Shown: piece by piece, positions 1-64,000 of the stretch
Position numbering within the stretch: position 1 is the first letter of the stretch
Layout: each line of letters begins with the position of its first letter
Origin: Tricharina praecox
Lineage: Eukaryota
DNA length: 64,000 bases
Direction: 5' to 3'
Assembly: GCF_024521635.1 (NCBI RefSeq)
Contig: NW_026250429.1
Location: forward strand, 1-64,000
The notes under the pieces: model-generated
Databases searched by the model: none
Told to the model about the DNA's origin: nothing
What the model saw: only the letters and a program-made list of their open reading frames with translations
Made by a program: the position numbers and the translations under genes

Positions 1-2023
1 AGCTCTCGCATTGGTGAGTGGATGTTGACACGAACCTCGACATTGATAGTATGACCAACCACCGGAGCCTCTACCTCTGGAAAACGGTTGTCTCGGCGGG
101 CCGAATCTCCAGACAAGCGGAAGCAAGCGTAGCCGAATCTCCAGACAGCGGAAGCAAGCGTAGCCAAAGAGACTCAAGATGAAGCCGAATGTGAGCACGA
201 CGAGTACGGTCTCCACCACATGGAATCCGTTGTACTTGTTGTCGGGCATCCTACGTCCCTGTTGTCGGGCATCCTACGTCCCTGCGCGTTAATATTTATT
301 CACGTATTGAGTGTTCTGGTTCAAAGAGCACATACTTGTAACTTGGGTGGATGCTTGATTGGTTAAGTCGCTTTTGTATTTCGTTTTTGGCTGGAGCTTG
401 GCTGTCGTTCGTCTTCGTCGATGCTGCAGAAAAAAAAAGGAGGAGTCCAGGAGGATGCAGGGCTTCTTATAGTTCCGGTTGGGCCGAACGATTTTGGATC
501 GGGAGGTCGCCCGCTCACAAAAGTACCAGGCAAACGGGCTGCAGGTACCTCAAAAGACGAGCAGCTAGGTGTTCTGATTGAGATAGATGCATAGAATTCG
601 CCGACGCAGGTAGCAAACACGAATCCAAGTTCAGAACGTCGATCGCCGTAGTCCCACTGCAGTGTGATCAAACGTCAAGTCTGTCGAGCTTGCTTAGCTC
701 GAGCTGCGCAGGCGTAGAGCTGCGAAAAAACATGCCGAAGCAGCCACCAGGCATCCCCATATGTACTTCTGGCTACCTCCACGCAACGAATGATGAAATC
801 ACCAAAACGCTCTCCCATTGTAGCTCACTGTAGAAGAAAAAAAACAGTCATGTGCGTGATGGAAACGTTGCGTTCGATTGCCAGTCAACCACCATACTAC
901 CTACTCGGACGACTGCTTTCTTGCGCGATTACCATAGTCATGCAGGGCTATACGTGATGCCTACAACTGTTATCTTACCCGCGGCGCCGTGGTGGTGATA
1001 CATCAATTCTGCTATTGTGGGAGCGCCTAGTCGCCGCTGGTCTACGTTGCGTGTTCCGGCAATCTAGATATCATGTACATAGGGGGCCTACTGCAGAGGT
1101 GACGAGAACAACGAGTATCAGGTTTTCCATCGCAATACTTCTAATTTTTACGCTTATGCATCAGCACATGGCAGGCAGGGATATACAGTTGAGGGACCGC
1201 TGCGAATGCAAGACAACCATGGCAGCATCTTGCTAGCTATGCCTAATAGTTGATAGCATACATCAGCACCGCTAGGCACGTTTGTGGTGGAGTGATGCAG
1301 CAGCTGTTACCGAGGGGAGGTAGCGGACGGCAAGCCTTTGTCAGTGGAAGGCAGCGGATGTGATTGCTGGAGAGCATCAACGTGTGCGGGAATCAACGCT
1401 AGTGTCGCTGCGTCGATGGCAGGGCCGTTTCCTCTAAGGTCGTCGTCTTCTTCTTTTTCGTTTTTCTTCATCATCTCATCAGACGATCAACCACCAACTT
1501 CCCTTCTCCTCTGTGTTCGTTCATCGTCTCACTCTCCCCTCCTCCCACCTCCAGGAGCAGTCTTCGATCTGTTCACCAGGCGGCCCCGTCTCCTCTTGCT
1601 GATCAGCGACTGTTTCTAGAAGCGTAAGTTACTATTCCTCAACCCGTTCCCGCGGTCTCGTGTCGTTACCAGAGATTTTACTGATAGTCGCTGAAGCTTG
1701 TGAACCTACACAACCACATCATGCAGTAAAACTACTATCCCAGGATAATCATGGCAGACGCAGGCCCCTCCGAAATTCGCGAAGTTCGTTAGCCCGCTGT
1801 CACCGGATCCCCCAGGGAATAAGACGAAGCTGGTCAGGCCCACTATGCAACTAAGCTAGCGATAGTCGAAAGCTCTAGAGCGGCAGAAAAGCAGGAAGAA
1901 TCGAACACTTTGAACTAACGCACTCGCCATCGCTGTTGGCTGCTACCCGTCAATACACTCGGATATGCGGGAGAGGATGATTATTCCTACGAGGGCAAGG
2001 GCAAGACGGCAGTCCGCCCGAGC

Positions 2024-2900
2024 GTGTTGGAAACGACCACCCCTCGATCTGACTTGGCGACCAAACAACACCCCTTCCGACAGGCAGAGAATATCGGTAA
2101 CCGCAACGAGTCGTCTCCTTACGGACAAGGCTTCGGAACGAACCCGGCGTACGGTGGCTTCCAGCAGGAGTCCAATCACCACTATGGAAGTGAGTCTATG
2201 GATGAATTCGCCGCCGCCCTGAACCAATTGGCAGATGAGACGGCCAATCTCGGGATGATTCTGACACAGAACCAGATCGAATCATCTGGCGAGAACGCGC
2301 AGCTGCGTCAAGCGGTCTACACTCTCTGCGCAATCCTAGACGGAACCCGCCCCGCGCTCCAACCATCTGAGATTGCAGCTTTCAGCCTGTCAACCAGTTG
2401 GACGCGGGCGCCGCGTTCCGGCTCATCGATGCGATCCGTGAGGCAATGGCGCAGTTTGGAGAACCGCGTACACGCACTGTCGTCCGTCGCTGTTTGCACG
2501 GTGAGGTCGCTGAGGAGTGGATCACAGGGATATCTGATCATGACAGGACCCAGCTGCGTAAGCATTGCCACAACTGGATCGGCATCCTGGAACACGACTT
2601 CATGCCCAGTAAATCAACTAGGCTGGCAGTTGCCTCAGCGGAGACGTTCGAATGGGGCCAGAACCGCATGCCATCCGAATATGTCGTGAAGAAGCTTCGT
2701 CTCCTGCATGGCAGGGGTCAACGATGAAAAGATCATGGTGGAGAGATTGCAGCAAGGCTTTTCCAAAGCTGCGGCTCTGCAGCTGCATTTGGAGGGTTTT
2801 GTCAAATAGCAGTCGGTGTCCCGGTAGCCTCAAGCGGTCAATCTCGTGCAGGATGTAGCCAAACAGGCCACCGAATTCTCCTACGCTGAGGAAGCCTCTT
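2024..2900 (+). mobile_element. Degenerate LTR-retrotransposon gag-like remnant (frameshifts and stops)
   Basis: Stitching frames gives ...FRLIDAIREAMAQFGEPRTRTVVRRCLHGEVAEEWITG...WIGILEHDFMPSKSTRLAVASAETFEWGQNRMPSEYVVKKLRLL / MAGVNDEKIMVERLQQGFSK..., which has the spacing of a retrotransposon gag capsid domain. There are in-frame TAGs downstream and no pol follows. Confidence 0.5.
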
Positions 2901-3499
2901 ACGAGAACTTCTCCTCCTCCTTCACCTCCGCTTTCGTTTACGATCATGACTCCTCCTCCTCCTCCGACGGCTCCTCCTCCAACGGCGAGTAATTTTATCC
3001 CGACGAGTCCTCCGACGCATCTCAGGATGAAGTAGACGAACAGGTATATAAATAATTACTAGCAGCGGATCGGAGTGGACATAGGGTGCAACTCAATCGT
3101 ACCTGATGCGAAGGCTCATACTCGGATTGTTTTCTCTTGCTTTTTTTTCCTCCTCCTCTCTTTGTCTTGTAGATTCTGAGTTCGTCTCTTGTTGAATCAA
3201 TTTGACAGTACCATAGTTGATAGACTACCTGAATAATTCACTACATCTCTCTTTTTATCTCAGCCCGCTCCCGAGTCTCTCACGTGATTTCCACTGACTC
3301 TTGTAAGTCGTTTTCAGTGAACGAACACATTGCCAAGAAAATGTAGTGTAATTGAGGCGTGAAAATTTAAGCATCTGTTAGCCGTTGAGTACTAGTACAC
3401 GATGCTGCAGATGCTGGCTTGGCCGACTGGATTAATGACGCGTCCGGGGGCCGTCGAACGTCAACACCGTGTTCGTATGCCGAGGATCGTGATATTGTG

Positions 3500-5700
3500 T
3501 ATTGTCAACTCAGCTGAAGATCGGTGTGTTCGACGGACAAGTGTAACTGCAACGTAGGTAGGAGGGCATGCATTCCATTCGACGAACTACGGCCGACTGC
3601 CAAAGTACAGGGGAAAAATCATAAGGCGACTCATATGTATCACAAGAGAGAAAAATAAGTCCAGCCAGATTGAAAACGCGCGGGATTACTTCTATCCTGT
3701 CCCCCGAAAGGGATGAACGTAATGGGATTGAATTAACCACTCTAGTGCCTCCGGACTACGTAGAAAACAGGTGCCTCGATTCTCTGGTAGCGCCTTACGG
3801 GTGGTTGCTCAAAGAGCGAGTCACAGTACAAGCCTTAAGGCTCGAGGGCAGCGACGCGCCTCTGCAATTGAAGATCTCTCTCTCATAAGCCTCACCATCG
3901 CAGCTACGCCACTTCAATTCCGCGCACCCACAGGGTTTAGCCGCCCACCCTTCCTCTCTTTCCCTCTCCCTCCTTTATAATCCACCATCAACATCCTCTC
4001 TTTCCTTCCACTATGTCCCTACTCCACCCACAACATCCTCTTTCCACCTGCCGCTTCTTCCTACACTTCTACTCCACCATCCACTTGGCAAAGAAAGAAA
4101 CAAAAACGATTTTCTGCCACCCGCCTCAAACCCAGCCCAATCCAACAAGTCTCTTTCCTTCCCGACAGTGACCGCCCCAAATCCCCCAACGTGGGGAAAG
4201 GGAGGGGGGGTTAATCAGACTCCGATGAAGAGGACCCCGAGGACGACTCAGAGAAACTCTCTGAGTCGGCTCCGATGAAGAGGACTCTGAGGAGTAAGAG
4301 CTCTGGCTCGTTTATCCTCCCGGCGTAACCGTCACGACGGTTAGGCCATTCGTTCCTAGCGGAATGCTTTTCCGTTTCGTTTTGCGGCTCCATCGCCGCA
4401 TACGACAGATTGTCCTCCCCAGCTACATGGCTTCCGCAGGTAGGTCCCTGTCTATATAGGTACCTATTATCGATCTTCAAATAACTGATCTTATGTAGTC
4501 TTTCATCGTCCACCCGGCAGACACCCGCAACCCCAATAGTCACGCAAGACATCACCAGATCCGCTACCCAATCAGTCACACAAACGACCACCACGAGACA
4601 CACCCGCAACCAGGAACCGAAACCACAATCCACACCAAAGCCTCCGGAAGATCCTTTACCCATCTACATGGCTTCTCAAGGTAGATCTCTATCTACATCC
4701 TATCATCGAACTTCAGATCGCTAACTGTCCTCTCTAGATAACATGAAGCTGTCGGTCAACTGGCGCAAGCCGCTCCCACATCCGGCCTGCATTCAGATCT
4801 ATCCAGATCGGTTCGCAGGGCAAGTCTTCAAACCCATTCTCAAAATCTTTGGAGTGAAAAACTACGACCACATATGGTTCGATTTCCGCTTCGAGGTGCT
4901 GCGAATGTTCCGGCAACAATCGGAGGTGCTGGCCGGAATACGTGAGCTATGATGAAGACGTGGAGGAAGACATGGAGGAAGAGGAAGAGGAAGAGGTTTA
5001 GAACTGAAGGAGTTGTTATTGTTCTTGCTTTCGATTTTATCGTCGATAACTGCATCCTCAATTACTTCGTAACGTTTCCTGCTCGTCGTGAAACAATATT
5101 TATAGTATGCTCGTAGCCAGCCTGTGTTTTACATACTACAGTCCAGCGGTGTCTTGCACGACCCATGGTCCATTGGCGGAACTGCACTAAATTCGTCCAG
5201 TCCATATCGGAGGTTAGTCTTGCACGCACTACTACTGAGTTCATCAGACAGGTAGGACGGGATGGATCGCTGTTGACTGTAGCCGAGTGGCAGTAATCTA
5301 ATAAGTACATCCGAAACACCATAATGCCACATGAATCACATCGGAGAGCGCTTCGCACAGCACGGAAGAACAACGGTATTCCACCCTCCAGCAGGGATGA
5401 ACGAAGCGAGATCAGGAATGTCCCCTCGAAAATGTTCGGACAGTGTAGAACACAGGTTTCGTGGACGGTTGTTCCGTGGACTTCTTCACAGCGCGGCGCT
5501 CGTTTTTACATTTACAGCGGAAGAATCATAAGGCACCAGGAATCACATCATAGAGAGCTCAGTAGTCCCGCAAGATGGCGAACAAGACGGAATATGTACA
5601 ACACAGGTGCTGTGGACCGTGGTTCTCGAGCATGTCTTCACGGCAACTCACGAGTTGCACGAGTGACATCACATGGTATCACGGCTGCAGCTACAATTCT
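3500..5700 (+). repeat. Cassette unit U1 (conserved spacer - leader - intron-containing degenerate ORF - acidic tail - spacer)
   Basis: GCTACGCCACTTCAATTC at 3903 and ACTGCATCC tail motif at 5049. 3740-5150 aligns with 13165-14700. Spacer motifs AGGGATGAACG and GTAGAAnACAGG occur both upstream (about 3708-3770) and downstream (about 5393-5456). Confidence 0.8.
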
Positions 5701-5704
5701 CTAT

Positions 5705-6545
5705 GAAAATCGAAGGAAATGAGATCGCAGATGGGTGGGCCAAGCAAGCATCGGAGAACGTCGACGGCGATGGAGTAAGATGGCTCCGGTAAGGTAGCGG
5801 ATATGGACGCAGGCGTGCCGTTCCCCTTCCGGTCTCACTGGCACAACTTAAGAGGCGGATTAGCGATGAAAAGTGGAGAGAGGCGCATCAGTGGTCACTG
5901 ACCCGCATCAAAAACCAGCGGTACCGTACAAGAAGTGGATAAAGGAGGGATGATGATCATTACTGGTGCTGCAACAGGTCTACCAAGCAATCACGCGACC
6001 ACCTATTCAAAACCGCTCGCGGTTGAGAAGTCAACAGAAAGTCTTGTGGGTAAAGGTCGGGAAGGAGACGGAGAGATGGAAAGAGAGGTGGTCGATAGCG
6101 GAGCTGTTCGCCGACGAGCGCAGCAGCGAGGCAATCGTACAGTTTCTAGGAACGTCGGATGTGGGGAGGAAAGCTCCACCAGACCTGAAGGATGAGGATG
6201 AGGAGGAGGGAAGCATCCCATCGGGGGCAGAGCAAGAGTGCCCAGGAGGGTGCTGTGTCTGCGGCCGGTGCGAGGAAGTAGGAGATGAGGATACGCGGTG
6301 ATATCGTCTTGGAGCGGAAAGGCGGAAGACGGCGGAGAGAAGCAAGGGGGCAGCAGGAGGAGCGGGCATGTAGGCCCATCCCGGTCTTTACTGTTAATCT
6401 ACTTTCCACTTTTTGCTTATGTCGGGCCGAGGCGGATGGGCAGGGAAGATGAGGCGCCGCGTCGGACTGGCCAGGGCTGGCAGGAAACGGAGGTCGTTGG
6501 TTCGCCATAATCTAGATAGGTTGCATGCGAAATAAACATCAGGAA
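5705..6545 (+). mobile_element. 5'-truncated non-LTR retrotransposon (LINE, RNase H-containing), 3'-UTR type A
   Basis: IEGNEIADGWAKQA (end of RNase H), decayed zinc knuckle WCCNRSTKQSRDHLFK, C-terminus QQKVLWVKVGKETERWKERWSIAELFADERSSEAIVQFLGTSDVGR. The 3' end TCTAGATAGGTTGCATGCGAAATAAA is shared with other copies. Confidence 0.85.
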
Positions 6546-7559
6546 AAAAAATCGCTATGAACGTAGCCGGCTGCGTGTATAAAACGTGCGGCACTCGGCG
6601 CAGCGAGTGAGTTGGGAGCATGTGAACTGACCCACTCCACCATATTCCCTGGGAACGACGTCAGCTAGGGTGGGGTGTTCGAAAGTTCGTTGGAATGCTG
6701 TTGGGCGAAACATCATTCCCAGAAATCAGTGTGAGTTTCGTGTTATTCATCGCTTGAATGTGGTCTATCTGGAGAATTGCAGTATCGACAGCCCGTTCGC
6801 TCCCACAACTCTTGCTCAGCCTCGCCCTTGACTAACCGTTCCCTCAATTCTTCCGGAGTCTTTCATTACGTCAACTCTTCGCCGCCGTCAACTCTTCGCC
6901 GGCTTCACCACTTCCGCGCCATTCCCTTTGGCTGACACGCTCCCTCGAATTTTCTTTGGCATCATCTCATCGGCGCTGTCAACTGCTCCCTGCCGTCAGA
7001 GCCTCCGTGCCGTCAAATCCTGGAAGCCGTCAAATTCTCTGTGCCGTCAAATCGTCTCTGCCGTCGGCGAGTCGGCGTGCTCTGGTATGCCAGGTGAGAG
7101 ACAAATACGGGTCTCTCCAAACTTGGATAGTTGGCTTTTAATCTTTGGATCGTGCCATGCTGACACTACCTAGCACAATGAATACCCCGCTTTTCGCACC
7201 CCAAATGTTTTCTCTCTCTACTACTGTTCACTCTGCCCGTCCCGACTGAATACTCCCTCCTGGCCCTACACCGCGGAGTGTTCATTGCCGGCTCCTTCTC
7301 CTCGCCATCCTGGCGCTCCGCTTTTTACTCATCGTGCTGGTTTTCCTGGTCCTGCTGATATTGTCTTCTCACTAGGAACTACTATTCGCCAACCGTCATC
7401 TCCTCCTGCTCCTCGTTGTGCGCTTCACCATCTCCTAACCCTCCTCGTTCTACTCGCTATGTGCCTTGTGTCCGTCCTCCCACCGAAAGACTCTGATGGC
7501 GAGACTCCTCGCCCATTCCACCCTGTGACGGAAGCAGTCTCCCCGTCCTTCTAGTGGTA

Positions 7560-7730
7560 CTGCTCGTCCTGCTCGTCCTGCTCGTCCTGCTCGTCCTGCT
7601 CGTCCTGCTCGTCCTGCTCGTCCTGCTCGTCCTGCTCGTCCTGCTCGTCCTGCTCGTCCTGCTCGTCCTGCTCGTCCTGCTCGTCCTGCTCGTCCTGCTC
7701 GTCCTGCTCGTCCTGCTCGTCCTGCTCGTC
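7560..7730. repeat. Perfect 9-bp tandem array (CTGCTCGTC)x19
   Basis: Read directly: 171 bp with no mismatches. It explains the LLV/RAG/RTS repeat ORFs. Confidence 0.97.
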
Positions 7731-8874
7731 CTACCGCCGAATGAGCATCCTTGCCTAGCTCCGCACTCAATTAATCGCTCCGCTCCTCGCCCAACTCCTC
7801 CCCAGCTCCTCGCGCAGCTCCGGTTTCGCTGCCAGGGACTCACCACAGGGTTCGCCTTGGAGATGCTTCTTTCGCTGCCATGGAAGCAGAACTGGATTCG
7901 TCCAAGAAGTGCCCTCTCGCTGCGTTGGACTGGATTCGCCTAAGTGTTTTCCTCACACTGCCATGGATGCACTACTGGATTCGCTGCCAGGGCTTTGTAC
8001 TAGATTGGTTGCTAGGGCCTCTTTACTGGATTCACTGCCATGGCCTGTGTACTGGTTTCGCTGCCATAGACTCAGTACTGGCCGCCTCAAGCTGCAACGG
8101 AGACAGCACTTGACATATTTTTCCCCAAAGCTCTGTTTGTCTCCGGCGAGCCTAGATAGCATGTGTACATAGAGGACCTACTGCTGCAGCAAGAAAGAGA
8201 ATAATGAAGTCTTTTCATCGTCATACTCTACAATTCTGAACAGCGCTTTACCCGCCTAAGAAATGCCCCTCTCGCTACTGGCGAGCGGGGCCGGGAATGA
8301 ACATATCGGTAAAGACGAGGAGTAGGAAGTGGAAGTGGAAGAGCTGGACGACAAGGAACATGAGGAACATGAGGTCTAGAATCAATTGGAAGACGACGGT
8401 GACTATGCGTGGCGAATTTTGTGGGGTTCTTTAGGTTTATCAGCCCTCGCCACAGCACTTGCCACAGCACTAGCGACAGCACTAGCCATCAGTCTGACCT
8501 CACCCTCACGCTCGCACGCCTCTGGGGAAAATGATGATATATAATACCAGTGGCAGCGCAACCTTGATTGCTTTCTCTAACTTCCAACATCAGTCATCCC
8601 CACACCTGGTACTCCCCCAATCGACACATCGAACTATACCCACGCATCGATCATGCCGGCTCCCAACGGACTGCCAATCCGTAGGCAGCGCAGAAGATTG
8701 AGACGGCCGCCCCAAGAAACAGATACGACCACCACCTCGCCATCTTTCCCCGCCAGCTATCTCGGCCGTCCTGGCGGGCAACAGACCGTGTCCGCCTATC
8801 AACGAGGAAAATCGCAAGAAGATCCTCAAAGGAACGAACGCTACTGACACTGCTGCTCACCCTCCTTTCCAGTG

Positions 8875-9060
8875 CTACTCCTCTTGCCAGAACTGCCGCT
8901 GATATTGCCTCCTCCCTCACTACTGTCTCTTCCCTCAATACTGCCATCTCCCTCGATACTGCCCCCTCCCTCGATACTGCCTACTCCCTCTATACTACTT
9001 CCTCCTTCGATACTACCTCTTCCCTGGATACTGCCTCCTCGCTCGATACTTTTACTCGCC
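8875..9060. repeat. Degenerate 18-bp minisatellite (ATACTGCCTCCTCCCTCG-like)
   Basis: About 10 imperfect copies visible; translates as (PSILPP)n. Confidence 0.85.
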
Positions 9061-9334
9061 AATCGTTTGCTCCTACTATTCCTATTCCATACTATACATC
9101 CTACCTACTCCATCCGTGGCACATAACGTCTCCTCCTACCACTTCTTAATCCTGTCGATCCCGATTTACCACCGTTGGTGATGCGAGAGGCGACGGACAA
9201 CATCCAGCACGAGCAGGATGTAGAGAGGAGTCGTGTTTCCGTTGATATTCACGATGTGAAGAATTTTTATGTCGATGACAACGTTGATGACAATGAAACT
9301 ACGGTATTAAAGAGGAGAAACGCCGCTTGACTGG

Positions 9335-9425
9335 GCCGGGAACGCTGAGAGAGCCGGGAACGCTGAGAGCGGGGAGCGCTGAGAGAGCCGGGAACGCTGA
9401 GAGAGCGGGGGAGGCTGAGAGGTCG
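9335..9425. repeat. 18-bp minisatellite (GCCGGGAACGCTGAGAGA-like)
   Basis: About 5 imperfect copies visible. Confidence 0.85.
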
Positions 9426-9949
9426 GCGAGGCCGGTGAAGGCGGGGAGGGCGCAGGGGATATGGAAGAGAGTTCTGTATAATAGTAATTACAATATTTAT
9501 CTATCCGAGCAAGACCAGGTCTAGGTGCTACATAATACGAGCACAGTAAACGTTATACGTCTTTTTGTACTCGGGTAGCAGATTTCAGACCCGGACAGCT
9601 ATCAATCTAAGCACCGTACCTATTCAGTCAAAGTCTCCCGTTGTGCGCGGTGCATGGCGAGCTGCGATCACTCAAGGACTGCTATTAATCCAGCATCGTG
9701 CCAATCCAGTCGGAGTGTTACGCTGTGTGCACCACCAGGCTAGCTGGGGCCAGGCCTGGCGAGCTGCGGTCCGGCATGCAGAACTTCGGTCCGGCACGGA
9801 CATCTGTGGTCACATGGCATCGTGCCTATCCAACCATTATGTCACGCCATGTGCAGTTCACGTAGTACAAACCTTTCCCCGCGCCCATCGGAGTTTTGGT
9901 TTTCCTGATGCATGCTATCACGGCAGCAGCTACAATCTTCTTGGCTCTG

Positions 9950-10155
9950 TGAAAACGGAAGAAAATGTGATGGCAGATGGGTGGGCCAACCAGGCAGCGG
10001 AAGACCTAGACGGCTATGGAGTAGAATGGCTCCGGCACGGTAGCGGATATGGACGTCGGCGTGACATGCCCCTTCCGGTCTCAGTGGCACATCTCATGAG
10101 CCTGATTCGCGATGAAAAGTGGAGAGAGGCGCATCGGTGGTCACTGACCCACAGA
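9950..10155 (+). mobile_element. LINE RNase H fragment
   Basis: EENVMADGWANQAAEDLDGYGVEWLR...DEKWREAHRWSLTH; aligns with 5705-5905. Confidence 0.8.
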
Positions 10156-13100
10156 ACAGGAGTACTCCCCGCTTGATACTGCATATACTCGCGAGGTTGC
10201 GGGATCCCGCGGCCTCATCCGTTAATCGGTGTGCGTGGAGACGCAGCATGTGCGGGTGATATTGAGTAATCAGTGTCGTTGAAATCTGCAGATAATCGGA
10301 CCATTCCGCACAAAGAAGAGCAGTAGGCCGTAATGCCGCCGTTGTGTGCTGTCGACAGTGAGAGTCTCGGAGATTCTGGAGGACACATAGAAATGATATC
10401 GGTGCTCTCCGCTCATACGCCGAACTCGATCATCATGGTGAACACTGCCGGAATGGAGACACGACGCGCGGCCTCAAGGATCTATTTCATCGCGTGGGGA
10501 ATGACCTAACCATCTATACATAGATCCTCGGGAGCCTGAAGTATAATCGTGCGACTGCAGGACGCGAGTGACGCGTTGTGCTGCTCGCGAACTGTAGCAT
10601 GAAGATATGCGGACAAGTCCGCACGATTAAAGGACTACCAGCGGAAGTGGATATTATATATACTGGCGGAGTTTAGAGAGCCTTGAGAATACCGCTGAAA
10701 TGTTGAGTGAACGTGGGTACTCACGGTGTAATATTTCGGGGAACAGATATGTACGGAAAGAAGCGATTGACAATCTGACTACTTAAATAACGGTACGTAG
10801 CAGCACGAATGGAGGACAACTCGTGGCGAGAATCACGAAATTATCCGCCATTTCAATCGTAAAAGCCTATCAAGATAGCACGTAACAGAGACACGACACA
10901 ACTATTTCACCCTCCTTTTCCGTTTTCCCATTTGCTGTTCCCTGAGCACGCCGGCTCCCTACAAACAACTGAAAGTCACCTCGGCGAGCATCAAACTTTT
11001 CACCCTTATCTCCTCATTTTCAATTGCCATTGACGAGCACGCCGGCTCCCTACAAAAAACTGAAAGTATCCTTGGCCAGTTTGACGAGACCAACTCCTTA
11101 CAAGAAACTGTAAGTATCCTTGGCCAGTGTGACGAGACCATCAAAGACACGGACGATGGCACGAGAGACACGAACGATGGCACGACCACATCTGGTGATC
11201 CAGTTGCCGATCAGAATGATGGTTTCGTTCTCCCTTCCGAACCCGCTGGGAGATTCACCCAGCTGGGCGTAGCCTTCCTCCGCCCTTCGAGCCGCCTCTT
11301 GTGAACTCTGTCAGCATGATCATCAATCAGTATTCGGCGGAGGAGCGGTGGACATACCCCAGTGGCCGATACCCACGCTGGGATGGTTGACGAATTCCCG
11401 AAGGTCCATCCTGGGTAGGTCAGAATAACGTTCAGGTGCGGCTGGGTTCGCAAGGTTAATGGGACAGGGAGCTTACAGAAGACCACCCACGGAGGACGCC
11501 AAGGACGAGCTGTCCGAGTCATCCAGATTGATCGTGGGCATTGTGTTCTTGGGTGTAGATGTCGAAGTGTAGAATATCTTGTTGGGTGGTACTAGATGAC
11601 GAAGACAGAAAAATGCGGGTAATTTGTGTCGTTGTTGTTCAGCCGACTTGAAGGGGATGATGGTGCGGGAGATGGAGGGGGATGATGGTGGTGGGGGACG
11701 ATGGTAATGGGGTTTGATGGTGGTGGGGGATGGTGGTTAGGAAGAGAGAGGGGGGGTGATCGTGGTGGGGGGTGCGTTAAACGTTTGAGTGGTTCTTTTG
11801 GGTGGTACTTTTGAGTGGCGGTTCTGCGTGGTACTTTTGTCTGGCGTGTGTCTATTTCGACGAGGAACATGATACTAGCTTGACTTCGGTGATTAAATTC
11901 TCTGCTTTGGGAGATATATGTCGATTAAGCACGTCGAGGGACAACCAAATAGGATACTATACCTAAGCTTCATGCACAGCAGAATCCCCGCGTGCTACAT
12001 GTTTCCTGAGTCCTGTAGTGGCCACTGTTCGGGAAAGGCAGCGATTCGTGAATGTTCCTGGAAACAGCATGCGAGACGCAAGATATGTTAGAGAGCAGGA
12101 CCAGGGATTGATCCCCAATTTTCGAAGGCAAAGTACAAGTTTCTTTCTCAGGCGAACCTTGAAGTCTGATCTCTCCAGAACGAGAATCCCCCTTTCCCTC
12201 CGATGCTGCTCGTCTATGCTTGTGTTGGGCGCAGAAACGGCGGAAGACCCATCGGTGCAGAGTCACGTACGATATCCCATTTATGCACCCTGGACAGTTC
12301 ACGAATGTTTCTAGAACTCGTGCAGATACCTGATTCCACACCCTGAACGAAACACACCCATCGATTCTCCCTCGCGAATCCCGGCCGGAAACGCGCTCCC
12401 GACCGATGGTTACAATATGGCCAGAACCTGGTCTCGGCAGCCATGCAGCACCTCAGAGACTACTCCGGCTACTGATCCCTCGTCGTCGCTAATCGTCAGT
12501 CCGTATTTTACAGTATTGCCGCACACATGGCCAAATAATCACCGGTGTGGGTTTCCCCAACGCGCCGTCCAACCCAAGGACAACCAACACCGCTATATTC
12601 GACAACCCTTACTACAACACAGTCGCATCCTCGTCTTGCCAAGACGCTACACGCGTGCCGTGTTCCTATTCGCTGAATCCAACATCGCGCACAACAATTT
12701 CCGCTTCATTTCTACCCCTCTCGAAATGTCGCAGCGCACCTGTTCGCAATGAAAACCCATATAACAACCACCACAGTACTCTCCTCACTTCAGCAGCATA
12801 TTGCACCTATTTGCGGTGGAGGACGACCTCGACGATGCCGATATTGCAGCGGCTACCACCCAAAAATTGGGGGGCAAACGAGCCACACAGGTGGTGAAGA
12901 GAAGAAGGAGGAGATAGATAAGGATTACGAAGAGAACGAAGCCTCCTCTCAAGCTCACTCTTCCACCGAAGACTCGAAGGAAGATTCGGAAGAGGAAGCC
13001 TCCTCCGAAGAACCCGCCTCCGAGGATGACTCGAAGGACGACGAGAACGGCGACTAGAACGAAGACGACAAAGATGCGTCAGTAGAAGAAGGCCCCTCCA

Positions 13101-14311
13101 AGGAAGAATTGGAGAAGGACGAAGGCGTCTCGTACGATGACAACAAACCCGAAGAATCAACTGCTCTAATCCCTCCTGATTACGTAGAACACAGGTGCCT
13201 CCATTCTCGGGCAGCAGCTTACAGGTAGTTGCTCACAGAGCGAGTCACAACGCAAGCCTCAGCAATTGAAGATCTCCCTCTCACAATCCTCAGTAACATG
13301 GCTACGCCAATCCAATTCCGCGCAACGCGTAGGGTTTCACGCGCACGGTTTCGCCGCCCCTATTCCTCTCTTTCCCCCTCTTTCCTTTATAACCCACTAT
13401 TAACATCCTCTCTTTCCCTCCACTCTCCTCTCAATCCACCACCAACATCCTCTTCCCATCTTCCGATTCTTCCTACACTTCTACTCCACCATCCACTTCG
13501 TCTCTTTCCCTCCCGAACGGGACCGCCCCAAATCTCCCCACGTGGGAGGTGAGCGGCGGGGAGATTAATCAGACTCCGATGAAGAGGACTCAGAGAACGA
13601 CTCAGAGAAACTCTCTGAGTCGGCTGCAATGAAGATTACTGTCAGGAGTAAGAGCTCCTGCTCGTTGAACCCGCCGGCCTAACCGTTGCGACGGTTAGGC
13701 CATTCCTTCCTGGCGGAATCTTTTCCGTTTCGTTTTGCGGCTCCATCGCCACATGCGACAGATCGCGCCCCCCAACGATATGGTTTCTGCAGGTAGGTCC
13801 CTATCTATCTATCTATTATCTAACTTCAAATAACAGTTTGTTCAAGACGCCGGAATCGAAGCATAGTAGCCCAAATGGGGCCATCTATCATCCACACTGA
13901 TCACCAAACAACCACCCGAACTGTTCTTCAGACAACCACTACGGCAGGCACCCGCAACCACGATCCGTAACCACGATCCACACTAAAGCCTCCGGAAGAT
14001 CCTTTACGCTTCGATATGGCTTCTCAAGGTAGATCTCTATCTACTTACCTATCATCCAACTTCAAATAACTAATTGCCCTTTCTAGATACCATGAAGCTG
14101 TCGCTGAACAGGCGCAAGCCGCGCCCACATCCGGCCGGCATCCCGATCTATCCAGATAGGACGAGGAGGCCAGTCTTCGCACTGATTCTCCAAATCTTTG
14201 GAGTGAAAAATTACGACCAGATCTGGTTTGATTTCCGCTTCGAGGTGCTGCGAATGTTCCGGCAACAACCGGAGGTGCTGGCCGGAATACGAGGGCTACG
14301 ATGAAGACGTG

Positions 14312-14512
14312 AAGATGAACAGACTGCATCTGCACGTGACCGACTCGCAGTTGTGGCCCCTCGAGATCCCGTCTATGCCGGAGCTCGCCGAGAAGGGTGC
14401 TTACGCCCCCGGATTCACGTACTCGCCCGAGGATCTGCAGCAGATTCTGGACTACGCCGAGGCGAGAGGTATCCAGGTCATCGTCGAGATCGATATGCCT
14501 GGACACAGCACG
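14312..14512 (+). pseudogene. Captured fragment of a GH20 beta-N-acetylhexosaminidase gene
   Basis: KMNRLHLHVTDSQLWPLEIPSMPELAEKGAYAPGFTYSPEDLQQILDYAEARGIQVIVEIDMPGHS contains the GH20 catalytic-domain motifs KxNxxHxHxxDxQ and RGIxVIxEIDMPGH. It is absent from paralog U1. Confidence 0.93.
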
Positions 14513-14775
14513 TGTTGCAGGAAGACGTGGGGAATGAAGGAGAGGGTTAGAGCTGAAGGAGTTGTTATTGTTTTTGCTTTCAATTTCATCGCGGATAACT
14601 GCATCCCCAATGACTGCGTAACCTTTCGTGCTTATCGTGACAAAATATTTATAGTAGAGTCGTAGCCGGCCAGTATTTTACATAGTACAGTGCAGCCTAC
14701 TCTTTCCCCACCCATGAACGGGATTGTACTTCAGTCACCCAGTTCGCCCGGCTTGAGGTTCCGGCAACGGCGGCG

Positions 14776-15002
14776 TGTCAGGAAAAGTGGTATCGCGAGA
14801 TGGTATATTGAGTATCAGACACGAAAAAAAGAAAGGTATATATTCGGGAAGGCTCGGGGATGCCCCGGATAGAGGCGCCACGCCGCCGCTCGGCACCTCC
14901 GTGTGAGAACGGATAACGGAAGTATCTCGATATAGCGAGTGATCGTTCATGACCCGGTCCTCGGAAGTGACGCGGTACACGGAAGTTCGTGAGATTATGA
15001 CA
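14776..15002. mobile_element. Solo LTR, family A (227 bp)
   Basis: TGTCA...TGACA ends and perfect 5-bp TSD CGGCG. Homologous to 55378-55581, and in inverted orientation to 31373-32556 and 41995-42341. Confidence 0.93.
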
Positions 15003-15419
15003 CGGCGCGATTGGGATCACCGAGTGATCGACTGTGGAGCGCCGGCAGCGTCGGCGGCGGCAGATATCGGGGTTCATGGACTCGATACCAAGAGCCTAGT
15101 CGCTATCGAAGTTCTCAGTGTCTGTATACCGCACTGTCTTTCACATAGCCATCTATCAATATATTCACATTCGTATTAATAGTCCGCAGCAGTGTGCTGC
15201 TAAATCTGGGCTACCGGTAAGGTTGAAAGAAACGGAGAGCGGTCGGGTGTAGTCGATTGACAATAGTGGTACAAGCATAGCGGAAAAACAATAAGGCGAC
15301 ATGAATCACATCAGAAACAGGTCCGTCAAGATCAATGACGCCCAGACGTAGTAGAATTATCCACCCCACAACAGATAAAGGCAGGACTGGACTAATCTAT
15401 AAATACTGCCCAGAATGGA

Positions 15420-16040
15420 AGAGTCAGCACAGAACTCTGTAGACACTGGTTCGGAACGCGACAGGGCGGGGCAAGGACCGATTCAAAAGGCGTGCCCTCT
15501 TTGCAGACGAGTAACGAGTAGTGCAGCCAGGCCATCCTAGACTTCCTTTCCTGCCCTGATGTGGGCAGACGGATCCCCGTGGTCATTGATGAAGATGCAC
15601 CGAGTTGGAGCTTCATGAGCGGGAGGACATAGCGGAGCTGAGGCAACTCGACGAGGAGCAGTGTGCTGAGTTGAAGAACCCGGCGATGTAGAAGAGCGGA
15701 CCACTGTAGAGAAGTGCGGCGGAGGAGGGACGATTTGAGTCCGCCAGTGCGGGTCCGGGGGGGGGGGGGAGGCGGATGAGCGGATAGCGTGGGGTGAGTG
15801 GAGGAGACGGACGGAACGAGAGAACGTACGTTGCCTCTTCCTAGCTTTGCCTATTTAGTGAACTCCCATACTGTCGGGAAAGGCCAGGACGGAGGGCAGG
15901 GATAGCCACGCCGGGACGTTCGACGAACGTCGAGTTGAATAGTGCCATGGAAGCGGAGGATGTATAACCGGGGCGGTTATTGCCTTGATGTACATACTCC
16001 GCATGCAATTAATGATGAAACAAAAAAACAAGAAAAGGAC
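15420..16040 (+). mobile_element. 5'-truncated LINE, 3'-UTR type B
   Basis: Decayed LVRNATGRGKDRFKRRALFADE..CSQAILDFLSCPDVGRRIP; A-rich tail GCATGCAATTAATGATGAAACAAAAAAACAAGAAAA. Confidence 0.8.
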
Positions 16041-17852
16041 GGGCCTTATTAAAAATGCTACAGCGATTCAATCTAAAGCACCCCATAGGTTTCACTGGTA
16101 TGGTGTCGCTTTATTTGTTCCTTTCCCTCCCTCCCCTTTCTTCCTACACTCGACCTTCTTCTCCTTCTCTCCCCCTTCTTCCTACTCCATCAGCAACCTC
16201 ATTTCTATCCTTCATCATCCTTACCACAATGCTACTTCAGCATCAACTTCCTTTCTAATTCCCCCCCCCTTCCACTTACTCCTACCTACTGAACCGGCTC
16301 CGGGAAATGGCCATGCGCAATCCCGTTCACCGGGAGTGCCTGGTGGCAACGATTGGAGGAAGGGAGTCGTGCACAGAATTCCCCCTGACCCAATTCCCGT
16401 TCTTCTCTCCCCCTCAACACTCGTACGATATCCTCCCACCGCTCAACAAGCCGAAACGACGAACGATCCGCACCTACCATCATAAATCACACATCAACAG
16501 CAGGTATTGCCGCCGCTACCATCGCCGGCCTCATGATCCAGCTACCAACCTGGGCTTCCAGGGCTACAGGGACCGCGCGCGGGCCGTTTGATTATTCGGT
16601 TCCGAATTCGTGTCGCGGTGGAACCGCACGATCGGAAACGGCAAATTAAAGATTTATCGGCCTCAGCATTCGGATAAACATTTTGAGGTGATGTCGCCGG
16701 CCGTTGAATAATAAGTTTTCCATTTATTGATATCAACTTTTCTTTAAGTTTTAAAGTTGTAGCTGTGGCAGTGTTGTGTCCGGACGCGAGGATGATTTCT
16801 ACGACGAAGGTGATGACCAGTGGTATTGTGCCTATCTCTTGGACTTGTATGAGGTTTCAGGCAGCCAGCTGATCATGGGATAACACTCATCATGCGCCTG
16901 GACCACGACAACAGAGAAGGACCAATGGCACTGGAAGGTCCGTATACTTCGAAGCATACACCCTCCCGCCGATTTGGCGAGAGAATTTGTACGAAGCAAA
17001 GTTATGACCTCTACGACCGCCCAAAACTGGAAGTGCACAAGAGCCACTGCCGTGGCAACAGAAGAAAGGGTTGGACTGCCCAGGGTCCTGGTGGGCTTCT
17101 GGCACAAGTCGCGTCCCGCTAGTGTGACGAGGTGGAGGAAGATAAGATGGAAGATGAGGATGCGTCCTCCTCCGAACAATCCTCCGGGGAGCACTCGAAC
17201 GGAAAGGGCGTCGAAGAAGAAGACCCGCCAGGCGACTGCTCGAACCAACTAGCAGCCAATCCACCCACGGCTGCTCAGGATTGCTCGGACGAAGATGATG
17301 CCGAAGTAGAAGACTCGTCAGACGACTGTTCGATCGAAGAAAACTCGCACGAACGTGACTCAGCCGCCGTCGAAGAAGTCAAAGCCGAACGATACCCCCC
17401 GCCAGGAGCCATCTACGGGTACCACGAAGACCCGAACTAGGAAGACGAGGAGGATGATGATGATGATGAGGAGGAGGCGGAGGAGGCGGAGGAGGATTAG
17501 CGCTGAGGGATCTATTTTTGTTTTGTTTTGAATTTTATTTTTATCACAGACAACTGCATCCTAAATGACGTTGTATCCCTTCGAGCTCGGCGCGACGCAA
17601 TATTTATAGTAGTCTCTAAGCCCGCCAGTATTCTAAATCGTGAAGTCCAGCCCAGTCTTTCCCCATTCATCGAAGGGACTCAGCTATATTCCTTCAGTGC
17701 ATTGTTGCAAATCTCGGGCGGAGCGATGGAACGACGGAACTTCAGTGGTTGTCACTCGACTCGTGCAGAATATTGTTGGTAATACGCGTGCGTATTGGGA
17801 ATCCTGTTTATTCTCATCCTTGCTTCTTCTGCTTCTGCTTCTGTCTGTTATG

Positions 17853-19390
17853 TACAGCGGTCGAAAGTGGACAAATAGCCAAACATATGTATTGTGCATT
17901 TGACATTTTGCTTTTGACGTTTTGCTACGCGCCTTCTTGCAACCCGCCGTTTTGCAACATAGCGCTGGTCGACTCACCCCACAACACAACAGAGCGCCCA
18001 CCGAGACAAAAAGAGAGAGATAAAGAGAGAGAAACAGGGAAGGCATAAGGGAGAGAAACAGAGGGCGGAAAAGAGGGCAGAAAAAGATGGCGAAAAATGC
18101 GAGAGGACGGTAGGTGACAGCGAGGAGAGGAGTTTGGTGGGGTATAGATGAGTTAGGGTTTAGATGTCGCAGTAGGCCCCACGCGATAAAACAGTCATCA
18201 CCACTACTATACCATCACTATCACTGCTAGATTTCTCCCTGCGGATAAATAGGTAGACCGGAATATGGTTATTGAGATATGGCGATCCCCTCCTCACAAG
18301 GGTGTCCCTCGCAACGAAAATGCAGACGAATGGCCGAAGCTGGCCGCAGAGGCTCCAGCAGCCGATAATCTGGCAGCGGGTGGGAAAACAGAGGGCTCGG
18401 GGAAAGGATCGCTTCAGGATCCCCGACCTCTTTGTTGATAACCGCCGCAGCGGCTCAATTCTGGAGTTCGTAGCAGCAACAGATGCAGGGACGGGAGGCG
18501 GCGGGGCGGATTAGGAACTCCTGGCGGCGAAGAGGTGAGTCTACAGAGCGGACGAGTTCTTGGAGTGTGCACCGAGCCGACGGAGCGACTGTAATGAGCG
18601 AGCGAGCCAGTTGAAGGAGCGGGCAGCAAGTCGATAGGGTGGGCGTTGTCTCCTCCTGGTGATCCGGCTAACCCCTCGCATTATGACTGGGATCGGGATC
18701 ATGGTATATCACTCGGTATATCAATGTGACGATATCACTACTCCTGGGCTCCTTCCGGCTGAGATGAGGCTTAAAACAATACCCCTTAAAGAAGCACTCG
18801 AGGTCAACACGGGTTGAAACATATCCAGCGATTTGTGAAACGAAAAACCAGTCTTCACCAGTTATTAAGGAAACTAAGATGTTTAAACCTAAAAAGCGCA
18901 AATCCAACACCAATGTGATGCACATCGTCCAAACTTGGTATGCAATAACTTCCACTCTCTGTCTGCAGTTTTACCTTGAGTTTGTTGCTCTGGCGAGGAA
19001 AATTTCTAGACAAAGAGCCTCGGCGGCATGGTGGCGGAGGTAGCGGTGGAGGCAGTGGTGGTTATGGTGTGGTGATAGCACTGTTTTTTGTTTATCACCT
19101 GGGGCCTAGTTTCTGTGATCTAAACCCTAACCCATCTCCACTCCTCCTCGCTGTCACCTACCGTTCTCTCGCAATTTTTGCTCTCTTTTTCTCTCCCTTA
19201 TGCTTTCTGTTTCCTCTCTCTTTTACTCTCTCTTTTTCTATCTCTTTTTCTCTCGGTGGGTGCTCTGTTTTGGTGCGCGGTGAGGCCACCAGCGCTGTGT
19301 TGCAACCCGGTGAGTTGCAAGACGGGGCGTAGCAAAATGTCAAATGCACAATACACATACTTGGCTATTTATCCACTTTCGACCGCCGTA
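17853..19390. mobile_element. Non-autonomous DNA transposon with about 385-bp terminal inverted repeats
   Basis: Left end TACAGCGGTCGAAAGTGGACAAATAGCCAA, right end TTGGCTATTTATCCACTTTCGACCGCCGTA. Arms about 17853-18238 and 18997-19390; flanked by GTTATG/GTTATT. No transposase recognised. Confidence 0.9.
18290..18660 (+). mobile_element. LINE C-terminal fragment inside the TIR element
   Basis: QQPIIWQRVGKQRARGKDRFRIPDLFVDNRRSGSILEFVAATDAG matches the LINE C-terminus seen elsewhere in the window. Confidence 0.75.
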
Positions 19391-19814
19391 GTTATTTCTA
19401 GCTGGTCGTCAGCTGTGTTTTACGAATAAACCAAGCGATCGAACACACACTCAAATTTCTCAACATCCATCCTGAGGTGTGTGTTGCGCGGACTGCTCAG
19501 GCCATGGGTAATGTCGGGAAGGACAGACTGCAGGCGATCGCAGTCGAATGCCAACAAAGGTGCAATTACAGAAGAAAACCCATAGGATAACATGAATCTC
19601 ATAACAAAGGCTCAGTCCTGGTCCAAAGATTGCGATCAGGGCGGACTACTTTTATCATGTCCTTGACATGGACTGGAAGGTCGGGCACAGCAAGATCTCC
19701 TCCCATCAGTGCGGACTCTTGTGTATAACACAGCTACCCTGGACGTTGGTTCTCGCAGAGCGCTTCAATGGCCGTCGGTCGACTGTAAAGTGACGTCACA
19801 TCTTTTCAGCGGAG

Positions 19815-21345
19815 ACGAGCCTCAGTAACACTGCTACGGCAATTCAATGCAAAACACCGCGTTGATTTCTCTAGCGCAATGTCGTCTTACCCATTTCTGG
19901 TCCTCCCTACCCGGCCCCCTTCTTGCTACACCGCTACACGGCTACTCCACCATGAACCTCCTCTCGCTCCCTTTCCATTCTTACTACTCCATCATCAATT
20001 TCGTCTGAACACTATCATCATTCTTGCTGCATTGCTACTACAGCATCAACTTCCTCTCCCTCCCTCGTCCTTCTTCCTACTCCATCACCAGCCTCATCTC
20101 CCTCCATCATCATTCTTCCTACAGTGCTACTTCAGCATCAACTTCCTTTCTCTGTCTCCCCCTTCACCTTCCTGCCCCTCCCTCCGTCTTGTTCCTCCTC
20201 AACCACCAACCTCATGTTCCTGCATCCTCCTTCTTGCTACAATGCTACTCCATCATCATCCTTCTTTCTCTTCCGCCCTTCGACGTACTCCTACCGACCG
20301 ATCCGCACCTGCGACCACATCTCACACATTAACAGAAAGTATGGCCGCCGTTACCATCGCCAACATCATGATCCAGCTACTAATATGGGCTTCCAGGGCT
20401 ACACACGCCACCGGTTAGTCAATCGAGGATAACCACTATGACCAGCCAGGAACTGGGGCTTCCTATTTTCGTTAGCAACGCGGTAGGAGACGCGGAATCG
20501 ACTCCATTCATGACATATGGCACGATGCTGCAAATCGAATCCATACAAGTTTATCCGCTGGGTCGTAGCCATATCTGGACGGTCGGCGTATCCAAGTTCA
20601 AGATCAAGAAGTTGGGTTACCGGGATGATTACCTGATCGCTAAAGTGGAACGAGTCGATGATTTCCCTCTTGCCGACGAGGAAGCATTCGAACAACCCAA
20701 CAGCCACTTACGTGTGAACAGAAGACGGTCCCCGCTGGCGGAGAACGTCATCAATCTGCCACAGGTCGCGTCCCACGAGGATAACAAGGTGGAGGAAGAT
20801 AGGATGGAAGATGATGGTGCGTCCTCCTCTGAACAATCCTCCGGGGAATACTCGGACGAAGATTGCGGCGAAGAAGAAGACTCGCCAGGCGACTTCGCAC
20901 GAACATGGCACGTACGACGATGACTCGGATTAGGAAGACGAGGAGGATGATGAGGAGGAGCAGGTGGCGGATTTGTGCTAAGGGAGCTGTTCTTTGTTTT
21001 GTTTTGTTTTTGAATTTTGTTTTTGTCGCAGATAACTGCATCCTACTCGTCAGACGACTACTCAGACTAGGAAGACCAGGAGGATGGCAAGCAGGAGGAG
21101 CGGTGCTGAGGGAGCTGTTTTTTTTGAATTTTGAATTTTATTTTCATTGCAAACGACTGCATCCCCAATGACATAGTATCCCTTCGAGCTCGTCGCGACA
21201 CAATATGTGTTAGTCTCGTAGCCTGCCATTATACGTGATCGTCAATTCAAGTCCAGTCTTTCCCGATTCAGCCAAGGGACTCGACCAGATTCCTCCAGTC
21301 CATCCTGAGCTGTGTGTTGTGCGGACTGCCTATGTATCTTGTCAG
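19815..21345 (+). repeat. Cassette unit U4 (LON-domain cargo, duplicated tail)
   Basis: GCTACGGCAATTCAATGC at 19833; intron GTATGG...TACTAAT...TTCCAG|GGCTAC; ACTGCATCC twice (21035, 21156). Head-to-tail with U3 and U5. Confidence 0.87.
20438..20700 (+). pseudogene. Captured fragment of a LON-peptidase substrate-binding domain (CrgA/LONRF-type RING-LON protein)
   Basis: LPIFV...PFMTYGTMLQIESIQVYPLGRSHIWTVGVSKFKIKKLGYRDDYLIAKVERVDDFPLADEEAFE resembles the fungal LON_substr_bdg segment (FMxYGTxL..PDGRS..TVGVSRF..DGY..KVERVDD..LAEEE). The FEPRYRLM segment is missing. Confidence 0.85.
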
Positions 21346-21349
21346 CAGG

Positions 21350-22570
21350 GATGAGCCTCAGTGACAATGCTACAGCAATTCAATGCAAAGCACCGCGTTG
21401 AATTCTGTAGCGCGGTGTCGCCTTACCCATTCCTGTTCCTTCCTCCCTCTTCTTGCTACACCGGCACTCCTCTCCCTCCCTCTCACTTCTTCCTACTCCA
21501 ACACCAACCTCATCTCCCTCCTTCATCATCCATACTAGAATGCTACTTCAGCATCAACCTCCTTTCTATTTCTTCCCCTTCAACTTACTCCTACCTACCG
21601 ACCGAACCGACTTCGAGAAATAGCCATGCGCAGCCCGGACTACCGGGAGTGCATGGTAACGAGTGGATGAAGGTTATCGTGGGACGTCTCCCTCACCGAA
21701 TCGCCGTTCCTCTTACGCGATCAATAATCATACGATATCCTCCCCACGCTCCACAAGCCGGAACAACGAACGATCCGCACCTGCCTCCACAAATCAAACA
21801 TCAACAGAAGGTATGGTTGCCGTTATCATCTCCGGCCTCAATATCCAGATACTTACCTGGGCTTCTAGGGCTACACCCGCCACCGATTAGTCGATCGAGG
21901 ATAACCGCAACCTCACGGCTGCTCGGACGAAGATCGCAGTGAAGAAGAACACTGTTCCGACGATTACTCGGAGCAAGAGGAGGCGGATCAGCATACGGCT
22001 GCTCGGACGAAGATGACGCCAAGGAGGCACAGTTGATTAACGAGGCACAGTTGATCAAGGAAGCACAGTTGATCGAGGAAGCACTGTTGCTCAAGGAAGC
22101 ATTGCAGTTCAAGCGAAAGAATTTGGAAGCCGATCAGCTCACAGCTACTCGAACGAAGATGGAGGTGAAGAAGAAGACTCTTCCGACTATTGCTGGGAAC
22201 AGTACGACGCCAAGGAAGCACTGTTTCTCAAAGAGGCACAGTTGTTCCACGAGGCACTGTTGTTCAAGGATGCGCAGTTGTTTAAGGAGGCCTTACTGCT
22301 CAAGGAACCGTTTCTGTTGAAGGGAGAGAATCCGGAAGCCAATCAGCTCACGGGTGCTCGGACGAAGATGGCGGCGAAGAAGGAGATTCTCCAGTGCCCG
22401 GACGAACATCACTCGTACGAAGAAGACTCGTATGACGAACACTCCGACTAGGAAGACGAGGAGGAAGATGAGGAGGAGGGGGAGGATGAGAAGGATTAGT
22501 GCTGAGGAAGCTGTTTTTTGTTTTGTTTTGTTTTGAATCTGATTTCTATCGCAGATAACTGCATCCTACT
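21350..22570 (+). repeat. Cassette unit U5 (cargo is 18-bp minisatellite blocks)
   Basis: GCTACAGCAATTCAATGC at 21369; same intron ending TTCTAG|GGCTAC; (GAAGCACAGTTGATCAAG)-like repeats at about 22020-22110 and 22212-22320; ACTGCATCC at 22558. Confidence 0.85.
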
Positions 22571-23044
22571 CACACACCTACTCTCCAGACCTCTCCGATA
22601 AACCGAAAGAGACAAGGACGGTGCCGCCTGATAGCCATGGAAAGTTTCACCTTCGACAGTATGGCGGATTCATTACCGGCTACCTTGGTCTGGTTACGTA
22701 GAGCCACCTTCCAATCACGCCCGCGCTTCTCTTGAAGTCAGTTAAACCGGTACCCGTGGAACGGATTTTCTCCAGCGACAAAAACCCTGTTGTTGTGCTT
22801 CTTTTCCATGATTTTCCCGTCCATACTGTGTGTGTCAAATATATGGTAGATAAACATGATGATAGTATTGAATGCAGCGACAATATCATGAGTAGCTCTC
22901 TCTCTATATATACAACCTTCATAACCAGGAAGTCTCTGCTTCGATCCCTTCGGAGTTCCGTGCTCCGATACCCAGTTAGAGTACGCTAAGGCCATCGTCA
23001 TCCTCGGACTTCCCATATTCTGACAGCGTGAATCCATGGTCTCT

Positions 23045-23440
23045 GGCTTTTTTTTTCTGTTTAATCATTGATTGCATGCGACCTAACTAGATCATAGCAA
23101 TATAACCCCGTTCACCCCCCGGTTTCCACGCCACTGTCCAAACCTAACTTTCGTCAGGCGGCCCGATGTGGCTTCCCCTGCCCTCCGCCCTGGCCTTTCC
23201 CGAAAGTTGGCCTCTCCGCCGTTCGCAGTCGCCCCCACGCCCTCGAGTCATCTCACCTCCATTGCAACTTTCCAGACCGCTATTCTGCGTCGCTGGACTC
23301 CTCAGCTTCAGTACCCTCCTCCCAATCAGCTTCAGCACCCTCCTCCTCCTCCTCGAGTCGCGTCAGCTCCACTCTCTCTTGGTCTCCAACCTGCCCCGGC
23401 GGAGCATGGTGTACATCGCGGTCCGGCCGGGTGAGCATCG
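23045..23440 (-). mobile_element. LINE type B 3' end
   Basis: Reverse complement of the GCATGCAATCAATGA..AAACA tail; aligns with 25592-25900; QERVELTRLEEEEEG. Confidence 0.75.
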
Positions 23441-24019
23441 GTAATAGCGATCTAGAATCACGAAGGTATATTGAATGATCTGGTGCGAAAATAGATGTTA
23501 GTCTCATTCCAGAACTGATCGGAGAGCTCGGCTCGGGTATGGTCTGGGATCGTGTCCATACCCTCGAACAGTTACCCAGTTGAACCGAGTTGAGCCAACG
23601 AGCTGGTAGCGTCTTTGCGTAGAATTCGGAGTGTTAAGTTGGGTTTCTGGGTGTCCGATTTGTTGATGGTGCAGTTTGCAAATAATATTCTACCCAGTTG
23701 AACGATTACTGTACTGGTAGTTTGAACGAAGCTTGGTCGAAACTTTTAAATGGATGAGTTCCTGAACATCACGCTTCCCGTTTCGGCTCCAGATCACTTT
23801 TGCACCATCATCTTCCGTAGTAGCCTAGAAACCACTGCCCTAAACCTTCTTGGTGTCCATCTATTGGCAGAAAACGTCAGCGGCCTGATATCGGACGAAC
23901 GAATAGTCGAGCCGCACTTACTACTTCCTCTTCCCGGTCTATCGCTAGTACGAGAGGGTTGAGATAATGCATCCAGTCGATCAGCGCCGGTGGTAGACTC
24001 TTTGAATCGCTCTACCGAG

Positions 24020-25030
24020 CCCATGTCGCCGGCTTTAGCTCTAATACTGACGGCAGTATCTGCAGAACTTGAAATTTTAGATTCGCCGTCGGCAGGAGTG
24101 ATATCTCGAGAGTCTCGGCAGGACTCGCAGGTTTCTTCGTCTCAGCGTTCACGATTTCGTCGGTGGCGGTGGTATGATATAGAGGACGAACTGGCCGAGC
24201 TGTGATAGACCGGTGGACCGGAAGGAATCTCGCATGATCTCTACTCAATCGTCAAAAAACGTCTGCTTGGGGACTGCATCGAGAGATCCCCGTGGTACCT
24301 TAACACGGCAACCGTCTCTGTGGAGCCTGACGGTGTATCTTCGCCGTCAGCAGGAATGAGATCTCGGGAGTCTCTGAAGGAGTCGTAGGCGCCTTGTTCT
24401 TTGCGTTCGCGATTGCTTCCGCGGCGGTAGCATGACATACAGGACGAACCAAACGAGCGGCAGTAGGTCGGTGGATCCAAACGAATCTCGCACCATCTAT
24501 AATCAATCGTCAGCAGACTTCCTTTTAAACGCAGCTTGAAAACTGCATCAAGAAATCCCCGTCGTACCTCAACTCGGCAGCGGTTGCTAGGGGGTTCAAA
24601 CCTCAATACCGGCATCCGTTCGAGGTTGAGCCGTACTTGTGCGTTCCGGTCCGTTGAAACCTCATTTCGGTTATTCTCCACTGACGGCAGTAGCTGTGCA
24701 GCCTGGCAGTGTAGATTCGCCGTTGGCAGCAGTGGAATTTCGGGTGTCTCCATAGGAGTCGCAGGTGTGTTGCTCTCGGCGTTGGCGATTTCTTCCGCGG
24801 CGGTGGCGGGACATCTAGACGAAGCGGACGAGTTGTAGTAGGTCGGTGGCTCGGATGTAATCTCGCATTATCTGTACTCAATCGTCAGAAGACTCCTCCT
24901 TGTAGGCAGCTTGGGAACCGCGTCAAGACATCCCTGTCGTACCTCAACTCGGCACCGGTTGCTAGGGGTTCAAGGCTGGCATCCGTCCAAGGCAGAGCCT
25001 TAGTCGTGCGTTCCGGTCCGGTCAAAACTG
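24020..25030 (-). repeat. Three to four degenerate tandem units (about 260-375 bp) in a decayed reading frame, possibly internal to an LTR element
   Basis: AATCTCGCA...TCAATCGTCA recurs at about 24226, 24484 and 24859; the minus-strand peptide ETPEIxLLxTA recurs. Confidence 0.7.
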
Positions 25031-25591
25031 ATTTCAGGTATTCTATACACCGCCGTAGGAAGTTGGTGTCGAGTCGCCGTGTGAAGATCGTAAGGAGAGG
25101 AGTATCTGCTTACGGAAGCTTCATGGGCGTCGGTTCGAATGAGAATCAAACAACCTGAGGGAGTGCTGTGTGCTGGGAAGACGTATGAGTGCCCCAGGTC
25201 GGAAGCCTGCGAGCGACACGGGGTGATGCTAGCCACTTTGGCACGAGCAGATGCTCCTCCGCATGCACAGTTTCGCCCTTCCTCCCGTAAGCTGACGCTC
25301 AGCTGAAACCGGTCTGGAGTCTTCGTTGCGGGCTGGCTCTGCAGCTTCTTTGCTTTCTCCGCCTATGACACCAGCCGTCGACCAGAGCAGTTCGAAGTGC
25401 CCGCACGTGGGACCCAAAGTGGTATCATGCAGTTGTTGAGGAAATCAGGTGGATACGATCGGAGTTCAGCCTGTTGTATGACGATCGAATGTGGACGCAC
25501 GCTGAAGCTGCAAGATCGAGATTCTGACTGTATATCGAGAGATCTGGGTATGGGGATACGGGGAGACATGAAGTCACCATATCTCACAGGC

Positions 25592-25960
25592 CTTTGTTGT
25601 TTGTTCATTCATCAATTGCATGCGACCTATCGAGATCATGGCGATATCATCTACACGTGCACCCTCCCCCCGTTTCCACGCCAGTGTCTAACCCAACGTT
25701 CTATCTCGCGATACCCGTCTCCACCTTCGCCTCGCACCCGCGCCCTCGAGTCTTCTATGTCACTTGGCTCCCCAACTTCAGCGCCCTGCTCCCCCTCGAC
25801 TTCGGAACCCTCCTCCTCCTCGAATTCGGCACCCTCCTCCTCCACCTCGAGTCGCCTAAGCTCCGCTCTCTCTTCCCGCTCCTGGAGCTCCCACTCGGAT
25901 GCCTCGCTTGTCTCAAAGGTGTTGCAACGCCACAAATGTGCGTGTTGGATATGGCGAAGA
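25592..25960 (-). mobile_element. LINE type B 3' end
   Basis: SEASEWELQEREERAELRRLE C-terminal peptide plus the same 3' tail as 15420-16040. Confidence 0.75.
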
Positions 25961-26084
25961 ATACGATGGTAGGGATGTATCATATCGTGTCTATAGGAGA
26001 TAGAGAGAAGGATAGGGAGTCTCGAAGGTGTAGGAGATAGGGAAGAAGGCCCGTGTCTTCTACCTTAACTAAGCAGACGATTGA

Positions 26085-26345
26085 GCAGGAGAAAGAGATC
26101 TTCCTGTCTTATTTCCCATGCAGCCTATCTAGACTATGGCGAACCCACGACCTCCCTTTTCTGTCCGCCCTGGCCAATCGAGATGAGACCCTCGGTACCG
26201 ACCAGTTCGATGCGGCACCCCACGTCCCCTGCCCATGCGCCACGGGCTGACACCAGCAAAAGTAGATTGACAGTAAAGACCGGTATAGGCGTATATGCCC
26301 GCTCCTCCTGCTGCCCCTTCGCCTCTCTCCGCCGACTTCCGCCTG
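26085..26345 (-). mobile_element. LINE type A 3' end
   Basis: Reverse complement of 6320-6540 (CATGCAGCCTATCTAGACTATGGCGAACC). Confidence 0.8.
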
Positions 26346-28430
26346 TCCTGGGGTTCGTGCATCCGGTACCGCCTGGCCTCCATGTTCCCGCCAACGAAGA
26401 CAGTCACGTAGAGGTCCTTGCTTCGATCTCTATCAGCCCAGGCCAGAATGCCCTCACATATTTCCGCCCCACTGTCCCTTTCTTCTCTGTTCCTTTCCCC
26501 ATCTCGCAGGTGTTGCTGCGCCACAAAATGCGGATCGAAGCAACACCGAGTGACACTCTATGCTTACACATGTCGCAACAACCCCAAGAGAATTAATGCA
26601 TGAAAAAGGGACGATTAACGAGTCGATGTAGCAAAATGGTGGAACGGTTGAAAAGGGGATTGGATCTTGTCGGGGGTGAGCGGGTGAAATCACATTCGCT
26701 GATCATCAGCTTGCGAATCGCGGAAATTATTCGTGCGCATCTACTCCACCACCACTGAACTGACCGGTGGAAGCCTAGCACTGGATTCTCTCAGTTATTC
26801 ACCGACTCTGAACATAGCCGTATACGCGAGTTGGCTGTTTATGTAACGTGAACAGTGTAAAAGAGTGGGTTGTGAGAGTGGCCGGCGGAGTGGGATGGAA
26901 GGGAACTCATGTCCGTTGGTCACGTCATGGTCTTCTTGGAAGCAGAGGCTTGACGGCCAGGATGGAGGAGCAGATTATAGTAAATACTTACAAATGAATC
27001 CTTCCACTTTGCATTGTTATGTTCTAGCCCTACGTCATCCTCCAGACTTTTCAACGGGGTGGGGTGATGCACGTTTCCTTCTGCAGTGGTGGCGATGCTA
27101 TGCGCACTGCCGACTCCCGCATCGTGGCAGGTACATACGATGATGTTGAGGATGGACCCCGCTCTGCAGCAAGCGGACAATGTGATTACACTCGATGTGA
27201 GATCACATGAATAATTTTACTCGAATTAAATACCCGGAAAAACCTGACATCGGAACCCACCGTAGAGTTCAGCTTGAGCTGGGTATGAGACGGGCACAAC
27301 AACTCAGGCGAATCGGTGGGAGGCGAAGGACCTTGAAGGGAGATGTTTACTTTAGGGCTCTCGTGATCCCCCTATTTCGAACGAATACCGAGTCTCCACT
27401 TAGTGATAACTATGAACGCACCCATTTCACCAAAGCCCCCACACAGCTACGAACAGTGGTTTTTTTCCTCGTGATTCGCCCACGACCGGCGTCTTCGGTA
27501 AGTGTAGTTGTGCGGTGCCTATGTAAGTCTCTATACGTTATATGCACCATAGTCTATGGGGTCGTTCATGCTGCACTCCGTGTTGATAGATCAAGTGCGG
27601 AGTGCTCCATTCTCCACAGGTTCTGCGCCAGAATTCTCCTCCGGCGTGAAGACTGGGTTCCTAAGGAGCCAAAAGCCTGAGCATAAGTGGAGACATTTCT
27701 GCACGGCAACATAATCGATTCCCGGAGTGGTTAAAAAGTCTTCGTTTAGGCAATCAGAGTCACTAAAATACATCCACGTCGTGTAGCGAGACGGATGGCG
27801 AAGCACTTTTCACACGTTCGCCTGCTAGGCAATTTGTTGGCGTGGTGGTACCGAACTGTCTGACCGAGCGCGAAAACCATCTAGCCGACCCCGTCTCTCA
27901 CCGGTGCGCATTTACCAACCGAGCACAGGAGCCATACAAAGGATTCTCGAAGCTAAGTTCCTCTAGGAATAATTATTTTTCTCACGGTAATTCTGCATCG
28001 TTCCGTGCATTCTCCTTTCTTTTGTGTATATTTTTGCTGCATCTGGTCGTGGGAGGCACCTACGCGACTTTGTGCGCGTTCTTTTCTGACGTAGAACGCT
28101 CGCTCCCTTCCAGCTCTCCCAGCCCTCCTCCTTCTAAGTTCTTCCTCCACCACTCCCACCACTTCCCAACCACCACCACTTCTTCCCCCACTTCTCCTTT
28201 TCCCCCACCATCCTTCTCTTCCACCTACCCCTCCCCCGCCTCACGGATAGTTCGCTTTCTCTTCACAATTTCTGGTCGCTACAATTTTTCTCTTACACAA
28301 CAACACGCGACTAGCTTTTCGCGATCGTCTCTCGTCGGTCGCGTCGTTGTTGTTCGCACGCTCTAACACCTTTCACTCTACATCCATCAACGTTGCCTAC
28401 ACGCCATTCGACTACCAAAGATTTGTCAAC

Positions 28431-30600
28431 ATGGGAACGTATCGATTCGGTATGTGACATTCCCCCTCTCGATTCGCGCTTGAGTTCCGCATTTATTCGG
28501 TCGTGTGTGATCGCTGACATGTCCTCGTCACAGAGAACGCGACTTCCAGCCGCGCCAAATGCAAGGCGACCACGTGCGGCCATGACAAGATCCTCAAGGA
28601 TGAGCTCCGCCAGGGCACCTTCGTCACGATTCGCGGTGTCGAAAAGGGCACCTGGGCCTGGAGGCACTGGTCGGTTGCCCTCTTTCCTACTCGATTCGTT
28701 GTGGCGCGACTAACTCGATGCTTGCGTGTAGGGGCTGTGTTACGGCGAAGCAGATGTCCAACATCAAGGCGTCGTTGATGGACGGCGACAACATCAACTG
28801 GGACCTCTGCGACGGACTCGAGGAACTTACGGAGGATGACAAGGTGAAAGTTCGCGAAGCGATTCAGCGTGGATGGGTTGCCGATGACGATTGGCGCGGT
28901 GTATGTACTCTCTTCATCAGTTGTTGCCACGAATTGGACTAATAATATTGATAGGTCCTGGCCGGAAACCGCCCTGATTTCCCTAAAGCCCCACGCAGCA
29001 AGAAAGGATCCAAGGCGGATGGAGACGAAGATGATGGCAATGACGCGGCCATCGCATCCAAGGCTTCGGCTTCGGGTTCCAAACCTGATACCAAGGGTCG
29101 CGGAAAAGCCAACAAGAATGAAGAACCAGACGTCACGGATGACGCGGATGCCGGTTTCGACTCTAAGGCGAAATCACCTACTTCTTCTGACGCTATCAAG
29201 AAGGTGGAGTCTGACGATGACGCGGTCGTTGAGGAGAAATCCGGAAAGACCAAGTTAGTTGCATTCCCCGGTTTTTTTTTCTTCTTTCGTTGAATCGTAC
29301 TAACACGCTACAGAGAACCTGTGAAGAAGTCTCGCACTTCTTTGTCAAAGTCCAAGAAGAATGAGGTTGCCGCGGACACCCCCGAGGACGAAGCCGAGGA
29401 GGTTGCACCTAAGCGTGGTCGCCCCAAGAAGTCGGCCGACTCTAAAGCGGAGAAGGCGGTCCCCAAGGAATCGGCTCGCTCGTCCGGCCGTGCCAAGAAC
29501 GTCAAGTCATACAAGGAAGTGAACGAAGAATCGGCGGAGTCAGCCGAGGAACCTCCCAAGAAGGTTGTTGCCAAGCGCGGACGTGCCCCCAAGAGCAAAG
29601 AAGTGAAGTCTGCTGGCGACAAAGACGACTCTAAAGCTGACAATGCTCACGAGAAACCTGATTCGTCGGAGAGCAAGACCGGCGAAGTTGACGAGGTCAA
29701 GAAGCCGGCCAAACGTGGTCGGAAGGCCAAGGAGGTTAAAGCCCCCGAAGTCGAGAAGGATCAAGACGTCGAGACCAACACCGACCCCGAGAAAGCTCCC
29801 GCCAAACGTGGCCGCAAGGCAAAAGCAACCACGGATGACAACAAAATCGAAAAGACGGCCGACGTGGAGGAGCCGAAGAAGGTTCCGGCGAAGCGCGGCC
29901 GCAAGCCGAAGGAAGTCGTCGCCAAGGACTCTTCTGCCGATGCCGAGTCTGAGGACCCCACCAAGACTGAAGTTTCGAAAGAGGAAACCGAGATCGCCGA
30001 GACCTCTCAACCGAAGAAGGCGCCGGCCAAGCGCGTCCGCAAACCGAAGGAAGTTGTCGCCAAGGACTCTTCGGCCGATGCGGAACCCGAGGCGAACCCC
30101 AAGGCTTCTGCTAAGAGTCCTAAGGCGAAGGCAGTTGGCACCAAGAGTTCGGACTCCGACTCAGTCGACCAAGTCGAGCAAGATGTCAAGGTTCCTGCTA
30201 AGCGCGGCCGCAAGCCCGCTGTCAAGGCTGACGCCGGTTCCACCAAGGAGTCATCCACCGTCCCTAACAAGGCTTCCGCCAAGCGTGAGGCGAAGGCGAA
30301 TGCTCCCAAGCACTCCGAAGCTACCGTTACCAAAGAAGTGAACTCAACTAAGGTTGCGGATCCCGAGCACATGGATGTTGACTCCGACGTCAACTCCGAC
30401 GTCACCAAGAAACCTTCCGTCAAGAAGGTCCAGAAGCGCAAAGCGACGGAGGATCATGACGACTCCGCGGAGGATCCCAAGAAAAAGTAATTTTTCCTTT
30501 CTTTACCACACGCAGAGAATTTAGGCTGACATTCCCCGGCAGAGCTGTTGCACCTCCCAAGAAGCGTGGCCGTCCTGCAAAAAAAGCTGCCGAAGAGTAG
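28431..30600 (+). CDS. PARP-type zinc-finger protein with long Lys/Glu-rich AT-hook tail (Hpz1-like); 6 exons
   Basis: Spliced MGTYRFENATSSRAKCKATTC...KILKDELRQGTFVTI...WAWRHWGCVTAKQ...DGLEELTEDDKVKVREAIQRG is a zf-PARP (C-x4-C...H-W-x-C). Canonical introns at 28450-28533 and about 28670-28731, 28901-28954, 29254-29313, 30487-30542; repeated KRGRP/KRGRK motifs; stop TAG at 30600. Confidence 0.9.
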
Positions 30601-31440
30601 GTCTTGCGAAATCTAGATTCATGCGCGCGGTATCCAAATCTGTGATTCCTGGGATACTTTCCTCGCGTTCGAGTTGTTTTTCTACTGGGCTGTTCATTTC
30701 TATCTTGTTTCTTGCTTAGGGATACCGCATGGTGGGTGGCAACTGGAAAAATCTGGTTTTCATGATGTGTACTTTTCTAGAAATCATAGCGACCATTTCT
30801 GATACCAATTTACCTGCTTTAATCGTTTTTTTTTCGCGTGCTTGGTTCTCGAACTCCGTCATGAACAGCCCCACCTCCATCCACCCTTCCCTCCATATAT
30901 TACATACTAATACTGCTCTAGGAAAACTTCCGCCGTCGCCGCCGTTATCACCCAAAACCACGCCGGCGGCAAAAAGCAGGCCTCCCTCACTCCCTCGGAA
31001 GACGACGCACCGATGATGGATGGCGACCCGTTCACATCGCCGGCAGTCATCGGGATCTCGGAGAGAAACAGTATTTTCTAGGACCGATTACGACGACTAG
31101 ATGAAGAGTGGCCGGCATAGAAATGGTGAAGTTTGTTTACACGGCTCGGTGCGGCGGGCGAGTGGGTGTTGATTGCGGATCGTGTTTTGCGGGCATGGGG
31201 GGGGGGGGGGGTGGTGGATCCGGGGGTGTGGGTGCAGAGTCTAGACTTCCTCTGCTTTCGTTCTGTTTTGGGTACATAGATTGAAGAGACTGCGAGTTGA
31301 ACCTGCGAAATAGGAACTGGTATTCGGGCGGAAGCTGTCTGTTACTGACTTTAACGTCACATGTACTAAAATTGTCATAATATCACGAACTTCCTTGTAC
31401 CGCGTCATGCGAGGTCACTCTGGCTTCCGTTTTCCGTCCT

Positions 31441-32423
31441 TGTTGCGATTCTCGCAGGAACGAGGGAACGGCGGAGCACCTATTCAAGAACTTCGCTCAG
31501 TGGAGGGAGCAACAGAAGATCCTGTGGACCGAGGTGGGAAAGAGGACTGGCCAAGGGAAGCATAGGTTTAAGATCAGGGACCTCTTTGCCAACTAAGATT
31601 GCAGCATGGCCGTCCTCCACTTCCTCACCACCACAGACGTGGGCCGGCGGATGCCCCCCCTCGGGGTAGAGCAACAGGAATTTCCGAGCCAGACATCTGA
31701 CTTGGCAGCGGCAGCGGCGGATCCCACTTACCCCATAGCAGGAGAAGAGAGCGAAGGAGCGAGAGCGGTGGCAGCGGAGAGAGTGGTGGCAGCAGAGGAG
31801 AGGCGACAGGCTGGGGAACATCTTCCCCCCCAAACCTCGCACCGTCGGCATCAGACACCCCAACTCCAACCCCAACGAGGGCCTCGGGAAGAGTACGGGT
31901 TAGTCGGCAGGAGATTTCGGCATACGCGGAGAGAGAAGAGGCGTTAGACAGGCTTGAGGAGCTGTCTAGGAGGTTTGAGGTTGGGTTTCGAGAAAGACTG
32001 ACGCTTTTCCTTTCCGTTCCATTTTGTCATCTCATTTGTTCTTCTTTCTTTCTATCTTTCCCTTTGTTATGCGCGGATGGGTCGGGCGGAGGGCAATAGG
32101 GAACCCGCAAGAGCTCGTTACTAGCGGTCGGAGACAGTGGGGTGGAACTAGACGTGTGTTTAGCCATGATCTGCAAAGGTCGAATGCTACAATGATGAAA
32201 CAGAAAAACGGAACGGCGGAACTTCATTGGTTGTCACTCGTGCAGGATCCGGGTGCAGATTTGTCATGTTGGTAATACGCGCAGTGCGCGTCTTGGCAAT
32301 CCTGTTTATGCTCATACTTGCTTCTTCTTCTTCTTCTTCTGCTTCTGTCTGGTATGTCTGGCTGGTCGTCCGCTGTGTTTTTGCGACCAAGTCAAGCAAT
32401 CGAACACACATATTTTCTCAACA
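31441..32423. mobile_element. Solo LTR family B nested in LTR-A
   Basis: TGTTG...CAACA ends; flanks GTCCT/GCTCT are each one change from GTTCT in intact LTR-A. Confidence 0.88.
31476..32209 (+). mobile_element. 5'-truncated LINE nested in LTR-B
   Basis: HLFKNFAQWREQQKILWTEVGKRTGQGKHRFKIRDLFAN*DCSMAVLHFLTTTDVGRR; A-rich end; perfect 11-bp TSD GGAACGGCGGA (31465-31475, 32210-32220). Confidence 0.92.
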
Positions 32424-33485
32424 GCTCTCACGGAGGTAGCGAGCGACGGCGAGCGGCCTCTATCTGAGGCATTCCCGCGCTTTCTTCTACATAAGCCTTT
32501 CTTCCTGCTGAGTCTGATACACTGTACATTACTTCAAAATACCACTTTTCTTGACAAAAATCCCGTGACACGATTCGAACCAGAAACCATGAATGGCTAA
32601 AATCTTGCTCTGCTCACATGACCTTGAAGAGGTGACCGATTAGACAGCGGTGTACGGCTATTACGTGATCGATTTAACAGTGATGTACGATAATGAGATA
32701 CTGTCGGGAATGCGAAATAGTTAGGGCATAGGCGGGGATGGTGGATCGGGGGGTGTGGGTGTGGACTTCCTCTGCTTTCGTTGTTTTGAATACATATATT
32801 GAAGAAACGGCGGGTTGGACCTGCAAACTGGGAACTGGTACTCGGGCGGAAGCTGTCTCTTGCTGATTGTAACATCACATGCATTAGGGAAAATCCCGTT
32901 ACCCAAACCGAACCAGAAATTATGAATGCCTAAAATTTTGCGCTGCCCGCATGACCACGATGAGGTGACCGATTAGACAGAGATGTACGTACGATTAATA
33001 ATCACTTTCGGGAACGCGAAATAATCGGCCGGCGATGGGGAGATTTGTACGATTTAGGAAGCTCTCGCAGCCCGTGCGCAGGTGGATATTGGAGGTGTTT
33101 GCACACGACCAAACAAATGGGATATCCACAGGGCCGGTATGAATAAGGTACATGGATATGTTTGCGAATCTCGTGGTGCGTTTGCAGTTCTTTTCGCGCG
33201 TTTGCTGAGCTACCTACCACATGCATTCTCACCAAGTTTGCTTCCGCAGGCTAGTCCTCACAAGTCATTCAATGCACGGCATCAACACACGTCACCTGTT
33301 CGCCGAGTCGGCTCAATTTTTAGGGTACTCTCGCGGTGGCCCTAGTTTGCCCTAGCCCGCCTACCCCCTGCCTACCTCCCGCCCCACTTATAAATTAGAA
33401 TATTTCTTCTTCCCACACCACAACTTCTCACAATACACTTTTCCATCTTTGGACTCCTTCATCATCTTACAACAACACTTTGGCA

Positions 33486-34560
33486 ATGGTGTATTTGACT
33501 GTGCCGTCTCGCCGAGAACTTTCATCATGGTATTTACCCTCGTTCTGCTTCTTCTAGGTGGCCGGCAGGTGTGTCGCGATGGAATAGTCTGTCAAAACCA
33601 TTGCCCTAATCCGTCTAATCGGTCATTGCCAGAAGATCTCTACGGCATACCTTTCGACAACAATGGAAAACACTCTTTCCACATGCCGCTGCCGCGTATG
33701 TCTACGCCGAGACTGCCGAGACTGCCGAGACTGCCGAGACTGCCGAGACTGCCGAGGACGAAGCGGATGATGGACTAGGTGGCCCCGCGCCCGAGGCGCT
33801 CGAGATGGCCATCCCATCTTGTACCTGCCCTGGACGGGCACCGCGTTGTCGCGGCATTGGTGTTGGAGGTATGTGCACCGACCAATCCAGTTCAACGAAA
33901 CGGTAGCAAAAAACAAGTTTCGCTTTTACAAATACTGACGGGCTCGTGGATAAATTCACTAGATTGATATCTCCCTACTTCGTTCTGAACGCCCCACTAT
34001 TACTACCAAACCTACTACCTTAAATGTTTCCCGCCGGTGGGCAGTGATACCATATACCACGAAAGTGGCGCGGTTTACCGGCAATCAACATGGCGCCCCG
34101 AATGCTACATGATCCATCGGGGCCTGCGGCCGGTTGTTGGCTACAACTCCAATACTTGGACGACCGGTGCGAGATAGTTAGTCCCGCGGCATGCCGCCAA
34201 GTACGTAACCAATGAAATTTCTGGGCTCTTGAAATCGTATTCAAATCGGTTAAAACTAATCAATCGTGCGTATTACTCGCGCAGATGATATCTGCATCTG
34301 TGTGGTTGAATGAACCGCAAGCACAGCGATTATGATCGCCAAATGCTGAGCAACATTCCCGCCGGCCAAGAAGCTCGACGACGATATAGCCGGCCGGCAA
34401 AGATGCCCGCCGGGGTAGAGGATATTGTGGGGGGTCGACGGAAGGGGCTCGGCAGCAACAGAGGTCGCCGGCCGGCGAAGAAGGCCGCCAGGGAAACAGA
34501 TACCGGCGGGGGGAGGAGAAAGACGAAGAAGATCATTAGAATTTCTTTTGGACTGGTGAC
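33486..34560 (+). pseudogene. Intron-containing gene remnant, unknown product
   Basis: TATAAA at about 33389; three plausible introns (GTGTGT..TCTAAT..CAG, GTATGT..TACTGAC..TAG, GTACGT..AACTAAT..CAG); (CTGCCGAGA)x5 at about 33705-33757. No clean ORF. Confidence 0.3.
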
Positions 34561-35511
34561 TTGAGCTTCTATACCTACCGTTTTCGGCGGAGAAACTAGA
34601 GGCGTGATGTGTTTTTTATTTTCTTTTCTTTTAGTGGGGTTTGGCGGAAACAAATTTGGATTTGTACATATGTTTTTTATGGACGGTGGTGTAGGAATAG
34701 GGAACCGGTATCGAGCTCGCGGCCTGTGGTAGCCGCGTGGAAACGGATATGTAATCTACCATTATCTACTGAAGTCGAATGCAATGATGATTTTTTTTAC
34801 TAACAGCATGGGGCTAGAACGATGGGGGTTATCATTTATATCTACTGAAGACCTGCAACTGCTTAGCACTTCAAAATAACGCCGATTGACCACCTCAAGA
34901 CTCTGTAAATCCGATCCAACAGGTATTAATGCGGTGGAGTAACCATGTCTATAGCTGCGAAGCAGTACTAAGTATGCTGTTAGTTGGGTGGATACGCGTA
35001 AGTATGTGGTCGTCAGTGATTTCTAGACTGCAGTGCACACTGCAGGTTGTCGACAAATGTTCATTCAAGAAGCCAGTGTAAACAGTTGGGGCCTTCAACT
35101 GCGTCAAATATGGGGAGTAAACTGTACCATCCACCAATGTGACCGCCGGAAAACTAACCGATTCGCATAGGATAATCCACACGCGAACTGAACCAGTTGA
35201 TTGGCTCGACCCAGTTTAACGAGGTACCTCGATACCTGTCGAAAAAATGAGACTGAGCTATCGCGGAGTGGACTGGCTGGACCGAGGGGAAGATGTCTAA
35301 GTAATGGATTCGAACAAGGCGAAGTACAGACATGCATATTTCCCACCCATTGGCGATGTGGCGATGTGGCGGTGTAGAGGTGAGGCGGCGCTGTTATGCT
35401 GGTGTGGCAGTGTGGCGAAAATTCAAAGTGGCGCTAGCAAGCATGCAGTCGTTTGAGGTGGCACGACCTCGGTTCGGACATCTCTGGTTACTTTCCCCGC
35501 TGTCTCAGGCG

Positions 35512-35514
<3 letters not shown>

Positions 35515-35556
<42 letters not shown>

Positions 35557-35640
35557 TCCTTTTTGTTTCGCATGCAGCCTATCTAGACTACGTGGAACCG
35601 TCGCACTACTTTTCTGCTTAGGCGGCAAGGCAAACACCCA
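35515..35640 (-). mobile_element. Very short LINE type A 3' end with (TC)n tail ((GA)n on + strand)
   Basis: (GA)n at 35516-35553 abuts TCTTCCTTTTGTTTCGCATGCAGCCTATCTAGACTA. Confidence 0.8.
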
Positions 35641-35647
35641 ACGTAAA

Positions 35648-35905
35648 TGTTACGATTCTCTCGGGACGGAACGATGAAATCGATGGAATGACGGAACCTC
35701 ATTGGTTGTCACTCGGCTCTTGCAGAATATCCAGGCAGAATATGCGGGCAGCTTGGTCATGTTGGAAATACGCGCGTGTCTTGGGAATCCTGTTTATTCT
35801 CATACTTGCTTCTTCTTCTCTGCTTCTGTCTGGTATGTCTAGCTGGTCGTCCGCTGTGTTTTGCGAATAAGTCAAGCAATCGAACACAAACTGACACTCT
35901 CAACA
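35648..35905. mobile_element. Solo LTR family B, uninterrupted (258 bp)
   Basis: TGTTA...CAACA ends, TSD GTAAA/GTGAA. Confidence 0.9.
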
Positions 35906-36009
35906 GTGAAGATCGACCTTCCCGCGAATGCTAATACGTGTCCGATCGCGCTGCATCACTCGCAAGCACCATCGATATCCAGATGAACTATCCCATTCCT
36001 TCCAGTGTC

Positions 36010-36422
36010 AAATCCTATGGTTTCTAGGAACGACGGATGTGGGGAGGAAAGCTCCACCAGACCTGGAGGAGGAGGATGAGGAGGAGGCAAGCATCGCATC
36101 GAAGGCAGACCAAGAGTGCTCAGCAGGGTACTGCCTCTGCGCCCGATGCGAGAAAGTAGGAGATGAAGATACGAGGCGGGGGAGAGACGAGGGGGCAGCA
36201 GGAGGAGCTTGTATGTGGGCCCATACCGGTCTTTACTGTCAGTCTACTTTTGGCTTGGGGCGGCCCGAGGCAGATGGAGAGGGAAAATGGGGCGCCGCAT
36301 CGGGCGAGCCGGTACCGGGGCTTTCACCTCGACTGGCCAGGGCGAGCAGGCAACGAAGTTCGTTGGTTCGCCATAGTCTAGATAGGCTGGATGCGAAATA
36401 AAATAGGAAGATCTCTCTCTCT
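36010..36422 (+). mobile_element. 5'-truncated LINE type A
   Basis: ILWFLGTTDVGRKAPPDLEEEDEEE; aligns with 6135-6540; ends GCGAAATAAATAGGAAGATCTCTCTCT. Confidence 0.85.
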
Positions 36423-37059
36423 TCTCAGAGTTGTCAATCGTGCTCAATCGTACTCGGGATGGAGGTGCTTGGGATGGAGGTGTGTGGGATGAAGGTCCTC
36501 GAGGTAGAGGTGCTCGACTCGCGGGTGATAGAGGCAGGCCCAAGGAGGTGGGCTGTCGAGGGTCAATTGTACTTGGCAGGTTGCAGACGTGCAGTGATAG
36601 TGACAGGTTGTAGTGTCGGCGGTGGCAGAGGAGACGGAGGTGACGGAGGTGGGCTGTCGAGGGCTTTCGAGGGTCAATTGCACTCGCCAGGTTGCAGACT
36701 TGCAGTGGCGGTGGTGACCCAGCACACTCGATCGCGGGTGATATGCGCGAGGCTTGCTTCTCGAAATTTTCAATCATGCTCGGGATGGAGATGCTCGACT
36801 CACGAGAGGTGGTGGACGTGCTCGACTCATGGGCGACGGAGGTGGGCTGTCGAGGAGGTGGGCTGTCGAGAGTGACGGAGGTGGGCTGTCGAAGTTCAAT
36901 TGCACTTAGCAGGTTGTAGTCGTTGTAGTAGTGGGGTGGGGGAGGTGGTGGGTGGTGGGGTGGTCGGCCTAACATCACCCTCGACCACGAGCCATAGGTT
37001 GTGTTAGTCGAACGAGGGTGTTATGCACGAGGCTTGCTTCTCACAGTTGCCGGCGCCAC

Positions 37060-37180
37060 ATCGTGCTGGCTGGTAACGGGATCCCAACTCCCAGCCGACC
37101 AGAGTGGGCAGGAAAGGAGTGCGACGGTTCGCCATACTCTAGATAGGCTGCACGCGAAATAAAACAGGAAAACTCTCTCA
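37060..37180 (+). mobile_element. Short LINE type A 3' end
   Basis: GCGACGGTTCGCCATACTCTAGATAGGCTGCACGCGAAATAAAACAGGAAAACTCTCTC. Confidence 0.75.
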
Positions 37181-37199
37181 TCATGCTCACCGGATGGTG

Positions 37200-38545
37200 T
37201 TGCGTCTTCGTAAGCCTCCATGTTGTGAGGAGAGGTATTCATCGTGCTTTCACCGCGTGGTGAGTTGGTGGGTGCGGCCGGCTCTACGCCTTACGCACGG
37301 AGTTACAATAAGTCGGGAAAGACTGGGCAGGAATGTGCTATCTGGAGCACTGGCCCACTGGGTTGCTAACAGCATATTATAAAGATTGTGTCACGGCGAG
37401 CGCGAAAGGTTACAAAACCATTGAGGATGCAGTTACCTGCGATACAATTGAAAGAAACAAAGGCACAGGTCCGACCGTAACCTGATCACCCTCCTCCCCT
37501 TCCCGCCTATCCTCCTCCTCCTCTTCCTCTCGAGGATCCATCTCTCCCATCTCTTCCTCGCCACCTCTTGAACCGTGGACACGCTTACTGTGGGAATGAA
37601 CAGGACTGAATGGCTTCATTGGAAGAACCGGGATATCGTCCACGTCCAGGTGATCAAACTTCTCCTCGCGGGCAATGAGACGGCAACTATCGTAAAGCTG
37701 GTCGTCGTCGTGCTTGGTGCGGTTACTGCCGGGCTTCACACAATGTTGCAGGACGTAATCGCATATGTTGCAGTAGAACGTCGAGTACAACTCGGCAGCC
37801 GGCGAGTTGAAGATATCGTTTAGATCAACTTCAGTGCCGATGCACTTGAAGATTTTTTTCATTGTCGCCAAATCGAGCCGCGCGTAGAAGTATTGACAGA
37901 CTGCGGTGGGATATAGAGTCTCCAGAACCATTCTGTCCTTCTTCCAGACCTCGGTCACCTTTGTATCCGTCAGCAGCAGTAGTACCGGCGACCCAGAAGA
38001 GCGAACTCACATGCTTGACCGACACCTTCAGGACATCGCATCGCCATTGCCTTCCCCATAGCTGCTCGACACGCCTGATCGCGACATCATAGTGGCCCTT
38101 GGCACTGTGGTGCCTGTGGAGCTGGGCGTACACCTGACCGGCAGGTGCAGACGAGTAAACGCTTGCACTCCCCAGGCGCCTTGAGGGTGTCAATGGAGTG
38201 AAAAAATCAGGGATAAGGCACTGGAAGTACCAACCAGGTCCACAAGGTCAGAGCTTACCATCGGATGGATGGCGGAAGAGAAGCCGTGTGAACGGTCAAG
38301 TTGTGGTGGGTTATATCGTTTTTAGTTGCGTCGAGCGGTGGGAGGTTATCGTCTATTGACGTGGGGTAATTGAGAGAGAAAGGGTAAAAGCAGAAGTAGA
38401 TGATGGAGTAGGCAGAAAATAGAGGGAGAGAGAGGAAGGTGACGATGCTTTAGAAAGGACAGAGAGGGAGAGAGAGGAAGGGGGATCGGCGAAAACCTGC
38501 GGGGAACACCCTAAACAGTGCGTGAATTGAATTGCCGTAGCGTCG
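37200..38545 (-). repeat. Cassette unit U6 (inverted)
   Basis: The minus strand has GCTACGGCAATTCAATTC (ending at 38541), a pyrimidine-rich leader, an acidic tail and ACTGCATCCTCAAT (37420-37433), followed by spacer sequence. Confidence 0.8.
37410..38270 (-). CDS. Hypothetical spliced protein, cargo of U6
   Basis: Open frames 37831-38193 and 37410-37958 can be joined by a GTGAGT...GCTGAC...AAG intron (about 37959-38010); a further GTAAGC donor lies at about 38258. No family recognised. Confidence 0.4.
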
Positions 38546-38779
38546 TGACTGCTTGCGTCGCTGCAGTCGAGGCTCATCGCTGCAGTCGAGGCTCGTCGCT
38601 GCTTTCGAGGCTTGCTTCTGGTGTCAAGGCCTGTTGCTGCCATCGAAGCTAGTCTCTGCCGTCGAGGCTCGTCTCTGCCGTCGCCGTAGGGTTGTGACTG
38701 CGTGTGTCGCTGACTCGCTGCCGTCGAGGTTTGCGTATTAAGTCGCGCATCGCTCGAAAATCCGTGAAACGCTGTCCGA

Positions 38780-38910
38780 GATCCACAGCTCCGCAGGCAG
38801 CGGGCTCCCACCCCCAGCCGGCCTGAGTGGGCAGGAAACGAGTGCGACGGTTCGGCATAGTCTAGATACGCTGCATGCGAAATAAAACAGCATGATATCT
38901 CTCTCTCTAT
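38780..38910 (+). mobile_element. Short LINE type A 3' end
   Basis: GCGACGGTTCGGCATAGTCTAGATACGCTGCATGCGAAATAAAACAGCATGATATCTCTCTCTCT. Confidence 0.75.
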
Positions 38911-39369
38911 CCTTCGGTCTTCCAGTGTCAGGTAACCTTTCCGACTCGCGACGCGGGTGCTTTTGTTTTTCTGGTGTCGTTCTTCTGCAGGTGAACCCCT
39001 GGCGCGTGCGAGTTCAAGTAATTCCCAGAAAGCGGTGTGGCCGTTATCAACGAATCGCCAGCTCTAGGATGTTGCAGATGCATACTTTGCGACCTGCACA
39101 CCCTCCCTGCCTGACCGTCTTCCTCTCTTCCCGATCCTCTCGATCATCGCGCACGTCCACTTCCGCTTCCTCTTTCGATTATTGCGCCTCTTTCGCGGAG
39201 TGACGGAGGAGCTGTCGAAGGTAGGAAACAAATGTGGTTAGCAGTGGGCATCAACGTTGGTGTGCATTGCGGGTTTCTTTTTCTTCTTTTTCTTCTTCTT
39301 CTCCTTCTTTTCTCACACATATAGATAAAATAGTGTTCACTCAAAACACTTTCCACGCATAGTCGGTTC

Positions 39370-40050
39370 GAATCGTGGGCACGAATGGCGAGTGATACCG
39401 AATGCGACACTGCACAACGATACCGACGGGGCGGGGTAGTTTTAAGTTTCAACTACCAAAATACCCTCCAGCCTGCCTTGAGTGTAGGAGGATCCTATCA
39501 TCTATCTAAGTCCAAAACGCTGATGCTGATTTTGCGTCAAGTCTGGGAGTCACGTCTGCCAGGATAGTCTGCAGAGGTACGGTACCGCATAGGGAACCCA
39601 GAATCGTAGTGCCATCGCATTGAATTCATTACATTAGATAATTAGGTAGTAGATAGTGGCCTGGGATGAATGCATCGTTCGACTCCTGCGTCTCTTGTTT
39701 GGGCAGGATAGCCTACCACCACTGCTAGCCCGCAGAAACCCCCGCCCACCCCCCCCCTCCCACAGACATCCATTATCTTGATACTCTAATACTCCAACCG
39801 GCAACTGAAGAAAGATGCGCCAACACAGCCGTGGCAACAGGTGCCGCAATAAAGCAAAGTTATGATGAATAAAATGGAGCGACATAATGTAAGAATGGAA
39901 TCTATGTCAAGAAAACACCATATGTCTCTGAATCTTCTGTTTCTTCTATATAAACCCCCCATGTTGCCTATTCTTTCCAGTATTCCTCATTACTTCAGAT
40001 AGCTGATACAACATTGCGACTCCTCTCCTGTAACTATCTCTCCCACTCCG

Positions 40051-40081
<31 letters not shown>

Positions 40082-41600
40082 ATCTCTACCGCGTCTTCGT
40101 CCGTACAATCTCCCCGGTTCCGCACCACCCAACAACCCGATGTTATTATTCTTCAGAGCGCTCTTCACGGCGCCCTCAACAGGGCCTCCCACCTCCAACC
40201 CAACACTGCGGACACAGCCGCAACTCCCCATCGCAATGGCTCATTGCTCCGGGTGAGTGCTCCGGTGAAGGTTTTCCACCTTCGTCACCCACCTCTGTGT
40301 CGGCTTGAGCGCGATCAATTTCTCGAGCTCAAGCTTGTCGTTACGGATGATAGCGACCCGCGCTAGAAACCACAGTCAGCACCGCTATAAACAACCAAAG
40401 TAATCCGAAAAGCAACTTACACCCATCCATAAACCTCCAACCTACCGCACCTATCCAACCCGAATTGATCAGAAATCGGAGCATCACTTCCAGCGCGGCC
40501 AGCAGCTGGTTGAGAACCGAGCCGATGTCCCACCAGAGCTTGTCTGCGCGCGTGACCATCGCTGCGTTGCCGAATATGTAAAAGCCGCGCTGGGCGCGGG
40601 ACAATTCGCGAGCCGGATTCTTCGAGCCAGCGCAACGTATCCTGCGGCGTTTGGCCGCGGCACCGCTGGGGTGCCTGACCACCGGCCCCAACACGGGGCC
40701 AAGAACTTCGGCAATCATCTTATGCTCGCAGAAATGGCACTGATCGGAGCACAGAGTCAAGTGAAACCTGGACTGGATCACCTACAGGATTTCGCTGTCG
40801 TATTATGGCTCTTGTACGACAACCCCCTAGCAGGAAACTCCACCAGTCAGCGCCACTTGATACAACCAGTGAAATCCGGAAACCGACTTACACAGTGAGA
40901 AGGTGGTAGAACCGATCGGGTCGAGTGGCTAGCAGGCGCCTATTCCTCGATCGCGAAGTATCCAGCGGCGACGGCCTCGGCACAGTTTTTCGCAGCGAAG
41001 CTAGGATGAATGTTTAGCAGACGAAGGAGGAGGAGATGAAGAATGAGAAGGAGCGGGCGACAAACCAAAGGATGGGAGTATTCATGGAGTCGGATTGTTG
41101 TTGACCGAATCGGTTGGAATATATCTCTGCCAAAGATGGCTAAATTGTGGTGAGGATGTTTTTGATGTGTAATGAAAGGAAGAAGTAGTGGGTGGGAGGC
41201 GGTGTGTGGGTGGTGGGGTGGTGGGTGAGGAAACGGCACGGCGTTTGTGGGCTGCCGCCGAGTCCCACGTCACAAATTCAATTCCATAAGTGAACTAGGG
41301 CTACCACAACGAGCATAGCAGTATGCGCAAGCGTAGCCTAACTTGACAATCGGCGTGCCTAGTACTTGCGAATCTGCTGCACCGTCGTGCACGTACCCCA
41401 CCGGTGAAAGTGCTTGACAGGTTCTTTCCGCAGCAAATCTTGCCGCTCTGCCCACATCCTCCAAAATTTAGTTGTAACGGGAATACCACCCCCGATTTAT
41501 TCCCAGTTCCAACGATTGGAGGGTCTGACTGTCCCCCACCGTCATCTAATACACCGTATGAGCTGCTTCCATCTTGTGCTCTCTCATCTAACCTGACGTG
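39370..41600 (-). repeat. Duplicated gene-like unit Y1
   Basis: Blocks 39375-39440, 39630-39740, 40360-40635, 41000-41400 and 41450-41600 have collinear counterparts in 42345-45250; the sequence between blocks differs. Confidence 0.8.
40506..40604 (-). pseudogene. Fragment of an SF1 (UPF1/ZNFX1/Hrr1-like) helicase, motif VI region
   Basis: LSRAQRGFYIFGNAAMVTRADKLWWDIGSVLNQ fits the (VA)LSRAxxGxYIxGN...W pattern; no other helicase motifs nearby. Confidence 0.75.
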
Positions 41601-41994
41601 ATGGCAGACAACACTACTGTAGTAGAATAGACAATTGTTACTTAGTTACACTTTGCTGCTCCATTTAAAGCGCATTGCCGATGACGACTGCTCACCGTAC
41701 TTCACGTATGGTGGAGGGTGGAATTCGAGCGATGTGAGTTTCATATCATACATAGCGATGCTACCGGTATTCCGTTACCAAGGGCGTACTTACGTTCGAG
41801 TAATGACGGTGACTATCGACTGTGCACTGGACGCATTTGAGCGAATAACGTTCACTGTAGAGGCTTTACACGGGTACTACCGTGTGCTCGAATGGTATTC
41901 AGCCTACCATCCTCCAAACGCGCACGGATAGTAACTAGTCGTGCACACGAATAGTGTTTGCGAATTGTCACGAATAATGAGCTCAAATAGCGGG

Positions 41995-42341
41995 TATCAT
42001 AATCTCACGAACTTCCGTATACCGCGTCATGTGACATCACTCTCTATCCCGAGATACTTCCCGTTGCAATATCTGTCAAGTTTAGTCATGGTAGAAGGCA
42101 CGGGCCTTGACCCCCATTCTCATATTTTCTGTTCTCTCGAGGCTACAGCCTTACACTTCAATACAATACTGTTCACCGACACATATCTTACTCTATTATT
42201 TCAACACTTCCGTTATCCGTTCTCACGGAGGTGACGAGCGGCCTCCCTCCGAGGCGCCCCTCAGCCTCCCTCTACATATGTCTTCCTTTCTACTGCGTCT
42301 GATACACTGTACACTACATCAGAATAGTTCTTTTCTTGACA
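41995..42341. mobile_element. Solo LTR family A with nested insert
   Basis: TATCA (decayed TGTCA)...TGACA ends, perfect TSD GCGGG. Confidence 0.9.
42062..42206. mobile_element. Small solo LTR, family C (145 bp), nested in LTR-A
   Basis: CGTTG (decayed TGTTG)...CAACA ends, perfect TSD CTTCC. Confidence 0.8.
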
Positions 42342-43161
42342 GCGGGATTGGGCACGACTAGCGAGTGATACTGGATGCATCTGTGTGACAGTGCGCAACG
42401 ATACAGATAGGCGGGGTACGATCAACGTTTTGGCAAACATACTGAGATAGATAGAAGGATTTTTAGGAAGACAGAACTGTTCAGTAGTTACTTGCTTTTT
42501 CTTCTACGTCGGCCGGTGGCCTGCTGTATATACAGAATACGTTTGCCGTCGGGAGATATACTCTACCCGCCCGCGAGACAAGACAACAAAAAACTTGTCC
42601 GGATACTGTTCGCATAAGCGACACAAAGAGGCAGGACACATCTGCATCGTTGGATACAGTTCGCATGACCGGGTTCTTGAGTCCTTCAGAACACTGCTCG
42701 TTGAAACTTCATCATCACCTTACTGCGGACATGGGGAGAGATTCTTCATGTACTCCGGACGCCGTATTCTGACGCTTGTAAACTACAAACGTACATACTG
42801 TACAAGTACCTACCTCGAGCGGTATGATCCTAAGTACGTCCCGAACTCTGATGCTAATACTGGTGCTGATGCTGGGTCACGCCTGCGAGTCATGTCTACG
42901 AGCATAAATCTTTGTGTAGTATGGAGAGTATCGCACGGGGAACACAGAATCATAGGGCAATTGTATTATTGAATTAAGGAATAACTAACGAGATAGTAGA
43001 TTATATGCTGAAAGAAACATTTCATCCGACTCATCGCTCGCCTACTTGCGCAGAATAGTAGCCGACCGCCTCTTCCGCCCCGCAGAAACTCGGTCAATGT
43101 TTCACTACAGCTCGCACCAGATCCCGATGCTTTTGATTTCAAAGCGGATAGTATCAAGAAG

Positions 43162-43814
43162 ACAAATATCTAGACTTTCTACCTGAGTACATCATCATCG
43201 AATATGTATCGACATCCCTACCCAAGCACATCGCCATCCGATATCGAATCAACCACTCCGAACAAAACATGAACCGACAGCAGCCACTATGGACCAACAA
43301 GAAACGACTGCGCCCCAACCCCACATCATACTTGAGCACTTCCAGGCAGTCGAATCTGAACTTACGCCCCACACACTGGACGAGCTCAATCAGTGGTTCC
43401 ACAACAATCCTATCTTCCACAACAATACTCCTCTTTACGGCAACAACGAGAGATAGCTGTGATGATTATCGCAGCCCTCCCCGGAACAACGGTCTGTTTG
43501 TGCAAGAGGTGGACCGGAAGTTCAGCTATTCCTGGATTCCGGGGAGGGCTGTGATAATCATCACAGCTACCCCCCGCCATTGTCGTAGATAGGATTATTG
43601 TTGTGGAAGATAGGATCGTTGTGAAACTACTGATTGAGCTCATCCAGTGGCTGGTTCAAATCCCGCTGGCTGGGAGCGCTCGAGTATGGGGTGGGGTTGG
43701 GGCGCAGTCGTTTCTTGTTGGTCCATACTGGCTGCTGTAGGTTAATGGTTTGTTTGAAGTAAATGATGCGATATCGGATGGCGATGTACTCGGGTAGAAA
43801 GTTTAGAGATTTGT
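43162..43814. repeat. Long hairpin: inverted arms 43162-43486 and 43537-43814, 50-nt loop
   Basis: For example TATGGACCAACAAGAAACGACTGCGCCCCAACCCCAC pairs with GTGGGGTTGGGGCGCAGTCGTTTCTTGTTGGTCCATA, and AGCTGTGATGATTATCGCAGCCCTCCCCGGAA with TTCCGGGGAGGGCTGTGATAATCATCACAGCT. Confidence 0.95.
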
Positions 43815-44171
43815 GGATTCCGGCCCGGCGCCCAACCCGGCGCCCAACCCGGCGCCCAACCCGGCGCCCTACCCCTTGCCGTCCACGGCGCCCTCCACGG
43901 CGCCCCCAACACCCTGATGTAGGGGGGAAGCTATTGCTTCCCCGAGAGGAGTACTTCGACCTCTCCCTGGTTTTCCCCTACCGGCTTACGCGCCCAAGTC
44001 GTGGCGACGTTTGACGCTCGACACCTAGCAGGAAACCACAGTCAGCGCCGCTATAAACAACCAAAGTAATGCGAACTGTAACTTACACCCATCCATAAAC
44101 CTCCAACCTGCCGCACCCATCCAACCTGAATTGACCAGGAATCGGAGAATCACTTCCAGCGTGGCCAGCTG

Positions 44172-44270
44172 CTGGTTGAGAGCCGAGCCGATGTCCCACT
44201 AGAGGATGTCGGCGTGCGTCACCATCGCTGCGTTGCCGAAGATGTAGAAGCCGCGCTGGGCGCGGGACAA
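44172..44270 (-). pseudogene. Second copy of the SF1 helicase fragment
   Basis: LSRAQRGFYIFGNAAMVTHADIL*WDIGSALNQ, with a TGG>TAG stop. Confidence 0.75.
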
Positions 44271-45599
44271 TTTGCGAGCCGGATTCTTCGAGCCAGCGCA
44301 CCGCGGCACCGTATCCTGCGGCAATTGGCCGTGGCACCACTGGGGCGCCTGTTCGGTTGACAGGGAGAAACAAAGGTTTCTGAGGATGACCACCGGCACC
44401 ACATGTATATTTCGCATGCGGCCTTACAAGACCGTCGGGGGTCTGAGGAGATGTGGGAGGCTGATTGGATTTCTCCATGGTAGCATTGGCGACCACAGAG
44501 CGTATGATATAAGCCTGCGTCTGTTAGCCTAAGAGGGCATGGGCGGGTTTTGCGGAACCTACGCATGGGCGCATGCTACATTGCGCGACATACCGCCATC
44601 GTCCGCCATACCCGACGTTATCTCTCCAGCAGACTTGCTCGCGTCGATTCTGGGATATATGTTCAGCCAAAGAAGGATAAGTAAAAGGAGAAGAAGGAGG
44701 AAGAGGAAGAGAGGGAGGAGGAGGAACAGGCGACAAACCAAAGCATCTGAGTAGTCATGTTGTCGGATTGTTGTTGAAGCGAATCCGTTCGAATAGATCT
44801 ATGCCAAAGATGGCTAAGTTGTGGTGAGGATGTTGTTGATGTAGTGTAATGAAAGGAAGAAGAAGTAGTGGGTGGGGTGGTGGGGTGGTGGGTGAGGAAA
44901 CGGCACGGCGTTTGTGGGCTGCCGCCGAGTCCCACGTCACAAATTCAATTCCACAATAAAACTAGGGTTACCACCGTACGCATAGAAGTACGTGCCAGCG
45001 TGCGGCTTGCCTAGCGCTCGAGAAATAGCGTCATTTCCCCTATCACACCGGTGTAGGTACTCGACAGGCTCGCCGCTGCGGGTCCATGCAGTTTACACAC
45101 ATCCTCCAGCATTTGACAAGGATGAGAGCACCACCGATGTGTTCCCAGTTCGAACCGTTGGACTGTCTTCCTGTGCCGCCACCATCATCCGATCTTCCAT
45201 CTGACATCATCTCATCCTATCTCATCTTATCCTACCTCACGAGACGGCAGACTGTTGAACCGATTTTCGCTTCCTAGCTCTGATGAAGTTGTTTCGTAGC
45301 AGCCCAACACTTTTCATGTTTCCATAAAGTTCACATGCGGTTCATTTGATGAGATGTTGAAAGTGGCTCTTTTGGGACCAACCCACATATTCACCGCGTA
45401 CCTACTCCCTTGTTGTCTTTCAACCTACCTCTCCTTCTCCACCCCCAACCACTGCCTTCCTCTTACACTTACATAACTGTCCTGAGGGAGTGGGGCCTAT
45501 AGCATGCGATACCTGGTGCCTTACTCGCGATGGCTGACAATTTGCAAAGCAGGAATAGTACGTTACAACGGTCAGGTATACGGCCATGTTAGGCTAATC

Positions 45600-47123
45600 C
45601 ATTCTAGCTCAGATCTTTCCCGCGGACATCGAAGCGCCTTCCATTGCCTCCAGGACCACTACTCGCCACTGCCGAAACTTTCGAGGTATGTTTACTGCAC
45701 CTGAAGATGTATTGCATTGGGACCAGCTGATCATGAGCAACATCGACAGCTGCGGGTGTGCGTTAAAAGAGCTCTACGTTTCCGAGGAGCATTACATTGA
45801 AATCTGAAGTCTATTGCCGGAATACTAGCGGGTCATCGCCTGGACTTCACTGGCGTGGTTTTCCGGACGCTGTCATCAGTTCACCCGAAGTCTGCTCTTC
45901 AAGAAGGCTACCACGTTGCTGGTGTTCTTCCATGCTACGCTTGTTACAGTCTATGATATAGACGCGGATTGTTATGGAGTCAATCGCCGAGACGTTTGGG
46001 AGCCTTTAGTTTCCGAGTACCCTGAGGTCCAATCAGATTATTCGAATTGCGTCTAGGAAGGGCAACGCTGTGGACGACAATGCAGATCAGACCTCTGCTA
46101 TTGCTGCCGATGCCGGACACCCGGTAACCGAAGAGTTAGATTTATTAACAGAGCAACGAATCGTCCACGCCGGGCAACGCATTTATCTTCGTGGGCCGAG
46201 GTATCGGGAACAACCTCGGTGCTCGAAAAGACTGGGGTAACACTGTCTACCATAGTTTCATGGGTGGTGCTGGTGTGCTCGTGGATTTGCACGCAGAATG
46301 ATTCGTGCCCACGACGACTCACATTTCTACTTTATTAGAGCGAAGTGCCAGAAAAGGTGAGCGGAAATGTGTCTTCGCAATTGTTTGACCGCCGCTTTTG
46401 GTGGTACGTATAAGACCGGTGAGCTCTGGAAAATTGGACGTCTGGATCGGCGACAACAGCGGAAAGGTTTGCAAGAATTATCTACTGGAGATAAAAGCTG
46501 TGTGAGTAATGTTTTATGATAGCTGGGGACAATCATCCAGGTTTTTGATACGTTTCGAGGAATTACCCGCGTGGGTACCAACATGCCTTGGTTTCGATCA
46601 AAGTCCACGAAAGGACGTCGATGCTCTCACCGAAGCTGGATTGGCATCATCATCCGCTCTCCCTACATTTCAACAGACTCGTTCGACACATATCCTCAAG
46701 CCCGCATCCCTCCCTGAGGCGGGGGTAATTATCTCCGTTGAGCAGTTGGGGGCTATCATTAGCCAAGCGGTGGTGCCCACTACATGGAACACACCGGGTT
46801 CGTCCGACCAGTTCTCAAGAAGCTACCATTGGAGGAAGTACGCATTTTTTCGCAGTTTGCGAGGGTGGAGCGGCTCACCCTTGTCAACAACCGACGAGGA
46901 AGGGCACGACAATAATATTGGATTGCAGAACTGGCAGTGGACGGGAGGAAACGGTAAGTACTGGGGAAAGACACATTCGGAAGAGATGGTCGCAATGACT
47001 GAGGAGGATGTCCAGACAATCGCGCACGAAGACGACTTACCGTTCTACGGCTCGCTCTTCCCTCCGTCCGAACTGAAACGTCGAGGATTCTGTGCGATTA
47101 ACACAAATCGGTTATCAGCGTGA
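45600..47123 (+). pseudogene. Probable decayed gene; only the 3' ORF 46509-47123 is open; product unknown
   Basis: 204-codon open frame with protein-like composition, preceded by stop-interrupted coding-like sequence. Confidence 0.3.
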
Positions 47124-49254
47124 GTTGCACAGGCTCCTGCTAGTGGTGATATGTGACGTTCGGGGGAGCGGGCGGAAGTCTTCAATCGTGACGCGAGAAG
47201 AGAGAGAGAAGAGGGGGAGATAACGACCGGGGTTTGGTTATTGTATTGACCGACTAAGAGAAGGAACACCCCTGGAGAGGTGCAAATCGTGATATACAAA
47301 ATAGAGTTGCACACATGTCAGTGTCGCGGTGAAGTTCGTCCCGCCGCGCCAGCGCCCCGTCTCATCCGACTATCACCCACATCACCCGATCAACAAAAGA
47401 AAGAAGAAGCTCAGGAATGGTGGTATATATTCCACAAGATATCAAGGTCTAGGTGCTGTGGATGGCTGGTGGCTGGGGAATGATTCGGGCTCGCGTGTGG
47501 ATGACGATGGGTGTGATAAAGCTTTCCGATAATGTATTTTTTTCCCCTTTACATGTTACGATTCCAAGACCATCGGAAGAAATAATGAATACTCGACTAC
47601 GTCTTGCCAGTACTATACACTCATTGGAGCGAGTCAATAACGTCTATTTTCAAACCCACATCCCCGATAGGCGTCTGGATCATATAAACGCACTCGCCCA
47701 ATGATCATTCATGAACACAAGATCACACCCATCGGCGATTAAATCATAAGAACAACGCACCTGTTTGTGGAAGTTAACTGAGTATACTAGAGTAGCTGCA
47801 AGTCAGTGTCTGGACAATTATGGGAGGACCAAATCTCGGCGTTTCAAGGTAAGATCAGTTCAGATAATCAAAACTTTCTGGACATGTTGACTCCCGAGCG
47901 AGGTGTCCCGAGAACGGGGAGGGTGACGGGAATAAATGTCTACATGACTATGTCTCGTATACAGGTTCGATTATGTCTCGTTTATTCGTTCGAATTGGAA
48001 GGGGCACAGTGGTACACGCAATAACACCGATGAATTGCCTACCTAGATCGCTGTGGCATCGCAACATTCAAATCCATCTAGCATCTCACATCACGTTATT
48101 CACTCGTTGCAGTCTTGCAGAATCTCCTTCAGTTCGTTCAGGTGAATAGAAATGGTGTACTCGTATACTGCCATTCGTTGTGTCTTCGACGCGAACTCCG
48201 ATGGGTTGCTAACGAAAGCCTCCGTTGGAATCCATGTCATGGGGAGCCTAAGAGATTATCAGCCGAGGGGTGAAGTATTCCATTCTCATCCATTCCGTGT
48301 CACGGAGAAAGGATCTCCTTACGACCTCATCAGGTGCTGCAGGGAGATTTACTTTAGTACCCACGGTCGTCGGCTATGCCACGGCCATCGGAGCTTCACA
48401 TAAGCCTGGCGCGGTGCAATGCCATTCATATTCCGTGCACGTGTCTAATCGTGTCACGGACTCCCGGCAAACATCCCTTTCCCAATTTCGAATTTTTTCT
48501 CACATCATCCGGTCACCGCCACCAAGTACCCGTGCTCGAGATCAAAAACTGCATGAAGAACGAAGGCTCATGGATTGCATTCCTCCACGCACTTCACCCC
48601 AGCATGTCATCCTGACCAGAAAGGTCCTTTTCCTGGCCTCCTGCAATGAAATGCAGCATAACGCCGACCCATAAATCACCCCGTAGATGTTTTCTCCCAC
48701 GCCCCCACGCCCATGTCGTGTGCTGGGAAATAACAGAAAATATATCGACCTATCCAGGAAATTCTGACCCGACCAACGCAGAAACTCATTCCATTAGCGA
48801 GAGAGAATAAAAACGTGCCCACCCGAGGATTCGGCAACAGCCAGAAAATAAAAGAAAAGAAAACGAAAGTCATCAATGCGGGTGAGAGGGCATAAAGGAT
48901 GTCCGCACGCGGCGCAAGGTCCGGAGACAACAAAACGTAAAATCTTGCCACAAAAACATTCGATATCCAGCGTCAAAAACATTCAACGGCGGCGATGGAA
49001 GCGTAACAGTAGCCTGGAGAAATAAATCGAACTTTTCCACAAAATCGAAAAAATGAAATCTGATAGGCCGAAGAAGGCTTATGCCTGGAAGTCGAGTAAG
49101 TACTTGGAAGGTCGGGTAGAAAAGCATGCCCGCGGTAAAACATGTCTGTCGGAGGTTGAACAGTGACAAGTGAGAGAAGAAAGAGAAATCATCCGTCATG
49201 TATCCGTGGCCGAGTTGGCGGGTGGTTACGTTACCCGTCGCGAATAATCCACCT

Positions 49255-51494
49255 CTACTGCTCATCAAACTTTGCCGTGACTACGCCATAGCTAATTCCC
49301 TCATGCAGCATCTCAAACTTAATCACCTCATCCACAATCTTCATCGTCACGTCATAGTCGATAATATAGTACTGCTTCCCATCCGAACCCATCCGGACAT
49401 CGAAACTCGAGCACGGTACACTGGAAAGGTCGGAGTACATATAGCAGACCGTCGTGATCGCACTCGGATCTTGGAAATTGTAGTCCGGCGGAGTATCAAG
49501 ATCGCAGGAGACGAGGAAGTCCTCGAATACAAGTCTAGGTGAGAAACCGTTGCTCGGAACAGGGACCTTGCGTGTGTAGAGTTGGGTGACGAGGGCGGTC
49601 TGTGCAACAACCTCGTTGCGCCGGATGTACCAAGTGAGGTTACCTCCGACCTTCCAGAAACTGTGCCCCGGATCCCACTCCTTCCGTGCCTTCACGTCTG
49701 CCGCCATCGTGCCGGCGTACTGTTTGTGTGATAGGTACCCGTAACTCCGGCGGGAGAGGCGCTTGTGAACCATCGAGCCCTCGAGCCCTCGCTGGAGGGC
49801 TCCGCGGGCGATGGCTGACTGCGCGTTGACTGGCTGTAGAACCGGGATTTTTCCCCTACCCCCGAACCGCCCTTGCTTCAGTTTTTCGAGGAGGTATTGG
49901 GAGCAACCGGAACCGCCCACGAGGAGAATGGCCTACTCACGCCCCGTCACATAGGCGTCTCGAGGATGCATTTGATCGAGCTGAGCGGGCGAGAAACCGG
50001 GCGTCCGCCGAGCACTCGCTGCTCAACCGTACAAGCCACAATCAAGAAGGGGTAGGGGAGGGCCTACTGCGACGTGTTCCCCCTGATCTTGGACACCATT
50101 AACCTGCTGTTCGACCAGCTTCACTATGCGGTCGATAATTGGATTGAAGATTTGCTGCACGGCAGCCCTTCAAGGTGTCAGTAATCCCCGTGCAAGACCA
50201 CTTGGGGTGGAAGGTAGTTCGTACGTAGTCATGAAGTGGAAACCGTCTTCGACGCTGAGGGCGGGGTTGTCGGCTACACCTGGAACAGTGACCTCGAGCA
50301 TGTCTTCGTTGACATCATTCCCAAACTTGAGCTTCACCTTCTCTTCCCAGGTGCGCATCATTTCGGCTTTCGATCGGGGCTGCGAAGTGCATCGTTAGTG
50401 GAGTTTGGTGCGAGAGAACAAGAAGACGTACCTTCATCTTATCGATTACCTGGTCTCCGAGTAGACGAAGCATGTATTGTTCGAACCTCTCATCCAAGAA
50501 GACGGATCCACAGAGATCACCGGTACCACACACGCTCTCATCGGTGCGCAACGGATTCAACTCGGTAATCTTGTAGGAGATCACGTCAACTGTACTGGTT
50601 AGCTATCGTACGCCTCCATACGTCCGAGGGGATCCGACTCACCTGTTCCGCCACCCGCATCACAAATGATGAACGTATCCCCCAGTTTGAGATTATTCGG
50701 CTGCACAACCTTCAGCGTATACGCAGCAGCGGCCTCCGGCTCAGACACGAAGTTAAAATTGACTCGATGGCTTCCGTACCCGGCCCTCTCGGCCGCCTGA
50801 ATCATGAGGTTCCTGGCACTATCGCTCCAAATGGCGGGGACGGTGAGGATGTAGGTTATTTTACTGCTCTCAACCCATCCGAACTCGTACGACTGCTTGA
50901 TGGATGCCACGGCGAGCTCGCGAACGGCCTGAAGGAAGTCTGTGACAACCTGGACCGGAGTGAGGCTGAGATCGTTTAGTTAACCTGCTGTCTCCTGCGC
51001 GGGCGTAATAGTCAGTGCCGTAAAGCTGTGACTGCCGACGGAACTCGGCGAGCAATTGCCGGCGGGTCCCGGATTCGCCAGTTGCAGCTGGTGAAAGGTA
51101 GTTTCTAGTCCCGGTGCGCCGGCGCGGCGCGAAGCCGAGTTATTCATCTGCAAGAGGAGTTTGAACCATTGCATTGGCTTTGGGGCGGGGCGGATGTGCC
51201 TTGGCAGCGTCTCGTAGCCCCAGCATTTCGCGCGGGTCGCGGGGTTGGTGTAGTAAACGACGCTCGGGACTTGGTCGGCGCTGCTGCTGCCGGTGCTGCT
51301 GTGCGGCCAGGTTTGGACAAGCTTCACTTCGCCCGCCGAGGAGGAATGGGCAAAGGCGACCGACGTGAATCTATAGAGCGTGAGCGCGAGACGTGGACAG
51401 CCAATCAACACTCGCAGCCGGCCAAGGTGGGGTGGGGAGCGCACGTGGTGCCAAAGTCCACTCCGACGCAGAAGCCGCTGTTGCGGTGGGACAT
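49255..51494 (-). CDS. Fungal HSPA12-like Hsp70 (actin-like ATPase), multi-exon
   Basis: MSHRNSGFCVGVDFGTT|FTSVAFA; WFKLLL; ILTVPAIWSD; VSEPEAAA; ICDAGGGT|VDVISY; CGSVFLDERF; LLVGGSGCSQYL; AIARGA; RRSYG. Canonical introns separate the blocks. Confidence 0.93.
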
Positions 51495-53169
51495 GACGGC
51501 CGGCGTTTCGAAGAAACTGTACGTTGGCCATGGCAGTTGTTTTTGGGCACGATTCTGAGGATTGAACGGGGCGTGCGCGGCTGGAGGGGGGGTTAATGTG
51601 GTTTTGTGTTGGTGAATCGGTGGTGTAATGATGATTTGGAGTTGGCGCTGTTGCTGCACCTCAGCCCCCAGGGTATGTAGTATGCATCCAGTCGGGCGCT
51701 GGAACGTTTATCTGGATTATTAAGTTCCTCGCAGTCAGTGCCGCCGACTCGACCTCCGAGTCCCGTTACTTTAGATTCTCAGTACGACGAAACCCGCTTC
51801 GGTTGTCAATGCATTCCGCACGAAGATAGTCTCCATGAAACGTCAAATGAGATGTGAAGGCTCCGTTCCTTCGATGTTTCCTGCACGCGAATCAGGGGCG
51901 CCCAGCCCCCAGCCGCTGCAGATCCTTCCTGGGAATCATCCGTCCCGTCCGTCCGAGGCTGTGCCCCGGACGAGACGGAATTGGTCGCGCCCGAAATATC
52001 AAGGACTATAGGGCTCCAGGCAAGCCGGAGGACGACTGGGACCCATTCGGGCGCGGAAATGGTGGCGCAAGTAGTAGCCTTGGGCAGTGGTGCAGTGGCG
52101 CAGCAGGCAGAAATGAAGCTAAGGAGTTAGCAACACGGCGAGAATAAAGGAGTTGGTAATGGGTACTCCCGTATGCGATCAGATGCAAAACTTTCACCGG
52201 CCAACATTTTCAGGATAGCCGGCACCGTAAACTTAGTAGCCAGCCGCTTCTGCACTTAAACTTTCCGAGCCCCACGAGGCGCCACTCGGACCCCGGGCTT
52301 TTTGGACCTGGGACGGAGCCCGAAATGTCCGGCCAAATCCTTGCCCCAGACGGGAAGGCGCCGCCGGGCTCCAATAGTCTTCCGTCCGGACGGACTATTC
52401 CCAGGCCTGGAATGAATGAACAAAAATAATAACAATCGCGATTTCCAGGATCTTGAATTAGTCGATATTACGTATTGAGCATATCTTCCCTTCGAGACAA
52501 TTATAAAATCCAACTGCGTGACTGCTGTGGCGTTCTGCTGGTAGTTGCTCATCCAGAAGTGTGGCCCCCCTCGACATGTAAGTACTCCGTTTACAACGCC
52601 GAAGATTGAACTCCAGATTCTCTGAGGTTAAAAGAGCGTAACCATTACACAGTGGCCAGTACTGTTAGTATGAGGTGGCACTGGCAGCGAAGGTTCAGCA
52701 GACTCGATGGTCACGTATATTCAGCATACCTTCAAAGGTGAAATCAAATCGAATGAAAACTGCGCGTCTTCGAGGCTGAGTGTAAGAAATATGAAAGTGA
52801 CGTTTGCTTCGAAAAGTCGATTGCCTAAGAAAATCCAGTGCTAGTTCCGGACCGCCGAGGCTCCCCATCTATTTATTCGTCTCTCGTCCACCTTTCTCTT
52901 CCTGCATCTTCTCTCATCCTCATCTCACCTCTTCTCTCCGCCCTCCTTCTCTCAACATCTTCCTGCCACATGTCCCTACCCTATTTGGTAGCTTCTTCTT
53001 TTCCTAACTTCGATAATTATGCTCAACTACAATCAACTCCGAACCACAAAATCAGCAACCAACTTAGAAGTCGCAACAACCCCAGCCCCCCACCCCCCAG
53101 GGACGTCGATATTGCGGTGTCGCGCATCCGTGGCATCTTCTGCGAGGTTGCGGCGAAGAGGCGTAGACC

Positions 53170-54980
53170 GACGAAGATGGTCCTCCTTCACCCGCCCTCA
53201 ATGAACCTCAGTGCCACCGAGGCCATTGCCAACGAAAACCACGACCTCATCAACCGTCAGGTCACTGTCAAGCCCCTCCACCGCGCGCGCTCCCGAAAGT
53301 ACGATCACTACTACATCCCGCGTCTATTCCAGAATCCGCCGCTGACATAGCAAATCATCAACAGTATCGGCAACAAACGATGCCGATCCTTCAAGTTTTG
53401 AAGTCAGGGGTTGGAAGCTTCCCTTCAATCCTACGGATCTGTGTCCGTCACCATCAATGAAAGTGAAACATCGCCATCGTTCTTACTTCTAGCTGCCAAT
53501 AACTAATGGATTCGCAGAGAGCATCATCCATTACGGACGGTTGCTGCAGGAAAACTCGGTGTCCATTAGTAACGCAATAGCGTTTGATGATGTGGGTTAC
53601 TCACACACCTCTTTATTGTCACTTGTTATTCATTATACTGATTGGTGCTTAAGCTATCGATGAATCGATAACACCTCGGTCCCCCACAAGCATGACCTTG
53701 ATTCCAAGGCCCTCTGCGACGAGAGGATCCAAGCTCGGGAAGCAGAGACTTCCGAACCAACTCCTCCCAACAGCGGATCTTCCACTATTGGGCTTCCCGC
53801 GGGGAATATCAGCGATTGACTGTTATTCCCCGCAGGGATCCCCGCTAGAGCTACTGAGCCATCACACAGACTACTCCAGCTCCAAGCGGATGCGTTAACG
53901 CTCTGTGAAGACATCGCCGGAAGCAAGATTCGCCTGGAGCTGGTACAGCTTCGGCAGCAGGGATTGTCTCTCAATACGATCCGCGCGTTTGTCGGAAACG
54001 ATGCAACCGACAAGGGTCTTTCGAACCACGGATATCGAAAGCTTGCAGACCGTGACGCCAGCTCGCTTGAGTCCCCTGATTCCGATCAGGACTCACATCG
54101 CTCTGAATTCGAGGAATACAATCACGAGAACGCCGCCAATAGTCCTGACGGCTCAGGTGTCGGATCAGAAGACCATTAATGTCACCCCCGACCGGAAATC
54201 CCGGTCGCGATGTTGCCCATCGTGGATGTCTTTTCCGTGCGGCTAATGCCGCTCCGAACGGCATCATTACGGGGAGGACGAGCAGTGATGGAACGGCTGT
54301 CCCCATGGTTGTCGACCGGGGCAACCGGCGACGACTACGACGTGAGTTTTTTGTGTTGTTTGGGAAGTCCAACAACGGATGTTCCGTAGTTGGACTTCCC
54401 CAACGTCAGCGCTTTGCTGATGTTCCTCGCTCGCATCCATGAGATGCCTTCCGCCCGCGGTACTATCCGCATTGATCGAGGACACCTACATCAGCGGTTC
54501 GGAAATCGACAGTATCCGACGAGCGTGCGGAAACAAAAACAAAGCCAGGACATCTGGCCAACGGCCCGATCCACAATGACCCATGTCTCCGCTGGGTAAG
54601 GTTGGCATCTATGAGATGCCCTCTGCCCGCGGTACTATCCGCATTGATCGAAGACGCCTACATCAGTGGTTAAGAAATCGACAATATCCGACGAGCCTGC
54701 GGAAACAAACACACCAGGATATGTGGCCAAAGGCCCGATCCATAATGACCCATTTTTTGCCGGGTAGGGGGTTTTTCCAGCCTTTGGCTGGTTTCCTCGT
54801 TAACAAAAACAACATTGTCTCCTGGCTTCAACGCGAGGGGATGAGGTTGCTTACGGTTACTCACGGTCCCTGCACCGCGCGGGGCACGACGTGTATCCAT
54901 GGAGGCTTGAGGGCACGTATTAGGGGAGTAAATCATTCATTACGTACACTGTATGTAGTTAGAGCGATCCTTTGAAAACG
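53170..54980 (+). pseudogene. Intron-containing gene remnant with internal duplication of about 170 bp
   Basis: Several intron-like segments with CTGAC/CTAAT branch sites; 54439-54600 is repeated at 54611-54770 (EMPSARGTIRIDR twice); in-frame stops. Confidence 0.35.
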
Positions 54981-55377
54981 GGTCGTCAAGCGGGACGCCG
55001 AAAACAGCTGACTGCATCCCATCTCAATGACATGCTTCACCATCACGACGGAGAGCTTCAAGATCTGTACCTGCACTTAAATCAAAGACGTGGGGTGATA
55101 CAGAGCGAGTAACTCTTTTTCGATCGATTATTGGGTGTGCTCTGAATCGAGTGACTTCTTTTTGACGGATTACTGACCTTCACAGCTTGTCACCCGTTTT
55201 TGTTTCTCGCGAGGTGTTGTGAACATACGATGGGAGAGAGTATACTGAGATATTGGATGATGTTGATTGCTTAGCAAAATAGAAAGGAGCTTGGTACAAG
55301 ACGGGGGTATGGTGATAGCTATGGTGGTGCCAAGCCTGAAATGAGACAGTCTAGGCCAGAATATACAACACGAGGAG

Positions 55378-55581
55378 TGTCAAGAAAAGTGGTATTTTGA
55401 AGTAGTTAGTGTACAGTGTATCAGACACAGCAGAACGAGAGGCATCTGTAAAGGCAGGCGGGATGGCCTCGGATAGAGGCCGATCGCCACCTGCCGTGAG
55501 AACGGATAACGGAAGTCACTCGACATAGAGAGTGATCTCGCATGACGCGGTCCACGGAAGTTCGTGATAGGTATCATGACA
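55378..55581. mobile_element. Solo LTR family A (204 bp)
   Basis: TGTCA...TGACA ends, perfect TSD AGGAG. Confidence 0.93.
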
Positions 55582-55867
55582 AGGAGGATCGGTCACGTTT
55601 TTATTGTGGGCATGTTCATTGTAAGTTGTGTCCTATTTGATTACGCGCGGCGCAAAGTCTATAGGAATCGCGTCGATATTGACGTCCAAGTACATCAATG
55701 AATCTCGTATGATCATTAAGTACCGGACTTGTTCCCATGCTGCGAAGCCCTCTACGAGACCTCCCATAATCACCGAGTCTTATGAGTATGCAAAACCGTT
55801 ATTTGGTTGCCTATTTTGCAACAAGGGATACATGTTGTACAAATCCAACTCATTCCCCAGCTCCACT

Positions 55868-56824
55868 CTAAATCGGCTCCTTAGTGGGATCCCACGCAAC
55901 AGGCTCGTATTTTCCGGTCTGCAAAGTTTTGACCTCTTCGTCCGTCAGCTCGAAGTCGAACACATCGGCATTCTCCCTAATCCTCTCTTCGTGCACTGAT
56001 TTCGGCAGCGGCGTCCACCCCATCTGCAAGCTCCACCTGATCAACACCTGTGCCGAGGTCTTCCCATGTTTTTCCGCCAACCCCATCAACAGCGGATCGT
56101 CCATTCTCGTTGCCCTGACAACGGGCGAGTACGCCTGCACTGCCACCCCCTCTCGCGCGCACCAATCAACAATATCCGTCCGATCGAGCCACGGATGGAG
56201 CTCCCACTGGCCGACACTGAGCACGCCTCTATCCTGCTCACTCTGCTTTTCGCGCCATGCCTTCAGCTCGTCAAGATGCTGCACGCCATAGTTGGAGACG
56301 CCCAAACTCCTGATCTTGCCCTCCTTCTGGGCTTCGACCATGGCGCGCCACTGGCCGATCCGGTCCTCGGGGGTCCCGTACGGCGCGTGGATCAGGTACA
56401 GGTCGATATAGCCCTCTAGCTCGGCGTTCTCGGCGATGACGCCGTCGATCGACGCGGCAGTGCTCGCGTAGCCCCGCGTGCGCGGCGGAAGCTTCGTCGT
56501 GAAGAAGAGCTCGCTGCGGCTGAGGCTGGAGGCGGAGATCGCGAGCGTGCACGGCCGCTCGTTCCGGTAGGCGGTCGCGGAGTCGATGTGCCGGTACCCG
56601 GTGCGCAGGGCGAAGGCGACGATCGATTGGCAGGTGTTCGCGGGGCTGGCGGGAGGTTAGCGGAATCGTCTCGGGGAGTGGCGAGGGCGGCGGGGGAGCG
56701 GGGTCAACGTTTGGTAAACGCCCAGGCCGAGGCGTGGCATGCTGTGGCCACTGAGGAGACGGACGGTCGAGGTTATGGTCAGGCTTTGTGGCATTGCTGT
56801 TGCTGCGTCTGTGAGGTTGGGCAT
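55868..56824 (-). CDS. Aldo-keto reductase (AKR5/2,5-DKG reductase-like), one intron
   Basis: MPRLGLGVYQT|P...GYRHIDSATAYRNE...LFFTTKL...YIDLYLIHAPY...IRSLGVSNY...LPKSVHEERIRENADVFDFEL; the catalytic D/Y/K/H tetrad is present. The start may be 56794. Confidence 0.95.
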
Positions 56825-57708
56825 GGTGGAGTTGGAGGCTGAGCAGCGACGCAACTTGAGGTGTGGGTCTGTAGCGATGGGGATCGACGTGATACGATGT
56901 ACTAACTACTTCGGTCGTGGTTATGTGGGATGTTACGTCAAGGATGATGTATAGGCTAAGTCCGCAAGCGAGACGTGCGACTAGCGAGGACTAGTGCCCC
57001 GCCTCTCACGATGACGTGAAACCCGTCCGAATCTCGGTCACATACAGGTTGGATTCAACTTGTACCTTGAGCCTGTCGCCTGATTTATGGTCCAGGGCAC
57101 ATAGTGTGCTATAATGACCTCGCCCGCCGGGGGTGCTCTGTTCTTGTACAGCAGGTAGCAAAATTACGGGAAGAAATTGGTACCGTAGCAAAGCTCGGAT
57201 TCAAAACCACCTCGTCTTACTGCCGGGGGGCAGGGTGAATGAGGCAGAGAGTGATTTTTCATGGCAAATGTCTCTTGATAGACCAATGGCATCCAGAAGC
57301 CTCACACTCAGTTAGAACGGCACGCCGCCATGAGCTCGTCGATGATCTTCGCTTCGGGTCCCCCGCAGATAGGTAATGGCCGCACTAGGTCGCTGCGGGT
57401 ATCACCACAATCACCCGCGAGTGAAGAGAAAGAACGTGATAAAATTTGAAGAAAAAAGCCCGTATACACTTCCCATAACCATCCTCGCTAGCCGCGTCAC
57501 TTAAAAGAATGTTACGTACATAGTCGAGCACTACCTAGTAATCATCCTTTCCAACCGGAAACACTTCATAAAAGTAAGATGGAAGGAAAGAGATCGTAAC
57601 GATATATATATCCTAGACGCAATGGCACTATGCAAGCACGACCGAGAAGCCAGCATACCTAGGAAGTTTCCTAGGCGGGAGGAGCACTTCCTGTCCAATG
57701 TGGGCTAC

Positions 57709-58740
57709 TTAGGCATACGGCCGGAGGAACGCACACTCGAGGAGATCAGCGAACAGCTGCTGTTCGTCTATGTAATCCTCCGCATTTTTCCTTGGTGGCA
57801 GTTTGCGCCGTCGACGGCGGTCTCGAACCCCTTGATCATACTGTACATGATGTTGCTCGAGACTATATAGCAGCGAGACTTTTCGTCGTAGAGGTTCAGC
57901 CCACTGAGGTTCGCTTCGATATTCTGTCTAGTTTCGACGATGTATTGCTCGCGCGCTTCGGTAGGTGTAAGGTCTTCGTCGGTATCTAACATATTACGAA
58001 TGTGCTGGTTGGCTTTGGATCGAACGATGAAAACGGGAACGTCGAACTCGCGGCAGTTCGCAAGAATTTCGGCATCGATCTCCGTGAAACGCTGTGAAAA
58101 AAAGTTTAGAATTGAGTGGTGCAGCGCGGCGCGGGTAGCTTTACGGTATCGTATACCAGAATAATGAAGTCAAAGATGAACAGTCCTTGCGTGATGAAGT
58201 ACTTCCCCTGGGGTACGCCGGCAGTGCCTGCACCCGGGATATCGTACCATACAAATAGCTCGTATGGCATCCCCGGGCGACGATCGGAGTACCGTGTGAC
58301 CTCAGAAGTTGTTTCAACGATCCCCACCGGAGCTGTCCCCGGACTCTTCGCCTTAATGCCTCGAAAGGCGTTGATCAGTGAACTCTTCCCCGATCCAGCT
58401 GCAACGCAGATGACAAAATGAAAGCGATCGGTTCGATACTGTAGCTTGATTTTGGTGTCTTCGACATCTTACGCGACAACCTCGTCACCTGGCTTTAAGC
58501 CTTCGGGTTGTCGGTGGCAGGATTTCGCTTCGCCGATTCGCCGTGTGTCTTTGACTTCTGTGGGGCGGGGTCTGTCTTCGCCGACTCGCTGTCGGTCTTG
58601 TAGGTCCTCATGAACGGATTTTCTTGATCCGGGGGAGCTACGAAGCTACGAAAGATGGCCATCAAAACGTTGTCTGTGAGAACGAATGGGAACAGGAGAA
58701 TGCGACCGGGTGCCGTATCACGGTGCAGGTTTCCTATATT
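57709..58740 (-). pseudogene. Interferon-inducible GTPase (IIGP/IRG)-like gene, disabled
   Basis: LQYRTDRFHFVICVAAGSGKSSLINAFRG..APVGIVETT..WYDIPGAGT..YFITQGLFIFDFII|RFTEID..FIVRSKAN..YIVSS. In-frame TAA at about 58469, first P-loop Gly reads Val, and a frameshift precedes the terminal YIDEQQLFADLLECA. Confidence 0.85.
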
Positions 58741-60194
58741 AGTGAGCATGAGAAACAGTTTTCATCTATGCGCTCTCAGATAGCAAACATGTTGGACTGC
58801 CGCGGACAGCACGCCACACCAGATGGTTATATAACAGGAGTGGGAACTCACACATGTGCTCACGAAGGTCCCCCGCTGAGGAAGCTACGTTGCCCATTTC
58901 GAGTGAAGATTTTGGCAGTTGTCGGAGAAATCTGGCTGTGTTGACAGCGAGGATGATCGTGTAGGTAGAAGCTGCTGTCTAAGGGAGGACGATGATTATA
59001 TTGGATGAGAGACAGAGCAAGGTACTTATGCGGTAAAAGAGGGTTTCGCGAAGCTGCCCGCCTGCCTGGAACGACTGGCGACCGTGAGCTGAACTGCCAA
59101 TGGAGTCCCGTGAACAGGGATGTTCAGATACTGTTGCCTGTTGTCGGCGACCACAAGCTTCTAGAGTAGAGCAGCCGCGTATGATCGCTACGCCGGATTG
59201 GAAACTTTCTATTCCAACTTCGGAAACACGAGTGATTTCCATGATGAGGAATGTGCTTCGCCCTGACGCAATCCCGGCAACAACCAATCAGTCCGGCATC
59301 CTTTGCTCATTCCGTGCCTGTCCAGACGTAAGATCTACTCGTAATGGCAGAGTTGGTACACATGCTACGCATCAGCTGCACCGCAATCTCGCGAGGATGG
59401 ACTTTGCACAGCCATTTGGTGTGGCGGCGCTAATCGGGCGTCACTAGCCGACCTACACAACCTGTCGAAAGGCGTGTATTCGAGCTCGTGTCAACGTTCC
59501 GTCGCCCCTTGTCGCCACAGCTCGCCACAGCGCCTAAGAATGTACGCAGCGGCGCGCTTACCTCGACACTGGGGTAGGTACCTACTCTGCTCTCGCCACG
59601 GGAGTAACTGAAACTGGCTGGAGGTGTCGTCTCTCTCTCGATTCATGGCGTCGTATCTGCTAATTCGCGACCGGCAATGCGTGTGCCCAGAAACTTTCGT
59701 ACCGCAGCGGCTGGCGGCGATTCGTAACTTTAGCCCGGCAGTCACCGCGATCTCAACCGGCGCCCATCCGCGCTGCGCCCGTCTCCACGTATGATGTTCG
59801 CGTATGTGGAAGTCTCCACCGCAGCTCCATCGAGATCACGAGTCAAAAATCACAAACCAAAGTCCAGGGCGTGCAAGTCTCGACCGAGTTCTCGGGACGG
59901 CAGTCGCAGGTTCGACGGAGCGAACGCAAAACTTCAAACCCGAACCGAGAAAGTTGCCACGATGCACTGTCACACTCTGCAGCTCCCCGCTCGCAGCTTG
60001 CTCGTATGTCTTGTGAGGATTGCAAGTCTGAACCAATTTCCTTTAGCAGCGCACCTAATACTGCGGATAGTTAACTAGGTATACCTAGTACATCGGAAAC
60101 TCTGCTATGCTTGGGAGGAGAAAAGCACTAGCACTTCAGGCAGCGATGTTTCCGCCGGAATTGTGAACATTGATGCCGATTGTGCGTTTGTTGC

Positions 60195-63100
60195 GCACCT
60201 ATGGCGGGCATATTCAAGACTGAAAAGGTGCAGGGTGTGAACACACACCCTGGACCTAATCAGATCCTAATCAGCAAAGCCGCGCCCCACTCACATTTTA
60301 CTGTGCAGTACTGATAGATAATACAGAGTACTGAGCAGTACCTCTGACTTCCTGCTGCAAGGCAACCGTACTGTCTTATACCAGACACACAGTAGGGGCG
60401 GCTGGGGCGGCTGGGGCGGCTGGGACGGGCAGCAAGCTGGGGTTTGTACAGGGCCGTGATTGTAAGTAATGATCAGTACCGAGCGGTACCCCTATCGCCA
60501 TATCGCCAGGCACAGTATTGATGGGTACTGCCTGCGGCCGAGGCGGGCAGGAAGCTGAGGCTGGTACAGGGCGGTAATTGCCAGTAATGTTGAGTACCAA
60601 CCAACACCGCTATCGCCGCACCGCCGGGTGCAGTAATGACGAGTACTACCTGCGGCCGGGGCGGACAGGAAGCAGGGGATGATATAGATCTGCAATCGTC
60701 AATAATGCTCAGAAATGCTCAGTACCGAGCAGTACCAAGCAGTACCGCTATCGACGCACCACCGGTTGCAGTACTGGTGGGTACTGAATGCGGCTGGGCC
60801 GAGCAGGAAGATTGCAATGGTATAGATCTGTATCCATCGGTACTGCTCAGTACTTACTGGTACCGCTATCGCCGCACCGCTGAGAGCAGTACTGGTAGGT
60901 ACAGAATGCGGCCAGAGCGGGCAGGAAGCTGTGGGTGGTATAGGTCCGTAACCATCCGCACTGCTCGGTACTGACTGGTACTGCTATCACCACATTCCAG
61001 GACACAATACTGGTGAGTATAGGCCTGACCCTGAACTGTTACATACAGGTTGTGAGCATACTTCACCACCATTGCAGATACATCAGCTTAGTCAATATTG
61101 TCCGCCGGGAATGCAATATCCCGCCTTTCATGTTGGGAGGTGCTGCATTTGGAAAGAATATGATATCTACATGCAGCTTTCCATGTCCAGCGCTGAAAAT
61201 GATTGAAGTTTCCCGTCTCCAGCCATGACTACTCAGTATTTCGAGAGCAGCATTACAAGATACCCGGCCTTAGGAGGGTTCATCAGTTCTCAACCGGTTT
61301 TTTATGTTGAAATATCCGGTGAAGACTGGTACACATCAGTATCGGACTATACTTTACAGCATCCACCAACCAATCTTTATCCGTGTGGAGAGCACAATCT
61401 ATCTCGCACTCTCAGTCCTGGTAGGATGCGTCTCAGAAGTTGGTAGATGGTAGTTGTACCATTCCCAAAGCTCATATGAAAGTCTTGAGGCCATCACGCA
61501 AGTCTAGTTGGGGCTTCGAGATAATGGCCCGTATATCACCTACTTTGAATATACGATGAAGGTAAGTTGATGCCAAATATCCACCAGCAGAGAATGCTGC
61601 CTTCAAGACAGCACACGTGAACTAAATACCCCGTGTAAAACGTTGCTACGATCAGAGCACAACTTCGCTTCAAGTTGCTGCTCACGGTTAGAAGCTGTAC
61701 GCGCAGGTAAGATCCACAGTCGGGCATGTTTGACTGCACTGCTTGCTACTAATCAGTACTAAGCATCACACCGCGTTACCACCCACGAATGACCTTGCTC
61801 CATCTGGCCGCCGGAGGCAACCACCTGTACACGCGAGGCCACTGCGGACCCACATAGTGATAGCAGTATTACACGATGACATTACCCCTCCATATTCAGC
61901 AGTACTGCTGATTGCTGTACCGCTCATAGTGATATACTTCCCGCCTCCGATACAGCCAGCAGGGCTGTCAACCGTCCGTCCAGACTACAGTTCACTAGTG
62001 GACTATAGTCCCGTCCCGTCCCGTCTCGTCCCGGGAAGGCTTTCCAGAGGACTGATTGATTCCGTCCGGAGGATGAAATGCCCGGATACCCGCCAGGTAC
62101 CTGTAGGTACCTGATAGCACTAGCGTGCTATGCTGACTACTAGTTTGCGGAGTAGTATAGCGCGGTGGCTACCAACAGAATTTTTAGCCTTGCGAAGAAT
62201 TTTCGGCGTCGTCAAACAATCGAGCTCAGGGGATCGACACTGCTGGAAGTAGGAACGGGGATGGTGTGAAAGTTCCATATCGTGAGAGACGCTGCGAAAT
62301 GGAGCCGCACAGCCGCACAGCCGCACAGCCGCACAGCCACACATCCGCACACCTGCGCCACTGTGTGGCGCCACGCTGTGTGCATTATCCTAGTGTCGGA
62401 GTCAATTCCGGGCCCTGTAGGGTATCCGTCCTCATTTCTCCAGCCCGGAAGACTGTAGTCATTGGTCTCCTCAGCCCGACTAATTCCTTCCCGGGCCGGG
62501 CAACCTCAAAGACGGACGGGACGGACGGTTGACAGCTAGGACAGCCAGGACAGGGCCGTACTGGGCCTGCCGATACGGTGATAGCGGTACTGCTTAATAC
62601 TGCCGAGCACTCACCCTTCCGGAGTTTTACCGGTCACGATGTCCTGCCAACCGCGGTAACAGTCAGTACCACTCAGTACAGGGTCCGACGATGCGGCGAT
62701 AGCGGTAGCGCTCTGTACCGATCGGTACTGACCGTTCTGGAGCTGTACCGCCCATAGTATTATGTCTGCCGCCGCCACAGTCAGTACGGGTCAGTACTTG
62801 GCCCGCCGATGCGACGATAGCAGTACTGCCTACTACTGCTCAGTTCTGACCGTTCCGGAGCTGAACCGGCCAACATATCCTGCCATCTGCGGAAACAGTC
62901 AGTACGGGTCAGTACTGGGCCCGGCGATGCGGCGATAGCGGTACCGCTCGGTACTGGACATTACTGATCATTACTGGCGGTTGCGGAAGTATACCATCCC
63001 AAGGTGCGTGCCCGGCCCAGCCGCATGCAGTACTGGTGAGTACTGCTCCCAGCAATGCGGCGATAGCGGTACCGCTCGGTACTGAACACTACTGACGATG

Positions 63101-63527
63101 GCAGACCTATACCTCCCCCAGTTTGCTGGCCGCCCTGGCCGCCCTGGCCGCATGTGGTACTGGTCAGTACTGCTCCCGGAAATGCGGCTATAGCAGTACT
63201 GCCTATTACTGCTCAGTTCTGACCGTTCCGGCCCGGCAATCCGGCGATAGCGGTACTGCTGGGTACGGAGCATTACCGATCATTACTGAAGATTGCAGAC
63301 CTATGCCATCCAATCTGCCTGTCAGCCCCAGCCGCATGCAGTACTGGTTAGTACCGCTCCCGGCGATTCGGCGACAGTGGTACCTCTTGGCACTGACCAT
63401 TACTGATCAGTACTGCACAGTATATTTTGAGCGGGCGCGGCTTTGCTGATTAGGACCTAATTTGGTCCAGTGTGCGTGTTTCGCACCCCGCATCTTTTCA
63501 GGTCTTGAATACGCCCGCCATAGGTGC
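60195..63527. mobile_element. Foldback-type element: long inverted arms made of 118-bp GTAC-rich tandem subrepeats
   Basis: The outer about 120 bp is inverted (GCACCTATGGCGGGCATATTCAAGAC... vs ...GTCTTGAATACGCCCGCCATAGGTGC). Anchor CTATC at 60492/60610/60748/60866/60984; its complement GATAG at 62580/62698/62816/62934/63062/63246. Confidence 0.88.
61960..62540. mobile_element. hAT-type MITE (581 bp) nested in the foldback element
   Basis: TIR CAGGGCTGTCAACCGTCCGTCC vs GGACGGACGGTTGACAGCTAGG; perfect 8-bp TSD ACAGCCAG; internal (GCACAGCC)n. Confidence 0.9.
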
Positions 63528-64000
63528 TTGATTACTTCGTAACCTTTCCGTGACACAAGATTTATAGTAGGCTCGTAGCCAGATGGTGTTTTACATAGTA
63601 CAGTCCAGCCCAGTCTTGCCCGACCCAAAGTCCAGGGACGGAACTGTAATACATTCATCAAGTCTATACTGAGGTCGGTGTTGCACGCACTACAGAGTCC
63701 ATGAGAACGGTAGACCGGAATGGATGGCTGTCGACTGTAGCTGACTGCCAGTAATATAACAAGTACCGCTGAAACACAATGAGGCGACATGAATGACATC
63801 AGAGAACGCTCCGGCCAGCACGGAAGCACTAGGTTATTCCACCATCCGGAAGGGATGGACGAAGCGAGGCCGGAATGGTCCCACTGTTGACGTTCAGACA
63901 ATGTAGAACACAGGTGTCTTGGACGGTGGTTCTGTGGAATTTATCACAGCGCGATACCCGTTACGCGAGTGACGACACGGGAGTCACGGGGTGCAGTCGA
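63528..64000 (+). repeat. Conserved cassette spacer, further copy running off the window
   Basis: Aligns with 5060-5500 (ATTACTTCGTAAC, TTTATAGTA, GCTCGTAGCCAG, ACATGAAT, AGGGATG.ACGAAGCGAG, TGTAGAACACAGGT). Confidence 0.88.

Follow-up and report, generated by a model that had tools for sequence, protein, structure and literature searches.

Six repeat units (U1 to U6) and one orphan spacer in a 64-kb stretch of Tricharina praecox DNA (the window; a single locus) are best explained, with a probability of about one half, as an old lineage-specific gene family that arose by tandem duplication and whose interiors were rebuilt by templated insertions. The interiors differ through replacement rather than divergence. 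At least three of them are sense copies of other host genes, in line with the exchangeable cargo proposed in an initial annotation of this DNA, and the host-gene pieces in U2, U4 and U6 are in sense orientation in three of three cases, two of them (U4 and U6) in frame.

Organization of the repeat family

Self-BLAST and nhmmer profiles recovered every one of the six units proposed previously, as six 5' modules, seven 3' modules (two in U4) and the orphan spacer, and detected no further copies of the family in the 64 kb. Each unit runs from a 5' module through an interior that varies between copies to a purine-rich "acidic tail"; a stretch rich in T, the invariant ACTGCATCC and a spacer follow. 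The 5' module, about 230-260 bp long, bears a GCTAC..CAAT motif and a CT-rich tract; the latter had been taken for a leader but lies outside RNA-contig cover and is more likely to be promoter, and we read the module, from its sequence features, as a promoter-type module.

Both motifs noted in the initial annotation were confirmed, at six of six 5' sites and at seven ACTGCATCC sites. The degenerate 5' motif GCTACRSCRMTYCAAT matched in all six units, where 0 matches were expected (3903, 13301, 16057, 19833 and 21369 on the plus strand and 38526-38541 on the minus strand), and its exact form, CAATTCAAT, was limited to three of the six. For ACTGCATCC, the window contained eight matches against 0.67 expected; those of the family lie at 5049, 14598, 17553, 21035, 21156 and 22558 on the plus strand and at 37425-37433 on the minus strand (U6), while the eighth, at 55011, looks unrelated to it. 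This 9-mer was invariant in seven of seven 3' modules, an outcome matched in 11 of 10,000 column shuffles, and we infer that selection acts on the motifs.

At 52-85% identity the copies are old; they cluster within 60 kb, and self-BLAST upheld the head-to-tail order proposed for U3, U4 and U5. The same grouping, (U1,U2), (U3,U4,U5) and U6, was obtained from the 5' modules and from the 3' modules, indicating that whole units were duplicated together. In addition, the sequence upstream of U4 matches the long spacer, showing that the spacer is part of the repeat period; this and the common grouping are as local tandem duplication predicts. The idea that U1 has spacer on both sides held downstream, but upstream the match was weak (61-68% identity, E ~1e-5). 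No interior sequence was common to the three lineages, although their flanks lack large indels; the interiors are thus unlike between lineages, as had been claimed, but the claim that only U1 and U2 are related inside fails for U3 and U4, which have about 150 bp in common at 84% identity. A repeated Cys-Ser-Asp-Glu-Asp (CSDED) acidic motif is also shared by U3, U4 and U5. Two matches in the window were to named T. praecox proteins, one of them exact, and a single metagenome scan gave chance-level matches only.

U1, U2 and the GH20 insert

U1, on the plus strand, comprises a 5' module at 3863..4088 (nhmmer E 4e-47; motif at 3903, CT tract at 3944-4012), an interior at 4089..4950, common to U2 at about 80% identity in the alignment, and a 3' module with long spacer at 4951..5681 (nhmmer 4951-5208, E 8.5e-72). 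Within the interior, a piece of the form "ATG + 13-nt exon + intron-like GTAGG..CTAAC..TAG" occurs twice, along with an acidic piece with TAA at its end and an ORF whose translation starts with MKLSVNW (4743-4949); the 3' module contains the acidic tail, a stop, the T-rich stretch and ACTGCATCC at 5049. The spacer segment 5061-5495 matches the orphan spacer at 78% and its distal part reaches about 5681. The orphan, which had been noted at 63528-64000, was found at 63531..63953 on the plus strand by self-BLAST and nhmmer; it begins 2-3 nt past the ACTGCATCC position and lies directly against the terminus of a foldback-type element (60195-63527).

U2, also on the plus strand, has a 5' module at 13261..13508 (nhmmer E 1e-56; motif at 13301) and an interior at 13509..14311 homologous to that of U1. 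Exon 1 of P0031, the gene model on record for this unit, whose exons are identical, is the ORF of this interior that begins with MKLSLNRRK (14092-14277). Over 69 codons, the U1 and U2 ORFs gave a dN/dS of 0.55, suggesting weak constraint. An insert at 14312..14520 on the plus strand (Pfam PF00728, E 4.5e-27), absent from U1, consists of 202 bp from within the coding sequence of a GH20 hexosaminidase (PF00728 profile positions 30-108 of 348) and 7 nt of filler. It is bounded by a 9-bp direct repeat, GAAGACGTG (14303-14311 and 14521-14529), and no transposon ends were found at its junctions, which show only bare gene sequence and the filler. Contigs of the parent gene in the runs X2, X3 and X4 match 14312-14513 only, with 9 differences in 202 positions. 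Since the piece is 95.5% identical to this expressed parent and the two units agree with each other at only about 80%, it was clearly gained after the U1/U2 duplication. The 3' module follows at 14520..14745 on the plus strand (self-BLAST, nhmmer; ACTGCATCC at 14598), and a MITE-like repeat (14776-15003) breaks the spacer downstream. The label on P0031 reads "glycoside hydrolase superfamily", yet of the 348 profile positions for the GH20 catalytic domain the model covers no more than 79.

The U3-U4-U5 array

The 5' module of U3 (16032..16568, plus strand; self-BLAST, nhmmer; motif at 16057, CT tract at 16103-16216) also holds a 5' UTR and intron 1 (16501-16558, GT..AG). It is followed on the same strand by a U3-specific interior at 16569..17097 with intron 2 (16686-16746), a CSDED acidic repeat region shared with U4 (17098-17446), and a 3' module at 17447-17708 (nhmmer; ACTGCATCC at 17553). 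An X4 contig with 0 differences and two GT..AG introns shows that U3, at least, is transcribed and spliced. The spliced exons proposed earlier are therefore real in U3, but in U4 and U5 the apparent first exon proved to be an intron of 58 nt, which is conserved. Two short pieces of U3, 16640-16770 and 16767-16823, recur in other contigs at 95-97% identity. RNA contigs, which cannot prove a transcript end, gave no cover from 17463 to about 20600, a gap that speaks against transcription continuing into the following 5' module. Such continuation would be expected if the block of 3' module, spacer and 5' module were the LTR of a retrotransposon or LARD, whose transcript would pass through the U3 segment of its 3' LTR (not to be confused with unit U3) and stop in R/U5, and which would have a primer-binding site and a polypurine tract beside its LTRs. 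The Glu/Asp-coding tail of the initial annotation exists as an acidic tail, but in U3, U4 and U5 an in-frame TAG stands directly ahead of it, which makes it 3' UTR in these units.

Nested in the U3-U4 spacer, and outside the family, is a TIR transposon (17853..19390; no strand assigned) with arms of about 367 bp at 74% identity. It shows terminal repeats and a duplicated GTTAT, and its empty sites lie at 32.3 and 35.8 kb.

U4 begins on the plus strand with a 5' module and intron 1 at 19806..20434 (self-BLAST, nhmmer), its CT tract containing an internal tandem duplication of 118 bp. Its interior (20459..20740, plus strand; Pfam PF02190, E 1e-8) corresponds to residues 322-416, out of 506, in a protein with RING and LON domains (RING-LON); this internal fragment is 81% identical to the T. 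praecox protein P0005 and lies in frame with the downstream acidic region inside a 161-aa ORF (20438-20923). A 10-bp repeat, CGAGGATAAC, surrounds the insert, but the right copy falls within sequence shared with U3, so this junction is not clean. The CSDED region (20755-20904, self-BLAST) is followed by a truncated 3' module a (20928-21044; ACTGCATCC at 21035) and a full 3' module b (21065-21306; ACTGCATCC at 21156), all on the plus strand, both modules detected by nhmmer. In U5 (21340..22567, plus strand; self-BLAST, nhmmer), the 5' module spans 21340-21906. A CSDED/KEAQL unit, repeated three times and now decayed, makes up the interior at 21907-22445, and the 3' module, at 22446-22567, is cut off 5 nt past ACTGCATCC. 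Both U5 and U3 contain broken ORFs.

The retention of introns bears on a possible origin of the chimeras via RNA, in which a reverse transcriptase would switch templates between a unit transcript and other mRNAs and the cDNA would convert a genomic copy. The uniform sense orientation of the identified fragments, the unbroken coding sequence of the GH20 and RING-LON pieces with breakpoints inside exons, and the presence of the GH20 parent in runs that also contain spliced U3 RNA would all suit this route. However, U3 keeps introns 1 and 2, the U1/U2 interior keeps intron-like pieces, poly(A) tracts are lacking at unit and insert ends, and Pfam found no reverse transcriptase in the window ORFs, making this origin improbable. 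The spliced introns of U3 and the missing poly(A) likewise speak against processed (retro) copies.

U6 and its relatives

U6 (37306..38560, minus strand; nhmmer and protein matches) has its 5' module at 38302-38560, an interior covering most of a conserved helical fungal domain of unknown function at 37530-38301, and its 3' module at 37306-37529, all on the minus strand, the interior being in frame with the acidic tail. The domain has 14 relatives at E <= 1e-10, and when these were compared with the window by tblastn the matches were confined to U6, for which P0012 is the gene model on record. P0013 represents a U6-type copy from elsewhere, 79% identical and with its 5' module translated, so the family may also have dispersed.

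Tests for mobility

In agreement with the initial annotation, no TIRs, LTRs, poly(A) tracts or Helitron ends were found on the units: inverted-repeat scans of the window gave no TIRs flanking them, neither LTRs nor unit-level target-site duplications were seen, and unit-edge alignments together with the scans showed no 5' TC, 3' CTRR or hairpin. The one inverted complementarity that they show is a low-complexity match, in which the CT tract pairs with the GA tail. Among 372 window ORF translations, which include all stop-to-stop ORFs of at least 110 aa, Pfam detected neither a transposase nor a reverse transcriptase nor RepHel, so that these translations gave no sign of the autonomous partner envisaged previously. 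By contrast, the ordinary transposons of the region have obvious TIRs and duplications. Helitron or Helentron ends are accordingly absent, and the lack of TIRs and TSDs also speaks against a transduplicating TIR transposon (Pack-MULE, hAT or CACTA), although host fragments between conserved ends (GH20, RING-LON and the conserved fungal domain) are a trait of such elements.

A non-autonomous gene-capturing transposon, Helitron-like (rolling-circle) or of an undescribed class, would have its functional ends at the 5' edge (GCCTCAGTAACA..GCTAC) and the ACTGCATCC region, and the head-to-tail array would stem from read-through or tandem insertion. It would account for the conserved ends around exchangeable sense fragments, the invariance of the 9-mer, the loss of homology of U3 and U6 at a common 5' edge, the tandem pair of 3' modules in U4 and the copy represented by P0013, as well as for two independent breakpoints within 5 nt past ACTGCATCC, namely the one 5 nt on at which U4a and U5 are truncated and the one at which the orphan spacer begins. 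These breakpoints are left unexplained by tandem duplication. Set against a transposon, besides the missing ends and enzymes, are the age and clustering of the copies and a homology that continues through the spacer into the next unit. Moreover, in X1, a DNA run covering the window with near-identical contigs, depth over the 5' modules at 90% likeness was not above that of neighbouring bins, although depth is not copy number. We therefore consider a transposon quite unlikely: repeated acquisition of interiors stands, but support is lacking for portability and for a new transposon class, and nothing shows that the family is mobile.

Origin of the interiors

Head-to-tail copies, a spacer within the repeat and one phylogeny from both ends are traits of a tandem gene family; homologous coding sequence across members, another such trait, is absent. 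Under the preferred reading, local tandem duplication of a promoter, transcribed region, acidic tail/3' UTR and about 0.6 kb of spacer would have built the array, which transposon insertions and an inversion later broke up. The promoter-type module and the ACTGCATCC 3' module would have been kept in the copies, whereas the transcribed interior would have been rebuilt at least five times by sense-oriented host-gene copies of 57 bp up to several hundred bp. These insertions were probably templated and of a repair type, by template switching or fill-in at breaks, in or beside purine/pyrimidine low-complexity tracts that may be fragile, and would yield transcribed chimeric ORFs or pseudogenes. A difficulty for this reading is that neutral decay would not be expected in any obvious way to leave flanks intact yet replace a whole interior, so that some bias is needed.

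The units might also be no more than segmental duplicates undergoing ordinary decay in a region rich in repeats and poor in genes, with interiors differing by random indels and flanks appearing conserved because the family was defined by them. The region indeed has few genes, other gene fragments lie outside the units (IIGP, one that is HSP70-like, and a zf-PARP whose frame is broken), broken ORFs are frequent, and constraint on the U1/U2 ORF is weak. However, identified host-gene fragments are about 10-fold denser in the interiors (3 in ~4.6 kb) than outside (3-4 in ~52 kb), and decay would also have to accommodate their orientation and frame, flanks without large indels around interiors with nothing in common, the invariant 9-mer and the expression of U3. 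We regard decay as an unlikely explanation. If it nevertheless applied, the locus would be a warning for annotation, as fragments yield donor-named gene models such as P0031.

Sense orientation in three of three cases and the in-frame fusions of U4 and U6 could reflect strand-specific capture or selection rather than plain repair. A more speculative extension, which we hold to be doubtful, is that the promoter and ACTGCATCC modules form an "expression frame" that actively traps sense host-gene pieces, either by way of site-specific nicking or breakage in the 9-mer and the tracts or next to them, or as a gene-capturing mobile element with non-canonical ends. Such a frame would act as a permanent source of chimeric, expressed genes in Pezizomycetes. 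If the slot attracts host-gene pieces, the family would offer a natural fungal case of repeated exon shuffling into a ready promoter and terminator, with datable events (the GH20 piece is ~4.5% from its parent, in carrier units ~20% apart) and expressed products, so that the origin of chimeric genes could be tested directly in a species whose genome and RNA data are public.

Comparison with known systems

TIR transduplication has been described for hAT and Tc1/mariner elements of Pyrenophora tritici-repentis and for Pack-MULEs in plants (PMC3538342). Those elements likewise enclose host genes or fragments between conserved ends and fuse them into chimeric transcribed ORFs, but they differ from the present units, which have no TIRs, flanking duplications or transposase relative, whose 9-bp direct repeats flank the captured fragment and not the unit, and whose copies are old and local, not near-identical and dispersed.

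In gene capture by Helitrons, as in maize, several gene fragments of the same orientation likewise lie between conserved 5' and 3' regions, with chimeric transcripts and possible head-to-tail arrays; such capture is also described for Pleurotus and other fungi (PMC4289320). The family studied here differs in having no TC..CTRR, 3' hairpin or RepHel in the window and in the homology of its inter-unit spacer.

Templated, or filler-DNA, insertions arise at repaired breaks by template switching and microhomology-mediated repair, and are alike in their short bare copies, in the handful of filler bases and in the short direct repeats that mark the junctions; in our multi-copy gene family, however, insertion hit one slot repeatedly and every time in sense orientation, with some inserts measuring several hundred bp. 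Conserved non-coding flanks around a hypervariable coding region are known from conotoxins, snake-venom PLA2 and trypanosome MASP, in which, as here, conservation is higher in the promoter, UTR and terminator than in the middle, coding part; the middle of those genes diverges by substitution, whereas that of the present units has been replaced by unrelated genes.

Structure of the repeat family

The repeat family proposed in the initial annotation was confirmed by self-BLAST and by nhmmer profiles built from the units, and both motifs were present, far above chance, where that annotation had placed them. Each of the six units (U1 to U6) consists of a 5' module, a variable interior, a 3' module and a spacer. 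By these methods, the 5' modules were located at 3863-4088 (U1), 13261-13508 (U2), 16032-16293 and onward (U3), 19806-20054 and onward (U4) and 21340-21601 and onward (U5) on the plus strand, and at 38560-38302 on the minus strand (U6). The corresponding 3' modules lie at 4951-5208 (U1), 14520-14745 (U2), 17447-17708 (U3), 20928-21044 (U4a), 21065-21306 (U4b) and 22446-22567 (U5) on the plus strand, and at 37529-37306 on the minus strand (U6). In addition, an orphan spacer occupies 63531-63953, and neither self-BLAST nor the nhmmer module profiles revealed further members elsewhere in the 64 kb.

We found that the part common to all six units at the 5' end is only about 230-260 bp long and comprises the GCTAC..CAAT motif and a CT-rich tract, the 5' UTR and intron 1 being common to U3, U4 and U5 alone. 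The shared 3' part runs from a purine-rich "acidic tail" through a stop codon and a T-rich stretch to ACTGCATCC, and then extends for a further 120-620 bp. The acidic tail is in frame with the upstream ORF in U1 and U6; in U3, U4a, U4b and U5 an in-frame TAG directly precedes it, indicating that the tail is untranslated in those copies. ACTGCATCC forms an invariant nine-column run in all seven 3' modules, and a run of this length arose in only 11 of 10,000 column shuffles; the GCTAC run was not significant in the same test (3388/10,000). Sequence upstream of U4 shares 57-64% identity with the long U1 spacer, and that upstream of U1 aligned weakly with the distal part of the same spacer. Judged from these alignments, the spacer belongs to the repeat period; the short spacer between U4 and U5 corresponds to the long one with a deletion.

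A candidate seventh unit at 52.8-55.1 kb, with a CT tract and a copy of ACTGCATCC at 55011, was rejected for lack of the GCTAC motif and of a profile match. A segment of this region, 53856-54038, weakly matches (33-39% identity) the repeated N-terminal part of P0013, a database protein related to the family, and the ACTGCATCC copy, which has no module homology, lies 1 kb downstream of it. Just upstream of U2, an acidic coding-like stretch at 12863-13108 resembles the acidic part of P0030, a protein that also belongs to the family (30% identity, E 3e-4), and could be what is left of an additional unit. About seven copies of a 19-nt tandem repeat at 38538-38702 appear to be an expansion of the U6 5' edge sequence GATGAGCCTCGACTGCAGC. 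A metagenome pattern scan with TCRYVGAYAACTGCATCC returned at least 120 loci; among those listed, none matched the window by BLASTN and none matched the module profiles except for one borderline 42-nt match (E 8e-4), and the matches to TCRYVGAYAACTGCATCC are chance occurrences.

Family growth and origin of the interiors

U1 and U2 are 83% identical in the 5' module and 77% in the 3' module, and identities within U3, U4 and U5 are 69-80% and 76-85%, respectively, with U6 sharing only 52-65% and 63-70% with the rest. Since the two modules group the copies alike, whole units, interiors included, were duplicated, with the interiors changing afterwards. Protein P0013 (696 aa) also supports this: its C-terminal part is 79% identical to U6, and its residues 377-451 correspond to a 5' module in translated form (54% identity). 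From its sequence, it is probably another U6-type copy elsewhere. The simplest history would be an ancient tandem array, subsequently interrupted and partly inverted.

Between the two modules, the three lineages, (U1, U2), (U3, U4, U5) and U6, have nothing in common. The initial annotation had proposed that interior sequence was acquired repeatedly, and this is supported by the pieces of host genes found in the interiors and by a gain in U2 after duplication. Specifically, U2 equals U1 plus 218 bp, consisting of 202 bp (14312-14513), 7 nt of filler and the 9-bp target GAAGACGTG, which thus occurs twice in U2. The 202-bp insert derives from within the coding sequence of a GH20 hexosaminidase: each of three sequencing runs (X2, X3 and X4) contains one contig of 2.0-3.4 kb that matches only this stretch, with 9/202 differences, and extends on both sides as unrelated coding sequence, and this contig represents the parent gene. 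As the insert is so close to its parent and identity between U1 and U2 is only about 80%, the GH20 piece was gained in U2 after the duplication rather than lost from U1. The conceptual product of U2 corresponds, exon for exon, to P0031, annotated as "glycoside hydrolase superfamily [Tricharina praecox]".

The U4 interior corresponds to residues 322-416 of a 506-aa RING and LON-domain protein (81% identity), its closest relative being P0005, "PUA-like domain-containing protein [Tricharina praecox]", and it lies, within a 161-aa ORF, in the same frame as the acidic region that follows. The U6 interior contains most of a helical domain (about 110 aa) with 19 relatives at E <= 1e-3, 14 of them at E <= 1e-10, fused in frame to the acidic tail, which replaces the usual C-terminus of its family. 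This domain matched no Pfam or NCBIfam family and no PDB sequence; in structure searches, Foldseek gave nothing at E <= 1e-3, VIA-align a best Z of 5.2 and Atlas nothing at >=0.9. In U3, two short pieces of 131 and 57 bp recur in other contigs at 95-97% identity, and its acidic ORF had no relatives among proteins of 57-184 aa. The interior shared by U1 and U2 carries an "ATG + 13-nt exon + intron" piece in duplicate, so that at least some capture occurred at the DNA or pre-mRNA level. U5 contains only decayed repeats of an acidic CSDED/KEAQL unit also present in U3 and U4. None of the 79 interior ORFs of at least 40 aa matched Pfam at E <= 0.01 or above curated cut-offs, leaving the shared U1/U2, U3 and U5 interiors with no identified donor.

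Transcription and splicing

A 998-nt contig from RNA-type run X4 aligned without a single difference on 16379-16500, 16559-16685 and 16747-17435 of U3, leaving out 58 and 61 nt with GT..AG ends, and the second joint was also present in RNA-type run X2, indicating that U3 is transcribed and spliced. The apparent first exon of U4 and U5 (MAAVTIA...) is the conserved intron 1. The CT-rich tract of U3 (16103-16216), previously taken for a pyrimidine-rich leader, was covered by no RNA contig, so that the 5' module resembles a promoter containing a CT box, with a 5' UTR after it. In filamentous fungi, CT-rich tracts are found just upstream of start sites. No X2 or X4 contig covered U4, U5 or, apart from that of the GH20 parent, U2, an absence that does not equal silence. 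Reading the 3' module, spacer and 5' module together as an LTR was set aside because no RNA cover continued beyond U3, an absence that is weak evidence.

Just downstream of U5, contig depth in runs X2 and X4 is very high at 22728-23400. Within this segment, 23049-23207 repeats, in inverted form, the sequence at 15870-16031 immediately upstream of U3; the U3-U5 array is therefore flanked by two oppositely oriented copies of one repeat.

Genes and transposons in the window

The G+C content is 49-57% across the whole window, introns are fungal-looking (GTAGGT..CTAAC..YAG), and tRNA and Rfam scans of the 64 kb gave no match. From P0031 and P0005, the sequence most likely comes from T. praecox, a member of the Pyronemataceae (Pezizomycetes), or from a fungus very closely related to it. 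In a related Pezizomycete, repeated sequences are known to undergo premeiotic methylation. Recognisable genes are sparse. Pfam was searched with 372 ORF translations, which included all stop-to-stop ORFs of at least 110 aa, 79 shorter ones from the interiors and, for sequence outside the units, 150 of the 168 ORFs with lengths of 75-109 aa. Four items were identified outside the units: an aldo/keto reductase on the minus strand at 55871-56656 (E 4.5e-34), a fragment of an IIGP-type GTPase, a weak HSP70-like piece and a zf-PARP finger at 28518-28939, in which profile positions 1-47 and 47-87 lie in different frames owing to either an intron or a frameshift in a pseudogene. A perfect 9-nt tandem repeat (CTGCTCGTC, 19 copies) at 7560-7732 gave a spurious collagen-repeat match in one frame. 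A direct segmental duplication links 40366-41609 and 44032-45252, which are offset by about 3.67 kb and share 320 bp at 88% identity and 600 bp at 73%.

Unlike the units, ordinary transposons in the same stretch were readily recognised. For example, one TIR element (17853-19390), non-autonomous and roughly 1.5 kb long, with arms of about 367 bp at 74% identity, has a GTTAT duplication and sits inside another repeat; intact empty-site copies exist near 32.35 kb and near 35.84 kb. The orphan spacer is adjoined by a foldback-type element (60195-63527) with terminal inverted repeats of about 30 bp, in which 118-bp subterminal tandem repeats form inverted blocks at 60416-61012 and 62541-63440. A short dispersed MITE-like repeat occurs at 14776-15003, in the U2 spacer, and at 32425-32556, 42206-42341 and 55378-55561; many extra contigs of DNA run X1 fall on this repeat.

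Possible mechanism and comparison with known systems

No TIRs, LTRs or Helitron ends bound any of the units, and no transposase, reverse transcriptase or RepHel was recognised among the 372 translations; the portable element or new transposon class envisaged initially is not supported. A capture-prone or mobile family could account for two independent breakpoints within 5 nt after ACTGCATCC (one at the truncation common to U4a and U5, the other where the orphan spacer begins), the two 3' modules of U4 and the constant sense orientation of the inserts (all three fragments with a known donor), and we consider it unlikely. The bare gene inserts, filler and short direct repeats resemble repair-type templated insertion instead of transposition, and we infer that the interiors may have been gained in this way. 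All units bracket the interior between a CT-rich tract and a GA-rich tail, and the window contains 16 tracts of at least 85% purine or pyrimidine, 7 of which fall in units. Such tracts are known to be fragile, and this fragility could account for interior turnover with persisting flanks. The other candidate, which may act together with fragility, is selection on expression, in keeping with the expression of U3, the invariant 9-mer and the in-frame fusions of U4 and U6.

Literature searches on related phenomena did not turn up a comparable promoter/terminator frame in fungi. The family is functionally like transduplication (Pack-MULEs; the hAT and Tc1 examples from Pyrenophora, PMC3538342) and Helitron gene capture (PMC4289320), but it lacks the defining structural features of both transduplicating TIR transposons and Helitrons. 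The formation of chimeric genes by fragment capture is already known; here it occurs with no recognisable transposon.

Follow-up and report, generated by a model that had tools for sequence, protein, structure and literature searches.

The window analysed here, i.e., the first 64 kb of contig C25 in the 38.4-Mb assembly of the soil fungus Tricharina praecox, consists largely of diverged repeats over the 64 kb examined. Two of these repeat units are paralogues on the forward strand: U2 (13154..14716), in which a head, a mosaic body, an acidic run and a conserved tail follow each other, and U1 (3730..5167), which is empty at a site (4962/4964) where U2 is filled. The two units were aligned in three blocks with 73-80% identity and with a gap from approximately 14314 to 14516 of U2. 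At this site, a single G (4963) in U1 lies opposite 207 bp (14312-14518) of U2, in agreement with the approximately 207 extra bp that an earlier note on this DNA had described for U2.

The extra sequence contains a 67-codon piece of a GH20 catalytic domain (14312..14513, forward strand). Its translation has no stop codon and matches positions 30-108 of the 348 positions of PF00728 (E 2.5e-27), and with a GC3 of 0.81 it is the uninterrupted, GC3-rich GH20 segment that the note had recognised. The source of the piece is exon 2 of a GH20 hexosaminidase gene (G000:C21:481181-481382(-)). Besides the window, this 202-bp stretch was the only match in a search of the genome; 193 of the 202 bases are identical (96%), with nine differences and no gap, and the donor span is free of introns. 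The donor gene is intact and has four exons as judged by eye, and the copied stretch represents the middle of its 1.2-kb exon 2, which is open over 398 codons. Among named proteins, those most similar to the donor came from Wilcoxina, Pyronema and Geopyxis, in keeping with a Pyronemataceae-like fungus, and one other, distant GH20 family member was identified (contig C33). The suggested search for a donor thus ended at a single intact gene. Whether the piece spans an exon junction had been raised as a way to tell an RNA from a DNA template; it lies wholly inside exon 2 and spans no junction, and since no intron position is covered, the kind of template is not readable from the GH20 piece. Considering that U1 and U2 differ by approximately 20% and the piece and its donor by 4.5%, the piece was gained by U2 after the duplication, with the gene as the giver and the repeat as the recipient. 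The GH20-bearing form is single-copy, and therefore this form has not spread.

Both joints were examined at the level of single bases. The left flank (14300..14311, forward strand) is identical to U1 4951-4962. A GAAGA microhomology had been proposed at the start of the insert; this could not be upheld, as the donor has CAAGA there. Together, the left flank and the two bases that follow in the empty site contain a 6-mer that also occurs in the donor immediately before the visible joint; with a 4-base loss, this 6-mer is a possible priming microhomology. Because 67 of the 1154 positions in donor exon 2 have such a 6-mer nearby (a chance background of 5.8%), the reconstruction is a suggestion only. 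At the right end, the donor sequence may extend slightly further, interrupted by two small losses: allowing for a 2-base loss, four of the five junction bases (14514..14518, forward strand) agree with what follows in the donor, and these five bases may be sloppily copied donor sequence rather than untemplated filler. The marks of the joints, one lost target base and five joint bases, are read against an empty site taken from an 80%-identical paralogue. Neither a target-site duplication (TSD) nor poly-A was found at the two joints of the GH20 insert, i.e., neither the TSD of at least 5 bp nor the poly-A tail that characterise a class 1 TSIP or a LINE retrocopy. The flanking 9-mers were considered as a TSD and rejected, since they form a near-tandem (one mismatch) already in the empty U1.

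The joints are real, as they are bridged in contigs of four public runs, one of which carries another allele. In run X1, contigs extend across the left joint (14239-14404) and the right joint (14422-14576) without a single difference, and contigs of run X3 and of run X5 (from a second study; 3 differences) bridge the right joint. A contig of run X2 covers 13731-14805, including the whole insert, with 11 differences (10 displayed) and an 8-base insertion; it represents an approximately 1%-different allele that has the donor base at 14416. Runs X1 and X3 may derive from the very clone that was assembled. The donor gene was not seen among the X2 contigs compared, an absence that carries no weight. 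No joint skipping the insert was listed for the four runs, whose contigs show presence and not absence.

Six of the nine differences between the GH20 piece and its donor are silent, and silent sites make up 26-28% of all sites. For polarisation we used two outgroup contigs (L010 and L011; 89% DNA identity) obtained by a protein-based scan of metagenome contigs; a degenerate DNA pattern scan of metagenome contigs gave no match. Four changes (14352, 14407, 14416 and 14508; three replacement and one silent) were assigned to the insert branch and four (14329, 14452, 14476 and 14503; all silent) to the donor branch, the calls at 14329 and 14503 being those of the nearest outgroups only, with variation among farther ones; position 14374 was left unpolarised. 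The TTG codon at 14352 had been guessed to derive from TCG by a CpG transition, and TCG is indeed present in the donor and in the two closest outgroup contigs. The change at 14416 is absent from the X2 allele. The three-to-one ratio of replacement to silent changes on the insert branch and the entirely silent donor branch imply that the insert drifts in a neutral-looking manner and that the donor gene is conserved. The donor branch tended to be longer than expected, with 4 of 8 polarised changes compared with 21-22% expected if the capture was from the direct ancestor of today's donor allele (P 0.06-0.08). Although an open frame runs from an ATG at 14315 to 14665, the start of the piece lies 8 bases past the unit's own stop codon (14302-14304) and in a different frame, and hence the piece is not fused with the unit's own frame.

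The host repeat family has a common layout of conserved head, variable body, GA-rich acidic run and conserved tail. We found approximately 30 dispersed and arrayed copies on five contigs (20 by tail search and more by local searches), which have the head and tail in common and unrelated interiors. The head (13301..13420, forward strand) contains a conserved motif, a TATA-like word (13386-13392) and then a CT-rich stretch, and appears promoter-like. The tail (14519..14716, forward strand; 20 genome-search matches) has no sharp common end: in 24 aligned tails the similarity fades over approximately 140 bp and then splits into subfamilies, and as the ends of the element are not sharp, TSDs around the unit could not be placed. 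No common CTRR end was present in these 24 tails, and the Helitron signature of a 5' TC and a 3' hairpin with CTRR was not recognised. In U2, inverted or direct repeats between head and tail were limited to chance matches of 8-16 bases, with no terminal inverted repeats of the Pack-MULE/Pack-TYPE kind. A structured RNA or ribozyme in the tail was also considered and rejected, as Rfam gave 0 matches for the window and three loci, and there was no covarying structure in 13 tails, which have one 4-pair hairpin that lacks covariation.

No Pfam match to a transposase or helicase was found among 150 window ORFs or 222 unit ORFs. The former are 150 of the 159 window ORFs of at least 105 aa (three in a 9-bp tandem array and the last six were omitted), and the latter 222 of the 235 unit ORFs of at least 55 aa, the other 13 being covered by the window scan. 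Only 2 of the 222 unit ORFs matched a Pfam family, and most unit interiors are unexplained. The family looks like recombining, duplicated blocks. No RNA dataset was among the listed public holders of the sequence, and no published report of this repeat family was found in a literature search that was thin on subscription journals.

Several other elements were observed in and around the window. A 228-bp multi-copy element with short inverted ends (14773-15003; 93% identity to copies on C44, C28, C26 and C1), which looks like a young MITE-like repeat, is located 260 bp downstream of the insert, and a 1.5-kb element with long inverted ends (84% to C24:47-1640) occupies 17853-19390. One sister unit has an AT-rich segment of approximately 190 bp (16590-16790) that is missing from two others and is possibly another patch; its donor was not found. 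Three high-copy pieces of the window (5705-6536, 9911-10153 and 36011-36428), one with a copy approximately 4 kb from the GH20 donor on C21, presumably resemble LINE 3' ends. In addition, we noted two mutually inverted arrays of a repeat of approximately 118 bp (60416-61012 and 62541-63435), a 9-bp tandem array (7560-7735) that is also present on C9, and Pfam matches to a partial HSP70 (50602-50979(-)), an aldo/keto reductase (55871-56656(-)) and an IIGP-type GTPase (58109-58468(-)), which are genes or fragments.

Pieces of host genes are not restricted to U2, as we recognised them in 6 of the 31 unit stretches examined. A sister unit carries a 246-bp piece (20449..20694, forward strand) of the LON substrate-binding domain of a RING/LON gene, which is 89% and 88% identical to copies in other repeats on C8 and 85% identical to the intact gene (C32, C18). 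Being nearer to the repeat copies on C8 than to the gene, this piece indicates that pieces also move second-hand. A second repeat family contains LON/RING pieces of various lengths with stops or frameshifts (L032, L033 and L036; G000:C8 at approximately 335 kb and 406-410 kb). The LON/RING gene region itself is 100% identical over 3245 bp between G000:C32:315443-318687 (L034) and C18:754082-757326 (L035), one of which is near a contig end; this reflects either a recent duplication or an assembly overlap. C-terminal pieces of 2-oxoglutarate dehydrogenase (OGDH) are present in three units, namely an inverted sister unit in the window (38063..38228, reverse strand; 74% to the gene on C1), one on C51 and one on C10. 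The copy on C51 has blocks that match the donor locus up to approximately 1 kb beyond the stop codon; that contig also contains, at approximately 20-57 kb, arrayed family units, many of which follow a 19-bp minisatellite and several of which carry OGDH 3'-end pieces. Pieces of an SDR gene (56 bp, 91%) and of GTP cyclohydrolase II (169 bp, 93%) were found in one unit at C25:89150-90120, in one open 151-codon frame with a proline-rich linker (L045:5594-6046 (-)).

The body of U1 and U2 is itself partly gene-derived. A piece at 13997..14282 (forward strand) is 77% identical to G000:C39:1428004-1428288 (hereafter the C39-like piece) and keeps a 58-bp GT..AG intron-like stretch (14029-14086), while its reading frame (14095-14304) ends 8 bases before the GH20 piece. 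The GH20, LON and OGDH pieces, in contrast, cover no donor intron position. All six kinds of gene-derived piece are sense to the head-to-tail direction of their unit (two-sided P 0.03); when the OGDH and C39-like pieces are counted as backbone, P is 0.125 for the four clear insertions.

The differences between pieces and donors showed a further pattern. In the three youngest pieces, 6/9 (GH20), 9/11 and 5/5 differences are silent, and the pooled 20 of 25 exceed the 43-53% expected for these pieces (P 1.5e-4 to 5e-3, depending on the silent fraction assumed), with the division into young and old drawn post hoc; for a neutral copy compared with a conserved donor, approximately 41-44% would be expected. 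The GH20 piece alone is not significant in this respect (P 0.11-0.16 unpolarised and 0.06-0.08 polarised). For the LON piece, 23/36 and 27/39 differences are silent, and in the older OGDH and C39-like pieces the silent share (42-54%; P 0.14-0.65) is within expectation. There is no DNA outgroup for the GTP cyclohydrolase II, SDR and LON pieces, and therefore their silent excess is unpolarised. The plainest reading of these sequence data would be that capture drew on alleles that already differed from those now carried, through deep polymorphism, introgression or lost paralogues. As divergence that precedes capture is silent and weighs most in young captures, it would give an excess in the young pieces. 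Alternatives are a slower mutation rate in the repeats and selection on chimeric frames, the latter being opposed by the polarised GH20 data.

The earlier note had inferred templated capture of a host gene piece, and the single, intact donor with 96% identity, the empty paralogue and the bridged junctions are all in line with it. The most probable explanation, at roughly two chances in three, is one copy-and-paste templated insertion, class-2-like, at a DNA break in U2. A presumably double-strand break would have occurred in the GA-rich acidic run after the divergence of U1 and U2, and approximately 200 bases would have been copied from the GH20 gene, probably from a DNA template, either by synthesis primed from an end at a putative short microhomology or by joining in a loose fragment, and a few bases would have been lost at each joint. 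Afterwards the donor stayed intact and the patch drifted neutrally, and the family would have received such patches repeatedly, some of which (LON, OGDH) would be spread by later duplication. This explanation is favoured by the 96% identity to a single, open and intact donor, as opposed to the 73-80% identity between U1 and U2, and DNA-level copying is favoured for the C39-like piece by its intron-like stretch and for the OGDH copy on C51 by the blocks past the stop codon. On the other hand, the GH20 piece, lying in one exon, is by itself compatible with an RNA template, and its microhomology is imperfect, with the 5.8% chance background given above. Random patching of breaks does not predict six of six pieces in sense orientation, and simple self-templating fails to explain the long donor branch and the silent excess unless diverged donor haplotypes are involved.

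The sense orientation would be expected if capture took place at the RNA level, where the reverse transcriptase of a LINE or LTR element switched from unit RNA to GH20 mRNA and back, or a cDNA patch of GH20 mRNA was used, and the product replaced the resident stretch. The TATA-like word and CT-rich leader of the heads would fit this, as would LINE-like remnants that apparently lie nearby, such as the multi-copy 5705-6536 piece, which is putatively RNase H-like. Template-switch chimeras are known from Magnaporthe (PMC2104539), and cDNA patching has been put forward as the origin of class 2 TSIPs (PMC5110952). However, none of the pieces crosses an exon junction (nor does any of them cover a donor intron position), the intron-like stretch is retained in the C39-like piece, the insert has no poly-A or TSD, and the unit lacks a sharp 3' end, so that we regard an RNA-level origin as rather unlikely. 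A non-autonomous transposon of the Pack-type or Helitron-like kind that captures genes during transposition would account for the approximately 30 copies with common heads and tails and unrelated interiors, as well as for host pieces in 6 of 31 unit stretches; it is highly improbable in view of the chance-level head-tail repeats of U2, the fading tails that share no CTRR end, the missing transposase or helicase match and the single-copy GH20 form. Retention of the piece by selection as part of a translated chimeric frame would draw on the silent excess across pieces, the 151-codon SDR and GTP cyclohydrolase II frame, a LON piece in frame with the acidic run and the frame from 14315 to 14665. 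It has hardly any plausibility for the GH20 piece, whose branch shows the three-to-one pattern of neutral drift with the silent changes on the donor branch, which stands behind the unit's stop in another frame and shifts the acidic frame downstream, and whose 67 codons represent a minor section of the profile (30-108 of 348). The chance of a misassembly, or of a GH20 pseudogene decaying in place, is practically nil: nothing was found in favour of either, the junctions are bridged in four runs including a different allele, the flanks align to U1 and not to GH20, no additional GH20 sequence was found near the piece, and the piece carries nine differences from its donor.

Break repair by templated insertion remains our preferred reading of the GH20 event. 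For the family as a whole, a more far-reaching idea, which we consider clearly unlikely and speculative, is that it acts as a transcribed, end-less 'collector' of sense pieces of housekeeping genes, whose templates often came from a haplotype that had diverged, or from a sibling species, with which a cell was shared as a hybrid, as a heterokaryon or after a failed fusion. If this were true, the silent excess, including the 4 silent sites at which the GH20 piece retains the outgroup state, would document, like a fossil, past repair with non-self nucleic acid.

The note had further suggested that the piece could bring about silencing or methylation of the donor gene, a suggestion that our results do not support, as neither CpG content nor RIP indices reveal a mutational footprint. 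The copied stretch of the donor has 22 CpG compared with 25 in the outgroup, and one CpG transition compared with 1-6 in five neighbouring 201-bp stretches. Observed/expected CpG is 0.94-0.99 in the window, unit and gene, where RIP indices are flat and no RIP signature was detected. Shorter linked repeats are able to trigger RIP in Neurospora; the GH20 piece and its donor, however, are on different contigs. A transcript started at the head would contain the piece in sense orientation, and such transcription alone is predicted to yield no double-stranded RNA. The smallest target of MIP/RIP is given as approximately 400-600 bp in PMC4165359. The 202 bp of the piece fall short of a repeat of that length or longer with at least 80% identity, and CpG or CpA transitions over the shared stretch have left no footprint. 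Thus, donor silencing by the piece finds no support in these comparisons.

The GH20 insertion is most likely an ordinary, neutral repair scar, a known kind of event and probably without function. It nevertheless offers a natural case from a filamentous fungus that is clean and can be dated, and for which the donor, an empty paralogue and a second allele are known. The collecting family, the sense bias and the silent excess raise the finding modestly above routine: here is a family without transposon ends that holds pieces of at least five genes in one orientation, the young ones looking as if they came from differing alleles. If the pattern holds genome-wide, such scraps would preserve lost alleles and could date past introgression.

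Comparison with known systems places the insertion as follows. LINE retrocopy, Helitron cargo and Pack-TIR cargo were excluded by the missing TSD and poly-A, CTRR ends and terminal inverted repeats, respectively. Like the HELPO Helitrons of Pleurotus, for which filler-DNA repair is among the capture models named (PMC4289320), and like plant Pack-TYPE elements, the family has common ends with differing host-gene pieces inside and no TSD at the piece, but it lacks TC...hairpin-CTRR ends, terminal inverted repeats, any sharp common end and a recognisable transposase, and the GH20 form is not amplified. The LINE template-switch chimeras of Magnaporthe (PMC2104539) likewise fuse unrelated cellular pieces, all sense in the present case, in one unit; here, however, there is no fused LINE 3' part and no flanking direct repeats, and the piece is internal to a pre-existing unit. 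Closer are the distant templated insertions at breaks in yeast dna2, rad27 and RPA mutants (PMC11724301), which are copy-and-paste events with a median of 187 bp in dna2 mutants, a size near that of our piece, and with 0-20 nt of microhomology, short like the putative one in our case; the present insertion is natural and inherited rather than induced, its donor is an ordinary coding exon, and the pieces of its family all have one orientation. For class 2 templated insertions (TSIPs), an RNA template has been proposed, in the form of cDNA patches (PMC5110952), the template being putatively DNA in the present case. They are polymorphic, whereas no empty U2 allele was seen in four runs, and the present case is fungal and lies inside a repeat family with several such pieces. 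With these class 2 insertions (PMC5110952) the GH20 piece has in common that it is a short copy of a distant locus whose donor stays intact, with no TSD and no poly-A, and with putative small losses and short matches at the joints.
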